A stretch of DNA of 64,000 nt. Origin: a virus (taxonomy: Duplodnaviria > Caudoviricetes). The stretch spans positions 1 to 64,000 of the IMG/VR virus record IMGVR_UViG_3300014039_000024; one strand, written 5' to 3'. Within the stretch, counting starts at the first letter, position 1. The number at the start of each line of letters is the position of its first letter. Below are positions 1 through 64,000 of this stretch, piece after piece. Under the pieces are notes generated by a model. The model saw only the letters and a program-made list of their open reading frames with translations. It had not been told where the DNA came from and made no database searches. A program made the position numbers and the translations under genes.

Positions 1-804
1 TAAAGTGTCATTATAAGCTAAAGCATATAATTTATCACCCGTTAGATAAACAGATTTATTATTTAAGATACTTGTCAAGAAAGCAACATTATCAGGTACG
101 CCAAAGCCCGCGGATTTCTTTGAATCAATTAAACTCTCTAAATAACCAGTTAAATAATCAACAGGTTGAGCAGTAATTAAATCTTCATCAATATCTAAAG
201 TCTTATTAATAATCATTTGCGCAGGTAATGTATTAAATACATACATTAAATTATTATTATCTTTTGAATTCTTTTTAAAGAAAATAATAGAAAACTATAA
301 AGTACCAGATTCACTAGTCACTTCATCACTAATTTGCCATCCAAAAATCAATTTTCCAGCAGTTCCAATATCAGGACAAATAGCTTCAGAATAACCTTGA
401 ACTTGATCATTTAAATAATACTGGATATAAATTTTAATATCATCAGCCGCTAAATCTTGTAAATCAAAATATCTGTCAATTTGGAAATAAATTGTTTCTG
501 CTAAGTGATCGTTCTCAACAGTAAGTAATTGCGTTTTTCCAAACTCTTTAGTTAATTCAATTTGACGAGTATCAGCATTTATATTTATAATAGGCTCATC
601 TAAAGGTACGCGAAGAACAGATGGATCTAATTTCTTCATTTGAACGATACCAGTAATGTTACTATAATAGTCTTCAATAGATTTTATTTCAACGATTTTT
701 CCATTAACGTTTTTTATTGAATTATCTTTAGCTAAAGTATTGATTTTCTTTTGGAGCTCTTCCCATTTAGCTTGTTCGATAACACTATCATTTTTAACTA
801 TCAA
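1..804 (-). CDS. BppU-like baseplate/tail-tip protein (3' end runs off the window; TAG read as Gln)
   Basis: TTG start with GAAAGGA RBS; the ORF-track stop at 295 is TAG and the frame stays open to base 1; DHLAETIYFQIDRYFDLQDL..IYIQY resembles BppU N-terminal domains. Confidence 0.65.
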
Positions 805-822
805 ATCTATCTCTTCCTTTCT

Positions 823-871
823 AAAAAAATTAGGTTAAATAGTTTCTTTTCCTATTTAACCTAATTTTTTT
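823..871 (-). terminator. Long intergenic hairpin, probable terminator
   Basis: 20-bp stem AAAAAAATTAGGTTAAATAG/CTATTTAACCTAATTTTTTT with A/T runs on both sides. Confidence 0.75.
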
Positions 872-900
872 TATATTTAAATCAATGTATTCTGGCCTAT

Positions 901-1101
901 TTAAACCTCATACCATTCTTCTAATTCATCCTCGGGAACTAAAGGAGAGATGGAAAAGAATTCTTTTCCATCTCTCGTTAATTTTTTATTGTAATCCGCA
1001 ATTAATCTATATAACTTAGTCATAGGCACGCCTGCTAACTATATAGAAGATTCAATAATACCATTAGAACCCATATATCTATAAACAATTTCTTTTTCCA
1101 T
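901..1101 (-). CDS. 66-aa small protein following the giant tail-associated protein (possible fibre-assembly factor)
   Basis: ATG with GAGGA RBS, one in-frame TAG, TAA stop; MEKEIVYRYMGSNGIIESSIQLAG...EEWYEV; function inferred from position only. Confidence 0.7.
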
Positions 1102-1110
1102 AATTTATCC

Positions 1111-4100
1111 TCACTTTACAATAGGCTCTTCTTCGAAATTCGCTCTATTAGATATCATTGCTTCATAAATCTTATGCAAAGTATTTTTAACACTTTCACC
1201 ATAACTAGCAACGTAATAATATCTAAAACGACCAGTATAGCCATTAGCGACAGTAGGCATACCCGTCTAACGAGGGGTAAAAATACTACCAGAGCTATCA
1301 GCTGTAATTTGTTTAACTGGGTGTTTATTAGTACCAACCTATACTTGAATAGCGCCAGTATATCCCTTAAACTAATTACCAGACATATTTAAAATTGTCT
1401 AACCCGAAAACGCATTTACATCAAAATTAAGGATACCATCTTTACATCCTTCTATAATTAAATTATAAGGAGAATAAGAACCCATTTTACTTTGATAAAA
1501 TGCTTGAGCTCCAAAAGTTAAGCCCTCTGTAGAAGAAGAATAAGGAATTATATTATTACGACTTAAAGGACATTGATAAAATGCTTTAGTACCAATTTTC
1601 TTTAAACAATCACTAAACTGGAAATATTCTAATCCGCTATCTAAAGTAAAAGCATAATCATCTATCACAGAAATTTTATTATTATCTTTTGGAGCAAAAA
1701 ATATAGCTGTAATATTAGGATTTACTTGAATACCAACAGCGGCAGATGGATTGACTTGACTATATCTAATTCTTGTAATTGGCTAACCATTATAAATTGT
1801 AGGTAAAGTAATTTTACCTTTTAGATTTTTAGCTAAATCAGTCATCACAAATGATAGTTCTCCATCAGAAGTTATAATATCATAATACTTATGAGTAGAA
1901 TCATTAACTAAAATATTATCATAAACACTAACGGGTTCTCCAACAGCATAGAATTCACGATCTGCATAAGCTAATTGTCTTGTTAAATCAATTTTAACTC
2001 CTTCCTTATCAGCCCATCCAGTCTATTTCCAAGTCCATTCTAACGGATCTTCTCCTTCTGGTAAATCTGTTACTTCGGTATTATTAAAATAATAAAATTC
2101 GTCCGGAACAATAATTTTTTCACCATAATTAAATACTTTCTTTACAGTTGAATCATTAATAACGCGGTCACCATTAACAAAAGTAATCGTGTAAGATTTA
2201 CGTTCAAATCTTGCTTTAAAAACATAATCTATTTTATCAGATTGCAGGGATAAAGAATCCCAATTATCCTTTAAAACAACATCTTTTTCATTTACATCTT
2301 TTCCAACTGTAATTACTAATTCGCCAGTATCATCTTCCCAACCTTTGAAATTATAAGTTGGCATTTTTTCTTGCAAACTACCAAAAGAAATATAGGTTTC
2401 ACTTGAAGAATCCGTAGGATTATCAAAGAACTTAGTGCTTGATAAAGGTAATTTCTAAATCTTTAAAATCTCCTGAGTTAACACTCCATCGGTGTCTTCT
2501 TGTTCAAGGACAAACTTAGCAGAATATTCTTTCTTAACGTTCTTCACAAAAATAGTTAAATTAGGATAAATACTCTGCAGCTCTTCTTGAATTACATGTT
2601 CTTCTATTTCTTGAGTATTTTCAATATAGATAATACCAGTTATATTAGGATAAGTCTAATTAATTCCTTTAAAATAAACAGGAGCTCTATCGTACAAACT
2701 GCGTAATAAAGTATAATTAGTAACTTTACTATGGATATCATCGTATCCATTTACATTATTATCATAATAATAAATTAAATTATTTTTTATTTCACTTGGA
2801 GTGATTTTACTTACATCTTCTGCATTAACTTTTTCTAATTGGAAATGTCCATTATCTTTATAATAATCAATATTGACACTATCTAATTCTGCTTTATCAT
2901 CATTTAACAATCTATAAGGACTCCATTGAACATTAGTTAAATTAACTTCACATCCAGTTAAGCTACTTTTTTCACAACCAAGATAATAACGTCTTAATAA
3001 TTCATAAGAATAATAATCTAAATTACCACCACGGATATCAAAAGTTTTTATACTCGTTGTAATTGCGTTATCTTCAGCATCAGTTAAATTCTTAATATAT
3101 AATCCTTTATTTTCTTCTGCAACCTCAAGACGATTAGTGATAGGATTGACAGTAGGATGCGTATATTTAGTAACCAATTTAGTTAAAAGATTCGCTTCAA
3201 TTAAACTTAAATAATTCGTATAATCAGTTAAATACAAAGTATTTAAAGCAACACCTTCCGCGAACTAAACTTTAGTAACATTAGAACCAGTATTTCTAAA
3301 GTTTTCTAATTTTTCACTCTTAGTTAAATCTAAAGCCACTGGATTTAAAAATCTAATATTACAAAGATTCATTTCTTTTAATAAAGGCATACCCTCACTG
3401 GGATAACTCCAATTATTTACATCATTATTTTTATATTCTTTTCCTTCTTCAGAAAGACCATCATATCCTAACAATAAATCTACTAATTTATTAGCTTTAC
3501 CTCTAATAAACAATTCTTGGAAATATAATTTACTTAAATCTCCAAGAGATTTCATCTACTCTAAGCCATAAATATAATATAATTGTTCGCGATAATTACC
3601 GCTTGACATAATACCTTTCTTTAAGTCTGGAGCAGTAAATCTAACAGGAGTTAAACCATCATATTTCTAAGATGGGAAATTCGCTCCATCAGTTCCAACA
3701 GTAACATAAGAACGACGAGCAGGTTCCATTTCAATCCAATATTCACCATCAAACATATGATTTTTAGTGCCAAATTCACGATCATCTTTCCAATATTGAG
3801 AATTGGTTATTAAATTAGTTAAACCTTGATTATTAGTTCCTTCAATCCATTCATCAGATGTAGTATTCGGATTGTTGGCAGAAATACGACTTATAATATT
3901 ATTACTACCACTATCTCCAGAATATTCATCAACTGTTAACCAAGAGTCAATGTAATTAAGACGATTAGTTAAGAACTGTGAACGATAGAGATTGCGGTCA
4001 CCCTATAAAGCATAGAAATACTAATCACTTTCTATTTCATACTAGCCACCATTGGTGATACGACCGAAAATAGTGTCTTTAGCTGCTGAATTAGTTGGAA

Positions 4101-7100
4101 TAATATATTTATATTCTTCATCTAAATCTAAAGCAATAATAGGACGTTCTCCCTATACGGCATAACTCCCAGGGAATAAAGAAGGATCTGTTTTATACCA
4201 TTTATCAACAACGTCACTCTTTTTAGAAGAAGTACCAGATTCTTTTTTGAAAATTTGTTTTACTTGACTCTAGTCATAAGACCCATTTGGTTTACCCATT
4301 AATTGTTTATACTTATCAACAATTTTACTTTTAAAGAAAGTATAAAAATTATTCCATAATACGCTATCATTAGTAGAATAGCTACCATCTTCAGTAGCAT
4401 CAACATAATATTCGAATGATGGAATACCAGTATTATTAATACCTAATTGGGTATCAATATCATAAAAAATAGGATACCAAATATAATGTTGAATTCCAGT
4501 AACTTTTTCAATATTTCCTTTTTGTGGTCCCCAAGAAGCAAACATTGCATTTTTGCCACGAGAGTCATAGCATTCAAAAATTTCAGTCATTAAGAAATAA
4601 GTCGCTAAATATTCAATATTAAAATAATTACTTAATTCATTTTTAAACTTAGCTTGACGATATTCTTTACTATCTTTTGTATAAGTAACTGAATTATAAA
4701 TTATTGGCGTAGGTAATAACCATCTATTGTCAATTTGATTTTCATCTTCAATAAAAGAATAATAAGTAGTATAAGGATTATATTTTTCAGAATCTAAAAC
4801 ATAAATTTTATTATCCTAATCCTATAAAATATAATATTTATTTATCTAATAAACTTTGCTATCATCGTCAGTTAATTTAATTATACTATAAACTTTATTA
4901 TCTTTATTATAAGCATAATATTTTTCTTCTGAGTCAAATTCTTCTGTAGCAATTTTATAAATTTCGCTACCATTTTCATCAACTTTATCAAATAAATAAT
5001 ATTTATTTAGCTCATATTTAGCCTCAGCTAAATCTATTTCTTCGTATTTGCCCATTGAAGGAATTTCATATAAAGTCCCATCAAAATCAATACTGCAATC
5101 TAAGCAAGTACTCCACACCCAACTTACAGCATCTTCCCAATTTGACATTAGTGCAAGAAGTAATTCACGAGAAGTATTTCTATTTTTCATATCAAATATA
5201 ATAGGATCTTGTCCTGGATTAGTAATAGTCCATTGTTTATGTTCTGTTCCAGTAGATTCGTCAACAATATTTTCTGATTTTAATCTATTTGGAACTGTAT
5301 TTTTTATTTCATCAGTAAATTCAATTATTTTATTTGTGTCTGTGGCTTCAGCAGAAACGCAATTAAATAATTTATCTGCAATTAAATCATCATTAGAATT
5401 ATATCTAACTTCAAAAGAATCAGCGACCATTGGAGCTCCACCAGAAGTCAAATAACCTGTTGGATTATTATCATCCATTAACGGAGGTCTAAAAGACAAT
5501 TTATATCTATTCCAAGGGTCACGAAAAGAACAATAAGTTCTTGAGTTATTCTAAAATTCCCAGCATTCAGCAATATCTCTTACTTTTGGAGTTCCTTCAA
5601 TTTGATTCTATAAAACTTTTTTATTTGGTTTAAACCCAAAACATTCGTCAGAACCTTTATCTAATAACATATTATATTTTCCGATATAAATAATGTCATT
5701 TTCACTGTATTCATTATCATCAGTTGAAGGCCAATGGAAAGCTAAAACCGGGTATCCTTTTATAGAAGTTCTATAGTCATCAATATCTCCATATAAATCA
5801 TATTTATCAAAAGAATCCTAATAATCTTCTACTGGATGTTTAGAATAAGTTTCGTTAACTAAATTGGCGAATCCTCTATTATAATCTCCAGAAGATTCCA
5901 TAAAGTCAATCTTTAAAGTAAATTTAGTAGTACCAACAGTATTATTATCCATATAGAAAAATTCAAGATAACTTTTACTTTTTGTGTTTAAACTATCACT
6001 ATCTTCCTCTTCTTTATAAATAGATTCGAAAGGTCCTCTATTCATAAACATAGCTTCTTTACATTTAGCCTTATAATTACGTCTTGGATAATTACGCGAA
6101 GAAGTTCCCTAAACCTAAAAGGTTGCTCCATCAAAAAGCGTTATAAAACTAGGGCAATGATGTAAATAATAATTCTACACCGCAGTATATTTTACTTCAT
6201 TAGTTTCATCATCTATTACCGGTTTCCAACCTTCTTTTTCAACTATTTTATCAAGTTCGCCCTTAGCATAAGCAGTATCTAACGGAACATTTACAAATTC
6301 CATTGTTCCTTTTTGAGCACCATTATCTTTAGAATACGGGAGTCTATTATCAGTGCTTTCACTGTTATTTTTAGTAGTTTTTAAAATAATATATGGCATC
6401 AATGGTTTATCAGCATGCTCAGTATTGTAATCAAGCATTTTACGATAAGAGAAAACATAATCATTTAAAATAGTATTATAGTCATATAAATCTTTCTAAT
6501 CCCATTGATCGATATCTTTTTTATCAAAAGCATAATTCTAAACTACATCAGGAATAGTTAAGCTAGCATCATAAACTCTAATACTATAAATATCAATATC
6601 ACAAGTATTAGACATAAATTTAATAGTATCAGAATCAATAGTCCAAGCAGAACTACCAGAACGACGAGCCACACTTGTCAATACTCCATTTAAGAAAATT
6701 TCTAATAATTTAGAATCTCCACCTGTATTACTAGGTTTAGAACTTGTATAAACAAATGTTAAATATAACATTTCATCTTCTACGAAATCTACTGAAACAG
6801 TTTCTTCACCGCCATTAGCAGTAAATGTAGCATCTTGTGGACTAAAATAAATGCCTAAAGGACTTTTTAAAGATCCATAAGCACAAACAAGATTATTTAA
6901 ATTAAAATCTTGATCTAAGCCATTATAAGTTAATTCATCGTAACTTGGAGCTTCTGGATGTTCTGGCAAATATTTTTTTGTTAAAAATTCATCATAATTA
7001 ACATAAGTGGTCTAACCTTTAAATGCCTCCCAAGCATCTTTATCAGTCCAAGACTTTCCAGATTCATCACTTGCTTTATATCGTGTATATTTAGTAATTA

Positions 7101-8805
7101 CTTTAGAATAATTTTGTGGATTTCTAATTTTAAATTGAATTTCAATACTATGCGTAGGAGTAGAAGAACTATTATCAAAAGATAACTATCCAATAGGGAT
7201 AGAAACTTCAGCACCATTACTGACTCTTAAACAAGTAGTATTATTATCATCAAAAACCCAACCATTATTATACCAATTAAAGTTTTTAAATTTCGCATAT
7301 TTACCATTAATTTCTAATGTTTCACGACTTAATTTACTTTCAGAATTAGAACGCCCAGTAGCGACAAAATTAACTTTTAAGTCATTACTTCTAGCCAATT
7401 CCATATTTCTTAATGGATCTATTTTAATTGTAAAAGTAAAATTACGAGAATAATCATATGGTTCAGTTCCCACTTTAATTGTATAATAAGAACTATCATT
7501 AACAGAAAGATTAGTAATTTCCCAATATTGCCATTCATTCTAATCAGTAACTTCACGAGTACTTAATAAAACACCATTTTTATATAAACTAACTTTCGCG
7601 GTCGTTACATTAGGATCATACACCCTAAAAGGAATCTTAATCGTTTCATAAGTATAATACTCAGTTTTAAAATCACCAGTCCAAATTAAGGGAGTTTTAC
7701 TACTTCTATCTAAAATAACAATTTCTTTCTCAATAAAATCAGTACCATTCCCTTTTTCACCACTATTAACTAAATAAAGTTTAGCTTTAATAGTATGCTC
7801 TCCGTGAAGGAAATAATTTGCTAAAGTCATTGTAGAATCATTATTATTGTTTAAAATAACAGTATTTTTTGTTATAGTAATACTATCTTCATTTCTAGTA
7901 TTAGTACTACTATATTCTTTATCTAAAACTAAATAATTATCAAAATAAACTTCAATAGCACTATTTACTTTATCAGACATTAACCAAGTAACATTAATTT
8001 GACCATTATCAAAAGGTAAATCATTATTAAATTTACTTTCTTGCCATTGAAGAGCTAATTCATGTGTAGTTACAAATTGAGTTTTCTTAGTGGTAGAAAA
8101 ATGGTTATTAATAGGATCACTATTTTTACTAACAATAAACTCAATTTCATGCGTAGAAGAATTTCTTAAATAAGCAGAAATATCAGTAGTAATTGGCTTA
8201 TTATGCTGATAAGTTTTTGCTTCACTGTAAATATCTTCCCAAGAACCATCACTCTTTTTCTATCTAATAGTCAAAGTGCCTTCAACAGAATCAAGAACCG
8301 GTTCTCCATTTATTGTTCTACATTTTACAAGCGCGATTACACTCACTGATTCACCATTAAGTACATCAGTGGGGCCATCTAAAGTCAAAGAAACAGTACC
8401 ATTTACTTTAATTTCTTGTTCTTGACTTCCGCCACCTGCCAATAGTTTTTCACAACTCGCGACTTCTTCTTTATCATCATTTAATTTAAATTCTTTAATG
8501 CGATAAAATGCTCCATCGCTATTTAAAATTAAATCATTTACATGAGGATTAGAACTTGATAAATTAGATAAACGAATTGAATAGCCAATCGGATTTTCAT
8601 CCGCATCATAATCAATTCCGACTTCTTTCTCAGTTCCATAAATTACCTAAACGCCGCTTGAGCCTATTGGTATTTTATTTTCAGTCGCTGTATCTAAATA
8701 AACTCGTCCTGTATCTGTTGCCACATAAAAATATCCATCAGTTTGCGGATATGCCTTTATTTTTTCTTCTGACCCCTAAACGGGACGAAAATGTATTTTA
8801 GACAT
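1111..8805 (-). CDS. 2564-aa giant virion-associated protein: LamG/ConA-like + CotH-like kinase fold + LRR-like + InlB B-repeat/BspA-type LRR
   Basis: ATG at 8805 with GAAAGGAG RBS; 13 minus-strand ORF-track fragments share one frame and are joined by TAG; TGA at 1111; motifs LTFVY..EIFLNG..DIYSIRVY (LamG), QGTSSRNYPRRNYK, LKIDFMESS, DSRGKN, YDIDTQLG (CotH-like), YNFKGW, IDDYAF..IGTKAFYQC. Confidence 0.8.
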
Positions 8806-8825
8806 AATTTACTCCTTTCTATCCT

Positions 8826-8866
8826 AAAAAAAAATATGGGGAAAGAATATTTCATCTTTCCCCATA
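8826..8866 (-). terminator. Rho-independent terminator
   Basis: 12-bp stem TATGGGGAAAGA/TCTTTCCCCATA followed by a U-run on the minus strand. Confidence 0.75.
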
Positions 8867-8924
8867 AAAACATTCTTCTATATAAAATAGAAAAAATTAT
8901 AATTATTATTAAATAATATTGCCC

Positions 8925-10574
8925 TTAGAACTCTCCCCACTCTAACTCAAAACTGACTTTGGCATCATCAGTTTTAGTAGCTGCGGAAACATTAACTTTT
9001 AAACTATCACTAGCGAAAACAAGTGGTTTACCTTCAAGATCAGCACCAGCAACTTTAAGAACAGGAATTAAAGTATCAGTACCATTTACGCCATAATCTG
9101 CACTAGCAATTTCTTGATGAGTATTCTTTACAGTAAAAGTCTTTTGTGTAGATTTAATTATGTGGCCTTGAGCATCAATCTCAGTTGGTTCATTAATAAC
9201 AATAGTCTACTCATCAGCATACTCTTGAGAAACGGGAGTATTTACAGTTAAAGAATTACTATGTTTAATAGTAACTTCTTTTACTACTGAACCCTTTTGG
9301 GCTTTTACTTCTAATTCAATGCCTTCATCGCCACGAAGGACATAACTTAGAAGTTCTTTAGTAGAACCAAGCTTAATAATAAATCCAGCATTACTGCTAT
9401 CATCAGCACCTTCGACCTCAGTGACGGGATCATCTGCGGAAGGAACATAAGTCCAACTAACAGTACCAGTAATAACACCATCAACTTCTTCACCAGAAGC
9501 GATAATTAAATCACCAGGACGTAAATAATGACCATTCCAAAGAGTATCTTCAGCACCAGTATAAATAAAGGTATTACCTTCAGCAATTTCAGTAATATCA
9601 GCACTGTCATAAATAATAGCTCCATCTTTAACTTGGAATCCACCACGGAATACCATAGCATTAACGGCTCTAAGCTAGTTATCAATATCTTGCTTACTAT
9701 AAACAGGAAGAGTTAAAACACCATTATCAAATTTATAACTACCATCTTTACCCTCTAACACAATCTCAGGATCAATATCAGCAGATAAAGTTGTACTACT
9801 ATTTTCTCCCTCAACTCCAGGGCCGCTGATAGATGCAGTAAAACCAGTGCCAGTAGCATGGTTAACTATATCAATACCATTGACTGCTTTATCAACACTT
9901 AAAGTATAATTGCCCGCAGAACTTTCAGCAATATTAACATTACTGCCAGCAATAATATTAAATTTACCAGCATCTTCATTATCATTTTTTAGATTAACAT
10001 TTAAAGTTTTATTACTTAAAGAAGAATTTAATTGATAATTAATTCCTTTTAAGCTAAGCTTAATAGTATCTACGCTTTTATCATCTGTCGCAGGAACTGC
10101 TTCAACTTGGATATAGTCACTACCAATAATATCATAAGTCTCAGTAATAATATTACCACTACTATCAGAAATAGTATTGGTAATAGAAGCTCCATTAGCA
10201 TTATTGGGGCTGGTATCTACTGATACATTACTAGCTTCTTTATCAGTATCTAAAACAGTATCGGTATTGGTCTAAATCCAACCATTACCATTATTAATAC
10301 ATAAAATATTTTTATCTTTTACATAATAAAATTCTCCAACAGTAAGAGCACTTGAGGTAATAGGTAAATCCGCGGTTGAATCTACAATATTAATACCTTG
10401 ATTTACAGGGACACAATTATTCGCATCCACGCCGTAGTAAAGACGACTCGGCTTCTTATAATCTTCAGCATTGCTGTCAGAATCATTAATTACTAAATAA
10501 AACGCACCAGCTTTATATCTACCAGCCACACGTTCAAATTCGGTTTGAGAACCTTTTAAAAACTTAACGTTCAA
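8925..10574 (-). CDS. 549-aa tail fibre/tail-tip structural protein
   Basis: TTG start with AAGGAG RBS; fragments 10272-10574 and 9207-9656 in frame via TAG; TAA at 8925; N-terminal VKFLKGSQ..FYL motif paralogous to neighbours; ends ELEWGEF. Confidence 0.7.
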
Positions 10575-10588
10575 TCTTTTTCACTCCT

Positions 10589-11167
10589 TTAAATATCCGC
10601 CCAAGAAACAGTTTGCTCAACCGCTTCAACACGAGTTACTAAATTATCAGAACCTTTATCTACTAAATACTTGTTCGCTGCGTTAATCGCTTCAATATCC
10701 CCCTGAGTTAATGTTCCTACTGGGACATCAATCCAAGTACCAGCATCAGTAAGAATTTGCTTTCCTTTTGTTTCTTTTAAAGAAACTGGAACAAGACCAG
10801 AAACCGTTCCAGTAAATACAGGAGCTAATTTAGCTAAATTCTCGTCAGTAGATAATTTTTCAACAATAGAATTAATTAAAGTCTCATTATTTTCTAAGCC
10901 CTAATTAACCCATTTTTTCTGTTCTTCATTATAAATTAAAACTTGATTTGCTTCAACTTCATTAAGAACAATATCGCTTAAATCACTTAATTTGCCAGCA
11001 GAACTAACTCCACCGCAAATTAAACGTTCACCTAAATAAAGTTCACCAGATAATTCGTTTTCATCATAAATAAAATATAAAGTATCATTATCCTTTTGAG
11101 CTAAAGCTTCAAAGGCAGTTTTAGAGCCTCTGACAAATTTTACATATTTATTTAAAATATCTGCCAA
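10589..11167 (-). CDS. 192-aa tail-tip structural protein
   Basis: TTG start with AAGGAG RBS; TAG at 10901 read through to TAA at 10589; VKFVRGS..KDNDTLYFI motif typical of phage fibre/adaptor N-termini. Confidence 0.7.
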
Positions 11168-11215
11168 AATGATCGACTCCTTTCTATTATTTATAAAATC
11201 TTTTTAATCAATACT

Positions 11216-11247
11216 AAAAGGGTTTGGCCTATTAAGACCAAACCCTT
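11216..11247 (-). terminator. Rho-independent terminator
   Basis: Stem AAGGGTTTGG/CCAAACCCTT just after the TAA at 11257, short U-run. Confidence 0.65.
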
Positions 11248-11256
11248 ATATTTAAA

Positions 11257-13602
11257 TTAAGTAGTTTCAGTTGGAGCGTCTGTATTATTTGAGTTATTTT
11301 TTAAAGCATCAACATCAGTTCTTAATCCAGTAATTAAATCATTTAACTCATTATCTTTAGTTTTTAATGCTTCAATAATAGTATTTAACTCACTATCTTT
11401 ATCCTATAATGTTTTAATGGTTTCATTTAATTCTACATTTTTATTTTGTAATGCAACAATTAAATCAAACATTCCTACTATTGTTCTGGCACCATTATCC
11501 CCAGAATTAGCATTGTATGTAAGACCACGAACCGCATTTTCATTTAATTTGCTATTTACTAAAGTATTTAATGATTCAACAGTACCTGTATAATTACCTA
11601 AAATAGCAGTTTTTAAAGTATTTAAACTATTCATAGTAGCAACTTTATTACTAATGCTATATTCTCCATCAAAGGTAATAGGTAAATCACTTACTTGTAG
11701 AGCACTTCTTGATACATTAATTAAACCATCTTTCTCAGTTACAGCAGTAACAAACTATTTATCAACTTTATTATCATCTTTATCTAAACTATCAATAGTC
11801 TATTTAATACTATAAGCAACAGAATTTTCAACTGAAGCATTACCATTTAAAGTATCAATTTTACTACTTAAACCGCTAATACTATCTCTATCGGCATTAA
11901 TACCTTGTTTTAATCCATAAAGAGTTGGGATAGTACCTTTACCGAAACTATTGGTAGAATCACCCAATAAAGTGTTATATTTACTATCACTATTATCAAT
12001 TAATTTATTAATAACATCATTTAAAAGAGTATCTTTAGTAATTGTGCTTAATTTATTATTAGTAATATATTTAGCGCCTAATGGCAAAGTTCCCAAAGAA
12101 GTTTGTGTACATAATAACTCGCCTTCATTATCTAAAGATACATCAGTAGTTACATCAAGTATATTAAAAGTAGAATCATAATCCTTAGCTGTTGCATATT
12201 TAGTAGTTAAATCAGGTAAACTTATAGTTAATTTATGTTCGTCCACTACGTGTCCTGCTCTATCTACGGAAATTTTTGGAATAGTAAAAAAGCCACCAAA
12301 CTCAGGTACAACTATATTATTAAAATCCCCACCAATATTTTTAATTGCTTTTTTACTATCAGCATCATTATGAGCAAGCTTAATAGCCCCACTATTTTTT
12401 TCAATATCAGCATCTACTGAAATTAAATTATCTCCTTCAATAGTAGCAGATTTCATATAATTATCATTAATACTACTATCAGTTTCAGTAGAAAAATAAA
12501 TAAGTTTATTAGTTTCTAATTTATCTAAACTCATTTTTCTATTAAGAGTATTTAAAGCGCCCTTAATATTAGTTTTATCAAAATTAGTGGTAGAATCATC
12601 ACGGTTTTGACCATAAAGTAAATCATAGGTATCGCACACTGCATTACCAAGAGCAGGAAGTTTTATAGTAAGAGATTTGCGGTCGTAGCCATCCTCAATT
12701 GGTTCACCTGTGACATTATCTGCTTCAGCATCGTAATAAAACTGATATCCAGACTAACTAAGTTTATAATTAATAGCATTCTCTGTTTCATCATCACGAG
12801 AATGTTTTGTCTTACTAAATCCTTCTTTATTATAATAAATATTATTTTCATCTAAATCAAGTTGAAAATTAGTTGGTACTCTTAATTTATAAAGTAAATT
12901 TGTACTACTTTCATCTGAGGTAATTGCAGGTGCAATTTGACTCTTTAAATAATAGGTGCGTCCTTCAATTTTAGTTTCACTATTATCTAATTTATAATGA
13001 CTATCAATTTCATCATAATAATAATATTTATTAGGCTCATATACAACACTCGTGTCATCAATTACAACATAAGGATCTTGAGGAAGCAATGGATAAATAG
13101 CAAAATTAGGAACAACCGTATTTAATTCAGCAATTTGAACATAAGTCTCTTGATTATTAATATACTGTTTTATCCAGACTGTAGAATCATAGCCACGTCC
13201 ATAAACAGGATAATCTATTTGATAATTTAAATTATACTATTCATCATCAACTCTATCATTAGTAATTCTAGTAAGATACTTCCACTCTTTAGTTCCACTT
13301 GCAGTTACATTTCCTACGTATAAATACCACTGATTACTTCTTTTAACCTTTACTAATTTTCCATTTTCACATAAAATAATATGAGAATCACTTCTGTCAG
13401 AAGGATCATCATACATAATTTTATTATCAAGATATCCTACTATGTACTATGTGGCGGGGAGACCGTACTCAACTAAAACATAACGACCTAAAAATATTCC
13501 ATCACTAGTACAACTGTTATCCATCTAAAGTCTATTACTATAGATTTTATCGAAAGTAAAGGTTGTTTTTGAAGTGTTAGTTATATTACCATAAAAACCC
13601 AT
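11257..13602 (-). CDS. 781-aa tail-associated structural protein with C-terminal coiled coil
   Basis: ATG at 13602 with GAGGAGG RBS; fragments 12754-13089, 11800-12639 and 11404-11634 all in frame via TAG; TAA at 11257. Confidence 0.75.
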
Positions 13603-13604
13603 TA

Positions 13605-13949
13605 TCAACCCTCCTCAAATAAATAATCTATAATAAGATATGCTTCTTGATTTTGATTAATCAAATTCATAGAGCTTCTATCAAATTTAATCAAATTAAT
13701 AGTAGAAATACCCTCTAAATCTAATTCATAAATACCAGTATTTCCAACAATGATAGCATTATTGCTATCATTTAAATAAAATTTCGTTCCTGGTAAGGTC
13801 TGAATACCAAGTTGAGTAATTAATACATTCTAGTTATTATTTTTAAATGCCGTTCCTGTAATTAATTTACTCATATTAACATCACTTGGGTAATTCTTGG
13901 AGCTAAGACCTTCACCATAATAACGAATCTATCTTATCTTTCTTGCCAT
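13605..13949 (-). CDS. 114-aa hypothetical tail-module protein
   Basis: ATG with AAGGAGG RBS; invisible in the ORF track because codon 7 is TAG; MARKIRQIRYYG...DYLFEEG, TGA stop. Confidence 0.75.
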
Positions 13950-13963
13950 TTTAGTGGTCCTCC

Positions 13964-16270
13964 TTAATATACTCTCGATATTGCTTTGGTGGCACTAATA
14001 GACATTGAACCATTATAAGTTAATGGAATAGTTATTTTATTAACTAAATATTCTCCTTCAACGCCACTTTTTTTATCTTCAATATAAATTCTATTATTAG
14101 GTTCTAAATAATAAACTGGGATAGTAGAAATTGAGACGCTTTCCGCACAGTAAGCGGTCGTATAAAGCAAATCCTCAATTTCATCAACTGCACTTTTACC
14201 TTTAGAACTAATTTTAAAGTAATTATCGTATCCAGAAGGAATATTAATCCAAATATATCCACTTTCTGTCGGATAATTATTCTGAACAATAGAATCATAA
14301 TCTGTCTATGTCATAAATAAAACATCAGGTATATCTCTATAACATATAACTTTTATATTAGTATCATTAATTGCTTTTGTTCTATCTCCGATTAATTGGA
14401 CTGAATATTTAGCAATATCTGCATTTTCTTCTCCAATAAAATCAAACCAGAAATTCAAATTTTCAGGGTTATTCTTTACTTCTTCTTTAAAATCTAACTC
14501 ATCATAATCATAAATATCTCTCCAGAAAGAGAATAAATCTACATAATAAGTTTCATACCCTGTTATTCCAGAAGGATAAAGATCAGGATTCGCGATCGCC
14601 ACCTTGCTAGTAAAATCATCAGCATAATTATACTGATAATAATCTACTGCCATACGATATAAGACTTCACGCCAATCGCAATAAATAACACCTGGTTCAT
14701 TTTCGCTTTCATACCATTTATTCTTATAAGTTTTTTGTTCTAATTGCGGATTCATGGTATCAAAAATATCATTATTATACATTGTAGATTTGTATCTATT
14801 TATATCATCATCAGTCACAATAATTGTAGTATATTGAATAGGTTTCTAATCTATCGCATATCTTAGATGAATAGGAATTTCTGCTCCACTAGCACTTTCT
14901 CTCTATCCCCAAATAGAAAAATCATTTCTTAAATTAGTAATCTATGGAGTATTATTAAAAGAAATAACTGTCTATCCATCTCTAAATGAATAAACCGATG
15001 AAGAAGAATAAACCGCAGGTTCAATATAGCTATCTCCATTAGAATTATTTACTATATTATTCCAAGATTGATATTCATAAAATTTCTTTCTTTGGAAAAT
15101 AAATCTGCCATCTATATCATAATAATACTCAAAGCAACTTAACATATTTTTAATTTTATCTAATACACTAGTTACATTTTCACCAACACTAGTAATAAGC
15201 TCTCCTGCATAAACTAAATCACAAATACGATAACCGACTGTCTCATTGGTTACTCGACTAACAATAGTATAAACAGTTCCGTCTTTTACTAATCTTACCT
15301 TAGTTGGCTCAGGGATATCATCTAACAATTTATTACTATCTAAATTATCAAATATAATACTACTTACGTCTGTTATTTCTGTATTATCTACACTCAGTAA
15401 ATTTGGCATTGTTCCTATTGAAGCATTAACTATTCTATTAGTTTCTGCATCTTTAAAGAAATACATAGTTTCATCGCATTTATTAGCCAATAATTCATAG
15501 CCGTATTGATCTAAATCATTAATAACTATATTGCTTTCCTTTTCTTTGCCATAAACAGTAAGCAGTTTTTTAATAATAGTCTAAATAGGAATTGAAATTA
15601 AATTTAAATAGCTTTCTCTTAAATAATACTCTTTATTGCTAAATTCTTCTTCATCTAAAACATAATAAGTAGTTTGTTTATTCTATGTAGAAATATAGTA
15701 AATATTATGTTTTTTAGCTTCTTCTTCGCTACCAACAATATAACAATATTTACCTTTTATATAATTATCTTCAGTTATATTATCTTGTTTATTATAACTA
15801 TAAGTAATTACTTCTTCTTGCCCGAAATCTACAGAAGCAGGTAAATCACCACCTAAATCTCCATTCAATAAACACATTTTGTCTTTACCTTGAATAGAAA
15901 TACTATATGAACTAGCATTTTGAGAAGTATTAAAAGAAGTTATTAAATAAATGCCCTGATTGAACCAAATAATATCTGGATATCTATCATCAATTTTATT
16001 CTCTAATCCAATAGCCAAGCTAAATTTAGAATTTAAACCCCAAGAATATTGTCTATATAGTTTTTCATTTGTCATCATAGTAAGAGAACAAGACCTGCGG
16101 ACCGCAGATGTTCCATCAATATTAATCGATCCGCCGGTTATTTTGCCCTCTATGCTCTCTATTGGCAATTCATCAAATGTTAATAACTCAATACGAGCAT
16201 AAACTACCTTATGTTTAAATTCATCTAACTTTTTAAGAAAGTCGGTATCATATTGTCTTTGAGTCTTCAT
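13964..16270 (-). CDS. 768-aa baseplate hub/Tal-like protein
   Basis: Four ORF fragments in one frame joined by TAG; N-terminal GGSINIDGTSAVRRSCSL and C-terminal LEPNNRIYI..GEYLVNKITIPL..GSMSISA resemble siphophage hub proteins. Confidence 0.7.
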
Positions 16271-19133
16271 AATCTTCTACCGCCTTTCTTAAAGTATCAA
16301 TAAATAAAGTATAAGTTTCATCAACTGTTTTTTGTAATTCCACTACTTTATTATTATAATTCTTTATACAAATCTAAACATTACTCTAATTTACATTATA
16401 GAATGGATCATCCTTCGTGAAATCAGGATTACTCTTATCTTGTTCTAATTCTTTAAACTCTTTTAAAGCCTTTTTAGCTCTTAACCAATTCTGCTTTAAT
16501 TGATAAATTGTGGTTGTAATATAATTCTAACCATTAAAAATTCTATAAGTAGTTTGATTGTCATTCTCAAAAGAATAAACTACTTCTTGACGTTGAACTG
16601 ATAATTCACACAAAACGCCAGGATCAATTTCAATAGAACTAACATCAGTTAAATCTTTAATCTGATATTCGTTCTTCTAGTTGATACCAATAATTTGTTT
16701 ATCATCTTCATTTATTCTAATATTACAAGCCCAATTCTTTTCACTAACTAACACGCCAGAATCATAAATTTCTTTCTTAGTATAGCCATCAATATAGTAA
16801 TCTTGCTCTTCGGTTTGGCTTACTAAATAAACATGATAAATTAAAGAAGGGTCAAAATCCTCACGTTTAATTTCTATAGAATGATCTTTTTCCCCCTCTT
16901 CTTCACTAATCGCTCCGCCTGGAGTAGTATAGAAATTAACTTTATTACTTGTATATAATTTCTATACGTTACGTTTAGTAAAACGTAAGAAATAAATCTA
17001 TGTTACTTTATATTTAAAATCATCATTATAAAGATTTAAAATATTACCTTCAGTCCCATAATATTGCTCCAAAGGTAAATCTGCGACTTGAATATCGCTA
17101 ATAGTATCAAACTTACTTGCTTGTTTGCCGTAGTAAGAATATACAATAGTTCCCTATTGTAATCCCGCATCAGATAATTCAACTACTTTAACGCTATATA
17201 TTGGAGCAACATGATCTATTAAATAAGCCCCTGTGATTCCAATAACAATTTCTTCTCCATCAATACTAAATTTGTCGCCCGGAGCAAAGCCCTCGAATCG
17301 AATTGTTATAGCAGGAGAATTAGCAAGAACATCCTTAGTCTATAAACTATAATGTTTCCCATCATAAATCAATTCAAACATAGGATAAAAACTTAATGTT
17401 TGTAATAGATTATCTAAACAAGTTTGTTTATTAGCTTCTATTTTTTTAATTTCTACGTCCGTTAAATCTTCATTATCTAAATCATCTATATAAATATTTA
17501 CGTCATTGATATAGCCATTAATCTTATACCACCCATCAAAAGAAATACTATCCCATTTAAGAATTTCACTTTCAGGCGGATCTGCATCAATAAATCCATA
17601 AGTAGTAAGATTATCAAAAGTAACTTTATCAATCTCATAAGCGGTTCCACTAAATGTATGAAGCATACGTCCTAACTTATCTTCTGGACTTAAACTTACA
17701 TTCAATAAACGTACAATAAAATTTCCCTCTGTCGGAGATTTAAATAATTTAGGTTCTCCATCAGTTAAAAATTCTAAAGCCTTAGTTTTAAATTGACGCT
17801 CTATATTAATATTATAATCAGTTAAATCAGTTGATGTAAAATCTTTAATTTCATCATCACCTAATTTATCTATAAATAAATGATCTTCATCCATAAGATA
17901 AGAAATTAAACCACTTACAGGGAATTCATGATAATAAGTATTTCCATTTCTGAAAATATAAGGATACTGACTTCCGATAGTATCAGTTTTGCTTTCAAGA
18001 GTATTGATTTTAAAACTGCTTACTTTTGGATTAAATTTTATTTTTAATAACTATCCATTACTATATAAAAAGCTATCTTCAAAAATACTATATACTGTGT
18101 TAGAAAAGATTTTATTACTGCGGACCGCGGTTTCATCACTATATTGCTGAACCGCATATTGATAACTAAATCCATGCTCGACAGTAAAATCTCTATACAA
18201 TTCTCTTGAAGGCGTTTCGCCAACTAATTTAAATTTTAATACCGTATTCCAAGTATTAAAATCATCTTCACTACTGGCTCTTAATAATGTAAATGCTCCA
18301 GTAGCGGGGATCTCTAGTCCTGTTTTTTTATCGCGGATTCCATTTAAATCAATTCTTACATATCCATTATTTTCGTCCATTGTCGCGGAAAGTGTTGCTT
18401 GTAATTCTGGATCAATAGTTTCTCTATTGATAATTTGGTATTTAATACTTTCTGCTTCATAGTTATTAATAGTAGTTACACTATATTGAATAAAATAATT
18501 CTTATTCTTTTGTAACTCTTTATTTAATTCAAAACTATCATAACTTTCATTTAATTCTGTATCATTAATTGAATTATGTAATTGCTCTCCGCTATCAGTA
18601 AAAATATTACCAACTTCATCATATACTTTAAATCTATATGAATAAATCTTTTCAGTAACATCTCCACCATCTTGACTATATACTCCAATAAAATCTATTT
18701 TATTTATTCCAACTAAATTATCTTCAAAACCTTTTATATAAACTGCGGGTTTAGTCGTACATTTAGCAATGCCAACTGTAGAATAGTATCCAACTACTCC
18801 GTTAGTATTAATATAAGCTAATTGAATTTTATAAGACTATCCCGGATTCAATTTATATTGAATAAGTTTTCCATTATTAGTAATTGATTTAAGATTTATA
18901 TTGAAAGTAATAGATCCTTGTTCCAAGCAACCGCGGATTTTGCTTGGAGTAAAATCCGCGGTTGTTCCCTGAGCAATTACTACATTACTTGATACTGTTT
19001 TGATTATATAGCACAATCCTGAAACCTCTACCATGCTAACCGCACGATTCATTTGGAATGGAATAGTAATTTCCTATCCAACAAATGCTGGTAAAGTTCC
19101 AGATATAATAGGTGGATACAATTTATTAACCAT
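16248..19133 (-). CDS. 961-aa distal-tail (Dit)-like protein with FN3/Ig-like N-terminal region
   Basis: ATG at 19133 with GGAGG RBS; fragments joined by TAG; TGA at 16248 overlapping next gene; EFLTDGEPKLFKSPTEGNFIVRL resembles Dit-type motif. Confidence 0.6.
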
Positions 19134-19143
19134 TTTATCCCTC

Positions 19144-19311
19144 CTAATTATTTTCGTTATTCTTCTCCTCTTGAAGATCTGCTAATCTATTTGTAAAATC
19201 TCTTAATTGTTTTAAACACTCTCCCATAAGAATAGTATCCTCTCCTTTAGTAGTGACTAAGGAAAGAGTATTGTATAAAACTTTTAAAAAATTAATATCT
19301 CTTTCATTCAT
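19144..19311 (-). CDS. 55-aa hypothetical protein
   Basis: ATG at 19311 behind AAAGGAGAAAAAGGAAA; MNERDINFLKVLYNTLSLVTTKGEDTILMGECLKQL..; the upstream part of the ORF-track call overlaps the previous gene. Confidence 0.7.
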   Translation of the reverse strand: MNERDINFLKVLYNTLSLVTTKGEDTILMGECLKQLRDFTNRLADLQEEKNNENN

Positions 19312-19327
19312 TTTCCTTTTTCTCCTT

Positions 19328-22300
19328 TTATGGTACATATGCTTTAACGATATCGACAATATATGAATACAAATCTTTATCGCCTTCGCTAGTAGTTGAT
19401 ATATAAATAGTACCAGCTCGACCCAATGCCACACTGCTACAATCAGTAAAATCTGCTTGATCGCCAGACACAGTAAAACCATCGCCTAAAGTTATAGAAG
19501 CTCTTCGCCCTACAATCTAAGCTACTGTTTTATTCCCATCCGGAGACACGCCAAAACACTAAAGTAATAGGCTTAAAGCATCAGCAGCATCATCAAATGC
19601 TTCATCAGCTCTGCTCTAAGCTGTAGCAATATCTTCTACCCAACCTTTAGATTCTTTTGCGATTCTTTTAGCTTCTGAGGCTGCTGTTCCTATTTCATTT
19701 AAAATTTCATTTAAAGTATGAGTGCCAGAGGTCCAATAAGAACCAGTACTTCCTGTATAATTAATATTAATACTATCTTTAAATGTCCCTGTATTCGCAA
19801 TAATAGAACCGTCATTTAAATTTATATACATTCCAGTAGCATTATCTGTAGTATAATTTTTAGACTTTAAATAATAACCATCACTTCCTACATTCATTAA
19901 AGTAGTATTGCTAGCGGGGTCTTTAATTGTTAAATATGGACTAGATTTATTTAATAAAAAAGCACTATAATTATTACTTTTTCCATCTATCTTACTTTCT
20001 TTTAAATCAATCAAAAGACCATTACCACTGTCGTATCCTTCAGATTTTATCTAACTAGTACTTCCATTAATTGTAATTCGTCCATTGCCAGATTTACCAA
20101 ATGTGGCGGTTCCATCATCTTTTAAAGCATAAACCTAATCACCTTTATAATATCCATAAACACCAGTGTTTTTACTGAGACTACTATCAGCTTTACCATC
20201 TCCGAAAGATCCCATTAAAACACCAGTAAATGTATTATTATTTTCTTTTTTACCGGCCGCGATCTAGGCAACACCAATAAAATTATTACTATCGTCTATG
20301 CTTAACTATCCATCCCATTTATTTACCATAGCTGACGGATATTTATTCTATATAACTAAAATAGGTTGGCTCCAAACTACAGTACTATTTCGCACACCTT
20401 GAACTCCATAAACACTTACGCCATCAACATAAAAATTCATAGGACTTAATCTATATTCTTTTTTCTTCTCATTATATTTAATCTAACCAATAAATTCATC
20501 TGAAGAATTATTAGAATAAGTATTCCAAATTACATTTTCATCTATCTCTTCGCCATTTACAAATAATTTATAAGGCTCTTTGGAAAATGTAGGTTCACCA
20601 TTACTTAAATAAATTACCTCTGTTGGACCATTTATGTAGGCATTGTCTAAAGTCGTAATAGGAACTGGATAATAGGCGGTTAAGTCATAATCTCCCCAGT
20701 CAGATAATGTCACCTATAAAATAATTAAATTATTCATTATAGAATTTGTAGTATTAACACTTAACTTACAACTCTATTCATTTTTGTTATTTAAACTAAC
20801 ATTATTAACTGTTGAACCATCCATAAACTCCCAAGCCCATTTACAATTATTAAAATTAGTAACCTCTTTACCTTCATTGTCATACAACTGTGCTTTAAAA
20901 GTGTAATTATCTCTTACACCACTTTTAATGGCAGTAAATACTTTATTATTTAAGTTTTCATGGGCTATCATATCAATTACTAAAGTACAATCAGTACCAT
21001 TTGTTCCTGCCTGTCCAAAAGTGAAATCCTTAATAGCAGTATAAACAATACCATCTTTTTCTACTTTAGCAATTACTGTGTTATTAGATTTATTAGCACT
21101 ATAAAAAGTATTAATAGTATAATCTAAAGAAAATTCTCCAGAAGGAGTTTCATCATTTTCATTAGTTAAATCAATAACAATTTCTTTATAAGTAGCATTT
21201 TCATTTTCAGTATCTTCAATACCAAAATTAAACATAGTATTCTTAATAGGAATCTGCCAAGTTACTTTTTGTGCTTCAACTAATTTACTTATATCTCCGC
21301 CATTTTTACCGATTATACCATCTGTGATGGCATAAGTCTTAGAATCAAAATGTAGAGTTAATTTACGACTAATCTTTCCATCCGATCTATTCATTAAATA
21401 ATTAGCCTAATTATAAATTAAATAATTACCATTAGTCTAATCTTCACAATAAATAGATAAAGCATTTAAACTATCAATGGTCGCATCATTAGGGACTTGC
21501 TTCTCATTATTAAAAGTAATTACATTACTTCTATAAACTTTTCCATTATATAAGATAATTACTTTGACTTGTTCTTGATTTTTATTAGAGCGCGGTTTTA
21601 GCTTATAATAAAAATTATTAGTATTATCTTCGATCGCAGTCCAATAGACACCAGAATATTCGTCCGCGGAAGGTGCCCCAAATTCATAGATATACCAACG
21701 GACTTCAAAAATATCATCCTTGGTATGCTCGGTTATTTGAACTCTATTACCATCTTCATCAAAATGAACCCACTTTAATCTAACAGTTTTAGAATCAATC
21801 TAACCCTTATCATCAATTACATATGTACTTCCATCTAACGAATATACTCTTACATATTCATTCTCTATCTCATCAGCGGAAATACCTAATCCCATATAGA
21901 TATCTTTTACAAAGATATTATTGGGTGGAACCGACATATTAAAATCATTAGCATAGCTAATTAAGCTATTATTACTATCTTTAAAATTACCTTTTTGATA
22001 AAGGAATATTTTTATATTATATATTTTTGCTACCGCACTTGTATCAACAACAATTTCTTGAGAATAATATCCTTCAAAATTATAGGGATTACCATACATA
22101 TCATTAGTATCTAATTCAATAGATGCTATTAATGGAGCTCCATCTTTTTCAATATTTTTCCCTATTTCTTTAATATTTTCTGCGGTATCATCTTTAATAC
22201 CATATATTTCTAGTCTTAATCCATAATTACCACTAACCACACCGAGCGTTTCAAGCCAGGCACGAAAATCGGCACGTAGGCCCAACCGCGTAAACCCTTG

Positions 22301-22759
22301 CTATTCATCAGTGAAAGTAATTCCACCTTCAGGGGTAATCTCAATTTCTTCCTCATTACCATTAGCAAGGATACTCCAAACTTCTTTATTATTATCTCTG
22401 GTAACAAAAAAATTACCAGTTAAATCAATAAAAGTATTAAAAGGATTAACAAAATTATATGGCTTATCTTCATTTTTATCTGTCTTTTTACCAACAATGA
22501 ATTTAGTGCTATTATAATCTCCTTTTGGAATCTATACATACACTTTATCATCCTTGTTGTAAGTGGTTATTTGGGAATAAGCATAAAATTCAGCGTAAGA
22601 TTCATTTTTAACCTTATACTTACCGATAAGTTTATCTGTGTCATCAATAATAGTACATTCAATAGTGCTATCAAATTTAACTTTATCAACACTTGAATTA
22701 GCGATAATACTCATTGCTTCACATAAACTTTCTTGAATATTTAATGCGTTATCAGCCAA
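19328..22759 (-). CDS. 1143-aa large tail-tip/baseplate protein
   Basis: TTG start with GGAGG RBS directly after the tape measure; five fragments in frame via TAG; TAA at 19328. Confidence 0.7.
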
Positions 22760-22832
22760 AATAATCCCTCCTTTTACTCATTACTCTATAATTTTCTAAA
22801 AAATTAATTAGTTTTATTCAATATAATTACCC

Positions 22833-22869
22833 AAAAAGAAAAAGGGTGAAGCCCGTAGACCTCACCCTT
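22833..22869 (-). terminator. Rho-independent terminator after tape measure gene
   Basis: AAGGGTGA/TCACCCTT stem plus U-run on the minus strand. Confidence 0.7.
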
Positions 22870-22873
22870 AATT

Positions 22874-25800
22874 TTATTTTCTATTGGCATATTGAGAAGC
22901 TACATTAACTAATGTATTAAATGCTTCTTGAATTTCATATCTATCAGTTGCGTTCGGGAAATTAGCTTCAATTCTAACATTCTATTCTAATGTTCCATCT
23001 TGAGAACTAACAGTAAATCCAGAAGATGAAAGAGTAGAAATTTGCTGACTATTAAAATCTAACTGTTTCGCAATCTATCTAACTAATTGGATAGAAGCTA
23101 ACATATTTTCAGTATCATCAGCATTAAGAACTAATTCTTTCTGATGCAAGAAAGCTAACTTACCATCGTCATTCCAAGTACCAGTATAACCGCCACTTCT
23201 GAATCCGACCAATTGTCTCCAAACACTATCAGGTATATCTGGGAAATAATTGTATGTTTGACCATTGCGGGTAATCGGCAATGTTAAACCTTTACGATAG
23301 AAAGCGTCAACACGAGCATTGGTGGCAGTGCCAACATCATAACCACCATTAATCTTATCTTCACGATTCTGCATATATTTATAATAATCGTCAGAGCCGT
23401 ACTCTACACTACCCATATCTTTAGACCAATCGCTATCGCTACTAGAACCACTTCCATTACCAAATCCACTCTAAGCACGTAATGTTGCTTGAATAGAGTC
23501 TAAAAGTTCCTCATAAGCTTTAATGGTATCAAGTAATTGCTGACGGTGCTAAGCCCAAGCCTCAGTGGCGCTACGGACAGAACTTAACTCACTTTCAAGA
23601 GCAGGAATAACCTTATTAGATACTTCTTGATAAAGTTTGTCGCTTTCATCAGTAACATCCTTGACTTTCTACTGAGTATCGCTTAAATCATCACCAACTA
23701 TGTCAGTAATCTCATCCATACTAGCTTGCCATTCTTTAAATGTATCATTAATGATATTAGTATTTTCAGTGATAGTATCTTTCCAACTATCGCTATTCTC
23801 TTTAATAACATCAAAAGAGTTTACCCAAGCATCTTGAACAACTCTACTGTCTTCCTCTTGCGCTAAAGCATAAAGATTCCCAGCAGTAGTAATCAAATCA
23901 GTATATTGTTGAATTACTAAAGCACGCTCTTGCTGATACGTAGTTTCGCGGTAAACCGCGTCTTCTGCTGCCTTCTGATCGAGCTCTGCGAGCTTTTCAG
24001 CCAGTTCTTTCTCATATTGAAGTTTTTGCTGACCATATTTATTTGTCGCATTAAGACGAATATTATATAAATCATTTTCTGCACCTGCTAAATCTTGCTC
24101 CGCGTCATTTACTTTCTCTTGGTCTGCGGTATACACATAACCAAAATTACCCTCGTTATCGCGCTGTAATCTAACTGTAGATTTTGCGTTTTGAGCTTCC
24201 TCTAATGCGATTTGTGCTTCAAGCACTTTATATTTAGCCTAAGCAATCTCTAATTCTAACTGACTTAATTGGTCCTTATCCCTCAACTATTCAATTTCTT
24301 TAGTAAATTGCTGGTATCTATTTTTAGCTGCTTGATTATTTGTCTTATCAATAGCCTAATTAACATTATTAAGCAGTTTATTCATTTCGTAAATCTGATT
24401 AGTTTTTGTTAAATATTCATCTTGATAAGAAGACATTCTATCTAAAGCGTCGTTTAAAGCATCCCATCCAGAGATATTAAAATTATCACCATTAATGGTT
24501 ACTTTAGTAGAGCTTAGTTGTTTGTTCATTTCATCAGCAGCCTACTCCATTTTTGTAGTAAGAATCTCTTTTAACGCTTCGCCATATTCTTCAGCTTTAG
24601 AGAGCATGTCCTCTTCCGCTTCATCAAACGCGGCTAATATAGCATCATAATTCTTTTGAAGCACTTCACGTTCAGCATCATCGGTCGAATTAGCTAAGGC
24701 CGCTGCCGCCGCATCACGTTCACGCTTCAAACTCTCATACCATTGTTTAGAAGCATCAAAATTATTTTTCTTAGTCTAAGCAGTTCCATTCAAAACTGAT
24801 AAAACTTTATCATAATCTTTGTCCTTACCTAATAAAGTAATAATAGAACGATAGTGGTCTAATACACTAGTTAAATGTTCCATATGGTCTGTATATTTAG
24901 ACAATTCATCATTTGCCAAATCTATAGTATTACCATAGTATTCAAGCATTTCTTTGTCTAAATCCTACAAAGCATTTAAATTATCTAATGTATTATCATA
25001 TACATCCTATAAGCCTTCAATATAATTCTCTTGAGAAATTTCTCCATTAGAATAAGCATTATTTAACTAACCATAGAAATTCTCATAAGTTCCTAATTGA
25101 CTAATTACTGGATCAAATTGACCTTGTAAATATCCAAGAGCTTCAGCAGCTTTATAAATATTATCACTTAACTTATCGAAATAATATTCTAATTTCTTAG
25201 TATCATTTTCATCTAATTGAATCTTTACTTCAACTTCATAAGTAAGCATTTGATAATTTCTATCTTGCCACTCATTTATTTTATCTTGAATATCATCAGT
25301 TAATTCTTCAACTAAGTCTCTTGTGTCTTCATACTAACTAATAGCATCTTTTAACTCATCAATTTTCTCTTGAATCGGATCTAAAGTTGCTTCTTTATAA
25401 GCATCTTGCGCGTCTTTTGTAGAGAAGGAATTTGCTCTATCCTACGCGGCCGCGAGCTAATTATAAAGTTTAGTCATCTAATCAGTATAATTAGAAATAT
25501 CACCATCTTCATCAAATGTAAAAGTGACTCCCGCTTTTTTCGCAGCTTGTTCTAAAGCCGCTTTATCTGTTTTTAAGTAAGCCTATGCTTCTTTTTGCTT
25601 TTGCTTTAATAAATCAACTTCTTTTAAAATTAATTTATTGCCTTTAGCCATTGCATCAAGATGAGCTTTACCCCAAAGTCTATCAGCAGATTTATCTGCC
25701 CTATCCAAAGAACGAGTAACATCTTCAATGCTATCAGTTACTTCTTTATATCTGTCAACAATTTCAGACTTCTAAGTTTTATCAATTTTAGAAGGTTTAG

Positions 25801-28800
25801 AAGAAGAACCTCCACTTGATTTGCTATTTCCTGAACCTCCAGAGTTAGTAGAAGAGTGATTATTTGAACTACCAGTAGCTTTCTTTCTTAGCCCTTTAAT
25901 TTGAGGAGGAGTCTTTCCACCGCTAAAAGACACTAAACGCATACTACTATCAGCTTCAGTAGGCTCTTCAGCTTTCGTTTCTGTCTTTGTTGTAAAAGAT
26001 GGCAGATTAATAGTATGTTTACCAAAAATTCCAAAATCAAAAGTTTTAGGATTATCAGATTTAATATCTACTACACGAGTTACTGTTTCAGCATTCGGCA
26101 TTTCAGCAGAAGTATCAATATCCTCTGCATTATAAACTGGTTCGTAACCAATTCCAGCAAAATAAGCATTAGCTTCATCTGCTGTCATTTGAGAAGTCTA
26201 AACCAATTCATTAGCAGCTTTTAAGAAATCTTCATCTTTAACAGTAGCTCCAACTTCAATAGTTGGATCAATTTCAGAACAAGCATCTTTGACTTTCTAG
26301 TCTAAAGCTTCTACCTAAGCTGTAAATTCTTCATCCTAGCCTAAAGTAATCTAAGTAATAATTTCTTCATCCATTGAACTCCTTAAAGAATCAATAGCTT
26401 TTTCATCGCCTTCAGCCGCATTAGCAATTTCATCTAAATGACTAGTGACAAAATCATCTGTAATGAAATCTTCCTCAACATCAAGGACATCAGATAAAGC
26501 AGAACGAGTCTTACTTAAAGCATTAAAATACTCTTGACTACCTTTTGAGCTCTTTTTTAAAACATCATTCCAAGTTTCAAAATTATCAGATAAAGTTTCT
26601 ATACCTTTATTCATTCGAGTAATCTAAACTGCTAAGCTGGCCGCCGCGTTAGCATCTTGAGAAACACTATCATCAAATTCATCAGAATTTTTAGATACTT
26701 CAAGAATATAAGAAGCATAATCTTTCATAGACTAAACCTCATCATCGCTTAATCCCATTTTTTCACCAGCATTAGTAAAGAAATCAGACATACTATCTAA
26801 TTCACCAATAGCACTTAAATCTTTAAGCCCATCTTTAAATTTATCGACAGTCACTTTACCGTTGGCTAATTGTTCTACTAATCTTTGATAAGCATCGCTT
26901 TGTTTATCTATATATTTAATACTTTCACTAAAATTCTATAAATCTTCTTCAGAAGTACCATAAGCATTAACAATTTTATTAAAATATTCATTACCTAAGT
27001 CTGTATCATCAAAAGATTTTTGTAAACTTCTCTAAAAACTATCTAAATAATTTAATTGATCTGAATCTAAATTACTTAAATCTACTCCATTTAAAGACTC
27101 TTGTAAAGTGTTCTATAAAACAGTAGTAAATTTTTCGGCTACTTCAGGAGAAGAATAAGCTTCAGCTAATTGACTATAAAATTGGTCTGCACTAACTTTT
27201 AATTCATCTCCATCAACATTCAAAACCATATTTCCTTTACGCTAAGCTACATAAGATACATCTTCATATCCTTGTTGCTTAAGTAATTGTATATAATCTT
27301 GAATTTCTTGCTCATTACCACTATAATTTATATGTTTATTCCATTTAAAATTTTCCTATAACTTAGATTTCTAATCAGCTATAGTTTGAGCATAAATATC
27401 TTCTCCATTAAAAAGATCATTTATTTCATCAGCAGTTCTGTCACTTCCAAGAGCTGAAAATTCTGCTTCTAATAAATTATTATATAATAATTTTCCCTAT
27501 TCTTTTAAAGAAGAATTTTTAGTTATCTAATCTTTATTTTCCAGAATGGATTGATAAAATGCTTCAACTGTATCATCCTTAACATTTTCAATACCAGCCC
27601 CCGTCGCATCTGCTATCGCATTTAATAATTCGCGAGCTCCTTCTTTAGTATAAATCATATTTCCAAAAGCAGGATTATCAGCAGCATTTTGAATCATTTC
27701 ACTTAAATTAGTTTTAGTAAGATCACTACCTCCTAACGTGGAAGCCGCAATTCCTAAACCAAAACTAGTATCTTTAAATGAGCTATAACTATTTTCAATT
27801 TGCTAATTATTTAAAGCAATCTAATCCTTTATTTTTGTAGCGGTTGCAATTTTAAGACTCTCTTTTTGAGACTCTTCTAAATATTTTCGCCCTTCATCGC
27901 TAACATCCATAGCTCCATTTTCATCAGTAGTAATATATTTAGATAATTCAGGGTATTTTTCTAATAATTCAGTAATTTCAGCATTAACATCAGAAATGGC
28001 TTTATACCATTCAATAGTGCCAGGGACTAAATCTCCAATTGTATCTTTATAAGACTACAATTTTTCTAATGCTGAATTAGTTTCGTCAATACTATTGTTT
28101 AATTTATCAAAAGCTTCAGAACTCGCTTTCGCATTTTCTTCTAGCTTTTTTAATTTTGCTTCTGGAGTGCTTTCCTACATCTTTTTGAAACCAATAGCAA
28201 TTAAAGCAATAACTCCAGCTAAAGCGGTAAAAGCTCCAACTGCTACAAGTGCAGTTGCAGCAAACATACTCATACCCGTCTTTGCTGCTACTAAAGCCGC
28301 TGTCTAAACTAATAAACTATTAGCAAATTTAGTTGAAGAAAAAGCTGCCTAAACCTATGCCAAAGTCATTTCTTTAGTAACAACTACTTTTCCTTCAGTA
28401 GCTGCAGTATTGGCATTTATAGCAACAGTTTCAAGAAGTGTCTACATAGTTGCTTTTAACTAAGTAGCACTTTTCTTTACTTCAGCTTCTTTAAATTGAT
28501 TAATAGCGGAAGTCAAAGAGACTAATGCCATACTCAAAGATACAGTAACAGATAACAATTTATCACCGATACTCATATCTTCATCCTATAAAGTATCAAT
28601 CGCTCCCTTTAAGGACATTATCCCCATTGCAAAAGAAGAAATAGCAGTGAAACTCTAAGTAATAGATTTACCGAAATCATTAAGAGCACTTTCGTATCCA
28701 CTGATCGCACTTTTAATTTCAACAAATTGATTACGTAATCCCTCATTTCCATTTTTAAGAATTTCAGATTTTTCTTTCACATCTAATAGAGTATTACCTA

Positions 28801-31117
28801 AATCTTCTGCTCTATCATCAAACTCTTTGGCAGCTCTACCCGTTAAACCAAATCGTTCTTTTAATGCTTGAATCTGTGCCGCTGCTTCATAGGCAGTATC
28901 AGATAATAAGTCTTCAGCATTAAGATTTCCTAAATTATGTAGCTCTTCTTCGAGATCTTCTGCATTCATCATGCCATTCTCAAACTAGAAAGCTAAAGTC
29001 CTTACCTAATCAGCAGTTTTTCCAAAATGAACTTGATCTAAAGCTTTAGCTAAATTTTCAAATTCATTATGAAGTTCAGTAGAATTACTTTTTAAATTTC
29101 CAATTTTTTCATTAATAGTATTTAAAGCAGAAGCTCCTTGGCGGCCAGTTTCTATAATACTATCTAAGTCTTGTCTAGTTGAAGAATAAGTGCTTAAATT
29201 ACTTTCAATATCACCTGTAGAATTATTTCTTATAATTGATCTTAAACTACTATTATAATCTTGTAATTTTTCGACCGCCTGATCTTTTGACTAAGCCGCT
29301 TTAATAACCTATTCCCCATAGGCTTGATTAATCGCAAGTAAATTTTCTAACTATTGTCTTTCCTCCGCAGTTATATCGCCAGAAATTTTTTGAATTTCTT
29401 TTTTCAATTCTAAGGTATATTTTAATTGTTCTCCAGAAACGGCATCTGCTTCAGTAACATTATCAAAAGCCATATTAGAAGCTCTAGTATAGACTTCTTC
29501 TTTCACCTATTCAGCAGAACGTTTAGTTAAACCTAGTAAGGACTATATACCAAAACCAACATTACTTAACCCCTGAGCAATTTGCTAATTAAAAACTCGT
29601 GTAAACACAACTCCAATAGCAGCAATTACTCCTGGTAAACCGCCCATACTTTCTATTAAATCATTTATTTTATCTAAGACGTCAGCCAATAAATCATTTA
29701 ACGTGATAAAAAATTTATCATTAATTAATTCTGCATAAATTCCCTATGCTGCCGCTTTTACACGGTCTCTCGCGGCTTCCCAAGATTCTGCATAAATATC
29801 TGCTTGTTCTTGGAGAGAACCATCTGCATTCTATGCTTTCTCAAGATTCTCTTTATAATAATCAAAATTATCCATCAAAGCAATTAATTGAGTATACTGA
29901 CGAACACCAGCAACCTATTGCGCTAATGCCACTTGTTCTGCTTTACTAATAGTATCCCATTTAGATCCCATTTCTTCAAGCAAATCATCCATATCCTTTA
30001 ATTGCCCATTAGAATCTTTAATATTAATTCCAACTTTTTCAAGAGCTTGTGAATATTGATTTAATGTAGTGCCATCTTCAAGTGTCTCGCCAAGCTTTAA
30101 ACCTTGAATACGAGCAAAAATAGTCTTTAAAGAAGTACCTACAACATCTTCGCTTTGACGTGTTGTAGCAGTAATGGTTGCCAAGGCAGCCGCTGCATTA
30201 TCAAAACTTAAACCAATCGTATTGGCTACAGCTGCAAACTTTTCAAGACCACCAGCAATTTCATCAGTACTAGATGCGGTATCGGCGCCTAAACGCACCA
30301 TTGCATCAGCATAATGCTCTAATGACTAGCTTCCGTCATAAAAATTATTCCAAACAGCAGTCATTTGATCTGAGACGATTTCAGCACTTTCGCGCGCCAC
30401 ATTTGCCATTTTAATAGTAATATCAGTACGCTCTTTTACTTGCTCATCATCTAAACCCTATTGATAATAAATTAAAGCAGCATCAGTATACTCAGTAGTA
30501 GTTGTACTTAATGCCTTAGCTGCTGTATTTGCCTATTTAGCAAATTTAGCCATTTGGTCAACACTCTAACCAGTGACAATACGAATATTGTTCAAAGATT
30601 CATTTAAATCTTCTGCATAGCGATAGGCGCTCGAAATTGCTCCAGTAAAACTGTGTAATGCACTAGAAGAAATTTGCCAGCGGGCAGTATTCTTCAAAAC
30701 AGTCCACATTTCAGAGATTAAAGCACTTGTTCTCTTTAACGGGACGTCAGCTTCAACAATAGATTGAGCCAAGGACATAAAGGCCTTTTGTCCTTCTGGC
30801 CCCAATTCTATTAAATTATTCTATAATTTTTCTAAGCTTAAATTACTCTATTTCAAAGATTGAGAAAATTTAGTCAAATCCATTTTCCCAGTTTTTATAT
30901 TTACAGTTTGAGATAAAATAGTCTATAACTTAGAAGCGGCTATTTGTGCTTCTGTCAATTCTTTTGTTATAGGTAATTTTTGAGTCTGTACTTCATTTAT
31001 TGAAGATTTTAATAAATTATCTAACTGAAGCTATAAATCTTTAATTTGGTTCTATGCAGATTTAGAGTCAGCAGTAAATTGTAAATTAACCTAATAACTA
31101 TTTAATTGTTTAGCCAT
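22874..31117 (-). CDS. Tail tape measure protein, 2747 aa
   Basis: ATG with GAAAGGAG RBS; nine ORF fragments in one frame, interruptions checked are TAG; TMP core (AAALATITATTRQSEDVVGTSLKTIFARI), hydrophobic Ala-rich segment, long helical repeats, C-terminal GFRSGGYTG..LHQKELVLN. Confidence 0.88.
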
Positions 31118-31153
31118 AGAAATCTCCTTTCTCTCCAAGTTTTATCTTTATAT

Positions 31154-31194
31154 AAAAATAAAACGGGGATAAGAGCAATTATACTCTTATCCCC
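31154..31194 (-). terminator. Rho-independent terminator
   Basis: 11-bp stem GGGGATAAGAG/CTCTTATCCCC with U-rich tail on the minus strand. Confidence 0.75.
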
Positions 31195-31239
31195 ATCACT
31201 CTATTATTTTTCAAAAAATAATATTATTAACTAATTTAA

Positions 31240-31773
31240 TTAGCCCAATTTAGTAAGCACATCTTTCAATAGGGCCATATTATCTGGATCATTCAACTTC
31301 TTTTGAATATCTGTTGCATCCAAATCTAAATTACTATAATCCGCGGAAATTGCTTCCATAATACCCATCGCGGAATTACGATATGCTACAATATTATTAG
31401 CCATTTCATGAGTTGTTTTATTTAAATAATAAAACTCTCCGTCGGGCACAAGACCAATAATAAGATTAAGCACCTTAGAAGCATTAAGCATATCATAAAG
31501 TTTCATTGGATCTTCCTTCTGTTTTTCGGTAAACGAAATATTACTATAAGCATAGACAATCTCTAAACCGAGATTCATATCTAACTTTAAAAGATTATAA
31601 TATCCAGTATTTTCATCTACTGAATTATTTAATACACGAGTAATTAATTCACTCTTTTCTACAATGGGAAGATATTGCTTTACTTCAATAGTCTAATCAT
31701 TATATTCAACAGTTTGAACTTTATTAAGTTCATCCTTAGTAATTCCTAATTTATTATATGAAATTTTAGCCAT
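31240..31773 (-). CDS. 177-aa probable tail assembly chaperone
   Basis: ATG with AAGGAGG RBS, one TAG; acidic helical protein immediately upstream of the tape measure; function inferred from position. Confidence 0.55.
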
Positions 31774-31800
31774 AACTAGCCTCCTTTTACTCTTTATTGT

Positions 31801-31829
31801 ATTATACAAAAAATTTTTTGTTCAGTCAA
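31801..31829 (-). promoter_or_regulatory. Sigma-A-type promoter inside the virion module
   Basis: TTGACT-17-TATAAT on the minus strand, ~28 nt upstream of the 31773 start. Confidence 0.75.
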
Positions 31830-31834
31830 TTTTC

Positions 31835-32938
31835 TTAAAGATTCGAAAATTTACTTTGATTAATTCTAATACGTCCATACAATGCTTTTTCCCAGTCTAT
31901 ATCTCCATTAAAATAATCATCATCAATATTATCAACAAGTTCTTTTACTACAGTTATAGTTGGAATAACTTTAATTGTTCCATTTAAATTTAATACTAAA
32001 AATTTAGTATAATTACCACCAATTAATTTATTTAATGCAGTATCTACATAGTTAGATTTTCCACCTGTTAATTCATAAATTGCTCTTAATCTATAAAAAT
32101 ATTTAGGAGCATCAGGATGCTCTTTTGGATAGTGTCTCTGTTTGCAAGCCAACATACGATAATATCTTTGTATTTTGCTAGAAGCCCCACTAAGAGGAAT
32201 CATAGTCATAAAAACGCGGAAAGGATTTGTTGATCCTAGCTCAATCTAAGTATTAGACATATAATTTTTTGCAGTAAAAGTAGCATTTAATAAAGCATCA
32301 TAAAGATCCTCATCTATTTGATAATGAGAATTCTGCTATATTGTATAAGTTTGCTATATTCCTATAATATCAGTTTTACCTGACACTCCTCTCATTGTCG
32401 AAATAGAATTCTAAACATCTTTTTTAATCTAATCTCCTGCTTTCTTATATATATCGCCCATTAGATTTTTAATATCGTCATCAATATTTTTAGATAAATC
32501 AATAACATTAACTTGTCCTGTTCCAGCTTTTTTACTTGCACTTGTAATAGTCATGCTTCTATTACCCGCAAAATAATTCTCCGCTGTTGCTACTGCTTCA
32601 GCCACTACATTTTCAAAATACTTACCACGAGAATCATTATTATCCAAATTTTTGGGGATATTAAACAAAAAATTCATTGAAGAAAATAAATCTGGATTAA
32701 TCTATTCTAAAGAATCTAATAATTCTGCCATTTGAGTATCTTGAACTACATTTCCTTGTTGTCGGTTTTGAATACTTCTAAAAAATTCTTCCAACTTCTT
32801 TGCTTGCTTTTCCTAAGTTCCTCTCGCATGCAGTTTTTGGCTCATACTTCTTTTTGTATAATCATAAGATTTTTTTAAAAAATCCTAAGTATTCATTTCT
32901 CGCGGACTTGCTTTAATGCTTCTCTATAATGAATTCAT
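31835..32938 (-). CDS. 367-aa hypothetical protein
   Basis: ATG with AAGGAGG RBS; codon 5 is TAG; fragments 32429-32677 and 31835-32209 in frame; TAA stop. Confidence 0.7.
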
Positions 32939-32961
32939 AAATCCTCCTTTTCCACATAACG

Positions 32962-32997
32962 AAAAAAATGGGAGAGAATATTTCTATTCTCTCCCAT
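32962..32997 (-). terminator. Rho-independent terminator after tail tube operon
   Basis: 13-bp stem ATGGGAGAGAATA/TATTCTCTCCCAT plus U7. Confidence 0.8.
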
Positions 32998-33000
32998 TAA

Positions 33001-33186
33001 TTAATCTTCTTTATCTAATTCAGATAAAATCTTACTTACCTCGTCTTCCTGTGAAAGAATTACTTCCTCAACAGGTTTAATAGGCTCTTTCTTTATTACA
33101 GCCTTTTCTACTTTTGGCTGCTTTTTAGTAGATTCTTTTTTAGGCTGTTTCGGTGGAGTATATTTTACTGGACCTTTTACAACCAT
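33001..33186 (-). CDS. 61-aa Lys/Pro/Glu-rich small protein
   Basis: ATG with GGAGG RBS; no TAG; TAA stop. Confidence 0.65.
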   Translation of the reverse strand: MVVKGPVKYTPPKQPKKESTKKQPKVEKAVIKKEPIKPVEEVILSQEDEVSKILSELDKED

Positions 33187-33191
33187 ATTAA

Positions 33192-34214
33192 TTAACCTCC
33201 GATACCCGTTGAGGCTACAGCTTTATCAGCGGCAGTAGACATACGGATACCGTTGTCACTCTCTTCACTCTCTTCAATAATCTGGATAGCAGCCAAAACC
33301 TTCTTACTATGATCGAAACGAGTATAATCAGGGAATGCGTCCATAGTAAATGTAAAGGTAGAAGGATCGCCAGAAGAGGCCATCGTGAAGTTGAAATTAG
33401 ACTGAATCTTGCAGTTAGGAATAATAAATTCAGCAGGCATATCTACACCATTCTGATTGCGGAATAAGGTAGAAGCTTCAAGATAATAGTTACCTCCAAA
33501 CTTATCAGCAGTAATTTCAATCTGCTTAGCGCCCTTACCACGCTCAGTGTAATAATCAACCATTACTGAATCGCAAGCTGCATAATCGGCTACTAAATCA
33601 TTAGCCTTATAGCTACCTTCATTAATATCTTTATAACTATCACTACGAGCAAAACTTGGCTTAATAGTAACACTATAACTACCCTTAGTTGTACTTCCCG
33701 TATGAGCGATATAGGGTTCTGAAATAATATCGCCATCTTTTACGAAGAAAATATAAGCAAAATCTTCATCAACATTACTTTCTTCTAAATAAGGGGGATA
33801 ACTAAGAGGAATAGTTAAACCATTAGTATCAATTTGCTTGTTGGAGTCAACCTTGCCAACAGTATCTTTATCAATAGTTTGAGTAACATGTTGCTTAATC
33901 TTAACAGATTTTAAACCTTCCTCATCATTACCTTCAATAAGACCAGCACCGGAAAGAATCATGAAACCTTCAGGAGAAATAAGAGCATCTTCCATAGTGA
34001 AGGTAACAGTACGCTCGCCTTCCCATGCGACTAAGTTAGTATTACCACGACCGCCCTGTGCGTATACGGTGGTAGCAGCACCTTCCATACTGGAAGTCTT
34101 TAAAGTGTCGAAATAAATAACAGGCTCATTCTTATAGAACTGTTTATTACCGATCTTTTGGTTAGCCTTAGCCTTTAAAACGACATCGCAAATTTCGCGT
34201 ACACCAAATTTCAT
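33192..34214 (-). CDS. Major tail (tube) protein, 340 aa
   Basis: Uninterrupted ORF, strong RBS; DTLKTSSMEG..YAQGGRGN..WEGERTVTFTMEDAL and FTMASSGDPSTFTFTMD resemble SPbeta-like tail tube proteins. Confidence 0.75.
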   Translation of the reverse strand: MKFGVREICDVVLKAKANQKIGNKQFYKNEPVIYFDTLKTSSMEGAATTVYAQGGRGNTNLVAWEGERTVTFTMEDALISPEGFMILSGAGLIEGNDEEGLKSVKIKQHVTQTIDKDTVGKVDSNKQIDTNGLTIPLSYPPYLEESNVDEDFAYIFFVKDGDIISEPYIAHTGSTTKGSYSVTIKPSFARSDSYKDINEGSYKANDLVADYAACDSVMVDYYTERGKGAKQIEITADKFGGNYYLEASTLFRNQNGVDMPAEFIIPNCKIQSNFNFTMASSGDPSTFTFTMDAFPDYTRFDHSKKVLAAIQIIEESEESDNGIRMSTAADKAVASTGIGG

Positions 34215-34238
34215 AGGTTTTTTTCCTCCTTAAAAAAT

Positions 34239-34964
34239 TTAATGGATATTTTTCATCCAGTTATCCGGCTTGTTATCAGGTTTCGCACCTGCTAACCTAG
34301 ACCGAATATCAATATCCCAATTAATATAAAGTTGATATCTTTCAACAAGGTCATAGAGTTGGAACATTGTTAAATCCATTAAATCCTGTAAAGACATTGA
34401 ATCAAGACCTACAGTAAGCATTGAAAGATACTAACTAAATATACTAGCATTAGCCGTGCCGTTTAATTCAGCGACACGTTGTCTACCTCGCATTAATTTG
34501 TCGGCTATCTTTTTCGCGGCCGCATTTCCAGGATTAAATCCCATTTCTTGCGAAGCATTAGACTTAAAACAAAATATTTCTTTAATATATTCTTGCAATA
34601 TATTAAAATTACTTTCATCAATCATTATTTGCGGGTCACCTTGCAAAACAATTGACCTAGGGGTAAATAAAACATTTTGCTTTGGAAACAATAATGTAAG
34701 AACCTAGATAGATGCTTGTTTTTTATCGGCCATCTCTTTTTCTTTCATCATTGTCATAAATATCTAAAAATTATTTGTTTCTCTTAAAAGACTTTCGCCC
34801 GAATTCTCTATTATGTTTTTATCAATACATAAGCACTAAATCCCCAAGAAAAGATCTTTTTCGCCTATAAAAGAAATTTCCTTTATAGATGGCTAATGAA
34901 TAGTAACTTCTAATTCTGGTATTGGCAGATCAATGCCAGTCATTAAACCAAGTCTAATATCCAT
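34239..34964 (-). CDS. 241-aa tail-completion/assembly protein
   Basis: ATG overlaps upstream TAA (TAATG coupling); MDIRLGLMTGIDLP...; joins fragments 34431-34691 and 34239-34421 via TAG. Confidence 0.65.
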
Positions 34965-35545
34965 TATTCTTCAGTTCTTTTTTTAAAGTCTTCTACAAAT
35001 CTTTCCTCGTCATTAGGATTAGGCATAAATTTCTTATCTTCTTCGCCATGGACTGCTTGATACATAAGACATAAACCAGCATATTCATCAGTTAAAATAA
35101 TTTGATTTGCACCAAGAAATTCTAACTTACCAATGCCAGTTAAATGTGTTTTATCTATCATACTATCAATTTCCGCGGCAATACGATAAGGGCGCAATTG
35201 GTAATCTTTTAAATGCCACTAATCATAATGACACACAATATCAAATTCAATAACATTATCTCTAAATTCTGGATTTCCACTCTAAACAAAATTATCAAAA
35301 TTAATAACTATATAATTTAGTACGCTTCCATCAACATAAAGCTTAGGAATTATCTTAATATTTCTATTAAACAACTAAATCATTTGTTCATCATTTAAAT
35401 CCGGTTTATCAATAGCATCTTTCGTTGTGTAATATAACAGACGTTTAAGCCTTTCATTTTTACAAAGATGCTTTACAATAATTTCTAAATCTTTTTCAAC
35501 AGAAAGAAAACTTGATTTAGGTAAATTTACACCATTAATTTTCAT
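34964..35545 (-). CDS. 193-aa neck/tail terminator-like protein
   Basis: ATG with AGGAG..AAGGTG RBS; TAG read-through; LRPYRIAAEIDSM..GIGKLEF motif; position before the tail tube gene. Confidence 0.6.
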
Positions 35546-35560
35546 AACACCTTTTACTCC

Positions 35561-36625
35561 TTAAAACAATGATTGAACTACAATTGTTTTTTTATAATCT
35601 CCATAACATAAGTCAAACTATCCGCTATATCCAGAAGTCCAACTTATTTCAACTGTTGGTTTTTTAGCTTCTTTAATAACTTTTAAAGAAACTGGCAACT
35701 TTTTATTATTTTCTATTCTCCACTCTAAAGCAACTTTACCATCAAAATAATAAGTATAAGTTTTCTTTGGAAGAATAAATGTTTCCCCTATAATATCAGT
35801 CGTCACGGGATTTGGATCGACTGGTTCCGCAATTAAAGAACCAACTGTCTTATCCTCTAAACTATCTTCCTATTCATTGATATAATATTCAACCGCGTTG
35901 ATCTCCAAAACACCAGGCATGCCTATGGAATCTACAGCTTCAACTCTCCAACAAATTAGATTATCCCCTTCGTCCTAACTATCTAAATAAAATTTAGTAT
36001 AACGTCTAAAATATCTCAATGTATCTTCATTCTTAGGCAATAAAATATTTAAAGAATAATTAGGTCTATCTACACTAATTTCATGTTTTTGAATATAATC
36101 AATTTTCGTTTCTACTGGACCGCGAATTGCTGCATAAGTAGATTTTTTCTCTCCTTCATCTACCCAATTTATTTTATAAGAGCATTTTCTAATATCCCCT
36201 CTAAAATAAGCCAATTCAGTCAAATCCTAAAGATAACAAATCCAATAGGTATTAGTTCCACACCATTCGAATATATCACCAGGTTTAAACTAATATTCAT
36301 TTCCAACAGACAAAATCTTGTCATCGTAATCCTATTTTAATTTATTAGGATTAATTAAACATCTAATAGGTTTTTTATATTCCGCGTCCTATTTAATTAT
36401 TTCCGCGGCTTGGTATGAATTCCATACCGCTCTATCTAAACTTCTACGCTTAGATAAAATCATACGTTCTTGTTGGCGGTTTCCGCCCATTTGACCGAGC
36501 CGAACCGCTGTATAATTAACGCCTTCAACAGGGCTACCTTCAAAGGGTGGTTTATCATAAATTCCTAAACGACCTTGTTGTAATCTAAAAGGTTGCTTAC
36601 TACTATAATCAAACCCTGATGCCAT
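35561..36625 (-). CDS. 354-aa head-closure/neck protein
   Basis: ATG with AGGAG RBS; three fragments joined by TAG; TAA at 35561; position in head-tail joining cluster. Confidence 0.6.
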
Positions 36626-36917
36626 AATTTATCTCCTATAAAAGACTGATTGTTTCAAATACAGTCTTACGATAAAAATTAAAATCAGTTTCTTGATTCT
36701 ATAATCCCTCAAGTTTATTTAATAGCTACAAATAAAGGGGTTCAGCGTTAAAAATCACACTAAACCCCACAATTTCATTTATAACAGTTTCTAACTATTT
36801 ATGCCAATCTTCATTGTTTTCACGCATTGGAATTAATTTCCATAATTGGTTGGTTAAACGCAAACAATTAACTTTTATACTTTCCGTCGGAATGTCAAAA
36901 TTATATTTAGTAATCAT
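36609..36917 (-). CDS. 102-aa hypothetical neck-region protein
   Basis: ATG overlapping upstream gene; four TAG codons; MITKYNFDIP...FYRKTVFETISLLQEINYGIRV, TGA stop. Confidence 0.65.
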
Positions 36918-37479
36918 ATCGACTCTTAAATACATCCCAATTAGATTCATACTCACCTTTATCATTTAAACGTCTACGTTTATATAAACGCTACATATGG
37001 TGAGATTGTCTTTGACATTCACCTAATAAACTTAATAGTTTTGATAAGTGATTTGCCTAAGAAGTAAATTTAAAATCAGAGCCACTATATTTCATTCGAG
37101 TATTCTCAATTGAAGTGACCTATCTTTGTGTCCAACCACACATCATTAAAATAGCCAGAATATTAATTTCTTCTTCAGTTAGGTCACAATTAAAACTGGA
37201 CCTATCAACTAAAACTTGAGGTTCTTCACCCGGTTCTGGAAGTTCTCCCCACACAGTTCCCACTATAAAATCATCGGGTGTAGCATCTGATTCATTAATA
37301 GTAGCAACTTCTAAATTATAATCTAAAAGATTTTTTCGCGGAAATTCAAATCCCGGAATTGCGTCAATCATAAGATTTTGCAAATCTCTCAAAGTATCTT
37401 CTGGAGTAAGTTCCAAATACATATCATCAGTAACCTTGTTTAGAAAGCGATTATAAACAGTTGAGAATAATGTTCCCAC
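36907..37479 (-). CDS. 190-aa head-tail adaptor-like protein
   Basis: GTG start with GGAGG RBS; three TAGs; FNCDLTEEEINILAILM..MKYSGSDFKFTSQANHL resembles adaptor proteins. Confidence 0.6.
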
Positions 37480-37498
37480 TTAATCGCCCTCCTATAAA

Positions 37499-38092
37499 TT
37501 ATTTCTTGGAGGAAGTTTCCTCGGTTTTATTAATTACTTTATAGCCAGAACCGCTTGTGCGACGACCCTAAGTAACAGGTTCTTCCTTTACTACACGGCG
37601 TCTAGCAGTAGGCTCTTTCTCCACAATAGTATCTTCTTCTTTACTAGCGATATCATTAGCAATTGCCTTATCGACATCAAAACCAGTCTTTTCCTTTAAG
37701 GCTCTACGCTTATTAATATCAGTAATAGGAAGGCTAACAGACAAACTCTTAATTAAATCAATAATTCCAATAGGAGCAAAATCAAGAGCGTCAAGGAAAG
37801 CGTCTAATGAGCCATTAAGAATCAAATCAGCCACTTGCTGTTCTGACATATTATACTCAGGTTCAGTACGAACATTAAGAGTATGAGTTACTTCTGGCTC
37901 TAAAATCTGTAAAAAATTAGCAATTAATTCGCGGCCACCTGCCTGATAAGTCAACTTTTCTAACTCCCCGAAAGGAATGCGTTTAGTCTCGCCGGGAGCA
38001 AACTCACGACGCAAATTACTATCAGGAATGGTATAAACAACCACGCTAGTGCTTCTATTCTTTACATTATAAATATCTTCATTGTTAATCAT
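37499..38092 (-). CDS. 197-aa capsid-operon protein
   Basis: ATG with AAGGAG RBS; single TAG at 37568, TAA at 37499. Confidence 0.7.
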
Positions 38093-38116
38093 TATTCAAT
38101 TTCTCCTTTTACTCGT

Positions 38117-38161
38117 AAAAACAAAAATATGGGGAGAGGGAGTTTAATCCCTTCTCCCCAT
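38117..38161 (-). terminator. Terminator after major capsid gene
   Basis: ATGGGGAGA/TCTCCCCAT stem plus U-rich tail. Confidence 0.75.
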
Positions 38162-38179
38162 GGAATAATTTATATTAAA

Positions 38180-39286
38180 TTAGACAGTACCATCAAGACG
38201 GCCATCGTAAGTGACAACCTTACCAGTGACACCATCATAATTCCAGGTATACATCTGACCAAGAAGTGAAGTATCAACATAAGCACAGATGTTATTAGCA
38301 AGCATGCAAACTACGCCAACCTTCTTATAGACCTGGATCTCACGAGAACGATCATAATTATTGAACTCGTCAACAATAGTACCACCCTCGAAAGCAATCT
38401 TCACAGGCTTACCATCAGCACCAGTAGGAATAACCCAAGCATAACCAGGATCAATAACCTTACGGGTATTGGTTTCATCCTCAAAGCCCTGCTCAAGAAT
38501 AATAACCTTAGTGCCCTTATAAGTAGCAAGACGACCAGTATTCCAAAGCTCACTCTTCATGGCTTCAGTGTATCTCCAAGCCTCATGAGGAATCATCTTA
38601 ACAGCAAATTCATAAGTGCAATAAATGGTAGGAGTACCATAAGCAGAAGCGATAGTGATCAAACGATCCATAGCAGCTTCATCAAAACCAGCAGCCGCAA
38701 CACGGTTAGCAGGAGGAAGCTGATTGATGGAAGACTTAAGAGCAGCAGCTACTTCCTTATAGATGAGTTCATCCATACCATCCATGATAATCTTGGTTAC
38801 TTCACCAAAATCAACACGACCATCAAGGAACTCTTCGAAGCCAATCTGAGCGGCTCCGCCGATAGCACTGGTACGAACCTCGAAGGCTTCATTCTCTTTA
38901 GGTCCAAGCTTGAAGACTTCATAAATACCAGCAAGACCGACACGAGTTACAAACTGCTTGGCACGAGCACGATTATTAAGAGGACGACGGAAGATGGGCT
39001 TATCACCTTGAGCAAAAGTCTTAACCTCAGCAAATTGATCATATTGCTGAATAACTTTCTTAGGAAGAACCTCATCGAGAGTCTGCTCAATCATAGAGAA
39101 AATAAGGTTCTTATTTTCACGATAAAGAGCATAAGTTCCAGCTAATTCATTCATCTCGTTACGAAGAGTCTCATTAAGATCTTCATAACTAAGATTCTTA
39201 CCATTATAACTATAAGCGGTAGGAGCAGAAGGATCAGCCTTAGCAACTTGCTTCATAAGAGCAACTAAATTATTTTTATCTAACAT
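38180..39286 (-). CDS. Major capsid protein (HK97-like, SPbeta-type), 368 aa
   Basis: Uninterrupted, codon-biased ORF after scaffold and 305-aa gene; IFSMIEQTLDEVLP..QFAEVKTFAQGDKPIF, followed by terminator. Confidence 0.8.
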   Translation of the reverse strand: MLDKNNLVALMKQVAKADPSAPTAYSYNGKNLSYEDLNETLRNEMNELAGTYALYRENKNLIFSMIEQTLDEVLPKKVIQQYDQFAEVKTFAQGDKPIFRRPLNNRARAKQFVTRVGLAGIYEVFKLGPKENEAFEVRTSAIGGAAQIGFEEFLDGRVDFGEVTKIIMDGMDELIYKEVAAALKSSINQLPPANRVAAAGFDEAAMDRLITIASAYGTPTIYCTYEFAVKMIPHEAWRYTEAMKSELWNTGRLATYKGTKVIILEQGFEDETNTRKVIDPGYAWVIPTGADGKPVKIAFEGGTIVDEFNNYDRSREIQVYKKVGVVCMLANNICAYVDTSLLGQMYTWNYDGVTGKVVTYDGRLDGTV

Positions 39287-39303
39287 TATCCTTTTCTCCT
39301 TTC

Positions 39304-40221
39304 TTACTTAATACGCATTACTTTGACGCCCTTTTGGCCATCAGGCATGGTGTAAACCTTAACAACCTGCCAGGTCATGGAATCGTCACCGGACTTACTA
39401 AGAATACCCTTGGTAGCTTCAGAAGGAGAAAGCTTATCTCCAACAGCAAGAGTCTCTTCATTCACCATATTTGTAGTATAGAGATCACCAACCATGGTCT
39501 TGAATACACGAGGAACCATAGAAGTGCCAGTCTCCATAAACTTCTCATGATAGATACCTAACTTATGATATGGATCATTAGTCCAATTCATTTCATATAT
39601 ATCAGGAACATCAGTGAGAACCTTATCATAATAATACTTTACAGGAACATTGGCAACCTGATGATTTTCATCAAGGGTATAATCATTACCATCATAAGTG
39701 AACTTACCATTCTCGTCAACATCATAAACGCGACCAGCAATAGTAACAGTCTTCAATCCCTGATCCGCGGAAACAGTTTGATTGATTAACTTATAAGTAT
39801 TACCCTTTTCATCAACGCCATTCCAGAAACGACCACCATACTCGACCTCAGTGTGCTCCCAGTCATATGGGCTATAAACACGAGCCTGATAGTCATCCTT
39901 GATCATAGCAAACTCGCAATCCCACTGCTTAGTGCCATCAAGATGATCGCGGTAAAGCTTAATTTCATTATAAACGAGCATCCACTCGCCTTCGCCAGTG
40001 AAGTTGACTTCGCCAATGCCATTATCATTAGCAGCATAGTCATACTTTACGAACTGACCATTTTCAAGAATCTCAATGTCTTTATTGGCAGGAAGTTGAG
40101 CATAGATTTGAGCGTTTCTCTGAGCGGAAAGGTGATTAGGCTCGACCTGACCGTAACCAAACTCAACATACTTTGCCTGAGACTTAATAGGAAGATTCTT
40201 ATTCAAAAAGTCTTTAAACAT
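39304..40221 (-). CDS. 305-aa capsid-associated (decoration-like) protein
   Basis: No TAG, strong RBS; GQVEPNHLSAQRNAQIYAQLPA..ENGQFVKYD, lies between scaffold and capsid. Confidence 0.6.
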   Translation of the reverse strand: MFKDFLNKNLPIKSQAKYVEFGYGQVEPNHLSAQRNAQIYAQLPANKDIEILENGQFVKYDYAANDNGIGEVNFTGEGEWMLVYNEIKLYRDHLDGTKQWDCEFAMIKDDYQARVYSPYDWEHTEVEYGGRFWNGVDEKGNTYKLINQTVSADQGLKTVTIAGRVYDVDENGKFTYDGNDYTLDENHQVANVPVKYYYDKVLTDVPDIYEMNWTNDPYHKLGIYHEKFMETGTSMVPRVFKTMVGDLYTTNMVNEETLAVGDKLSPSEATKGILSKSGDDSMTWQVVKVYTMPDGQKGVKVMRIK

Positions 40222-40235
40222 TTAGTATGTCCTCC

Positions 40236-41153
40236 TTATTGATTTTTATTGGCGGTAGCAAAAGCCGCCTTCACCCAAGCGGGCATATCATCATCCTCTG
40301 AATTACCATTGTCATTCAGATTAAAAGTAGTAGCTCCATTGGGCTTACTATTTTCGTCAAGGTCGAAACTCACCTTGTTGCGAACACAAATAACAGATAA
40401 TTTAGCTTCAATGTCATCAAGAGAATACTTATCAATATTCTGAACAACATCAGCCTTATCTTCATCAGAAAGCATATAGAATTTAGCAATCATATCTTCT
40501 TTATCTTTCTTCTCTGCGGCATTTTTAAATTCGACAAGTGGAGCAAGTTGCTCTTTCAAGCCATTATTTTCAGTTTCAAGAGCCGCAAACTTAGTCTGTA
40601 ATTCATCATACTGAGCTTTAAGCTCGGTATACTCGACAATATCTTCAAGAGAATAATTCTTCTTTTTCTTCTTATCATCATCATTCTCACCATTGTCGCC
40701 TTCGCCAGACTTCTTAGAGGGATCACCATTATTTTCAGGATCCTTCTTATTACCATCACCCTCTGATTTATTATCAGTATCGGGATCATTTGATTTATTA
40801 TTTTTGCCCTCTTCCTCAGCCTTTTTCTTTGAAGCATAATCAGTCTCAAAAGCTTCAACATCAGCGAGAGCAAACTGAGGCTCTGCTGCAGGAGTATAAG
40901 ACTTAGTTACTTCAATTAAAGTATCGGAAGGAACAAAACCATTTATGTCTGTAAGAGAAAAGTCCATGCGATAATACTTTTGATCTTGTCTACTTTGAAG
41001 AATAGCAAACTTTTGTCCACCGTCTTCATAAACGCCTTCAATGCGATAAATAGAACAATAACTATCAGGTCCACTAGGATACTTATTCTCAATATAAGAC
41101 CAGAGAGAATTCCACAAACCATCGCCAATTTCAACAGTATACTGTGTAAACAC
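40236..41153 (-). CDS. Putative nested in-frame scaffold protein, 305 aa
   Basis: Internal AAGGAGG 7 nt upstream of an in-frame GTG at 41153; product is TAG-free. Confidence 0.55.
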   Translation of the reverse strand: MFTQYTVEIGDGLWNSLWSYIENKYPSGPDSYCSIYRIEGVYEDGGQKFAILQSRQDQKYYRMDFSLTDINGFVPSDTLIEVTKSYTPAAEPQFALADVEAFETDYASKKKAEEEGKNNKSNDPDTDNKSEGDGNKKDPENNGDPSKKSGEGDNGENDDDKKKKKNYSLEDIVEYTELKAQYDELQTKFAALETENNGLKEQLAPLVEFKNAAEKKDKEDMIAKFYMLSDEDKADVVQNIDKYSLDDIEAKLSVICVRNKVSFDLDENSKPNGATTFNLNDNGNSEDDDMPAWVKAAFATANKNQ

Positions 41154-41831
41154 TTTGGTTCCTCCTTCTTTTATTAATTCTTTAAGCTCATTCATCATGG
41201 AGAACAAAGTGTTCTTAAAACCATCATCGAATGAAAAATTCATATTGATTTGGGAGCCTTCAAAACAAGGTTCATTTTCTTCTCCCAAAATACAAAGTTT
41301 AGAAATAATTGCCTCATTTATAATAAAAAACTAAGGTTTTCCATTACTATCTTTTGCCCACGTCGCATTTAATGTTTTTTCATCAAGCTCCATAGATTGA
41401 TTATTACCCTAAGTAACAACACGACCGCACTCAGGATATTGGCCAGTCCACAAATAACCCTCAGTCATTAAATACTCACGTTCGACAACACCATCATCCA
41501 AAAACTTCTAAAACCAAACTTTAGCCCCAAGATCAACAAAACCATAAGGACGAGTAGTATCTTTCATCTTAAACTCGCCATTAGATAATTCAATGACCCT
41601 ATTATGCTCTTCAAAGTCGCCAGTGCCCTCATTGAAGAAACCAACAATAGGGCTACCTGGAAGACTATTAGCCATTTGAGTTGCAACATCTTTAGTAATT
41701 ACACTCTTATTGCGATTAGGTTTATCATCAACGTAGCAAACCTTAATCTAACATTTAGAAATTAAAGGATTTACAGGAGTTATATTTATAAACTCACAAG
41801 GTGTATTTAATTTAATACTTGTATGTTTCAT
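40236..41831 (-). CDS. Prohead protease-scaffold fusion, 531 aa
   Basis: ATG with AAGGAGG RBS; N-terminal CYV..PNRNKSVI and NNQSMEL protease-like motifs with four TAGs; acidic/coiled-coil scaffold C-terminus. Confidence 0.75.
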
Positions 41832-41840
41832 AAATCCTCC

Positions 41841-43487
41841 TTACTTCATTGCTTCTTTGTTTTGAATAGTTTTTTCACTTTTCTAATCATCAGGTTTCTC
41901 TGGACGACCTGCTTCACCACTTGATGCTTTAGCAGTTCCAGAACCTGAACTTCCTGAATTATTTTGAGTTTTATTGTTAGAAGATGAACCTTTTAAACCC
42001 AAAATATCTTCACTACCCATAGTAGAACTCATAAGAGGAGGAATCATAATTTCACTCAAATGTAAAATCTCATTTTCAAAATGAGCTGCATTAAGAATGA
42101 AACTCTATGAATGTCCAAGAGCAACTTGAGATAATAGCTTTGATTGTCCCATTTGAGCTTGCTCTTTATACATCTTAGAAAGTGTCTAATAATTATTTTG
42201 AGTAGTCTCTAATAAATAAAATCTAAAATTATATTTTTTATTACTACTCTTCTTTTCAATAATTCTATTAAAGAATATATTAAACTATAAAATTAAACTT
42301 CTTATTGTAGATTCATCATTTAAAACAGATTTTTCCAAAGCCATATTACCATCTGTATTAAATAAGTTTTGTGAGATACCCAATGAATTATAAACACTAC
42401 GCTCTACTTTTGCCAAATCATCTGTAGTTGTTGTAGTATTTTTATCAGACATATCAATAGAATCTACATCAGTAAATGTAGTTAAAACATCTACTCCAAT
42501 AGCTCTCTATAACATCTAAACTGCGTTATTATGAATATCTCTGGCTTCATCAACATCAAATATCAAATCACCATTCTTATCCATTGGGAGCTTTTGAACT
42601 AAAATTTTAAGTAATTTCTACATCTATTTCTTGCGGTCAAGGTCTTGAGCGGCATCCAAATCCATAATAGTTGGAATAGAATTTACAAAAATAGGAATAT
42701 CACTATTATTAATATTAAACTTAACGCAATTCTCGGGCTCAAGAACATACCAACTACCAGTATGCTGACAGCCAACCGCTTCTTCTAAAGCAAGTTTTCC
42801 TTGCTTATATAAAACATAACCTTTCGCGAATTCTTCAGGGAATAATTTTAATACCTTTAAACGATAATTCATATCTCTAAAAGTATCGAAAAACCGCATA
42901 TCGAATTCAACTACTGGTGTATTATTTACACTGTATCGTGTTCTACAATATCTAACCGGCAATTCTTGTAAAATTAAATTCTTTTCTGAAGGAACTATAT
43001 ATCCATAATAGCATCCATTTTTAACAACCTGCAAAGCGATATCTCCGCAAATCTTTTTAATATAACTATTATCAAAATAATTAAGCATCTTATAAAAGTC
43101 TTTTAAAACTTTTTCTTCCTTCACGCTATCATCATAAGTCTCCGCTGCGATATACCAATCATAACGATACAAGAAAGCAACATAATTACAAACACGTTGA
43201 TATACACCACTTATATCATAATAAAAATTAGAAATATATCTTAAAGCATTTAAATCTCTTTCAGCCAATGCTCGAAGCACATCTGGTTTCGTAATAACGC
43301 GGTTTTGGCCCGGATATCTAATTTTACCATAATCACCAAGTTTTAAGACTGCATCATCTAAAGTTTTTGTACCGACCTTTATTTTTCTGCTGGTATAATC
43401 GGTATCATAATAGCCATAATCATAACGCCCATTATAAATATCAAAACCTTTAGCATGAATCTAATCATTACGATCTTGCGTATCCAA
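41841..43487 (-). CDS. Portal protein, 548 aa
   Basis: TTG start with AGGAGGTGG RBS; TAG read-through gives a portal-sized ORF between TerL and protease; C-terminal GRP motif (AGRPEKPDD). Confidence 0.8.
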
Positions 43488-43500
43488 AGTTCCACCTCCT

Positions 43501-43857
43501 TTAATAACCTGCTAATTTCATTATATAATCATAAGAAATAAGGTTTTCATCGGTATATGGAATCTCTATTAATCTAAAATCATGTAAAGCACAAAAACGT
43601 CTTTTTTGATTATCATTATATTGCTATTGGTATAAACCGCGTTTTCCACCAAATTTAGAACTGGCTTCATAATGCTATTTTCCCTAATATTCAATAATGA
43701 AATCAATTTTTCCATCATCATCAAATATAACAAAATCAAAACGAAGAGGACGCCCATTTGGACTTTTTAAATCTGGGAAAATGTATTCCATTTTAAAAGG
43801 CAGTCCCGCTTCTTCTAGGATTTCTTCAATTTTGATTTCTCCTCTTGAAGCACGCAT
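43501..43857 (-). CDS. 118-aa PD-(D/E)xK/Vsr-like endonuclease
   Basis: ATG with AGGAGG RBS; PLRFDF..IIEY[TAG]GK[TAG]HY matches the IEYQGxQH motif; absent from the ORF track. Confidence 0.75.
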
Positions 43858-43869
43858 TTACTAACCTCC

Positions 43870-45609
43870 TTAATTTAAAAAGCACCAATCAGACGCATTA
43901 AACTTCTTACGCTTTTTCTTTTTATCTTCTTCAAGTTTTAAATAATATAATCCATATTCAAAAGCCGAAAATTTATCTTTACGAATTCCGCGATTTGCTT
44001 GTTTCAGTATAATATTAATACCTTCATTTTCTTCGCGTAAATTCATCATTTCTTCTTTTAATATGGAAGTTAATGTAAATGGTTTTAAATATTCTGCCCT
44101 TTCCTCGGGAGTCATCTTTTGACCCTTTTGAGTTGCTAATAGTTTTTCTTTAGCGGTTCTTTCATCAATTAGGAATTTCACCTTACCCGCTTGCAATTGA
44201 GTTTGTGCATTAGCATGACACTCAGTATTTATTGGGGCATTAGCTTTAATAACATACATAGCATCAAACTAAGTATTTGGTGTACGATATTTTTTATAAT
44301 ATCCTTCATCATCATTCTCAACGCCAAAATCAGGTAAAAACTCACCATCTTCATCATTTTGAGATTTTACCATATAATCCAAAAGTCCAATGCCTAAACC
44401 ATTACCATCTATAACTAATGTTCTTGCTTTATATTTATAAAATAATTTCTTTAATTTAATTGCCTAATCTTCAAAATGATCGTCCGCCATAGTATACATA
44501 TTAACTAATGATTTAATAGCCGGACCTTGAGCTTGTGGGGTTACTTTAAACACACAAACTACAGTATCGCATCCTTTACGACCTACATCTACAGAAAGCA
44601 CATAATATGCTTGAGCTCCTGCGCGTCCAGATGCTTCATATTCAGGCTAAAGTAATTTTCTATTTCTATCAAAATGTTCTCCATTAAAGAAAGCATCTTC
44701 AACCGTTCCAGACCACTTAGATTCATATTCACGCTCAAATGAAGCTTCATTATAAGTTCCTTCATTCTTCTGGTCTGTAATAAATGTTTTACTTTGTAAT
44801 CCTACTGCTACTGGTGTTCGCCATGTTCCGCCTAATACCATACAACGGTCAGGCTAAGTTACCATACGAACTAAGAAACCAATAAGTCTATCATAAGGAA
44901 ATGTGCCCTTATAACCAGCAGTAGTAATATAGATCTGTGATTTATTTAATGGTTCCTTCTCATTGGTAGTACCATCTTTTGCTCTACGTGAAATTGCCAT
45001 AACAGGAATAATAACTTCACGAAGAATAGCATCGTCAATACCAACGCACTCTTCCATCAGACCGCCATGACGACGCTGACCACGAGTACTTTCACGAGCT
45101 GCGAGGTTATCAAGGACTGAACCATTTTTAAACACATATCTAACTTTATCTTTTCCTTCAAGAGTTTTTCCTCGACTCCAATCGATTTCTCGATTAAAAC
45201 TAGGAATAAGTTCGCATATTTCTTGAACTTTATCATGAAGGATACTAGCACCTTGTTCTTTACCTCCAGAAGTAACAAACAAGTGTGCTCCAGGATATAA
45301 AATACATCTAATCATTAACGCCATAACTGACAAAAATGATTTAGAATAAGCACGAGGGAAAACTGCGTAAACATACTAATAACGCATAACAGAACGAAGA
45401 AATACTCTCTAATAAAAATAGAAATTAAATTCTCCATCTTTTATTTCTGTACGTCTTCCTCGCACCATAAAATCTACAAATAAATCAGGATATTCTCTCC
45501 AAAAGGCAACGTATTTGCGGATAATGGGCATTACCGCTTCTACTCGTTCAGGTGATAGACCTATTTTTCTACGACTATCACTTAATTCTAATAAATCTTG
45601 TAATGCCAT
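43870..45609 (-). CDS. terL: Terminase large subunit, 579 aa
   Basis: Q-motif FYFY[TAG]R, Walker A variant FPRAYSKS, Walker B GLMEE, ITTAG coupling motif, RNase H-like VLSVDVG, IDGNGLG, KDKFSA. Confidence 0.9.
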
Positions 45610-46802
45610 TATTTATCCAAACTCTATAAGAACTCATTATCTTGTGCGGATTCCTATTCTTTAAAATCCTCAAAATCCGCATAATCACTATCTTTAATAG
45701 TTCTTTCGAGTTCTTCAATACTTAAATCAGCATCATCAACAATATCACTTTCCGCGTTCTTTGCCTTTTCTTCATCTTCTTTAGCATTTTCGCGTAAAGC
45801 TTTTTCTACCATTGTGCTGATATTAGTTTCATCTTCAATAAGAGTACGAGTATAACGTTGCATATCTTGAATAGTCAAATCAACTTTATCATGTGGCTAT
45901 TCAACATAATATCTTTCAATATATCCTTCTTTTTCACATAATTCAATCAGCTCACCGATTGAATCAACAAATTCGCCAGATTCCGCTTTATTTTGGGCCG
46001 CGGTGAATTTACCGGACTTCATTAAACTATCATAAACTTTGCTCATCTTCTGGAAGCCTTCAATATCGCCAATGTCGATCAATTGATTCGCCTTTAAAGA
46101 TGTTTTACATATTAACTTTAATGTATCTTTATGCCCGGCTCCTTGAATATCATAAGAAGCCATCATTTCTTCATATAACTATTCAAGTTTAACCCATTCT
46201 TCAGGTTTATAAGTTTTACCCCACTTTAATCTTAAATAAGTGCGGTCTTCATCACTTAAATCTAAATCCTATTCAACTTCACCACTTTGCTAAGCGAAAT
46301 AATCTTCTGTAGAAGCATTAGGCGGTGGTGGAGCAGTATAAATAGGCTCTTTTAATTCGCCCTCCGGAATAATAGTTGAATTCTTTTCAATAGCAGTAGC
46401 AATCTATTGAGCATCATACCCTTGACGTTTCATAGTTTGCTCTAATTTATTGTTTGCCATCTATTGTAAGAATTCAGTATCTTTCCAACGATAATCTTTA
46501 AACTATTTGAGTTTCATTTTTGACAAATAACGTCCAAGGATTGTCATACCAGTAACATTCTGTGGATCGCGGGCATATTTTTCCATTAATTTATTCCATT
46601 CATCAGGAACATAAGGGACATCCGCTTCTTGTAAAATCCACAAATAAGTATCTGGATTCCAATTATCAACGTGCATTGTCATACATTTTTTACACACAGG
46701 GAATTTACCATCATTAGGATATTTTTCTAAATTATTAGATGAGTAAAATTCTGTGCCATTCATTGTGCGATTACATTTTTCGCAATAATACGTATCAGCC
46801 AT
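45609..46802 (-). CDS. 397-aa protein with N-terminal Zn finger, coupled to terL (possible small terminase-like subunit)
   Basis: ATG at 46802 with AAGGAG RBS; CEKC..CKKC; three fragments in frame via TAG; TAATG overlap with terL. Confidence 0.6.
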
Positions 46803-46850
46803 AAATAAAAATTCTCCTTTCAATTATTTATTATAAACAAAAGGACAACT

Positions 46851-47906
46851 TTAAGATTTTTTGGCCTTAGAATTTCGACAACTTTTACAAATACTATAAA
46901 AGCCATCTTTACTTGTTTTATTTTTACTAAAATATTTATTATGTGCTAATTTTATTTTACCACAACGACTGCATTTTTTATATTTACCTTTTTCGATATT
47001 TAAATAATAATCATCTAAATATTCGTCTTCCGCAGTCGAAGCAATTAATTTTGGAATTTTATTACGCCATAAACTTGAAATATATTCAAGGCTATGTTTA
47101 ATACCAAATTCCATTTGTATTTTCTCTTGAATGTCAATATTCTATAAACCATCAATTTTATATTCAACGATTCTATCATAAAGGGGGTAATTTGCTAAAG
47201 CTTTATCACAAAGTTTATCAAAATCTTCCATTAAATACCATAAATCTTTATCATATTCTCCCCAGCTATCTTGTTTTAAGCGAGAATAATTGCATAAAAC
47301 CGCAGAACATATTTCAGGTCTTAATAAACTAATTCCATCTGGAATAGGATATCCTTCATCATCAAAAATAAAAGTTTTATCATCTAAAGGAATATAAGAC
47401 TTAGATCTGGTTAATTTTGTAGGCGTTATTGGGCGACGATAAGCATTTTTAATAACATACTAATCTTTTCGCATTTCAATAAGAGCCTTTTTAATAACAA
47501 AAGCATCTTTACCTTCTGTTACTTTTAATTTAGCCTCCCAAACACTAATGGCTTCTCTTAACTAATTTAAACTTGGTATTTCTTCTAAATCTTTTTTTGT
47601 AATTGTAATATGTGGTTGAAAAATTGTATTTCTATTATCTGTAATTAAATTATAAATTCCATCTTCGCCATTTTCTAGTTGGGAAACAAGACCTTCAAAA
47701 GAAGTTTCACGTTTATTAACTGTAGCCATACGATTATCAGTTAATAGTTTTTTCTCCTTTTTTTCTTGTTTCTCCATACAAAGAACCAAATAGTCTGCTA
47801 AAATTTCTAAATACTTTTCAGGCGGATCTGGATTATCAGCCAAAATTTGTTCGACTAATTGATTTCTTTCTTCTGGAGTTTGTAAAGAATAATCAAGTTT
47901 TATCAT
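46851..47906 (-). CDS. 351-aa protein with HTH-like region and C-terminal Zn finger (candidate regulator)
   Basis: ATG with GGAGG RBS; three TAGs (47562, 47460, 47142); C-terminal CSRC..CKSC; sigma region-4-like segment YKIDGLQNIDIQ..SLEYISSLW. Confidence 0.6.
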
Positions 47907-47930
47907 TTTTTACCTCCAGTCTATATAAAT

Positions 47931-47959
47931 ATTATACTCGAAAAAATTTTTTCTGTCAA
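47931..47959 (-). promoter_or_regulatory. Consensus sigma-A promoter (leftward)
   Basis: TTGACA-17-TATAAT on the minus strand. Confidence 0.85.
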
Positions 47960-48044
47960 GTTTCATTTAAAATTTTTTTCTTTTTATATTTGAAAATTTT
48001 TTTAATAAAACAAATAACTTTTACCCAAGCACTTGTCCCGCGAT

Positions 48045-48073
48045 TTGACATTTTATTTTTTTTATTTTATCAT
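48045..48073 (+). promoter_or_regulatory. Sigma-A promoter (rightward, divergent)
   Basis: TTGACA-17-TATCAT. Confidence 0.75.
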
Positions 48074-48102
48074 TATTATAAGAAAAAGGAAAGGAGTATT
48101 TT

Positions 48103-48495
48103 ATGAAAACTGTTTTTATTGTAATATTGAGTTGTGCATTAGTAGCATCACTCCTTTTTTTATGGTTATATAGAAAAGCCTTTTGGGTATTATATAAAAA
48201 GATTGAAGATCAGCAGAAAGATTTAAATAAATGGCCAATAGCGCAATATGAATGTATGTTATTGCTAAATATATTTTATAATTATGATTTTGAAGGAAGA
48301 GCAGTAGATTTTTCGCGTTATGAAACGCAGGGGCTAATTGTTTATAATTGTTTTCATGATGTAAAAAATAGTCCAAAAGGAATTGCAGGGGATGGAGTAG
48401 TTTCATCTTTTTATAAACAAGCATTTGTATATGAATTAGATGATGGAACATTTGAATGGGAGGATATTGGAAATGAAGCGGAACCAGCCTTTTGA
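48103..48495 (+). CDS. 130-aa protein with N-terminal transmembrane anchor
   Basis: AAGGAG RBS; hydrophobic residues 4-22. Confidence 0.75.
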   Translation: MKTVFIVILSCALVASLLFLWLYRKAFWVLYKKIEDQQKDLNKWPIAQYECMLLLNIFYNYDFEGRAVDFSRYETQGLIVYNCFHDVKNSPKGIAGDGVVSSFYKQAFVYELDDGTFEWEDIGNEAEPAF

Positions 48496-48868
48496 AATGA
48501 AAGGAATAGATGCAGTAGTTTTTAGATTGGAACAAGAATATTTTAATGCAACAAAAGATAAAGATCCTTTTCTAAGAGATTGGAAAAAATTTAAAACAAT
48601 ACGAGTTGAAAGAAAAACTGATGGATCAAGAACAATTACTTATAAACCTTTAACAGATGCGGAAAAAGCTCAATTAAGTACAAAAGAAGAGCAAAAAGAA
48701 TATCAATTAAATAAATATAAATACGTGTTAGAGCATTTAATGGAAAAGTATGATATAGATACTATTAATAGATATATTGATAGTTGTAAATATAAAGATA
48801 AATTAATCGAATATATGGAGGAAAAGTTAAATGCGGAAACCACTAAATCCACTGAAAGCAACAGCTAA
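48473..48868 (+). CDS. 131-aa hypothetical protein
   Basis: GGAGG upstream of ATG 48473 inside ORF 48440-48868. Confidence 0.65.
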   Translation: MKRNQPFEMKGIDAVVFRLEQEYFNATKDKDPFLRDWKKFKTIRVERKTDGSRTITYKPLTDAEKAQLSTKEEQKEYQLNKYKYVLEHLMEKYDIDTINRYIDSCKYKDKLIEYMEEKLNAETTKSTESNS

Positions 48869-48968
48869 AAGATATCAGCAGAAGGCTACTTATTCTGCTA
48901 CTGCTGGATTATATACTCTTATGTGGGGAGAGAAGCCTAAAAGAGGTAGGAAGAAGAAAAATAGTTAA
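48831..48968 (+). CDS. 45-aa basic small protein
   Basis: GGAGG RBS; MRKPLNPLKATAKRYQQKATYSATAGLYTLMWGEKPKRGRKKKNS, TAA. Confidence 0.5.
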   Translation: MRKPLNPLKATAKRYQQKATYSATAGLYTLMWGEKPKRGRKKKNS

Positions 48969-49029
48969 TTTGTAAATAAAATAATATTTTATTCCGTATT
49001 TTGAAATTGAAAATTGATTTAGATTGTAT

Positions 49030-49093
49030 TTTGTCCAGACAAAAGAAAAAACGATGAATAAAAATTTATTTTTCCCGAAATACACCCCCCCCC
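49030..49093. other. Composition junction with palindrome and C9 tract (possible genome terminus)
   Basis: TTTTGTC-CA-GACAAAA palindrome, C9 at 49085-49093; AT-rich sequence to the left, visibly more GC-rich to the right. Confidence 0.4.
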
Positions 49094-49142
49094 TATGCGG
49101 ATTTTATTCATTCTCTGTTGGATAATAATGCAAAGGTATACC

Positions 49143-49244
49143 ACGAGCGATCCGCGCTCGTCGAGCTGCACAAAAACAGACCCCCGCCGACAAAAACTTT
49201 TGTGCAATCCGCCACTTGTATTCCGTGGCTGAATCTGCTACCAT
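49143..49244 (+). repeat. Early-arm element copy 1 (divergent)
   Basis: GC hairpin ACGAGCG/CGCTCGT; TGCACAAAA-22-TTTTGTGCA; promoter TTGTAT-17-TACCAT. Confidence 0.65.
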
Positions 49245-49305
49245 GTAACCATGCTGAACGACGCAAGCGTCGGACAGCAAATACATGATAAAGAGGAATT
49301 GAACC

Positions 49306-49686
49306 ATGAAGAAAGTCGATATTAAAAATGAACAGCGCGCCGTGCTCATCAATTATCTTGACGCAAAAGAAGCACTGGACATTGCAAGCAAGGCTGAAAA
49401 AGCCGCAAAAGCCGCCGCGAAAGATTTATTTGCGGATTTGGGCAAAGAATATAAAGCAAGTGAAAAATCCGATTTCTTGACGCTCTCTTTACAGAAACAG
49501 GGCGAGGTCAAGCACGTTGTCTATACTGAAACCGCGGCAAAAGGTGCTATCGACTGGCAGGCTTACGCGCTCGCGTTAGGCGGCACTCCGGCAGGCGCAG
49601 AGGAATACCGCAAGGCAGGCAATACCCGTACAAGCATCGCATGGGCAAGCGCCAAGCAGGAAGCGGAAATTGCGGAGAGAGGTTAA
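49306..49686 (+). CDS. 126-aa Ala/Lys-rich hypothetical early protein
   Basis: GAGGA RBS; stop codon at centre of a palindrome. Confidence 0.8.
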   Translation: MKKVDIKNEQRAVLINYLDAKEALDIASKAEKAAKAAAKDLFADLGKEYKASEKSDFLTLSLQKQGEVKHVVYTETAAKGAIDWQAYALALGGTPAGAEEYRKAGNTRTSIAWASAKQEAEIAERG

Positions 49687-49747
49687 CCTCTCTCCCATTC
49701 AAAAGAATAATAACGTGTTAGCGCGATAGCGCGGAAAGGGTCATACT

Positions 49748-50227
49748 ATGAAAATCATCAATCTCACTTCTTATACTTGCGCAGATATCAACAACATAGC
49801 GGAAAAGGCGCGCGATATAGTACGCGAGGGCCAGCGCAAAGTGACTGACTATATGGCCAGATATCAGACTATGGCGGGCACGTGGATGAAAGCCAGTGCT
49901 AAACATGAAAAAATCAACATAGCGACCGCGCTTGAGTGCTTGCGCTATGAGCAGGAACTCGCCAGTGACCTCGCCATTATTGCGAGTGTATGGAATACCA
50001 CGCGCTTTACCGTGGTGGAGTACAGCATCGTGGATAATGAGTTTGGCGATATCTATGACTATGTCGCTTATTTCCACGGCGAGGGCGAACGCGTCAAGTT
50101 TGAACGCGAGAACGCCAAGGTGGGCAACCGTCTGACCGTATTGACTACGTATGAATGCGGAATTGACCAGCTCCCCGACGATGAGCGGGAAGACGTCATC
50201 CGCGACCTGTTTAGCGAGTGGGTTTAA
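49748..50227 (+). CDS. 159-aa hypothetical early protein
   Basis: GAAAGGG RBS, TAA stop. Confidence 0.75.
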   Translation: MKIINLTSYTCADINNIAEKARDIVREGQRKVTDYMARYQTMAGTWMKASAKHEKINIATALECLRYEQELASDLAIIASVWNTTRFTVVEYSIVDNEFGDIYDYVAYFHGEGERVKFERENAKVGNRLTVLTTYECGIDQLPDDEREDVIRDLFSEWV

Positions 50228-50258
50228 CCCACTCGCACCAGAGAAGGGGGTCTGTATT

Positions 50259-50390
50259 ATGTCTACTATTGCTATTATCTGTCTCGCTTCTATCTGCGCT
50301 TACAATTTTGTGTATAGCGTGGATAGTAAAAAGCCCGCTCGCGCTATTGCCAGCACTGTCGCCCTTATGTCGCTTATCGCCATTCTGTGA
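50259..50390 (+). CDS. 43-aa two-helix membrane peptide
   Basis: AAGGGGG RBS; MSTIAIICLASICAYNFVYSVDSKKPARAIASTVALMSLIAIL. Confidence 0.6.
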   Translation: MSTIAIICLASICAYNFVYSVDSKKPARAIASTVALMSLIAIL

Positions 50391-50406
50391 AAGAGAGGAA
50401 AGAATT

Positions 50407-50766
50407 ATGAAAAACATCATCAACTATATGCTTGCTATTGCACTTCTTATCAGTGCTACTATGTTTGTATCTCACAACCAGACTACCGAAGCGTGTGAAG
50501 AAGCGCCGCAGTCATATGACCTTTCAGTCATTGATAATTGGTGCGGCGCTGGCACTGAAAAGGGAAGCATTCGTTTCGTGGGTGCAGAAGTCGAATCCCG
50601 AAACGGGGACGTTATCACACTGCTGGACGAACAGGGCAACCTGTGGAAAGTCGAGCATATGAACATTGATGACAATGACTTCTTGTTGCTGTGGATAAAT
50701 GACAATGATACATATGATGATTTTTCAGATGATGTTATCATTAAGGTATGGAGAGAAGCTTATTAA
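50407..50766 (+). CDS. 119-aa secreted/membrane-anchored acidic protein
   Basis: GAGGAA RBS; N-terminal signal-like MKNIINYMLAIALLISATMFVS. Confidence 0.75.
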   Translation: MKNIINYMLAIALLISATMFVSHNQTTEACEEAPQSYDLSVIDNWCGAGTEKGSIRFVGAEVESRNGDVITLLDEQGNLWKVEHMNIDDNDFLLLWINDNDTYDDFSDDVIIKVWREAY

Positions 50767-50782
50767 GCTTCTCTCTTCATTT

Positions 50783-50838
50783 TTCATTTTGATTCATAAA
50801 TATTCATACATATTCATTGCATATTCATACATATTCAT
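50783..50838 (+). repeat. Helically phased TTCAT/ATATTCAT direct repeats
   Basis: ATATTCAT at 50800, 50810, 50821, 50831; TTCAT also ending at 50787 and 50797 (10-11 bp period). Confidence 0.8.
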
Positions 50839-50843
50839 TTGAG

Positions 50844-50925
50844 CGGCGCGACGTGGGCCGCGGCGCGCCGAGTTTTGCAATAGGCAAGTTGCACAAAAAT
50901 TTTTAGATGAATTTGTGCATTATGC
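50844..50925 (+). repeat. Early-arm element copy 2
   Basis: 27-nt hairpin CGGCGCG/CGCGCCG at 50844-50870; TGCACAAA-14-TTTGTGCA at 50890-50919. Confidence 0.8.
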
Positions 50926-51012
50926 CAGTCACCTTTATACACCCGAAAAATGAATATTTATACATGAATATTCATACAGCCCTGATGAATAAATATTTTT
51001 TTCAAAAACCTA

Positions 51013-51040
51013 TTGACATTCAGCTCAAAAGTGGTATAAT
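51013..51040 (+). promoter_or_regulatory. Sigma-A promoter
   Basis: TTGACA-16-TATAAT with TG extension. Confidence 0.75.
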
Positions 51041-51072
51041 AGTAGTATCAAAAGAAAAGGAGATACACCATA

Positions 51073-51369
51073 ATGACTAACACCGAATTCCTCAAGACCC
51101 TCTCGCTCGAAAAAACGCGCCTCGAACACGAACTCATCACTGCCACAGAAAAGGCCGATAACCTCGATACGGTGGAAGCGCTTGCATGGACTGCGGTTAT
51201 TACCATGGAGCACGCGCCAGAAGAAGAATACACCCGTGAACAATGCGAAGCGCTGTATGATGCCTATGAACTGGCAATACGCGCAAGCGAAGAGCAAGCC
51301 GACTACGTAGAAGAAATTGAAAATGCAATTGAAAAAATCAAATCGTTAATAGAAATGTACGAGGACTAA
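51073..51369 (+). CDS. 98-aa acidic coiled-coil protein
   Basis: AAGGAG RBS; own promoter and terminator. Confidence 0.8.
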   Translation: MTNTEFLKTLSLEKTRLEHELITATEKADNLDTVEALAWTAVITMEHAPEEEYTREQCEALYDAYELAIRASEEQADYVEEIENAIEKIKSLIEMYED

Positions 51370-51388
51370 ACCTCGTACATTTTTTTTA
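51355..51388 (+). terminator. Rho-independent terminator overlapping stop codon
   Basis: ATGTACGAGG/CCTCGTACAT stem plus T-run. Confidence 0.8.
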
Positions 51389-51397
51389 TAAATGGTA

Positions 51398-51426
51398 TTG
51401 ACAAATGCCCTGTTATCTGCTACAAT
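51398..51426 (+). promoter_or_regulatory. Sigma-A promoter
   Basis: TTGACA-17-TACAAT with TG extension. Confidence 0.8.
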
Positions 51427-51458
51427 ATAAGTACAGTAAAGAAAAGGAGATAACAACA

Positions 51459-51587
51459 ATGTATGAATTCGAATTTATCAACAAAATCACTAACGAGCAT
51501 GACATTCGGCAATCGTTATACTGTAAAGCCCCGGACCTCGGTCCGGATTGGGAGCTTGTCTTTACAGAGTATGTGGAGGAGTATTAA
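51459..51587 (+). CDS. 42-aa acidic peptide
   Basis: AAGGAG RBS; MYEFEFINKITNEHDIRQ... Confidence 0.65.
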   Translation: MYEFEFINKITNEHDIRQSLYCKAPDLGPDWELVFTEYVEEY

Positions 51588-51588
51588 A

Positions 51589-51693
51589 ATGAGTGTACAT
51601 GACGGTTTAGTTTTACTTTTCATTTACCTTGCTACAATCGGCGCGGGCGCGCTGATTGAATGGGCAGAAAACAAGTTGAAAAAGAGAAGTTAA
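51589..51693 (+). CDS. 34-aa single-TM peptide
   Basis: GGAGGAG RBS; MSVHDGLVLLFIYLATIGAGALIEWAENKLKKRS. Confidence 0.65.
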   Translation: MSVHDGLVLLFIYLATIGAGALIEWAENKLKKRS

Positions 51694-51721
51694 AAAACTT
51701 CTCTTTTTTTACAAAAAATAC

Positions 51722-51750
51722 TTGACATTTTCCGCGGTTTGTGGTATTAT
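51722..51750 (+). promoter_or_regulatory. Sigma-A promoter
   Basis: TTGACA-17-TATTAT with TG extension. Confidence 0.75.
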
Positions 51751-51798
51751 AATTTCAGAAAGAGGAAGGATACCTCACAAACCAGAAAGGCTAATTCA

Positions 51799-51960
51799 AT
51801 GACTACTATCAAGACTCTTCTCGACGGCGTTCTCCCTGTCAAGCCCCTGTCCTATGTCCTCGGTGATGACTGGACGTATCTTTACTCCGACACCTACAAG
51901 GGTGTGGAATTTGACGTCCACGCCTGCATGAACGGCGAGGTCGTCGCGGTGTTAAATTAA
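51799..51960 (+). CDS. 53-aa hypothetical protein
   Basis: GAAAGG RBS; followed by AAGGG/CCCTT terminator. Confidence 0.7.
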   Translation: MTTIKTLLDGVLPVKPLSYVLGDDWTYLYSDTYKGVEFDVHACMNGEVVAVLN

Positions 51961-51996
51961 GGGTTGAAAAGCCCTTAATTTTTTTTACAAAAACTC

Positions 51997-52025
51997 TTGA
52001 CAAATCCAGAAGTAAGTGCTATGCT
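51997..52025 (+). promoter_or_regulatory. Sigma-A promoter
   Basis: TTGACA-17-TATGCT with TG extension. Confidence 0.7.
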
Positions 52026-52055
52026 ATAGATACAATAAGAAAGGGGATAGAAACC

Positions 52056-52313
52056 ATGAAGACTTACAACATTCTCACTATCGAACCGCCTTGCTCCGAC
52101 CAGAAGCTCGCCGGTAAATTCAATGTCGCTGATAATGAAAACTTCCTCGACCGATTAGAGGAAACGCTTTACATTCTCTTTGAATTAGAGCCGATGTTCC
52201 GCTATTGGAGACAAGACTTTCTCAAAAACCTGTCCACTTGCTTTACTTACCACTTATGCGAAAATTTCCGCGTAGAAAAGCACAGCAACGAAATTGTTAT
52301 TTATGAAATTTAA
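52056..52313 (+). CDS. 85-aa hypothetical protein
   Basis: AAGGGG RBS; own promoter and terminator. Confidence 0.75.
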   Translation: MKTYNILTIEPPCSDQKLAGKFNVADNENFLDRLEETLYILFELEPMFRYWRQDFLKNLSTCFTYHLCENFRVEKHSNEIVIYEI

Positions 52314-52358
52314 GGGCGAAAACGCCCTTATTTTTTTGAAAAAATCTGAAAAAAACTA

Positions 52359-52386
52359 TTGACAAACCCCAAATCTATGGTATAAT
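52359..52386 (+). promoter_or_regulatory. Sigma-A promoter
   Basis: TTGACA-16-TATAAT with TG extension. Confidence 0.75.
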
Positions 52387-52416
52387 AAGAGTATAAAAGG
52401 AAAGGGGATAGACCAA

Positions 52417-52578
52417 ATGACTATCGAAGAACTGAGTACAAAGCTGACTGAATGGATTGACCATTATGGAATCACTGAGGAATCCATGAACGATTTCGCA
52501 AACACATATGCGACCTCATATGAGGAATATAACGCCATCTGGGAAGAAATCTTGAATCCACTTTTGGAAAACAATTAA
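52417..52578 (+). CDS. 53-aa acidic protein
   Basis: AAGGGG RBS; MTIEELSTKLTEWIDHYG...ILNPLLENN; below ORF-track cut-off. Confidence 0.7.
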   Translation: MTIEELSTKLTEWIDHYGITEESMNDFANTYATSYEEYNAIWEEILNPLLENN

Positions 52579-52590
52579 AAATTTGAAATG

Positions 52591-52628
52591 AAAATTCAGC
52601 GGATTACATAAAAATCCGCTGAATTTTT
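52591..52628 (+). terminator. Bidirectional-type terminator
   Basis: AAAATTCAGCGGATT/AATCCGCTGAATTTT. Confidence 0.75.
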
Positions 52629-52644
52629 ATGCACCTTATCCCGC

Positions 52645-52773
52645 ATATTCATTTGGCCGGCCGTGCGCGACTGGCGCGGCCGGAATTTGCTGTCAATAAG
52701 CCATTTGCACAATTTTTATGGCGAAAGTTTGTGCATTATACCAATAGACAAAATCCCGTATGTGTGCTATACT
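52645..52773 (+). repeat. Early-arm element copy 3
   Basis: ATATTCATTTG, 27-nt hairpin CCGGCCG/CGGCCGG (52657-52683), TGTCAA, TGCACAA-16-TTGTGCA, promoter TAGACA-17-TATACT. Confidence 0.85.
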
Positions 52774-52823
52774 GTAATCACAGTAAGGGAAGGAAAACCC
52801 ATCAAACCGGAAAGGGAAAACGC

Positions 52824-53132
52824 ATGATTAACATTCGTTCTATTCGCAAGCTCGCTGACAATGATGGCCTGACGCTTAAATATGGCAAGGTCGTTCGTTA
52901 CAAGTCCGGCTGGCAAGTCGCCACCGAGGGCGTGGAGTGTGCGACCGCACGTGAAGCTATTAACGCGGTCAAAGAATATGGTGGCAACTGCGGCGTCTGG
53001 TTCGCAAATGGTATCTATTATATCGACCGTTCCAAGAGGGTCCAGACTAAAAAGGTCGCACTTGCCATTGGTCAGGCGCATAACCAAATCAGCGTATATG
53101 GCTGGGCTCGTGGCAATCTGGCTTATTGCTAA
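52824..53132 (+). CDS. 102-aa hypothetical protein
   Basis: GAAAGGG RBS before MINIRSIRKL; upstream part of the ORF call lies in the repeat element. Confidence 0.75.
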   Translation: MINIRSIRKLADNDGLTLKYGKVVRYKSGWQVATEGVECATAREAINAVKEYGGNCGVWFANGIYYIDRSKRVQTKKVALAIGQAHNQISVYGWARGNLAYC

Positions 53133-53139
53133 AAGAATT

Positions 53140-53179
53140 GCATATAGGGCTTGACAAATCGAGCCCTATATGCTACAAT
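53140..53179 (+). promoter_or_regulatory. Promoter with -35 inside a 12-bp inverted repeat
   Basis: GCATATAGGGCT-TGACAAATCG-AGCCCTATATGC; TTGACA-17-TACAAT. Confidence 0.8.
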
Positions 53180-53214
53180 ATGAATATCAAATGAAAGTGA
53201 AAGGGGACTCCAAA

Positions 53215-53484
53215 ATGGAAATTAAATATGCTCATGAGATGGCTGACAAAGCCAAAACTGCCCGCAAAAATAAGCGCGCAAAGGACAACGCGGTCGCCCG
53301 CGTATATATCGAAGAACATCTGATGAAAGATATCGAAGCGGCCGCGGACAAAGGCGAAAATACACTCTACCGTTGCCTCGTTGCCATCGAGGATGAGGCA
53401 GTTAAAGAAGCTGTCAAGGGTGTTATGCGCAACTACGGCTATGATGCCACATATACGAACGGGATTCTTTCTCTGTCGTGGTAA
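53215..53484 (+). CDS. 89-aa hypothetical protein
   Basis: AAGGGG RBS; terminator 53488-53515. Confidence 0.75.
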   Translation: MEIKYAHEMADKAKTARKNKRAKDNAVARVYIEEHLMKDIEAAADKGENTLYRCLVAIEDEAVKEAVKGVMRNYGYDATYTNGILSLSW

Positions 53485-53527
53485 ATAAAGAGGGGAAAAT
53501 TTTCCCCTCTTTTTTCAAAAATACCTC

Positions 53528-53556
53528 TTGACAAATATATGCAAGCATGATATAAT
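53528..53556 (+). promoter_or_regulatory. Sigma-A promoter
   Basis: TTGACA-17-TATAAT with TG extension. Confidence 0.85.
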
Positions 53557-53587
53557 ACAAGTATAATAAAGGAAAGGGGAAACTACA

Positions 53588-53944
53588 ATGAATAGAGATA
53601 TTTATAACATCCTAAAGAAAACTATGGCGTCCGGTATTCTTTCACCTATGGATTTGAATACTGCGGAACGCGCTTGCGAAAAGTATGAAAGAAATTTAGA
53701 GGACGCCCGCAAAGAACGCGAGTATCAGTCACAGCGAATGGTTAAGCTCGTCTATGAACTGCTCAATGACGCGGGTAAGCCCATCACACCGACTGAAATG
53801 CAGTTTATGGCGTTTAAGAAGTATGGCTATGAGTACGCCAATGGCAAATTCACTTGGTACTGTATGCAGTTATTCTTCGACCGTGAACTCAAACGCGAAC
53901 CCCGAGGGAATAAAGTTTATTATTCTATTCGAGAAAAAGAATAA
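53588..53944 (+). CDS. 118-aa protein with C-terminal winged-helix-like domain
   Basis: LLNDAGKPITPTEM..ELKREPRGNKVYYSI resembles wHTH wing. Confidence 0.6.
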   Translation: MNRDIYNILKKTMASGILSPMDLNTAERACEKYERNLEDARKEREYQSQRMVKLVYELLNDAGKPITPTEMQFMAFKKYGYEYANGKFTWYCMQLFFDRELKREPRGNKVYYSIREKE

Positions 53945-53954
53945 AAAAATAAGA

Positions 53955-53991
53955 AAAGGGGCTTGACAAAAGCCCCTTTCTTTGCTATACT
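53955..53991 (+). promoter_or_regulatory. Promoter with -35 at hairpin apex
   Basis: AAAGGGGCTT-GACAA-AAGCCCCTTT; TTGACA-17-TATACT. Confidence 0.8.
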
Positions 53992-54021
53992 TAATGTATC
54001 AAAGGAGAGGGGAATAAAAAA

Positions 54022-54093
54022 ATGGAATGTCCTTATTGCGATGAAAAGTGCGGAACTCATGCTCAATGTATAAAGTGCGGAAAGGGAAATTGA
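54022..54093 (+). CDS. 23-aa Cys-rich micro-ORF
   Basis: GGAGAGGGG RBS; MECPYCDEKCGTHAQCIKCGKGN. Confidence 0.5.
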   Translation: MECPYCDEKCGTHAQCIKCGKGN

Positions 54094-54094
54094 A

Positions 54095-54439
54095 ATGAAT
54101 ACAGAATTTCTAATTGTAGGTGGAATCTTTAGCGCAGTTATCAGTTTATTTGTGATGCTTATTTGTTGGTGCAACATGGATAAGCACCGTCCAGTAGTAA
54201 GAATCCTAACTGGTATTCTTATTTCATGTGCTATTGGTTATGCGCTTGTTGGGTCTGTTTTTTTGGAGCGCAGTGCCGATGAAAAAGCATGGAATAATGG
54301 TTATTGCTCTATCTGTGGAAATGAGATGAAATTTGTGAATGCTTCTCATGGCAGACATGGGACAGTTTATTATTATTGGTATTGTGATAAATGCGGGCAC
54401 ACATTAGAATTAACGTCTAATTTCAGAAAGGAAAATTAA
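54095..54439 (+). CDS. 114-aa membrane protein with C-terminal Zn ribbon
   Basis: Two hydrophobic helices; CSIC..CDKC. Confidence 0.75.
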   Translation: MNTEFLIVGGIFSAVISLFVMLICWCNMDKHRPVVRILTGILISCAIGYALVGSVFLERSADEKAWNNGYCSICGNEMKFVNASHGRHGTVYYYWYCDKCGHTLELTSNFRKEN

Positions 54440-54440
54440 C

Positions 54441-54647
54441 ATGAACGAAAAGAGTATTCCTCAGACCTTGAAAGAACAAGCAGAGGCCATCGAAAAGCTG
54501 GCACAGAGAATTTCAAAAGAAAGTCAGGCACTGCCAGACATGGAAGACCGCATTAGTGGAATGGAAATAGCGGATGCCCTGTTTTCATTTCAGTCAAAAA
54601 TGCGATATGAATTCAAATGGATTGCGGAATCCATGTGGGATGAATAA
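54441..54647 (+). CDS. 68-aa helical protein
   Basis: GAAAGGA RBS; terminator 54650-54686. Confidence 0.7.
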   Translation: MNEKSIPQTLKEQAEAIEKLAQRISKESQALPDMEDRISGMEIADALFSFQSKMRYEFKWIAESMWDE

Positions 54648-54696
54648 TTATTCGGGTGAGATAACCAAATCTCACCCGAATTTTTTGTTTCATTTG

Positions 54697-54883
54697 ACTA
54701 TTGACAAAACCATCTGGAAGGTGTATAATTCAGCCGGCCGCCAACGTACGCTGCGGCCGGAAATTCCAGTATATCACAGCTCCAGCAATTTGTCAAGCAA
54801 AAAATTGAAAAAAGTTACACAAATTATTTTTCCCAAATTTGTGCATTTTACCAGTAGACAAAACGCTATGAGCGTGTTATACT
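54697..54883 (+). repeat. Early-arm element copy 4 (complete)
   Basis: TTGACA-17-TATAAT (54701-54729); hairpin CCGGCCGC/GCGGCCGG 54734-54760; antisense promoter; CACAAATT/AATTTGTG; TAGACA-17-TATACT (54855-54883). Confidence 0.9.
54768..54796 (-). promoter_or_regulatory. Antisense sigma-A promoter in element 4
   Basis: Minus-strand TTGACA-17-TATACT with TG extension. Confidence 0.75.
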
Positions 54884-54918
54884 ATAATTGTTCCAAGGGG
54901 AACGGAAAGGTAAGGTAA

Positions 54919-55131
54919 ATGAAAATGACCAACTACGATATCCATGCTTTCGTCAAGACCCAGCTTCTTTATGCCGAGCAGATGCCCAGTGATGCCGAGC
55001 TCTTCAAACACAACGCATATGGCGCTGTCCAGTGGGAACTGTACCGCACCAACGACAAGGCACTTGAAAACAAGTGGAATGACGTATATGCGCCCAAGTT
55101 TGATAAAATTATCAAAAATTATTGGGCATAA
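54919..55131 (+). CDS. 70-aa hypothetical protein
   Basis: AAGGTAAGG RBS. Confidence 0.75.
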   Translation: MKMTNYDIHAFVKTQLLYAEQMPSDAELFKHNAYGAVQWELYRTNDKALENKWNDVYAPKFDKIIKNYWA

Positions 55132-55165
55132 GGGGTTGACAAAACCCCTTTCCCCATGGTATAAT
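55130..55165 (+). promoter_or_regulatory. Promoter with -35 at hairpin apex
   Basis: AAGGGGTT-GACAA-AACCCCTT; TTGACA-18-TATAAT. Confidence 0.75.
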
Positions 55166-55202
55166 ATCATCAATCCAAGAGAGAAAGAAAGAGGTAAATC
55201 AA

Positions 55203-55544
55203 ATGCTTATCAAAATGTCCAAACACGCCACGCAAGACCGCATCGACCGCTTGTTCTTCATCTATGATAATATCGGCATTGGTGAAGAGTATATCAACAG
55301 CGTAGAGGATGACGTGCTTTATACTATTACAACGACTGGCGTTCTGCTTGTGCGCAGTCCAAAAGATGGAACACTGATTACCGCCTATATCGCGGACATT
55401 GACAAAATCACCGCGATTTGGAGAAACAAGCACGGTGAGCGTCCTATGCCTGACAATCTTTACAAGCGCGTCCTCGCAAATGCGTTCTTTGACAGAATGT
55501 GGAACAAAATTGAAAAGGATGGTAAGAAAAATGTTGTTCGGTAA
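55203..55544 (+). CDS. 113-aa protein, possible BECR/RelE-like RNase fold
   Basis: SKHATQDR..R and TLITAY motifs. Confidence 0.5.
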   Translation: MLIKMSKHATQDRIDRLFFIYDNIGIGEEYINSVEDDVLYTITTTGVLLVRSPKDGTLITAYIADIDKITAIWRNKHGERPMPDNLYKRVLANAFFDRMWNKIEKDGKKNVVR

Positions 55545-55890
55545 AAAAGAAAAGAAATTCAATCCCTACGAGAACCACGCGGACGAACTTCTTTATGAGC
55601 TTTGGGACGTGGAACGCCACCTTGAAGAGTGTGTTGAAAAGTCAATTGCGCGGATAGGCGTTGTGTCTTTATATCCAGATGGGCCTGACCGCAGAAAAGC
55701 ACTATCTGATGCCGATGAAGCTAAACATTCCTTGCTTGTTGCTATTGGAGCATTTGATACATCCCGCATGGTTTACAATGATTATGTAAACAAGCATCAA
55801 GAAAACTTTGATAATCCGCGGAAGCCGTGGAAACACACAAGTCATGAAACCATTGAGCGGGTTTATAAGAATTTTTATAAGAGAGGTTAA
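55531..55890 (+). CDS. 119-aa hypothetical protein
   Basis: Start overlapping previous gene; MLFGKKEKKFNPYEN... Confidence 0.7.
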   Translation: MLFGKKEKKFNPYENHADELLYELWDVERHLEECVEKSIARIGVVSLYPDGPDRRKALSDADEAKHSLLVAIGAFDTSRMVYNDYVNKHQENFDNPRKPWKHTSHETIERVYKNFYKRG

Positions 55891-55895
55891 GTAAA

Positions 55896-56135
55896 ATGAA
55901 AATTACTGTTAAGAATAATAATAAACTTGTTCCGTTTGAAGATATCCCTATCGGTATGGTTTTCAAAGACCCTGTAAGTCGTGATATGTATTATATTAAG
56001 GCCGAATCGGTTCTTGATGAAAACACCGATGAAGAAGAACTAAACTCTTTCTGTGTTAGCAATAACACTTTTAACTGTTTCGGTCCTCAGTATATGGTTC
56101 AGCCCACCTACGGCGCAGAATTGATTATTCCCTGA
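55896..56135 (+). CDS. 79-aa hypothetical protein
   Basis: GAGG RBS, TGA stop. Confidence 0.75.
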   Translation: MKITVKNNNKLVPFEDIPIGMVFKDPVSRDMYYIKAESVLDENTDEEELNSFCVSNNTFNCFGPQYMVQPTYGAELIIP

Positions 56136-56245
56136 TAAAACCGAACATTTGTTCGCGTTTATTTCTCCCCCTTTCCAATGGCTTTGGCAGTTGAGCCTAT
56201 CAACTGCCACCCTTTCCAAAAATTATTTTTAAGGAGAATAGAAAA

Positions 56246-56425
56246 ATGGAAAATAAGGAAATGCTTAGCGAAGTGGTTGAAAAGGTCTGTGCGATGGCTC
56301 GTTATGGTATTCAGAAGCGTTTCGCTCCCGATGAAGCAGGGGCAAAGGAAATGATTGAGCGTGTTTCGCTCATTGAGGATAAGCTCGTTCCTATTCTCAT
56401 CGACCTTGAAGCTGTAGAAAGTTGA
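56246..56425 (+). CDS. 59-aa hypothetical protein
   Basis: AAGGAG RBS; MENKEMLSEVVEKVCAMARYG...; terminator 56429-56458. Confidence 0.7.
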   Translation: MENKEMLSEVVEKVCAMARYGIQKRFAPDEAGAKEMIERVSLIEDKLVPILIDLEAVES

Positions 56426-56468
56426 ATGAAAAATCACCCAATTTGGGTGATTTTTTTTGTTTAATTTC

Positions 56469-56622
56469 ACTATTGACAAAGTTCCTTAAATGTGATAAAA
56501 TCGCCGCGCGCGAACGGCTGTGGCGCGCCGAGTTTTTGTCAAGATGTAAGTTCAACAAATTTTTGTACGATTTTTTGGTTATTCTGCCAATAGACAAAAT
56601 TCCCAAAATCTGGTAATATAGT
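56469..56622 (+). repeat. Early-arm element copy 5 (antisense -10 missing)
   Basis: TTGACA-17-TAAAAT (56473-56501); imperfect CGCCGCG/CGCGCCG hairpin; TGTCAA directly after it; TAGACA promoter at 56591. Confidence 0.8.
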
Positions 56623-56649
56623 ATCATAAAAGGAAAGGGAGAAATCAAA

Positions 56650-57087
56650 ATGAAAAAGTACAGTGTTTATAAGTATAATAACCGCACATTCCGCGTTTAT
56701 GTGTCAGAGTGTGGATATGGCTTGGTTGATGTGGTCGTGCGCGAGGTCGTACACCCTGAGCGCAAGTTTTTCAAAACGAGATATTTCTATCAGAATATCT
56801 ACTGCACCGAAGATTTTGAAGAAATCAGCGATATTGAGCGGTCTGCCATAGCATGTGGTTTTGCTTTGGAAGAACAGCATCAGGCTTATGAAGCTAAAAT
56901 GGAAAAGGTGGTGTCAAGAATGATGTATGAAGAAGTTAATACCTATATACTCGAAGATTGGCTGAGCGCATGGGTAGAAACGTTCAATGATTGCGCGTGT
57001 TGTCCCTTGTCCGACCAGTGCGACCGCGAGGGCGGGATTGATAGTATAGTATGTGCAGATAGATTATTAGAGAAATTAAAAGAGTAA
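56650..57087 (+). CDS. 145-aa protein with C-terminal Cys cluster
   Basis: AAGGGAG RBS; CACCPLSDQC..C. Confidence 0.75.
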   Translation: MKKYSVYKYNNRTFRVYVSECGYGLVDVVVREVVHPERKFFKTRYFYQNIYCTEDFEEISDIERSAIACGFALEEQHQAYEAKMEKVVSRMMYEEVNTYILEDWLSAWVETFNDCACCPLSDQCDREGGIDSIVCADRLLEKLKE

Positions 57088-57102
57088 ATTAAAAATTTCT
57101 TA

Positions 57103-57131
57103 TTGACAATAATATTATAATATGATATTAT
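57103..57131 (+). promoter_or_regulatory. Sigma-A promoter
   Basis: TTGACA-17-TATTAT with TG extension. Confidence 0.7.
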
Positions 57132-57160
57132 TACAATAGAAAAAGGAAAGGGTGATATCT

Positions 57161-57634
57161 ATGAATACAATTCTTTTATTCGCGGGATGCACCGCAGTTA
57201 ATGTGATTCTATCAACCATTAAAAGCATCGTAACTGTCAAGGGCGGAAAGTTTATTGCATCTCTGATGAACGCTTTGACTTATGGATTTTATTCCTATGT
57301 CATTATTTTAACTTCCGCAGATGGTATGAGCGTTTGGGCAAAAATGGGCATTACTGCCGTCTGTAATTTCGTGGGCGTTTACCTTGTCAAGTGGATTGAG
57401 GAAAAAGCCCGCAAGGATAGGCTGTGGGAGATTCGAGCGACCATTCCCGCAAACAATACACAGGAAGTTCATTCTGCATTGAAGGACGTTCCACACAATT
57501 ATATTCTTAATGTGGGCAAGTATACTGTATTTAATATTTACTGTGCCACACAAAAAGAAAGTGCTATGGTCAAGCCGGTCTTAAATCAATATGGGGCAAA
57601 GTATTTTGTTTCCGAAAGTAAAAATCTTGATTAA
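57161..57634 (+). CDS. UPF0316 (DUF5698/DUF2179)-like membrane protein, 157 aa
   Basis: NVILSTIKSIVTVKG..ASLMNALTYGFY..CNFVGVYL; three TM helices plus soluble C-terminus. Confidence 0.7.
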   Translation: MNTILLFAGCTAVNVILSTIKSIVTVKGGKFIASLMNALTYGFYSYVIILTSADGMSVWAKMGITAVCNFVGVYLVKWIEEKARKDRLWEIRATIPANNTQEVHSALKDVPHNYILNVGKYTVFNIYCATQKESAMVKPVLNQYGAKYFVSESKNLD

Positions 57635-57648
57635 GGGGAGAAATTAAA

Positions 57649-58101
57649 ATGAAAGCTACTGGTATTATTCGCAGAATTGATGACCTTGGACGTGTAGTTA
57701 TTCCGAAAGAAATTCGACGCACTCTTAAAATTCGCGAGGGAGACCCACTTGAAATTTTCTTGGGAGAGCAGAATACAATCTGTTTCAAGAAGTATTGTGT
57801 CCTCGGTAAGATGGATGATGAAGTCCTGCGAGTAGCGGTTGAGATGGCAAGAAAGTCAAATCTTGCACCTATTGCAATTTATGACCGCGGAGAAAAGTTG
57901 AAAGGAATGGAGAACTTCCCATCTTACGTCCCCGACGAATGGAGAAATTATTCTGAACCTTTTCTTTATAATGCCACTTATGGTGTTTACCCCATCATTA
58001 CGAACGGTGATTTTGAGGGCTATGTTGTTTGTGACCACAGTAGTATTAGCGTTGAAATGGGAATGATTGCTCGCTATCTGAGTGTTGCAATTGAGGAATA
58101 A
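57649..58101 (+). CDS. AbrB/SpoVT-family transcription regulator, 150 aa
   Basis: MKATGIIRRIDDLGRVVIPKEIRRTLKIREGDPLEIF matches the SpoVT/AbrB N-terminal domain closely. Confidence 0.9.
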   Translation: MKATGIIRRIDDLGRVVIPKEIRRTLKIREGDPLEIFLGEQNTICFKKYCVLGKMDDEVLRVAVEMARKSNLAPIAIYDRGEKLKGMENFPSYVPDEWRNYSEPFLYNATYGVYPIITNGDFEGYVVCDHSSISVEMGMIARYLSVAIEE

Positions 58102-58103
58102 CT

Positions 58104-58289
58104 ATGAGAGTTGAAAAGAAATATCAGGTTGACTATAACGGGACGAACCCTTGGGGTCAAAGTTATGATAATCGAATGCTTTTTGATTCCGAGGAAGAAG
58201 CAGATGTTTTTATCGAAAAGCTGAAACAGGATGAAAATATCTATCAGGCATTCAAAACTGTTACAACCTGTTTCTATCACTTACATTAA
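58104..58289 (+). CDS. 61-aa hypothetical protein
   Basis: GAGGA RBS; terminator 58294-58332. Confidence 0.7.
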   Translation: MRVEKKYQVDYNGTNPWGQSYDNRMLFDSEEEADVFIEKLKQDENIYQAFKTVTTCFYHLH

Positions 58290-58342
58290 AAATATTTTGA
58301 GACGAGATAACCAAATCTCGTCTCAAAATTTTATCTATTTTA

Positions 58343-58527
58343 CCTATTGACAAATAGGCTCAGGTATGATAAAATGGCCGGCCGTTTGCGTCTGCCACGG
58401 CCGGAATTTCAATTATACCACCATCCCAACAATTTGTCAATAGACAATTTGAATAAAAATCTCGCACTTAAATTTCCCGATTTTGTGCATTTTGCCAATA
58501 GACAAATCAATACTGACCTGTTATACT
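58343..58527 (+). repeat. Early-arm element copy 6 (complete)
   Basis: TTGACA-17-TAAAAT (58347-58375); hairpin CCGGCCGT/ACGGCCGG 58378-58404; antisense promoter; TAGACA-17-TATACT (58499-58527). Confidence 0.9.
58412..58440 (-). promoter_or_regulatory. Antisense sigma-A promoter in element 6
   Basis: Minus-strand TTGACA-17-TATAAT with TG extension. Confidence 0.8.
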
Positions 58528-58559
58528 ATAGATACAGTAAAGGAAAGGGGAACAACAAA

Positions 58560-59057
58560 ATGAAAATTATTTACATCAAGTCTCACGTGCGGATTCGCCG
58601 GTCTATCAATTTGGATATGGACGGCACTATTGCTGACCTTTACGGCGTTAAGGACTGGCTTCCGCTTCTCCGTTCGGAAAATCCTAGGCCTTACCGAATG
58701 GCAATCCCTATGTGCGACATGACCGCGTTGAATGAAGTGTGCGAACTTCTCCGTGCGGACGGCTGGGAAATCAATATCATTACTTGGCTTTCTAAGGATT
58801 CGAGCGAGGAATACAAAGATGCCGTTCGTAAAGCAAAGCGCGCTTGGTTGAAAGAGCAGGGTTTCCACTACGACCATTTTCACGGCATTCAGTATGGCGC
58901 GACCAAAGCCGACAGTGTGCGCGACCGTTATGATTTTTCTATCCTTGTTGATGATAACAAAAAAGTCCGTGATGGTTGGCACATTGGTTCAACTATTGAC
59001 CCAACCGCTGAAAATTTGGTTGAAGCGCTGAAAGAAATTTTGGAGAAAGGGGCTTGA
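58560..59057 (+). CDS. HAD-superfamily 5'(3')-deoxyribonucleotidase-like phosphatase, 165 aa
   Basis: LDMDGTIADL (DxDxT), ITW, K, ILVDD motifs; AAGGGG RBS before 58560. Confidence 0.85.
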   Translation: MKIIYIKSHVRIRRSINLDMDGTIADLYGVKDWLPLLRSENPRPYRMAIPMCDMTALNEVCELLRADGWEINIITWLSKDSSEEYKDAVRKAKRAWLKEQGFHYDHFHGIQYGATKADSVRDRYDFSILVDDNKKVRDGWHIGSTIDPTAENLVEALKEILEKGA

Positions 59058-59082
59058 CAAGCCCCGCTCCATGTGTTATAAT
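59049..59082 (+). promoter_or_regulatory. Promoter with -35 at hairpin apex
   Basis: GGGGCTT-GAC-AAGCCCC; TTGACA-17-TATAAT; upstream TGA stop lies inside the -35. Confidence 0.8.
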
Positions 59083-59109
59083 CAATGTATCAAATGAAAG
59101 GGTGATAAA

Positions 59110-59253
59110 ATGATGCCTTACTTTTGGCTTACTCTTGGTGTTCTCGCAAAAGTGACTGGACAGACTGAGGGCGGTAACTATTACTATGAAACCGTTGTCT
59201 CCAAAGAAATTGGACTCGTAACCGCAGAATGGGTTCATAGCCATTTGATGTGA
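59110..59253 (+). CDS. 47-aa hypothetical protein
   Basis: GAAAGGGTG RBS; MMPYFWLTLGVLAKVTG... Confidence 0.55.
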   Translation: MMPYFWLTLGVLAKVTGQTEGGNYYYETVVSKEIGLVTAEWVHSHLM

Positions 59254-59262
59254 GGTAAAAAA

Positions 59263-59577
59263 ATGTTGTACTTAATGATGGATGATTTAGCCAACAGTCA
59301 TTTGGTAAAAGTTGGTTATTCCGATGGCACTAAAAATCTCGCAAAGCGTCGCAAAAGCTATTATAGCCATAATCCAAAAGCAATAATGCGTAGTACCTGT
59401 GCGGGCAGTCGAGACATGGAAAATACTTGTCATCAGACTTTAAGTGAGTTAGGTATCCGCATTAGTGGTACAGAATGGTTTGAAGTGCCAGCGGATTTGT
59501 TTGATTCTCTTTACTATAAAGGAATGGCATTTTTTAGACCAAATCATAAGCCGATTCATTTCTTAGAAGAATTTTGA
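59263..59577 (+). CDS. T5orf172/GIY-YIG-like protein, 104 aa
   Basis: LYLM..LVKVGYS..R..ME..H..GTEWF. Confidence 0.75.
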   Translation: MLYLMMDDLANSHLVKVGYSDGTKNLAKRRKSYYSHNPKAIMRSTCAGSRDMENTCHQTLSELGIRISGTEWFEVPADLFDSLYYKGMAFFRPNHKPIHFLEEF

Positions 59578-59591
59578 AAAGGGGAAAAATT

Positions 59592-59846
59592 ATGAAAGTA
59601 AATTTTGGCGACAAAGGCAAGCTCCAAATTATGAATATTTTGTGCGGTGGCACGTTCACCACGCAAAGGAGCGAGGGCGGAACGGGAATGTATCTCAAAG
59701 TTGATGGCAACAACAAAGCTCCGTTTATTAAATCAAGGGGTTGGCAATTTTGTTATGCAGTCAATCTTGAAACGGGTCAGATTCGAGAATTTTCTCGTGA
59801 ACAGTTGGTTACCCCTGTTAAAACCGAAGTCAATGTAATTGACTAA
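59592..59846 (+). CDS. 84-aa hypothetical protein
   Basis: AAGGGG RBS; terminator 59857-59887. Confidence 0.7.
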   Translation: MKVNFGDKGKLQIMNILCGGTFTTQRSEGGTGMYLKVDGNNKAPFIKSRGWQFCYAVNLETGQIREFSREQLVTPVKTEVNVID

Positions 59847-59897
59847 TTTCAAAATGAAAATCTCCCCAAAAATGGGGAGATTTTTTTGTTTATTTTG

Positions 59898-60084
59898 ACT
59901 ATTGACACCGACCGGGGAATGTGATAAAATTGGCCGGTCGCCCACGCACGTTGCGACCGGAATTTACCATTATACACCCTGCCAGCATTTTTGTCAAGAG
60001 AAATTTTGCACAAATTTGATTATTTTCAGATCCCGAAACTTGTGCAATTTGTCAATAGACAAATCAATACTGACCTGCTATAAT
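59898..60084 (+). repeat. Early-arm element copy 7 (complete)
   Basis: TTGACA-17-TAAAAT (59902-59930); hairpin CCGGTCGC/GCGACCGG 59934-59960; antisense promoter; TGCACAA/TTGTGCA; TAGACA-17-TATAAT (60056-60084). Confidence 0.9.
59969..59997 (-). promoter_or_regulatory. Antisense sigma-A promoter in element 7
   Basis: Minus-strand TTGACA-17-TATAAT. Confidence 0.8.
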
Positions 60085-60089
60085 ACATA

Positions 60090-60205
60090 ATGTCAGGAGG
60101 AAAGAGTAAGACCTGCGGAAAGGCGGTTCACCTGACCATTGTACCAGAAGTCGGTGCGAAAGTCTCAAGCGTGGCGTGCCGAACAAACTTTCAAAAAAGT
60201 TTGAA
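60090..60205 (+). ncRNA. Candidate structured small RNA A
   Basis: Follows promoter 60056-60084, no RBS before the ATG at 60090; stems GTCAGG/CCTGAC and TCGGTGCG/CGTGCCGA. Confidence 0.4.
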
Positions 60206-60212
60206 AAACCCC

Positions 60213-60241
60213 TTGACAAATCGCTCATCCTATGGTACAAT
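60213..60241 (+). promoter_or_regulatory. Sigma-A promoter
   Basis: TTGACA-17-TACAAT with TG extension. Confidence 0.8.
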
Positions 60242-60272
60242 GAATACATCAAATGAGAGAGGTATAAACAAG

Positions 60273-60377
60273 ATGACTATTGAAGCTCGTCCACCGCCTA
60301 AAAAAATTCGCAAAAACCTATTGACAAACCCGCAAATCTATGATACAATAACTACATCAAAGACAAGGACAGTCTAA
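60273..60377 (+). CDS. 34-aa micro-ORF MTIEARPPPKK...
   Basis: Own promoter and GAGAGAGG RBS; runs across the next promoter. Confidence 0.4.
   Translation: MTIEARPPPKKIRKNLLTNPQIYDTITTSKTRTV
60321..60349 (+). promoter_or_regulatory. Sigma-A promoter
   Basis: TTGACA-17-TACAAT with TG extension. Confidence 0.8.
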
Positions 60378-60400
60378 AATACCAGAAAGGAATTGATACT

Positions 60401-60775
60401 ATGTCTACTTCTACTGTTAAGAAGCTCACCAAGCGCGACCGTTTCGAGGCTCTTCTCAAGATGACCGAGGTTCAGGCAAACCCTGATATGGTTGAGTTCA
60501 TCAACCATGAGATTGAGCTTCTCGCCAAGAAGAACGCGGGCGATAAGAAGCCCACAGCCAAGCAGATGGAGAATGACGCGGTGAAGCAGGTCATTCTGGA
60601 CGCCATGACCGAGAACGCGGGTAAGCTGTTCACTGTGACTGACCTGATTAAGAGCGTCCCCGAACTGGGGGATTACTCCAATCAGCGTGTTTCCGCTCTT
60701 CTGCGCCAGATGATTGAAGCGGGTGCTGTCGTTAAGACGGTCGATAAGCGCAAGTCTTATTTCTCCCTTGCGTAA
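60401..60775 (+). CDS. Winged-helix-like DNA-binding protein, paralog 1 (124 aa)
   Basis: FTVTDLIK..SNQRVSALLRQM..VVKTVDKRKSYF; terminator 60783-60812. Confidence 0.7.
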   Translation: MSTSTVKKLTKRDRFEALLKMTEVQANPDMVEFINHEIELLAKKNAGDKKPTAKQMENDAVKQVILDAMTENAGKLFTVTDLIKSVPELGDYSNQRVSALLRQMIEAGAVVKTVDKRKSYFSLA

Positions 60776-60825
60776 AGGGCAAGGGACAGGGGATAAAAAA
60801 ATCCCCTGTCCCGCATAAAAAAGTC

Positions 60826-60854
60826 TTGACAAATCCAAAAGTAAGCGTTATAAT
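60826..60854 (+). promoter_or_regulatory. Sigma-A promoter
   Basis: TTGACA-17-TATAAT. Confidence 0.85.
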
Positions 60855-60918
60855 ACTTATAGAGGTTGAGAGAACGATGGTAAACCTCAATCGAATTTTA
60901 TGAATGGAGACATACAAC

Positions 60919-61695
60919 ATGAGCATTGATAAGCGCAGAAACTACGGTATCATGTTAGATACTGAAACCGCGAACACTATCCAGCAGGGCGATAAACTGG
61001 ATATGTCGAACGTCTTGCCGTATGATTTTGGATGGGCGGTCATTGATTCCAAGGGCAACGTCTATGAAACTTATTCCTTTGTGAATCGCGACATTTTCTG
61101 CTATGAGCGCGACCTGATGCAGTCCGCCTATTACGCCGACAAGATTCCCCGCTATATCGAGGACATTGCGAACGGCACCCGAATCATGGCAGACCTATTT
61201 GAAATTCGACAGGCTTTCTGCGACTGCGTGGAACGCTATAATTGTTCTTTTGTGTGTGCTCACAACATGAGATTTGACCTTAATGCTTGCAACAATGCTC
61301 AGCGTTGGGACACGAAAAGCAAGTATCGCTATTTCTTCCCTTACGGGCTTGAAGTGTGGGACACTCTGAAAATGGCGCGACAGATTATCGGCAAGATGCC
61401 TACTTACCGCGATTATTGCGAACAAAACGGCTACAAGACTAAAAATGGACAGCTCCGCTTTACCGCAGAAATCCTTTACCGCTTTATTAGTGGTGAAGAA
61501 GAATTTGATGAATCGCATACGGGACTTGAAGATGTTCTGATTGAAGTTGAGATTTTGAAGTATTGTGTTCGTCAGCACAAGGCAATGGAAAAGTCTCTTT
61601 TCAAGAAACCAGAAACGGAACGCCCGCGCCCTACGGACTTCCAGCGGGAACTCATGCGAAACATTAAGGAAAATCCAATGGTAAACATGAGATAA
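60919..61695 (+). CDS. DEDDh-family 3'-5' exonuclease, ~258 aa
   Basis: LDTET (ExoI), AHNMRFD (ExoII), HTGLED (ExoIII); GGAG RBS favours ATG 60919 over 60904. Confidence 0.85.
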   Translation: MSIDKRRNYGIMLDTETANTIQQGDKLDMSNVLPYDFGWAVIDSKGNVYETYSFVNRDIFCYERDLMQSAYYADKIPRYIEDIANGTRIMADLFEIRQAFCDCVERYNCSFVCAHNMRFDLNACNNAQRWDTKSKYRYFFPYGLEVWDTLKMARQIIGKMPTYRDYCEQNGYKTKNGQLRFTAEILYRFISGEEEFDESHTGLEDVLIEVEILKYCVRQHKAMEKSLFKKPETERPRPTDFQRELMRNIKENPMVNMR

Positions 61696-61702
61696 AAAAA
61701 AT

Positions 61703-61743
61703 AGGGAACAGGGCTTGACAAGTCCTGTTCCCTGTGATATAAT
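61703..61743 (+). promoter_or_regulatory. Promoter with -35 at apex of 14-bp hairpin
   Basis: AGGGAACAGGGCTT-GAC-AAGTCCTGTTCCCT (one G.T pair); TTGACA-17-TATAAT. Confidence 0.8.
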
Positions 61744-61773
61744 AAGTACATCCAAAAGAAAGAGGTGTTTCCT

Positions 61774-62052
61774 ATGAACGCAAAACAAGTCCTTTTTGTA
61801 GACCCTAATGAGAATGACCCGCACATGGGTATTCTGATTGACCATGATTACATCATCTGCGCGGAATGCGGTGGCGTTTTTGAAGCTGATGAAGTGCTCA
61901 TCATTAAGACTTATGACTTTTGGGTCAACTTTGAAAATGAAATCGCGGACGAGCTTGACCTACTGACTGCTCAAACCATTGCAAAAGAATTGAATATCGC
62001 GGGCAAGTCAGGGCGCGATATTTGGGCAGAAAAAATTAAAGAAGAATTCTGA
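61774..62052 (+). CDS. 92-aa protein with CxxC
   Basis: GAGGTG RBS; ICAECGG; terminator 62054-62081. Confidence 0.75.
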   Translation: MNAKQVLFVDPNENDPHMGILIDHDYIICAECGGVFEADEVLIIKTYDFWVNFENEIADELDLLTAQTIAKELNIAGKSGRDIWAEKIKEEF

Positions 62053-62091
62053 CAAAAGGGAGAGAAATCTCCCTTTTTTTTGTTTATTTTG

Positions 62092-62277
62092 CCTATTGAC
62101 AAATGCGGATTTCTATGTTAAAATGGGCGGCCCGCGAACGCCCAACGCGGGCCGAATTCACCATTATACCACGCCCCGCCAATTTTGTCAAGAGAAAAGT
62201 TACATAAAAATGAAAAAAGTTTTTTCCCGTAATTTGGTTATTTTGTCAATTGCAATTCGTGGGCAATCTGTTATAAT
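62092..62277 (+). repeat. Early-arm element copy 8 (complete core)
   Basis: TTGACA-17-TAAAAT (62096-62124); hairpin CGGCCCGCG/CGCGGGCCG 62128-62154; antisense promoter; degenerate inverted repeat; TG-TATAAT at 62272. Confidence 0.85.
62163..62191 (-). promoter_or_regulatory. Antisense sigma-A promoter in element 8
   Basis: Minus-strand TTGACA-17-TATAAT with TG extension. Confidence 0.8.
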
Positions 62278-62282
62278 AGATA

Positions 62283-62365
62283 ATGTCAAGAGGGAATGAC
62301 ACTGAGGTAAACCACGGCAAGCCTATGTGGGACGGGTTCAAATCCCTTTAAGGACGCTTAAAAAA
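62283..62365 (+). ncRNA. Candidate small RNA B
   Basis: Follows the -10 at 62272; AGAGGGA/TCCCTTT closing stem, GGGTTCAAATCCC T-loop-like hairpin; no RBS. Confidence 0.35.
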
Positions 62366-62379
62366 AGTGAAATTCCCTC

Positions 62380-62408
62380 TTGACAAAACCCCGCAAGCGT
62401 GCTACAAT
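62380..62408 (+). promoter_or_regulatory. Sigma-A promoter
   Basis: TTGACA-17-TACAAT with TG extension. Confidence 0.8.
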
Positions 62409-62413
62409 AGATA

Positions 62414-62620
62414 ATGTCAAGAGGAAGTAGCCCAAGAAATCCGAGGGCGCGCGACTTCGAGAAAGTATAGGAAGTAAACGTAATACACCACGTAGTAAAG
62501 CCAAACGTTGAACGCGAAAGTGAGTTTGACTTGTCAGTTTGCGGATATGTCCGCAACGTTAAATAAGCAAACAAGACCTTATCCGTCAGGTCGGGGTTGT
62601 AAATCGTGTAAAAAGTTTGC
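62414..62620 (+). ncRNA. Candidate ~200-nt multi-hairpin RNA C
   Basis: Own promoter, no RBS; stems GAAGT/ACTTC, GCCC/GGGC, AACGTTG/CAACGTT enclosing GC-GAAA-GT, GA-CTTG-TC and GCGGA/TCCGC, then GACC/GGTC. Confidence 0.5.
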
Positions 62621-62628
62621 AAAACCTC

Positions 62629-62657
62629 TTGACAAACTTCTCAAAGTGTGGTACACT
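62629..62657 (+). promoter_or_regulatory. Sigma-A promoter
   Basis: TTGACA-17-TACACT with TG extension. Confidence 0.75.
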
Positions 62658-62707
62658 TAATACATCAAAAGGGTAGCGACCTACCGCCAAAGAAAGGAAT
62701 TGATACT

Positions 62708-63085
62708 ATGTCTACTTCTACTGTTAAGAAGCTCACCAAGCGCGACCGTTTCGAGATGCTCCTGACCATGGATGAGGTCAAAGCTGACGCCGGCATGGTT
62801 GAGTTCATCAACCATGAGATTGACCTGCTCGCTCGCAAGAACGCGTCTGATAAAAAGCCGACCGCGAATCAGGTGGCGAATGACGGCTACAAGGATATTA
62901 TCTTTGCTGAGCTGTCCGCGAATCCCGACCGCCTGTACACTGTGACCGAGCTTATCAAGGGCGTTGATGGTCTGGGCGACCTGTCCAATCAGCGCGTTTC
63001 CGCTCTGCTCCGTCAGATGGTGGAAGCCAACGGCGTTGAAAAGGTCGTTGAAAAGCGCAAGTCTTATTTCCGTCTTGCCCACTAA
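62708..63085 (+). CDS. Winged-helix-like DNA-binding protein, paralog 2 (125 aa)
   Basis: Same MSTSTVKKLTKRDRFE start and SNQRVSALLRQM..KRKSYF as 60401 gene; hairpin 63092-63121. Confidence 0.7.
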   Translation: MSTSTVKKLTKRDRFEMLLTMDEVKADAGMVEFINHEIDLLARKNASDKKPTANQVANDGYKDIIFAELSANPDRLYTVTELIKGVDGLGDLSNQRVSALLRQMVEANGVEKVVEKRKSYFRLAH

Positions 63086-63133
63086 GAACGTGGGAGTGCC
63101 CGAAAAAAATCGGGCACTCCCGCAAATTTCCCC

Positions 63134-63162
63134 TTGACAACTGCCTTGTGTAGTGCTATAAT
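63134..63162 (+). promoter_or_regulatory. Sigma-A promoter
   Basis: TTGACA-17-TATAAT with TG extension. Confidence 0.85.
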
Positions 63163-63185
63163 CATACTTGAAAGGGGGCTATGAA

Positions 63186-63593
63186 ATGCCTAAAATGAGC
63201 GAGAAAGACTTTCAGGCAAAGATTGACAATCTAATGAAAAAGTTAGATTGCACTGCCGAGGAAGCAAAAGAAATTCTGATGGACGATGATGATATTGACC
63301 ATGGAATCGCCAAGGACTTTGATTTGTCTGCTGACAAGCTGAAAGAAGCTAACAAGTATTCCAAGACTGGAACGCGCAAAGCGCCGACCGCTTACAAGTT
63401 TGAAAAGCGACAGCGTAAAGAGAACCCCACAAAACGCTCTATTATCGCTGAACTTGCAACTTTTTTGCGGGAAAACAGTGAAAATGCGTGCGAAAACGTA
63501 GAAATTACGAACGTAGAACGTATGATTGCGTTCAATGTGGGCGAAAATGCCTATGAATTGACGTTAATCCAGAAGCGAAAGCCCAAAAATTGA
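63186..63593 (+). CDS. 135-aa hypothetical protein
   Basis: AAGGGGG RBS; followed by 14-bp hairpin 63601-63637. Confidence 0.75.
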   Translation: MPKMSEKDFQAKIDNLMKKLDCTAEEAKEILMDDDDIDHGIAKDFDLSADKLKEANKYSKTGTRKAPTAYKFEKRQRKENPTKRSIIAELATFLRENSENACENVEITNVERMIAFNVGENAYELTLIQKRKPKN

Positions 63594-63711
63594 TGAAAAA
63601 TGGTGGAAAACCGCTGAAAAAATGCGGTTTTCCACCAGAAAAAGGCCAAAAATGTTAAAAAATGGTTGAAGAAACGATGGTACACTTCAATCAATAGAAA
63701 GGAAAATGTTC

Positions 63712-64000
63712 ATGGAAGAAATTGTGATTAAGATGCGTCACTTTAAGAACGGCAGACCGCCTGTTGCTATGGAGTTTATGCCCGACTGTGGAGAGAACCT
63801 AAAGGGCGTTCAAGCCGTCTACTTTTTCAAGTTTTACAATGATGATGAACTTGAATTTAACAAAGTAGGCACTTCTGGGAAAGATGTTGTAGGCCGTTTG
63901 CGTGATGAAATCGGCGAGTATGCGAAAAAGTATTCTATTACTCGCGTTGAGATTCACCGCATCCGCTCTTGCGGGGACTACCCCGCCGAGGGTGCGGAAT
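63712..64000 (+). CDS. GIY-YIG-like protein (partial, runs off window)
   Basis: GAAAGGA RBS; AVYFFKF..NKVGTS..VGRL. Confidence 0.55.
   Translation, partial: MEEIVIKMRHFKNGRPPVAMEFMPDCGENLKGVQAVYFFKFYNDDELEFNKVGTSGKDVVGRLRDEIGEYAKKYSITRVEIHRIRSCGDYPAEGAE

Follow-up and report, generated by a model that had tools for sequence, protein, structure and literature searches.

A conserved hairpin-headed module repeated along the early arm of TAG-recoded gut phages

The stretch of DNA analyzed here (64,000 nucleotides, positions 1 to 64,000 of IMG/VR virus record IMGVR_UViG_3300014039_000024; referred to as the window) belongs to a large, uncultured tailed phage from the gut. The genome is roughly 190 kb long and its late genes decode TAG as glutamine; the host is probably a member of the Firmicutes. 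Gut viromes are rich in phages with a reassigned TAG codon. In the early arm of this phage, a conserved module of 110 bp recurs about every 2 kb. The module is real and is common to a whole clade of TAG-recoded phages.

Membership and anatomy of the copies

A covariance model was built from the seven 27-nt G+C-rich hairpins found between 50844 and 62128 (Table 1), and these in-window copies scored 43.6 to 55.8 bits (E values, 6e-11 to 6e-15). The original prediction had listed eight hairpins. Seven of them form one family; the other, at 49143, shares only the TGCACAA..TTGTGCA repeat with it and gives no hit to the model even at an E value of 10. The listed start coordinates hold apart from 56502, which should read 56504, and the ninth copy expected near 64 kb was found at genome position 64238, outside the window. 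With 49143 excluded and 64238 added, there are thus eight true copies.

Table 1. Coordinates of the module copies and of the hairpin at the head of the array
Feature	Position	Strand	Remarks
Hairpin at array head, non-member	49143..49161	+	Stem 7 bp, loop 5 nt; TCCCGAAA upstream at 49073; TGCACAA / TTGTGCA at 49167 / 49200
Copy 1, hairpin	50844..50870	+	43.6 bits; -19 kcal/mol; ATGAATATTCAT-type palindromes on either side; neither P1 nor an antisense promoter adjacent
Copy 1, box CACCCGAAA	50940-50948
Copy 1, next promoter downstream	51013-51040
Copy 2 (short form), hairpin	52657..52683	+	51.6 bits; no sense or antisense promoter
Copy 2, terminator	52595-52628
Copy 2, TGCACAA / TTGTGCA	52706 / 52729
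Copy 2, operon promoter P2	52745-52773		TCCC box (52754) within its spacer
Copy 3, full composite	54650..54883	+	Hairpin 54734-54760, 50.5 bits
Copy 3, two-way terminator	54650-54681
Copy 3, P1	54701-54729
Copy 3, antisense promoter	54796 down to 54768	-
Copy 3, TCCC box; TTGTGCA	54827-54838; 54839
Copy 3, P2	54855-54883
Copy 4, short form with P1	56428..56619	+	Hairpin 56504-56530, 45 bits, one stem mismatch
Copy 4, terminator	56428-56456
Copy 4, P1	56473-56501
Copy 4, P2	56591-56619		TCCC box 56597-56608 in its spacer
Copy 5, full composite	58294..58527	+	Hairpin 58378-58404, 48.2 bits
Copy 5, two-way terminator	58294-58329
Copy 5, P1	58347-58375
Copy 5, antisense promoter	58440 down to 58412	-
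Copy 5, TCCC box; TTGTGCA	58471-58482; 58483
Copy 5, P2	58499-58527
Copy 6, full composite	59856..60084	+	Hairpin 59934-59960, 55.8 bits
Copy 6, terminator	59856-59885
Copy 6, P1	59902-59930
Copy 6, antisense promoter	59997 down to 59969	-
Copy 6, TGCACAA; TCCC box; TTGTGCA	60007; 60027-60038; 60040
Copy 6, P2	60056-60084
Copy 7, full composite	62054..62277	+	Hairpin 62128-62154, 53.2 bits
Copy 7, terminator	62054-62077
Copy 7, P1	62096-62124
Copy 7, antisense promoter	62191 down to 62163	-
Copy 7, TCCC box	62221-62232
Copy 7, P2	62250-62277
Copy 8, special terminal unit of the array	64238-64264 (genome; L009:238-264)	+	44.4 bits; just past the window edge (63990..64000); P1 at 64206; conserved downstream block of CCGATCGG, CATATG repeats, and TCCCGAAA at 64336

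The stem of the hairpin is 7 to 8 bp long and covaries, and the loop carries asymmetric conserved bases. Across the eight copies of this genome, 98% of stem cells are paired and three of seven pairs vary at both positions; the observed score was not attained in any of 500 shuffles, and slid registers were only 20 to 43% paired. Among 87 distinct hairpins of the relatives, positions 2, 4, and 5 swap G-C and C-G at about 50:50 and remain paired in 85 to 87, while the loop retains C12 (71/87), G13 (81/87), Y16 (80/87), and G17 (67/87). Predicted folding energies range from -13.5 to -23.4 kcal/mol. Stem mismatches in the relatives (G-T, 10; A-C, 6) leave the folding strand undistinguished.

Behind the hairpin lies a fixed frame (AATTT at +1, CAATTTTT at +27, TTTTCCCGAAA at +67) that is constant in all clades, whereas the operon promoter P2 floats (+61, +80 to +84, +91 to +96, or further). 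The rigid 70-nt interval from hairpin to TCCC box contains neither a covarying RNA helix nor an open reading frame; across 124 nt, no other conserved helix was found on either strand, covariation being confined to the 8-bp stem. Two further promoters, both optional, keep register with the stem: the -10 box of the sense promoter (P1) ends 2 to 4 nt upstream of it in 48/48 copies, and that of the antisense promoter begins 7 to 8 nt downstream in 35/35. The motif order proposed in the original prediction for the fullest copies (terminator, sense promoter, hairpin, AATT/AGTT, TGTCAA, TGCACAA..TTGTGCA, TAGACA promoter) is borne out. There, TGTCAA stood alone; together with ATTATA it makes a perfect or near-perfect minus-strand promoter at 54796, 58440, 59997, and 62191, a reading that is new here.

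Of 105 copies, 82% are preceded by a terminator and 81% are followed by P2, and copies that have no other terminator directly follow a gene end. The antisense promoter is present in 33%, both P1 and the antisense promoter in 24%, and neither in 45%; whole clades without these two promoters still retain hairpin and frame. Host-type promoters number 73 in the early arm, against 37 expected.

The hairpin would probably make a weak intrinsic terminator. Its G+C stem qualifies, but the loop is 11 nt long, the tail reads A-N-T-T-T, and at least 5 T among the first 8 nt past the stem occur in only 29/105 copies; a simple terminator scan flags the 52657 copy alone. T is nearly invariant at +3 to +5 of the tail, which averages 3.7 T per 8 nt on the sense strand and 2.2 on the opposite strand (background, 27%).

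Distribution, conservation, and spacing

The search of relatives with the covariance model, as the original prediction had proposed, detected the element in 18 of them, with 150/150 hits on the early-gene strand and within a single early arm of 13 to 20 kb; in a set of 80 loci, 96/96 hits were on that strand. Nineteen of 20 relatives' genomes carry 2 to 13 copies, all in a single cluster, and the 48-kb virion arm gave no model hit, as had been claimed. Terminases of the module-bearing relatives are 69 to 97% identical, and the full long form is retained in Phass-1, a published code-15 phage with a terminase only 45% identical. Three cultured phages with the standard code, compared for module presence, have no modules. 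Orthologous modules are 82 to 90% identical, more than the adjoining early genes (70 to 86%); copies within one genome are 60 to 75% alike and share one orientation. Whichever reading of its function holds, early arms can be recognized with the covariance model in metagenomic phage contigs of this clade.

True copies are spaced 1,556 to 2,194 nt apart (mean, 1,913; CV, 0.12), and modules occupy only every second or third intergenic gap. The regularity asserted at the outset is upheld: eight random picks among 22 to 23 intergenic gaps were equally even in 1 to 5 of 100,000 trials, and a second simulation gave none as even in 20,000. In 12 genomes the copies are spaced more evenly than expected by chance (P, 0.03 to below 5e-5); this holds for the present genome and for five distant lineages. 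The lengths of orthologous units vary by about 20%.

The module matches no described element, in agreement with the original prediction. Rfam 15 gave no relevant hit at E values up to 1 (47000-64000), and the published accounts of the promoter-early stem-loops (PeSLs) of T4-type phages and of Phass-1 do not describe it. The frame headed by the hairpin, the two optional in-register promoters, and the even spacing in 12 genomes are new here.

Proposed boundary and control function, and competing readings

From the sequence, we tentatively favour a module that would delimit and control early transcription units and be recognized via its folded hairpin, and with similar reserve we suggest that each copy may bound and control one early super-operon, about 2 kb in length. 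In favour of this we count the maintained pairing, the asymmetric loop, the strand and location of the copies, the flanking terminators and P2, the T-rich tail, the promoter registers, the fixed frame, the conservation of the modules as far as Phass-1, and the excess of host-type promoters. The universal core runs from where the upstream unit ends (in most cases at an ordinary terminator) through TTGG, the hairpin (8-bp G+C stem; 11-nt loop with fixed C12 G13 and Y16 G17), AATTT, and the rigid 80-bp frame with its boxes at +27 and +67, to P2, the host-type promoter predicted to drive the next genes. We infer folding in the strand of sense polarity, with RNA the likeliest form, produced by polymerases that pass the upstream terminator or, at copies lacking any other terminator, that come straight from the upstream gene. 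The loop and the U-rich tail would be read by a factor, the hairpin thereby stopping or marking transcripts; it would serve as a further stop or 3'-end signal and keep neighbouring units insulated. Proteins controlling the next promoter would bind the frame that follows the hairpin. P1 is predicted to start inside the 5' arm, so its RNA, unable to form the full hairpin, would pass through. The antisense promoter, which faces P1, would start at the 3' foot of the stem and yield an RNA of 105 to 117 nt, capped by the whole hairpin and predicted to end at the two-way upstream terminator; since the two -10 boxes lie about 37 bp apart, both polymerases could not sit there together. It counts against the model that 45% of copies have neither promoter, so that hairpin RNA would arise there only via read-through.

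No partner protein for the module and no conserved phage DNA-binding candidate was found, an AbrB-like early protein being present in only 12/21 genomes and absent from Phass-1. Searches for phage-encoded sigma factor and RNA polymerase families gave no match, very divergent polymerases lying beyond sequence search; a YonO-like polymerase was likewise not matched, and PF00940 gave no hit, nor did its control. Template-switch correction is another way in which a DNA palindrome can keep its pairing, without selection on RNA. The exact geometry (hairpin, two in-register promoters, fixed box 70 nt off) lends itself to cheap tests with sigma-A polymerase and reporter plasmids, and a stop or insulator read by a factor would be a new class of regulated boundary.

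The boundary model explains neither the even spacing nor why the TCCC box stands rigidly 70 nt away, an arrangement that suits DNA-level recognition better than an RNA signal. Both would fit a DNA platform, a reading we consider unlikely, in which a cruciform or single-strand hairpin and the boxes at +27 and +67 are read by a host or virion protein nucleating at ~2-kb intervals to silence, loop, or organize the early arm. Motif spacing that is fixed without RNA covariation or an open reading frame argues for it, as do the use of only every second or third gap, the conservation of copies with no promoter on either side, and the distances of about 42 bp among hairpin centre, +27 box, and +67 box, which would correspond to four helical turns. 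However, cruciform extrusion is unfavourable with an 11-nt G+C-rich loop, no conserved phage DNA-binding partner was found, and one tandem unit duplication offers a neutral source of periodicity. The ruler-like role suggested in the original prediction belongs here; even spacing in this genome and five distant lineages supports it, but the length variation among orthologous units does not. Recognition on DNA would be a new mode of phage genome organization. As a long shot, the modules may be structure-read landmarks, about equidistant along the first-expressed arm, with which a host or virion factor would handle that arm piecewise, for instance by loading it in domains, insulating it, or shutting it off. 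Such landmarks may relate to the TAG-recoded life style, because the three standard-code cultured phages have none, and would, if real, constitute a physical organizing principle of a phage genome without described counterpart.

It is quite unlikely that antisense RNA is the main product, the strong antisense promoter shutting P1 by interference in a face-to-face switch and the hairpin-capped small RNA pairing with read-through transcripts or acting in trans. The four minus-strand promoters of the window, their exact register, the upstream terminators that score as two-way, and the retention of the arrangement in Phass-1 all point that way, but only a third of copies have the antisense promoter, only a quarter have both, and clades with neither keep hairpin and frame. 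The face-to-face switches of coliphages 186 and P2 are single, repressor-controlled, and decide lysogeny. They likewise pair two strong convergent promoters near enough to interfere, whereas the pair described here is an optional feature that recurs four times per genome with a hairpin exactly between its members. Interference between convergent promoters has been described (PMC5001618).

The other proposal of the original prediction, that the modules are sites of gene-block gain, loss, and shuffling like PeSLs or attC sites, found little support, and we regard it as very unlikely; cassette exchange at modules is not supported. Same-orientation repeats within a genome, a partial tandem duplication of one adjacent unit, and the permuted order of the few conserved early genes in distant relatives would be in keeping with it, as would three recurrent homology junctions exactly at the hairpin 5' edge (52655, 54708/54729, and 64172/64234), the only source of a 3.7-fold breakpoint enrichment at hairpin edges. 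Against this, breakpoints are enriched 1.9-fold both in modules and in other intergenic junctions, which suggests no special association with the former, and the permuted genes do not move as whole cassettes. In six close relatives, whose terminase is 97% identical, the units follow one another as they do in the window, and a one-unit deletion in two relatives ends within genes. Copies cluster by position, not by genome, which argues against recent spread. Tyrosine recombinase (PF00589; control matched in 14/14 genomes), serine recombinase, and Y1/RAYT transposase (PF01797) families had no match in five complete relatives.

A signal for lagging-strand priming or another replication step, read on single-stranded DNA at Okazaki-fragment distance, would suit strand-specific hairpins with conserved loops spaced 1.5 to 2.2 kb apart, but it is extremely improbable given that the modules occupy 13 to 20 kb of a 190-kb genome, are always intergenic beside terminators and promoters, and show no link to replication genes.

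Comparison with described elements

Promoters of the N4 virion RNA polymerase are hairpins with 5- to 7-bp stems and 3-nt loops, read by a giant virion polymerase. The module likewise has a potential DNA hairpin with sequence-specific loop bases in an early region, but no phage polymerase was matched, and the 2,564-aa virion protein carries an adhesin-type repeat. REP/BIME elements of enterobacteria, thought to be RNA 3' protectors and DNA sites for proteins, are also G+C-rich imperfect extragenic palindromes after gene ends with compensatory changes. REPs, however, are genome-wide, often in inverted pairs, and spread by Y1 transposase, whereas the modules keep a single orientation, one arm, and a fixed frame, with no PF01797 match.

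Integron attC sites resemble the modules in forming same-orientation arrays of structured sites (~60 to 140 bp) between cassettes, with structure conserved beyond sequence. They differ in that a long imperfect palindrome covers the entire attC site, of which the module folds only 27 nt, and in being read by the IntI tyrosine recombinase, a family without match here; most attC cassettes lack a promoter and their length is not constrained, in contrast to the several promoters per unit and even spacing of this array.

In PeSLs, a strong host-type promoter has its -35 and -10 boxes separated or overlain by the stem-loop, which is itself the terminator (PMC2839356); a genome carries about 50 of them, nearly one for every junction, and mini-circles have shown that they recombine with one another (PMC2839356, PMC4122927). 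The modules are alike in combining host-type promoter and stem-loop, in their many repeats, and in preceding small relative-less genes of a plastic early region. Here, however, a separate terminator usually precedes the hairpin, which follows the P1 -10 box and thus lies in the first transcribed bases. The modules also have an 11-nt loop that is conserved and a frame that is fixed over 80 bp, sit evenly spaced at only every second or third junction, and show no clear enrichment of exchange over other junctions. Better analogues of PeSLs are the ordinary junctions of this early arm, where a -35 hexamer lies inside a hairpin loop (e.g., 53955-53979).

Anatomy of the hairpin and its frame

Eight hairpins of the early-gene arm were grouped as one set in the original prediction; seven of them (50844 to 62128) form one family; the hairpin at 49143 is of another kind. 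The ninth copy foreseen near 64 kb is present at genome position 64238, and a covariance model search agreed that the virion arm carries no copy. Counted over 105 copies, the 27-nt G+C-rich hairpin has fixed stem positions 1, 3, 6, and 7, with positions 2, 4, and 5 alternating between G-C and C-G, pairing retained; an eighth stem pair is usual. The stem is backed by compensatory changes, and the differences between orthologous hairpins of close relatives include paired changes; this pairing implies that the 27 nt fold in single-stranded form. In the 11-nt loop, C12, G13, Y16, and G17 are conserved, an asymmetric pattern. The hairpin is preceded by T-N-G-G and followed by A-N-T-T-T, in which the T at +4 (counted from the hairpin end) is invariant, and the U-rich tail is found on the sense strand only. 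Together with the constant strand (150/150 hits in 18 early arms), loop and tail imply a single orientation in which the fold is read; counts of G-T versus A-C stem mismatches do not discriminate the folding strand.

The principal new result is that a rigid frame follows the hairpin: CAATTTTT occupies +27 to +33, AAA lies at +41, and TTTTCCCGAAA spans +67 to +78. In about 60 of the 105 copies, the conserved TCCC box starts at +70 to +72. All clades and subtypes have the frame, and so does the array's terminal unit, which is otherwise unrelated in its inner sequence. P2, the operon promoter downstream of the hairpin, is not tied to the frame (-35 box at +61, +80-84, +91-96, or further out). Repeats within the frame are clade specific (TGCACAA/TTGTGCA here, TTAAAGTGCTAA-like elsewhere, and ATGAATATTCAT at copy 1, the 50844 hairpin) and look like candidate operators. 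A coding role was rejected, with no frame open throughout (13-43 of 105 copies per frame), and no second helix besides the hairpin was found on either strand; therefore, neither coding nor RNA structure explains the fixed frame length. An Rfam search returned no match. Interpretations of the boxes as sigma-54-like, CodY-like, or Spo0A-like sites seemed to fit poorly when compared by eye with consensus sequences. The TCCC box was rejected as a promoter element used throughout the genome, since it showed no enrichment outside the early arm (counts equal to control). Near copy 1, a TGAATA, 16-nt, CATACA arrangement may resemble forespore sigma promoters.

Distribution and spacing

When the regions surrounding related terminases (80 loci, 69-97% identity) were searched with the hairpin covariance model, 96 copies were found, all on the early-gene strand and upstream of the terminase by no more than 7.1 kb. 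Of 20 relatives examined as whole genomes, 19 had 2-13 copies, always in a single cluster; the relatives compared are metagenomic. Two good copies occur in Phass-1, a published code-15 phage with 45% terminase identity, and one of them shows the full long architecture; the Phass-1 paper does not mention the element. Three cultured standard-code phages (Enterococcus phage H1, Geobacillus E3, and Enterocloster PMBT24) lack it. Modules were better conserved than adjoining genes in an orthologue comparison. The sole finds of a wider viral scan were contigs with arrays of the same element. Host chromosomal counterparts were sought in a genome scan, which gave only chance hits in G+C-rich bacteria and contigs binned to gut MAGs (Clostridia, Treponema, and Bacteroidales bins). 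Two of these, CALCFD010000051.1 (L201/L225; 147.8 kb) and CALWOP010000177.1 (L206/L216; 149 kb), labeled Eubacterium and Oscillospiraceae, carry several hairpin copies; they are probably phage genomes of the clade binned with their hosts and provide a host lead.

Modules occupy only every second or third intergenic gap. Their spacing had been called regular, and it was indeed more even than a random choice of gaps in 12/12 genomes tested (coefficient of variation [CV], 0.09-0.39; P from 0.03 to below 5e-5); the evenness extends to five distant lineages whose gene content is largely different. Because orthologous units vary by ~20%, the spacing falls short of a strict ruler. Two adjacent units carry copies of one duplicated gene (offset, 2307 nt); unit duplication can therefore seed periodicity without function. 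The duplicated gene belongs to PHROG 19455 (function unknown), matched in 16/16 relatives' early arms tested.

Predicted transcripts and readings of the element

Promoters and terminators were assigned by consensus matches, and predicted transcript starts were placed at the usual distance of 7 nt past the -10 box. A terminator lies upstream of 82% of copies. P1, the sense promoter before the hairpin, is present in 46% (-10 box ending 2-4 nt before the stem in 48/48), and the antisense promoter, on the minus strand behind the hairpin, in 33% (-10 box starting 7-8 nt after the stem in 35/35); 24% have both and 45% neither. P1 RNA would start inside the 5' arm of the hairpin. The antisense RNA would start at the stem foot with the entire hairpin at the 5' end and stop after 105-117 nt at the upstream terminator, which scores as two-way.

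The universal context of the module is the gap that separates one unit's end from the promoter of the unit after it. Because this context combines with the sense-only U-rich tail and with the odd register of P1, which would let P1 transcripts escape the hairpin, we tentatively favor a boundary signal in the sense RNA that is linked to the control region of the following promoter. The fixed frame and the even spacing speak for a DNA-level platform, which we consider unlikely. A switch worked by the antisense RNA is a doubtful candidate and accounts for subsets of the data only. Shuffling sites, one of the roles first proposed for the modules, also account for subsets only and are slightly more doubtful again: breakpoints in modules were no more frequent than at other junctions, except for three recurrent junctions at the 5' edge of the hairpin, where P1 is present or absent. 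Gene order is collinear unit by unit in close relatives, a one-unit deletion in two relatives ends within genes, and in distant relatives the few conserved early genes are permuted, not moved as whole units. Recombinase and transposase families gave no match; protein-family absences reported here rest on sequence searches.

No partner protein emerged from our searches, so a host factor seems likelier than a phage factor. An AbrB-like early protein, tried as phage partner by co-occurrence, was missing from Phass-1 and occurred in only 12 of 21 genomes. Just two proteins were common to Phass-1 and missing from the element-less phages, one HAD/PNKP-like and the other without known relatives. No YonO-like gene or sigma gene was found, nor was a T7-like RNA polymerase gene, in a search whose control was also empty. 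A 2564-aa virion-arm protein was rejected as virion RNA polymerase (no match among solved structures; BspA-type repeat) and is probably an adhesin or fiber.

Genome setting and other early-arm features

The source viral contig is 85 kb, with the window as its first 64 kb; complete relatives have genomes of 165-200 kb. The virion arm is open only with TAG read as an amino acid (longest frame, ~2750 aa with TAG=Q versus 376 aa in the standard code) and encodes a 2754-aa tape measure protein, the portal, and the large terminase. Early-arm genes are small, the majority without a family match, and host-type promoter matches there number 73 (37 expected), of which a dozen are perfect. Since a perfect promoter faces the virion arm, unmodified host polymerase may transcribe the late arm, whose timing would then be set at translation. 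No tRNA genes were found in 84 kb. The closest cultured phages by terminase (33-47% identity) have Enterococcus, Geobacillus, and Bacillus hosts; a Firmicute host also fits the style of promoters and ribosome sites, and the element is present on contigs binned to gut Clostridia.

Coordinates of features in the window and just past it
Feature	Position	Strand	Description
Virion arm	1-48000	minus	~30% G+C
2564-aa protein	1111-8805	minus	33 in-frame TAG codons; BspA-type leucine-rich repeat near C-terminus
Promoter	47931-47959	minus	Perfect TTGACA-17-TATAAT, pointing into TAG-recoded virion arm
Arm boundary	1-48000 vs 48000-64000		Sharp G+C step (about 30% to 40-45%) and skew flip at recoded/standard-code boundary
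Early arm	48 kb to 64.5 kb	plus	Standard code; 40-45% G+C
Surroundings of copy 1	50800-51000		Many ATGAATATTCAT-type palindromes, an operator set unlike the TGCACAA repeats of other copies; TGAATA, 16 nt, CATACA
Ordinary early junctions	53132-53191, 53944-54003, 59035-59094, 61696-61755		TTGACA -35 hexamer in loop of terminator-like hairpin
Leader-led stretches	60085-60400, 62277-62700		Promoter driven, without ribosome-site-led ORF; common leader ATAATGTCA(R)GAGG
Paralogous genes	60384-60771, 62691-63078		124/125 aa; 73-82% nucleotide identity; adjacent units
Terminal unit of array	genome 64265-64500 (L009:265-500, just past the window)		Block CCGATCGG, two CATATG repeats, CTAG, TCCCGAAA

The ordinary early junctions with a -35 box in the hairpin loop match the published layout of PeSLs (promoter-early stem-loop cassettes of T4-type phages), whereas the GC-hairpin modules do not. 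The leader-led stretches gave no Rfam match and are a candidate non-coding RNA family; the same leader stands behind P2 in distant relatives (L102 near 12700, L103 near 8290, and L097). The terminal-unit block is conserved in very distant relatives and is followed by a minus-strand island of small regulator genes containing TAG.

Follow-up and report, generated by a model that had tools for sequence, protein, structure and literature searches.

A 27-nt GC hairpin recurs between the early operons of a large, uncultured, TAG-recoded, gut-type phage of Bacillota, siphovirus-type, and is a real, selected signal. It has a defined structure and length, a single polarity and a set promoter geometry, and it is conserved among relatives. 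At early-operon boundaries it forms the constant centrepiece of a module, in which the order is terminator, forward sigma-A promoter (P+), hairpin and backward sigma-A promoter (P-). We describe its copies in a 64,000-nt stretch of the phage genome (hereafter the window) and compare them with a larger sample of about 180 related IMG/VR loci.

Hairpin copies in the early region

An exhaustive hairpin scan recovered exactly the six 27-nt GC hairpins that a sequence-only reading had located in the window (copies 1–3 and 5–7 in Table 1), with the arms quoted there and with loops of 13, 13, 11, 11, 11 and 9 nt. All six stood, but the count was too low, as the hairpin is also present at 56504–56530 (copy 4, overlooked by that reading) and at genome positions 64238–64264, an eighth copy just beyond the window. 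The six are not explained by chance: the 16-kb early region has 7 GC hairpins whose stems reach 7 bp or more, against 0.18 expected from Markov simulations; hairpins of exactly 27 nt arose just twice in 100 such simulations. The spacing between copies is 1.56–2.19 kb (about every 2 kb), and their predicted stability ranges from -12 to -22 kcal/mol. Copies 1 and 2 have no adjacent consensus promoter, and four tandem ATATTCAT repeats lie directly upstream of copy 1. Rfam gave no match at the gathering score in the 64-kb window, and only noise hits when module 7 was scanned at E up to 1.

Table 1. Positions in the window of the hairpin copies and of the terminators and promoters around them
Feature	Position	Strand	Description
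Hairpin copy 1	50844–50870	+	27 nt, 7-bp stem CGGCGCG; 23.4 bits, E 6.5e-4 (covariance model)
Hairpin copy 2	52657–52683	+	27 nt; stem CCGGCCG can extend to 10 bp; -21.8 kcal/mol; E 1.1e-8
Terminator-like hairpin, module 3	54650–54681		bidirectional; closes upstream operon; predicted 3' end of module 3 backward RNA
P+, module 3	54701–54729	+	TTGACA-17-TATAAT, 12/12 matches; -10 ends 4 nt before hairpin
Hairpin copy 3	54734–54760	+	27 nt; E 4.2e-9
P-, module 3	54768–54796	-	TTGACA-17-TATACT; -10 ends 7 nt from hairpin
P+, variant module (copy 4)	56473–56501	+	TTGACA-17-TAAAAT
Hairpin copy 4	56504–56530	+	27-nt frame, one C-C mismatch at pair 2; 27.6 bits, E 4.5e-5
Terminator, module 5	58294–58329		bidirectional; upstream of module
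P+, module 5	58347–58375	+	TTGACA-17-TAAAAT; -10 ends 2 nt before hairpin
Hairpin copy 5	58378–58404	+	27 nt; 43.3 bits on + vs 13.5 bits on -
P-, module 5	58412–58440	-	12/12 matches; -10 ends 7 nt from hairpin
Terminator, module 6	59856–59885		bidirectional; upstream of module
P+, module 6	59902–59930	+	-10 ends 3 nt before hairpin
Hairpin copy 6	59934–59960	+	27 nt; T-A pair at position 5-23; E 2.5e-10
P-, module 6	59969–59997	-	12/12 matches; -10 ends 8 nt from hairpin
Terminator, module 7	62054–62077		bidirectional; upstream of module
P+, module 7	62096–62124	+	-10 ends 3 nt before hairpin
Hairpin copy 7	62128–62154	+	27 nt, 9-bp stem; E 3.4e-9
P-, module 7	62163–62191	-	12/12 matches; -10 ends 8 nt from hairpin

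Length, covariation and fixed positions

Across the related IMG/VR loci, 27 nt forms a sharp spike in the length distribution, accounting for 203 of 486 unique GC hairpins. Elements defined by their flanks alone are 27 nt long in 73 of 78 cases, and in all 16 of those with no promoter on either side; copies chosen by the upstream promoter and the left arm only carry a 27-nt hairpin in 91 of 116 unique cases and a 26-nt one in 2. Strong covariation was found at pairs 2-26, 4-24 and 5-23. Two-sided pair changes occupy 90 cells, compared with 36.7 +/- 3.9 after shuffling (none of 500 shuffled sets attains 90), and the signal collapses once the partners are slid by 1–3 columns. The orthologues L149:6563 and L164:5795 are separated by compensated double changes at pairs 4-24, 6-22 and 8-20, and the copy at genome position 64238 likewise differs from L105:8517 by a compensated change at pair 4-24, with an identical loop. 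The sequence-only reading had proposed selection on shape and length, to be abandoned should a larger alignment reveal variable length or no covariation; in the relatives, the covariation and the 27-nt spike bear the proposal out.

The unit consists of a 7-bp stem CSGSSCG, a 13-nt centre and the returning 7 bp, flanked by GG and ARTTTY. The stem pairs C1-G27, G3-C25, C6-G22 and G7-C21 are fixed, and the inner pairs are optional, which is the source of the apparent arm lengths of 7–9 nt; they reduce the loop to 3–7 nt in some copies (1 and 2) and not in others. The view of the hairpin as a variable stem with an unrelated loop is superficial. C12-G13 is present in 6 of the 8 genome copies, and the centre is semi-conserved at A11-C12-G13 and C16-G17: among 199 unique copies from relatives, CG stands at 12-13 in 131, ACG at 11-13 in 75 (against 5 at the mirror position) and CG at 16-17 in 80. 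Of 74 sequences, 52 have the pair C12-G17. The loops are no more variable than the neutral-looking flanks. Nor do they look like the tags once suggested, their complements within the phage being only 8–10 nt long, the same as for shuffled loops.

All 95 copies whose orientation could be assigned run in the direction of the early genes. Among orthologues, ten positions are near-invariant (C1, G3, C6, G7, C12, G13, C21, G22, C25 and G27) and positions 2, 4 and 5 co-vary with their stem partners, a combination that has the look of a specifically read hairpin. A double-stranded operator, with a dimeric DNA-binding protein on two CSGSSCG half-sites 20 bp apart centre to centre, would demand half-sites at a fixed linear distance, as seen here, and would suit the location within promoter regions. 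We give it very little credence, as a dimer needs no complementarity between half-sites at positions 2, 4 and 5, yet it is present there, and the element is polar, with an asymmetric centre and asymmetric flanks.

Module architecture and candidate roles

In five modules of the window, the terminator ends 47–52 nt ahead of the hairpin and P+ (11–12 of 12 matches) lies in between. The -10 element of P+ ends 2–5 nt before the hairpin (mode 3) and that of P- 7–8 nt after it; the module of copy 4 has no backward promoter. These face-to-face sigma-A promoters at operon boundaries are the decisive context that the sequence-only reading overlooked. The P- promoters are the sole strong minus-strand promoters of the early arm, the hairpin is never present at gene-proximal promoters, and a terminator is present after nearly every gene of the region. 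Among the unique copies from relatives, the promoter geometry predicts a hairpin within a few nucleotides of the RNA 5' end in 135 of 199, given the predicted starts. The remaining 64 have a consensus promoter on neither side and keep the 27-nt length and the compensated pairs. The 3' flank is U-rich, with T at 77–87% from +3 to +5 and the consensus A-R-T-T-T-Y.

We tentatively favour, aware that it may well be wrong, the explanation that the hairpin serves as RNA punctuation at operon borders and where transcripts begin, and that a partner probably reads it. The early operons are transcribed by the host polymerase. Because the -10 element of P+ ends so close to the hairpin, the first nucleotide of the P+ RNA is predicted to lie in the left arm, close to the invariant G3, which would give this RNA a base-paired 5' end without overhang. 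The P- RNA would begin 0–3 nt before the complete hairpin and be ended some 110 nt further on by the bidirectional terminator upstream. The backward RNAs fold with the hairpin at the 5' end and the terminator at the other, joined by an AU-rich linker (z-scores -3.5 to -8.1). A base-paired 5' end would resist 5'-end-dependent decay (RppH, RNase J1, RNase Y), and in read-through RNA the complete hairpin with ARUUUY could act as a second barrier behind the canonical terminator.

Several observations count against RNA punctuation. Neither a fixed 13-nt centre nor fixed bases would be needed by a generic nuclease block or terminator. By the standards of intrinsic terminators the loop is long, and the U-tract, two purines away from the stem, is short. 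G-U wobbles favour neither strand (8 plus vs 7 minus). Each downstream operon has a gene-proximal promoter of its own, and most mRNA would therefore be without hairpin. A universal 5'-end role is impossible because 64 of the 199 copies have no flanking consensus promoter.

It is possible, though we find it doubtful, that a dedicated protein, of phage or host, instead docks at the hairpin on early RNA and reads the 7-bp stem with its fixed base pairs and the 13-nt loop, with possible roles in processive antitermination (lambda N/boxB, HK022 put), directed processing or factor loading onto promoter-escaped polymerase. The polarity of the element, the ten nearly invariant positions amid co-varying ones and a loop that keeps its length while its sequence has changed at most positions all speak for such a reader, and read-through control would be sensible for a hairpin placed right after strong early promoters with a terminator behind nearly every gene. 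The invariant stem bases, however, are all G or C and could merely reflect stability, one third of the copies lie away from any promoter, and a boxA-like companion motif was not seen. A Pfam scan of 20 early ORFs provided no candidate reader, nor the hairpin-reading partner anticipated by the earlier note: the early proteins are almost all orphans, 16 of the ORFs having no match at E 0.01 and only two, MazE/AbrB-like and T5orf172, passing the curated cut-off.

Strict Watson–Crick pairing without wobble bias suits DNA as well as RNA, and the promoterless copies, which may be poorly transcribed, are still conserved. The signal might act as DNA, either as a strand-specific single-stranded hairpin exposed during replication or transcription or as a cruciform, read by a nuclease, recombinase, primase or topoisomerase; it could, for instance, mark sites of priming or recombination every ~2 kb. 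The regular 1.6–2.2 kb spacing, the position of copy 1 within the iteron-like ATATTCAT array and the mosaicism of the early arm between relatives would agree with this. We nevertheless consider a DNA-level element unlikely. In a complete 196-kb relative, the copies are confined to the 16-kb early segment and not spread genome-wide, and the element is locked within a few nucleotides of -10 elements. Homology breakpoints are concentrated at intergenic junctions in general, modules included, without preference for modules or hairpins, and a Y1/HUH transposase of the RAYT type (PF01797) is absent from both the 85-kb record and the complete relative, the controls being positive. Convergent transcription generates positive supercoiling, which disfavours cruciform extrusion, and the G+C-rich 13-nt centre extrudes poorly; the strict polarity of the element likewise speaks against the duplex cruciform entertained in the earlier note.

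Quasi-palindromes can be corrected by template switching, an established mutational route whose products resemble compensatory changes. Through it, the arms of a functionless palindrome could be matched by correction rather than by selection while the palindrome hitch-hikes in duplicated cassettes of the PeSL (promoter-early stem-loop) kind. The entire 150-nt module is indeed a repeated paralogous unit, and the spreading and shuffling of PeSL-type promoter-terminator cassettes is known from the early regions of phages (PMC4122927). This origin nonetheless appears decidedly improbable. The hairpin outlives both promoters, its 27-nt frame and perfect stems being kept after the loss of the P+ and P- cores, and template switching would tend to lengthen the palindrome into the centre and would not hold an asymmetric 13-nt centre with ACG. 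Near-invariant positions stand amid neutral-looking ones, and the hairpin is conserved across relatives in which the neighbouring sigma protein is only 71–97% identical.

Relation to known hairpins and cassettes

The hairpin promoters of the N4 virion RNA polymerase have 5–7-bp stems, 3-nt loops, a conserved sequence and a giant virion polymerase. They too are short hairpins of a phage early region read for shape, but an N4-type promoter is rejected here: the loops are 7–13 nt long, the early genes have sigma-A promoters and the giant ORF at 22874–31138 encodes a tape measure protein. The giant ORF at 1111–8805 matches only families of unknown function, and no virion RNA polymerase was found. 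With intrinsic terminators, the hairpin shares the G+C-rich stem, the U-rich 3' flank, the orientation with transcription and the operon-end position. It differs from them in its 7–13-nt loop and in having only about three U, after two purines, and it lies 47–52 nt past a canonical terminator carrying 6–8 U. The run of at least 5–6 U expected directly behind the stem of an intrinsic terminator is absent, the mean longest T-run being 2.8–4.1 by context, compared with 6–8 T in canonical terminators of the same region. Intrinsic terminators have short loops of 3–8 nt; here the outer stem leaves 13 nt, which the inner pairs bring into that range in some copies only.

REPs of enterobacteria are 21–65 nt long and stabilise upstream mRNA. 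The phage hairpin is likewise a repeated, polar, extragenic G+C-rich palindrome and resembles REP/BIME elements in its many short copies with compensated arms, at operon ends and between cistrons. In contrast to REPs, it has no GTAG head, is exact in length, is phage-borne and occupies one early segment, and the cognate RAYT transposase was not found in the 85-kb record or in the complete relative. IS10 pIN/pOUT (RNA-OUT) and P22 Pant/Psar are face-to-face promoter and antisense-RNA pairs. In those pairs as in the phage module, two promoters face each other across a few tens of base pairs, the 5' ends of the two RNAs (predicted ones in the phage) overlap, and a stable hairpin makes up most of the short RNA. 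Their overlap, however, spans the controlled ribosome-binding site, whereas that of the phage contains no start codon, and the phage unit, unlike those pairs, is repeated 4–8 times per genome.

PeSL cassettes are known from T4-type phages (PMC2839356, PMC4122927), and in both systems a repeated intergenic terminator stem-loop accompanies a near-perfect TTGACA-N17-TATAAT host promoter and punctuates a mosaic early region rich in small orphan genes. The phage module has the defining PeSL arrangement, in which a terminator stem-loop and a near-consensus sigma-70-type early promoter form a unit repeated between early genes. PeSL cassettes coincide with junctions of insertion, deletion or replacement between related phages; the phage modules are among the intergenic junctions where homology breakpoints gather, without being preferred. 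A second hairpin downstream of the promoter, a promoter facing the first and a co-varying element of fixed length are all found in the phage module and lacking in a PeSL, and the extra 27-nt hairpin and facing promoter rule out a plain cassette of stem-loop and promoter only. What persists most in the phage module is the GC hairpin rather than the promoter, and the carrier is a siphovirus-type Bacillota phage instead of a T4-like myovirus.

Stabilisation of mRNA by 5'-terminal stem-loops is established for the examples that PMC3997798 lists (ompA, papA and B. subtilis aprE), in which a hairpin at the RNA 5' end blocks 5'-end-dependent decay. The likeness lies in a stable hairpin at or near the RNA 5' end, predicted in our case. 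Those listed examples are single-gene leaders without a length constraint, whereas the phage hairpin is fixed at 27 nt, a third of its copies are promoterless and the downstream genes have another promoter. For RNA punctuation in the early region of this phage, we infer that RNA is the active form and that the hairpin affects stability or termination; the constancy of its length and of certain bases suggests a protein reader in addition.

Length, covariation and polarity of the hairpin

The sequence-only reading had placed six G+C-rich hairpins of 27 nt in the window, and an exhaustive scan recovered exactly those six. By chance, 0.18 comparable GC hairpins were expected in the early region, and 100 simulations produced 27-nt ones two times. 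Two further copies were found, one of them just beyond the window (see the table). A covariance model built from relatives matched the plus strand of the window seven times (E values from 2.5e-10 to 6.5e-4) and had zero further matches in the rest of the 64 kb. The predicted stability of the hairpins is -12 to -22 kcal/mol. In a complete 196-kb relative, every copy lies inside one 16-kb segment. Close relatives have 8-10 copies and distant ones 1-2.

For a larger sample, we combined a protein-anchored search with a search for the promoter-plus-left-arm pattern and obtained ~180 related IMG/VR loci. Among 486 unique G+C-rich hairpins, 203 were 27 nt long and any other length was seen 1-37 times. 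When copies were chosen without regard to the right arm, 91 of the 116 contained a 27-nt hairpin and 2 a 26-nt one. Selection by the flanks alone (GG...ARTT) gave 27 nt in 73 of 78 copies, including all 16 that lacked a promoter on both sides, which indicates that the length constraint is a property of the hairpin and not of promoter spacing. With positions numbered 1-27, the pair 2-26 was G-C in 33 sequences and C-G in 34, the corresponding numbers for 4-24 being 45 and 21, and the pair 5-23 was C-G in 49 and U-A in 14. Double-sided changes occupied 90 cells against 36.7 +/- 3.9 in shuffles (0/500), and the signal was lost when the partners were slid by 1-3 columns. Orthologous copies differed by up to three compensated pairs. 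The constant length and the covariation of the arms, proposed originally from the window copies, thus hold in the enlarged alignment. Two alternatives fit less well: a passive palindrome with its arms kept matched by template switching, which we consider improbable, and a duplex operator, to which we give hardly any weight.

The constant unit consists of C-S-G-S-S-C-G, 13 nt and the complement. Positions 1, 3, 6, 7, 12 and 13 and the stem partners 21, 22, 25 and 27 are near-invariant among orthologues; the remaining loop positions and the pairs 2, 4 and 5 change freely. The loops had been described as unrelated, but their centre is non-random: in 199 copies, CG was present at 12-13 in 131 and at 16-17 in 80, and ACG at 11-13 in 75; the mirror positions gave counts of 8 and 5, the latter for ACG. 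The hairpin is flanked by GG on the 5' side and ARTTTY on the 3' side, and together with the centre bias these flanks make the element polar. Its orientation is that of the early genes in all 95 orientable copies of the sigma-anchored loci. Wobble mismatches showed no strand bias (8 G-T versus 7 A-C). The suggestion that the loops serve as tags or kissing loops found no backing: within the 85-kb genome, complements to the 15-nt centres, or copies of them, reached 8-10 nt at most, as with shuffled centres.

Promoter modules at early-operon borders

The hairpin is part of a module in which it follows a terminator and a forward sigma-A promoter (P+) and precedes a backward sigma-A promoter (P-). 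Five window copies have a canonical bidirectional terminator and then P+, with 2-4 nt between the end of its -10 and the hairpin; four of the five also have P-, its -10 ending 7-8 nt past the hairpin. The strong minus-strand promoters of the early arm are P- promoters only. The operon after a module is driven by a separate gene-proximal promoter, and promoters of this kind never carried the hairpin. Across 199 unique copies, 50 had both promoters, 51 P+ alone, 34 P- alone and 64 neither, and the distances to the hairpin were tight (2-5 nt with a mode of 3 for P+, 7-8 nt for P-). The promoter-less copies look like deletion derivatives retaining the hairpin. Homology breakpoints, computed as a recombination junction test, were not enriched at the modules. 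A small ORF or type I toxin after P- was rejected, as the M/L-K-K-V starts represent DNA motif similarity with no conserved frame. The terminator and promoter part resembles the PeSL cassettes of T4-type phages, to which the module adds a co-varying hairpin of fixed length and a facing promoter. New here are the hairpin as the persistent core, the 7+13+7 architecture of invariant length and the polarity.

Features of the window and the adjoining genome sequence (positions of the virus record)
Feature	Strand	Coordinates	Remark
Hairpins of the first reading	+	50844-50870, 52657-52683, 54734-54760, 58378-58404, 59934-59960, 62128-62154	27 nt each
Extra hairpin copy	+	56504-56530	same 27-nt frame, one mismatch
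Extra hairpin copy		64238-64264	directly past window end
Eighth module		64206-64290	CCGATCGG palindromes
Late arm	-	1-47906	
Capsid-like genes		38180-39286, 39304-40221	TAG absent
Sigma-factor homologue	-	46851-47906	final late-arm gene; phrog_5767
Its perfect sigma-A promoter	-	47959-47931	
Early arm		48000-64000	40-44% G+C
MazE/AbrB-like (SpoVT-AbrB) DNA-binding domain		57649-58101 or 59263-59577	E 9e-10
T5orf172/GIY-YIG-like domain		57649-58101 or 59263-59577 (the other ORF of the two)	E 8e-7
ATATTCAT, four tandem repeats		50800-50838	10-11-bp period; directly upstream of hairpin 1
ATATTCAT, three copies	both	50950-50975	80-100 bp downstream of hairpin 1
ATATTCAT, one copy		52645-52652	immediately before hairpin 2
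TTTGTGCAWT	+	50912, 52728, 54838, 58482	just upstream of gene-proximal -35 after hairpins 1-4
Terminator/promoter overlaps		53140-53173, 53955-53979, 59041-59075, 61703-61733	
Competing 32-nt hairpin		59909-59940	
Region without credible ORF		62250-62650	strong promoters 62250-62277, 62380-62408

Other signals were observed near the modules. The word ATATTCAT has 18 matches in the window versus 8.9 expected, and its array is iteron-like, possibly an origin or a regulator site. TTTGTGCAWT has 6 matches versus 0.7 expected; in relatives the same word (TTTTGTGCATTTTGCC) stands ahead of the P+ -35, and promoter-less modules carry its reverse complement after the hairpin. This word may represent a regulator site or an UP-like element. 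Several gene-proximal promoters overlap a terminator: their TTGACA lies at the apex or within the loop of a hairpin that the preceding terminator-like stem forms, e.g., GCATATAGGGC-TTGACA-...-GCCCTATATGC. In the module of hairpin 59934-59960, and in this one module only, base pairing between the P+ spacer (CGACCGG) and the left hairpin arm (CCGGTCG) can give a competing hairpin. Two copies of the palindrome CCGATCGG belong to the eighth module, one within the promoter spacer and one 5 nt past the hairpin; the pair is kept in three relatives (L105, L133 and L139) and looks like operator sites bracketing the predicted start site. The two strong promoters at 62250-62650 are each followed by AGATAATGTCAAGAGG, and the first predicted transcript contains the tRNA T-arm-like GGGTTCAAATCCC. 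ARAGORN found no tRNA and Rfam gave no match in this region, which possibly holds small RNA genes.

Relatives and probable host

The window corresponds to the first 64 kb of a virus record of 85,085 bp. Its first 47.9 kb contain minus-strand virion genes with 28-34% G+C, among them a portal gene, a terminase gene and the gene for a tape measure protein of 2,754 aa. The late-arm reading frames are open only if TAG encodes an amino acid, in which case 19 ORFs reach 200 aa or more, two of them 2,564 and 2,754 aa long; under table 11, 5 ORFs reach 250 aa or more. TAG is absent from the capsid-like genes and from the early genes, and no tRNA, suppressor tRNAs included, was found in the 85-kb record. 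The final late-arm gene matches phage sigma factors and is annotated "sigma factor" in Enterococcus phages VRE9; placed at the early/late boundary, it is likely the switch to late transcription. Plus-strand genes begin at 48 kb, where the ORFs are small orphans, only two with family matches above the cut-off. The G+C content of the early arm is 10-14 points above that of the late arm, and its GC skew is opposite.

The capsid and sigma-factor relatives are phAss-1, assigned to the 'code 15 clade' (PMC10607447), and large phages of Enterococcus, Bacillus, Brevibacillus and Clostridioides, and a member of Bacillota is therefore the most likely host. The promoters of the 17-kb early arm fit this: 80 sigma-70-type matches versus 43.6 +/- 6.5 expected, 13 being perfect TTGACA-N16-18-TATAAT, mostly with an extended -10. 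A crAss-like phage with a virion RNA polymerase, an idea raised by the giant ORFs, was rejected in view of the same relatives and of one giant ORF being the tape measure.

Rfam searches of the window gave nothing at gathering score, those around module 7 at E values up to 1 yielding noise alone. Nucleotide searches against 50,697 GenBank phages gave zero matches, the strict hairpin pattern had 0 copies in phAss-1, the nearest named relative, and no RAYT was found in the 85-kb record or the complete 196-kb relative. In bacterial genomes, most hits of the degenerate pattern were chance sites where the genome was rich in G+C; genuine modules were confined to short contigs, mainly in Clostridia MAG bins and twice in Bacteroidales-type bins. 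These contigs are probably phage fragments and do not give a firm host. In Enterococcus phage EF1 (MF001358, ~64.2 kb; L189:3059-3088), one TTGACA-N17-TAAAAT-GG promoter is directly followed by a 16-nt GC hairpin, CGCTCG-CCAG-CGAGCG, oriented as the early genes and scoring 20.5 bits with the covariance model (E 0.004). This is a weaker relative of the unit, and as EF1, a distantly related phage, is cultured, it offers a possible handle for experiments.

Possible roles of the hairpin

Standard sigma-A geometry is an established basis for placing start sites. By it, P+ transcription would start at about hairpin position 3-4 and produce a base-paired 5' end with no overhang. P- transcription would start 0-3 nt before the complete hairpin and give a small RNA of ~110 nt ending at the terminator, with a predicted layout of 5' hairpin, AU-rich linker and 3' hairpin. 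As the two predicted start sites are ~25 bp apart, two polymerases should exclude each other. We tentatively favour RNA punctuation at operon borders, at a little under even chances, because 5'-terminal hairpins are known RNA stabilisers (PMC3997798). RNA punctuation accounts neither for the exact length and the fixed bases nor for the copies that lack a promoter. These features point to a specific reader of the hairpin, which is possible at rather low probability, or to a role at the DNA level, which we think unlikely. A more elaborate and doubtful proposal makes the hairpin the address label of a hitherto undescribed transcription-punctuation system in large Bacillota phages: a dedicated reader would measure the 7-bp stem and 13-nt loop, on nascent early RNA or a displaced DNA strand, and set stop, pass or protection of the polymerase at each operon border, and the facing promoters would be a self-contained insulator making complementary hairpin-capped RNAs.

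The early regions of large uncultured phages consist mostly of orphan genes. The hairpin is a compact and abundant cis element, and the comparative evidence for it is unusually clean: an exact length, pairs that co-vary, fixed bases and strict polarity. The modules show the partition of host-polymerase transcription into ~2-kb units across a TAG-recoded gut phage lineage. If a reader protein exists, the hairpin is a ready bait to find it; if the hairpin acts alone, promoter-hairpin-promoter would be a new natural operon insulator and a part that Gram-positive synthetic biology could use.

Follow-up and report, generated by a model that had tools for sequence, protein, structure and literature searches.

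Recurrent antisense promoters with a start-proximal hairpin at early-gene boundaries of an uncultured phage: candidate sources of short antisense RNAs

Layout of the early cassettes

The window, i.e., the whole stretch of 64,000 nucleotides of viral DNA that was analyzed, holds a plus-strand early island of 15.4 kb in which an intergenic cassette recurs once per 1.5-2 kb, between small genes of no assigned function. In copies 4, 6, 7, and 8, the cassette comprises a two-way terminator, a plus-strand promoter (P1), a GC hairpin, a minus-strand promoter facing P1 (Pas), and a box ahead of a second, gene-proximal plus-strand promoter (P2). The carriers form a large clade of uncultured phages from gut and rumen, with hosts that are probably Clostridia; the nearest deposited record is phAss-1 ("Caudoviricetes code 15 clade"), and in this phage at least, TAG reads as an amino acid codon in late genes. 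No T4-type hallmark was found in ten proteins scanned with Pfam. The features are as follows.

Copy 4
54650..54681, two-way terminator belonging to the preceding gene, where the antisense RNA is predicted to have its 3′ end; a stem of 13 bp was called on either strand, with the weak U-tract AATTATTCAT as the minus-strand tail
54701..54729, plus strand, P1, TTGACA-17-TATAAT; -10 end to stem 4 nt
54734..54760, GC hairpin of 27 nt, -17.0 kcal/mol
54768..54796, minus strand, Pas, TTGACA-17-TATACT with extended -10 TG; -10 end to stem 7 nt
54642..54761, minus strand, predicted antisense RNA of ~117-120 nt, folding with 5′ hairpin and 3′ terminator, z -5.0
54855..54883, plus strand, P2, TAGACA-17-TATACT; box TCCCAAATTTGTGCA ahead at 54831-54845

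Copy 6
58294..58329, two-way terminator with a stem of 15 bp called on either strand; ATTTTTAATG forms the minus-strand tail
58347..58375, plus strand, P1, TTGACA-17-TAAAAT; gap to stem 2 nt
58378..58404, GC hairpin of 27 nt, -17.9 kcal/mol
58412..58440, minus strand, Pas, TTGACA-17-TATAAT, 12/12, with TG; gap to stem 7 nt
58286..58405, minus strand, predicted antisense RNA of ~116-120 nt, fold z -7.5
58499..58527, plus strand, P2; box TCCCGATTTTGTGCA ahead at 58475-58489

Copy 7
59856..59885, two-way terminator; minus-strand terminator-like site at 59880..59863
59902..59930, plus strand, P1, TTGACA-17-TAAAAT
59934..59960, GC hairpin of 27 nt
59969..59997, minus strand, Pas, 12/12; gap to stem 8 nt
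59850..59962, minus strand, predicted antisense RNA of ~106-113 nt, fold z -4.4
60056..60084, plus strand, P2; box TCCCGAAACTTGTGCA ahead at 60031-60045

Copy 8
62054..62077, two-way terminator; minus-strand terminator-like site at 62073..62060
62096..62124, plus strand, P1, TTGACA-17-TAAAAT
62128..62154, GC hairpin of 27 nt, -19.9 kcal/mol
62163..62191, minus strand, Pas, 12/12, with TG; gap to stem 8 nt
62050..62156, minus strand, predicted antisense RNA of ~102-107 nt, fold z -4.3
62250..62277, plus strand, P2, TTGCAA-16-TATAAT; box TCCCGTAATTTGGTT ahead at 62225-62239

By promoter scan and regular expression, three minus-strand promoters (58440..58412, 59997..59969, 62191..62163) match TTGACA-17-TATAAT at 12/12 and the fourth (54796..54768, TTGACA-17-TATACT) at 11/12; all have the extended -10 TG except the one at 59997. 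The -10 of the facing P1 is TATAAT in copy 4 (54701-54729) and TAAAAT in copies 6, 7, and 8 (58347-58375, 59902-59930, 62096-62124). An earlier note on this DNA had described head-to-head TTGACA-17 promoter pairs in these four copies, with the -10 boxes 38, 36, 38, and 38 bp apart; all four pairs were found again, and remeasurement returned the same figures. It had also placed the antisense +1, taken about 7 nt from the -10, near 54761, 58405, 59962, and 62156, 1-2 nt outside the stem, with which our remapped hairpins agree for a start 7 nt past the -10. The four Pas are the only strong minus-strand promoters within the early island, where four scoring at least 11/12 were observed against 0.24 expected (dinucleotide shuffles: mean 0.24, maximum 2, four or more reached in 0/300). 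Thus, chance is no explanation for them.

A terminator scan of the window and 14 close relatives located an antisense-direction terminator 102-117 nt after the start. The four predicted RNAs fold with a 5′ hairpin and a 3′ terminator (z -4.3 to -7.5, computed on stretches of 108-121 nt), and the RNA of copy 7 could alternatively pair with the P1 spacer. Of the minus-strand U-tracts, the one at 58294 is good, those at 59857 and 62054 are moderate, and the one at 54650 is weak. The predicted RNA anatomy claimed earlier (5′ hairpin, P1-complement middle, 3′ two-way terminator) holds for this phage and for close relatives. Coding potential is absent: none of the four predicted RNAs contains an open reading frame driven by Pas, no AUG with a ribosome-binding site was found in that of copy 4, and none overlaps a coding sequence or ribosome-binding site within the window. 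Each is complementary to the upstream terminator with its U-tail and to ~24 nt of the P1 leader. The P2 of copy 7 heads a stretch without an open reading frame.

Three further copies provide natural controls.

Copy 5
56473..56542, P1, hairpin (56501-56531), and TGTCAA; the ~28 nt due to hold the antisense -10 are missing

Copy 3
52658..52682, hairpin with flanking promoters on neither side; P2 at 52745-52773

Copy 2
50843..50872, hairpin with flanking promoters on neither side

Inspection of each copy bore out the description of copy 5 as lacking the antisense -10 and of copies 2 and 3 as lacking both flanking -10s. The hairpin is kept in copies 2 and 3 despite this, and P2 and its box are present without Pas in all three.

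Conservation of the antisense promoter and its hairpin

Hundreds of related phage contigs carry the module, which for this reason is almost certainly functional. We analyzed 45 distinct copies from relatives that had been fetched by a protein, the element being located via its hairpin. The entropy of Pas was 0.20 bits in the -35 and 0.09 in the -10, against 1.29 in the spacer and ~1.0-1.15 in the flanks. Conservation of the antisense -10 and -35 boxes in homologous elements had been proposed as a check, and these boxes turned out to be the best-conserved part of the element. By this measure of variation, the Pas hexamers are under purifying selection. Promoter scores were bimodal (120 copies at 12/12, 5 at 11, 2 at 10, the remainder background), and where Pas is missing, its absence reflects an indel and not decay.

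In a second set, the promoter alone served to fetch 105 metagenomic copies, the hairpin playing no part in their retrieval. A GC hairpin lay 6-10 nt past the -10 in 98 of them (93%), with a -10-to-stem gap of 7-9 nt in 94 of these 98. Relative to the open reading frames, Pas was antisense in 85 copies, sense in 1, and ambiguous in 19. Other perfect promoters at the same loci, which had not been used for fetching, carried a start-proximal hairpin in 62/82 cases when antisense vs. 20/561 when sense. Also, a sense terminator preceded the hairpin within 160 nt in 84/96 copies, and within 30 nt in 49, so that the RNA would be complementary to the 3′ end of the upstream mRNA. A terminator ahead of the facing open reading frame was found in 35/86 distant copies and was absent from 51/86; a short RNA is therefore not universal.

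P1 was present in only 17 of the 98 hairpin-bearing metagenomic copies, and the head-to-head layout is for this reason not the conserved core. The core is the sense terminator, the GC hairpin, Pas, the conserved box, and the P2 of the gene itself. The proposal of a family of promoter-antisense small RNAs thus stands in part: the Pas boxes are conserved and the predicted anatomy is retained, but P1 pairing is a minority variant, and roles that depend on P1, such as competition between P1 and Pas or an RNA that matters by being promoter-antisense, cannot be the general function of the family. The sequence, geometry, conservation, and orientation of the Pas cassette are direct observations.

The hairpin is of near-constant size (mode 27 nt), its stems fold at -14 to -22 kcal/mol, and, with the start taken as 7 nt past the -10, the stem lies within ~4 nt of the predicted 5′ end. 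Stem sequence varies freely while base pairing is kept (97.5% Watson-Crick), and the loops, of 9-11 nt, are poorly conserved. A G-U bias toward the antisense strand is absent (5 vs. 12), hence the hairpin is not demonstrably an RNA structure of the antisense strand. The RNA might act in trans on a host factor or defense system, either as a decoy or as a small regulator, for example by titrating an RNA-binding protein or nuclease. The 4 copies here and up to 9 in relatives, together with promoters strong by design and a stable hairpin of near-constant size, would suit such a role, but the freedom of the stem sequence and the poor conservation of the loops argue against it; no candidate partner is known, and no Rfam match reached the gathering score in the whole window (in 54600-62700, matches were only sub-threshold and terminator-driven). 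We regard it as improbable.

The gaps around the hairpin are strict and unequal (P1 side, 2-4 nt; Pas side, 7-9 nt), and no pair of promoters of the same kind flanked both sides of any of 502 hairpins. Both results speak against the reading that we hold to be the least probable of all, in which the minus-strand boxes are unused as promoters and the element is a recombination or structural cassette, similar to the PeSL cassettes discussed below, with a symmetry stemming from its origin. The repeats every 1.5-2 kb, the perfect DNA palindrome formed by the hairpin, and the relatives, which differ in between-cassette content and in one case have an RNA unit in place of P1, would accord with it. 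Nevertheless, what is conserved is not the symmetry, most copies have Pas without P1, and the hexamers are near-invariant amid variable spacers.

Possible roles of the antisense promoter

Our preferred reading, which we hold tentatively, is that the Pas are real sigma-A antisense promoters making short, 5′-protected RNAs complementary to the 3′ terminus of whichever early transcript precedes them, in the manner of lambda OOP. The cassette would be a conserved intergenic separator of early-gene units, in which Pas fires away from the gene behind it, toward the preceding transcription unit and into its end. Transcription would start 0-2 nt ahead of the GC hairpin, and the hairpin, placed at the 5′ end of the RNA, would protect it from 5′-end-dependent decay. 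In this phage, the RNA would pass P1 and stop after ~100-120 nt, where the upstream gene has its two-way terminator; it would thus be able to pair with the upstream early mRNA along its terminator hairpin and U-tail, and with the first ~24 nt of any P1 RNA. It may act in cis as an antisense on early-message 3′ ends, the duplex inviting double-strand-specific cleavage and 3′ decay. Such exposure of early messages to decay would let the RNA time or limit early expression, as OOP does for cII. We infer transcription, RNA ends, stabilization by the hairpin, and mode of pairing from the sequence. Several results count against this reading: copies 2 and 3 retain the hairpin with a promoter on neither side, the stems show no G-U bias toward the antisense strand, the body of the RNA varies in sequence, 51/86 distant copies have no terminator ahead of the facing open reading frame, and the spacing behind Pas is rigid.

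Host polymerase binds a promoter very tightly when all of its elements match the consensus, and Pas could instead be a site for the parking of, or competition for, RNA polymerase at the DNA level, with the RNA as a by-product. With the two starts only ~24 bp from each other, a polymerase held at Pas would keep another off P1; it would also block upstream read-through, insulating the cassettes or throttling early transcription. Several observations are consistent with this reading, which we consider unlikely. The promoter elements are at consensus, including the TG (3/4 in the window), with GG directly downstream of the -10, and Pas is nearer consensus than P1: its -10 is TATAAT in 121/127 copies, as compared to TAAAAT in 60 and TATAAT in 36 for P1. 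Also, between hairpin and terminator the RNA shows no sequence conservation, the stems are perfect on both strands, and Pas lies just past a sense terminator (within 160 nt in the 84/96 copies above). However, parking leaves unexplained why 93% of copies have a GC hairpin exactly at the transcript start. Nor can competition with P1 be its general role, since most copies lack P1, and in this phage insulation would be defeated by P1.

Behind Pas, in 114 metagenomic copies, the distance from the Pas -35 to a box TCCC(G/A)AAATTTGTGCA is fixed at 39-54 nt, and the part TTTGTGCA of this box is 47-48 nt away in 55 of them. The P2 -35 lies 64-66 nt from the Pas -35 in 53 copies, 50-54 in 15, and 74-79 in 16, i.e., in spacing variants offset by roughly 10-14 bp. 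Spacing this rigid points to a function acting partly at the DNA level. Pas might be a divergent twin of P2 that shares its box and tunes it through a common regulator or through negative supercoiling produced as Pas itself is transcribed. The fixed distances and the same Pas-box-P2 architecture in distant contigs would fit, but copies 2, 3, and 5 have P2 and the box without Pas, the hairpin at the Pas start would be unneeded, and no candidate regulator was identified. This reading seems to us less likely still than polymerase parking.

Comparison with known systems

The module was not found described in the papers, Rfam families, and annotated phage records searched. Some of its elements have known counterparts. 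Stem-loops at the 5′ terminus stabilize mRNA, as established for the Bacillus subtilis aprE leader and for Escherichia coli ompA and papA (works cited in PMC3997798). A stable stem within a few nucleotides of the 5′ end is likewise predicted in the Pas RNA. However, the aprE, ompA, and papA stems cap coding messages, whereas the Pas RNA is non-coding and antisense, and its stabilization would be by analogy.

Facing promoters at short range, with polymerase interference and overlapping transcript 5′ ends, occur in coliphage 186 (pR/pL), phage P2 (Pe/Pc), and IS10 (pIN/pOUT). In these systems, genes lie under both promoters, or else the ribosome-binding site of the target is covered by the antisense RNA. 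P1 and Pas similarly oppose each other at short range; unlike in 186 pR/pL, Pas serves no gene, and its overlap with the P1 RNA is ~24 nt of untranslated leader. A switch of the 186 pR/pL type, with two convergent operon promoters under repressor control and a single occurrence per genome, was considered and rejected, as Pas drives no open reading frame, is present in 4 copies here and up to 9 in relatives, and across the family mostly lacks a facing promoter. Transcriptional interference is the subject of a review (PMC5423467).

In T4-type phages, PeSL (promoter-early stem-loop) cassettes are small repeated intergenic units that join a terminator stem-loop to a strong early promoter of host type. 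Small genes of unassigned function lie next to them in a variable region, and a role in cassette shuffling has been proposed (PMC2839356, PMC4122927). They occur in hyperplastic regions of T4-type myoviruses, where recombination between cassettes would give indels and mini-circles. The Pas cassette is also repeated and intergenic, with a terminator, a strong promoter, and small variable genes alongside. PeSL have no backward-facing promoter, and their stem-loop is the terminator, whereas the Pas hairpin is at the transcript start. The phage group and the host phylum also differ.

The overlap of lambda OOP RNA (pO-oop-tO) with cII spans 52 bases and results in cleavage that depends on RNase III (PMC5869508). 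Like the predicted Pas RNA, OOP is a short non-coding phage RNA with its own promoter opposing an early operon; it stops at a terminator hairpin and can base-pair with the 3′ portion of the upstream message. The Pas RNA, predicted in a phage whose host is probably a Firmicute, would overlap a terminator and a promoter and no coding sequence in the window, whereas OOP overlaps cII. OOP is a single-copy element of the lysis-lysogeny circuit, while Pas is present in 4 copies here and up to 9 in relatives, one per early cassette boundary, with the hairpin at the 5′ end, unlike in OOP, as its defining feature.

Predicted antisense promoters of the early region

The window is taken from a single contig of 85,085 bp, of which it forms the initial 64 kb. 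Bases 1-47,906, the late arm, carry long minus-strand genes at about 30% GC that are open only when TAG encodes an amino acid; under this code 18 ORFs of at least 250 aa were listed there, and two late ORFs of 2564 and 2754 aa contain 33 and 66 TAG codons, respectively. The early island (about 49,080-64,500) consists of small plus-strand genes at about 42% GC, with 23 plus-strand promoters scoring at least 11/12 within 15.4 kb, and is an early region driven by the host polymerase. Neither tRNA genes nor Rfam matches were found in the window. The closest deposited record is phAss-1 (OQ749652.1), labelled "Caudoviricetes code 15 clade", whose host was predicted among Clostridia by its authors (PMC10607447). 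MAG contigs carrying the module described here were mostly labelled Clostridia, Acutalibacteraceae, Faecousia or Eubacteriales.

A promoter scan and a whole-genome regular expression both recovered the four minus-strand promoters (Pas) that the earlier note had placed in the early island:

54796..54768, minus strand, Pas of copy 4, TTGACA-17-TATACT
58440..58412, minus strand, Pas of copy 6, TTGACA-17-TATAAT
59997..59969, minus strand, Pas of copy 7, TTGACA-17-TATAAT
62191..62163, minus strand, Pas of copy 8, TTGACA-17-TATAAT

They are the sole strong minus-strand promoters of the island, against 0.24 expected, and a count of four was reached in 0/300 dinucleotide shuffles. The claimed head-to-head arrangement was also found: each Pas faces P1, a promoter on the plus strand, with a GC hairpin of 27 nt between the two and the -10 boxes 38, 36, 38 and 38 bp apart. 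As predicted, the antisense start, 7 nt past the Pas -10, falls 1-2 nt outside the stem, and minus-strand terminator-like sites downstream would give antisense RNAs of 102-117 nt. When folded, the antisense stretches (108-121 nt) have a hairpin at the 5' end and a terminator at the 3' end, separated by a variable middle (z-scores -4.3 to -7.5). The four predicted RNAs contain no plausible ORF and, when read through, show no AUG behind a ribosome-binding site. The natural controls proposed at the outset hold as well: copy 5 retains P1, the hairpin and TGTCAA, the approximately 28 nt holding the antisense -10 being missing, and copies 2 and 3 carry only the hairpin. A ninth copy at 64,238, just beyond the window, has P1 only.

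Other repeats were seen in the island. At 50780-50990, just 5' of the copy 2 hairpin, ATATTCAT(A/T)C occurs 4-5 times in tandem, followed by inverted ATGAATAT copies; this array resembles iterons and may mark an origin or serve for protein binding. Two paralogous early genes of about 124 aa (60401-60775 and 62700-63085), each behind its own promoter, are 82% identical in DNA over the first 195 nt, and the one scanned had no Pfam match.

Conservation in close and distant relatives

Fourteen related viral contigs, fetched via a 124-aa early protein (81-88% identical), carry face-to-face units as in the window. When these loci were rescanned from their GC hairpins, promoters being disregarded, four classes were obtained: P1 and Pas, Pas only, P1 only, and neither. 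The stem is separated from the -10 by 2-4 nt for the sense promoter and by 7-9 nt for the antisense promoter; the two sides are never alike, and 0/502 hairpins lie between two promoters of the same kind. Pas scores are bimodal (12/12 in 120 copies, 11 in 5, 10 in 2, the remainder being background), and where Pas is absent the cause is an indel. In the long form the missing piece is flanked on both sides by AATTT, consistent with slipped deletion. Where the window has copy 4, P1 is replaced in several relatives by a small ORF-less RNA unit with its own promoter and terminator, and the hairpin, Pas, the conserved box and the sense promoter P2 that follow are retained; the antisense RNA predicted there would be about 245 nt long and run across the unit.

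The antisense boxes proved to be conserved, as the earlier note required: over 45 distinct copies, the -35 and -10 hexamers have entropies of 0.20 and 0.09 bits, the spacer one of 1.29 bits and the flanks about 1.0-1.15 bits. The -10 of Pas is TATAAT in 121/127 copies, and that of P1 is TAAAAT in 60 and TATAAT in 36, so that Pas is nearer consensus than P1. This selection on the hexamers and the asymmetric geometry both contradict a recombination cassette that is not transcribed, the least likely of the explanations weighed here. The all-consensus design of Pas, together with the perfect palindromes, would suit polymerase parking or competition at Pas; this explanation leaves the hairpin at the transcript start unaccounted for, and we regard it as unlikely. 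Direct competition between P1 and Pas is nevertheless physically unavoidable where P1 is present, as in this phage, because the start sites are about 24 bp apart.

With a search pattern restricted to Pas and its first eight transcribed bases, matches came from 63 viral stretches and 15 MAG contigs, and from at least 120 stretches of metagenome. Five diverged viral contigs have A-rich leaders and ribosome-binding sites downstream of their sense promoters; there, the promoters with a strong GC hairpin at 7-9 nt are those opposite the ORF strand. Among the matches listed, the hairpin lies 6-10 nt past the -10 in 98/105 distinct metagenomic copies; of the 105, 85 are antisense to the ORFs, 1 is sense and 19 are ambiguous. 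As a control, perfect promoters that had not been used for fetching were considered at the loci among the matches listed, and a start-proximal hairpin was present at 62/82 antisense versus 20/561 sense promoters. The P1-Pas pairing, which holds in the window and in close relatives, is in the minority further afield: only 17 metagenomic copies among the matches listed have a facing P1. Since the hairpin and the antisense orientation are common and a facing P1 is rare, the head-to-head pair is not the conserved core. The core is the predicted antisense promoter together with the hairpin where its transcript would begin. In one distant relative (locus L043, 7760-7835), one antisense module is immediately preceded by a tRNA-like stretch, GGTTCAATTCCCCC, which itself follows a promoter.

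The hairpin and its surroundings

Stem sequences vary between copies and pairing is retained, with Watson-Crick pairs at 656/673 stem positions. A first strand test favoured the antisense RNA (hairpins 57 versus 18, G-U pairs 69 versus 34); it was dropped as selection-biased, because the hairpins had been chosen on the basis of antisense-strand folding. In two symmetric tests there was no strand bias (7 G-T versus 8 A-C; 5 G-T pairs on the antisense versus 12 on the sense strand, with the 656 Watson-Crick pairs). As pairing is nearly all Watson-Crick and without strand bias, the structure may be used by either strand. We infer that a P1 transcript initiated at the usual distance would start at a G within the 5' arm and would still be able to fold into a blunt stem of 6-8 bp, and a perfect palindrome would serve either strand. 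Whichever promoter it adjoins, the hairpin may thus cap the 5' end of the transcript, on either strand; promoterless copies may retain it as a relic or a 3'-end structure.

Other roles of the hairpin were considered and rejected. As terminator of the antisense RNA itself it would be weak at best, since the sequence after the stem is CCAUUUUAU, complementary to TAAAAT of the P1 -10, and the U-run begins 3-4 nt past the stem. TAAAAT was commoner in P1 in the presence of Pas (24 to 9, versus 8 to 11), the copies not being independent. As a sense terminator it has a poor tail, AAUUU(C/A)CC, and a proper sense terminator already lies upstream. CRISPR-repeat mimicry was set aside as unlikely: the stems are unlike between copies of one genome and the loops are of 9-11 nt.

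Among the matches listed, a sense-strand intrinsic terminator precedes the hairpin by at most 160 nt in 84/96 copies (at most 30 nt in 49), the median distance from the antisense start to the stop codon of the facing gene is 86 nt, and an antisense-direction terminator precedes the facing gene in 35/86 copies. Owing to its position after sense terminators, the predicted antisense RNA contains the complement of the preceding message's terminator and U-tail; often it would also contain that of the end of the preceding coding sequence. Some sense promoters, at 53955-53979, 59046-59070 and similar sites, have a GC stem whose loop contains the -35 hexamer, e.g., GGGGCTTGACAAAAGCCCC, and surface as terminator-like matches overlapping promoters.

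A box, TCCC(G/A)AAATTTGTGCA, lies at a fixed distance of 39-54 nt from the Pas -35 (114 metagenomic copies among the matches listed). In the window it also occurs in copies 2, 3 and 5, and next to the four Pas at:

54831-54845, conserved box
58475-58489, conserved box
60031-60045, conserved box
62225-62239, conserved box

With TTGCACAAA on its other side the box forms an inverted repeat. An RNA hairpin TTGCACAAA...TTTGTGCA was rejected, as the sequence at fixed positions is kept and not the pairing, which gives the box the look of a DNA site. Regulator binding, or a role as upstream promoter element, is thus likelier for it than hairpin formation in RNA. P2, the gene's own sense promoter, lies 64-66 nt from the Pas -35 in 53 copies, 50-54 nt in 15 and 74-79 nt in 16 (among the matches listed), the variants thus being about 10-14 bp apart. 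Such rigid spacing would be expected if Pas were coupled to P2 through the shared box, a quite unlikely reading given that P2 and the box are also found without Pas. Promoter-driven ORF-less stretches (60090-60190, 62285-62370 and 62415-62605; 3880-3990 in the relative's locus L004) have a common leader, ATAATGTCA(A/G)GAGG.

Putative function and comparison with known systems

The fixed distance from start to stem and the position directly after sense terminators argue that the antisense RNA itself matters. In the reading that we favour, Pas would be a functional sigma-A promoter whose product is a short non-coding RNA with its 5' end shielded by the hairpin; that stem-loops at the 5' terminus stabilise RNA is established (works cited in PMC3997798). 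This RNA would target, in cis, the 3' end of the early message before it. Lambda OOP acts on cII in this way, and cleavage of that duplex depends on RNase III (PMC5869508). A non-conserved RNA body is what is expected where complementarity to the target is built in. As a whole, this reading is tentative, and we give it somewhat less than even weight. A decoy RNA acting in trans is very unlikely, if slightly less so than the recombination cassette. None of these readings excludes the others. Extended to the whole class, the favoured reading would describe new and widespread phage early-region RNAs: at every early-unit boundary, an all-consensus backward promoter would yield a hairpin-capped RNA pairing with the 3' end of the preceding message, and together these RNAs would form a genome-wide timer ending early expression in the gut Clostridia phages of this clade. 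We consider this extension doubtful.

No description of the module was found in the papers, Rfam families or annotated records searched. Rfam gave nothing at gathering score, and a looser E-value cut-off yielded only sub-threshold, terminator-driven matches. Searching 54600-62300 by blastn against 50,697 phage records for close cultured relatives returned short matches only. phAss-1 has two unannotated face-to-face promoter pairs around GC hairpins (130,714-130,804 and 132,917-133,008), with a weaker antisense -10 (TACAAT) and a shorter gap to the stem than in the window; promoters are not mentioned in its paper (PMC10607447).

The module is solidly conserved, and its function is putative. If the RNAs exist, they constitute a simple, highly repeated regulatory device that has been retained in a large clade of gut and rumen phages; these phages are abundant and uncultured, and little is otherwise understood of their biology. 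The signature TTGACAAA-N12-TGnTATAAT-GGWRAATTY, followed by a GC stem, can serve to annotate early regions and gene orientation in such contigs. The module also offers parts of potential use in Firmicutes (a maximal sigma-A promoter, a compact both-strand 5' cap hairpin and two-way terminators), and its natural variants, with P1 and Pas, either one or neither, are ready-made experimental controls.

Phage antisense RNAs are mostly single-copy switches of temperate coliphages, and a multi-copy, boundary-marking form would join their short list. Like OOP, the predicted product is an antisense RNA; unlike OOP, the module is multi-copy and hairpin-capped. It is not a switch of the phage 186 type, because Pas serves no gene and is usually partnerless. 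The promoter-early stem-loop (PeSL) cassettes of T4-type phages (PMC2839356, PMC4122927) are similar in being repeated terminator-promoter cassettes between small variable genes, but they belong to another phage group and have no backward promoter.
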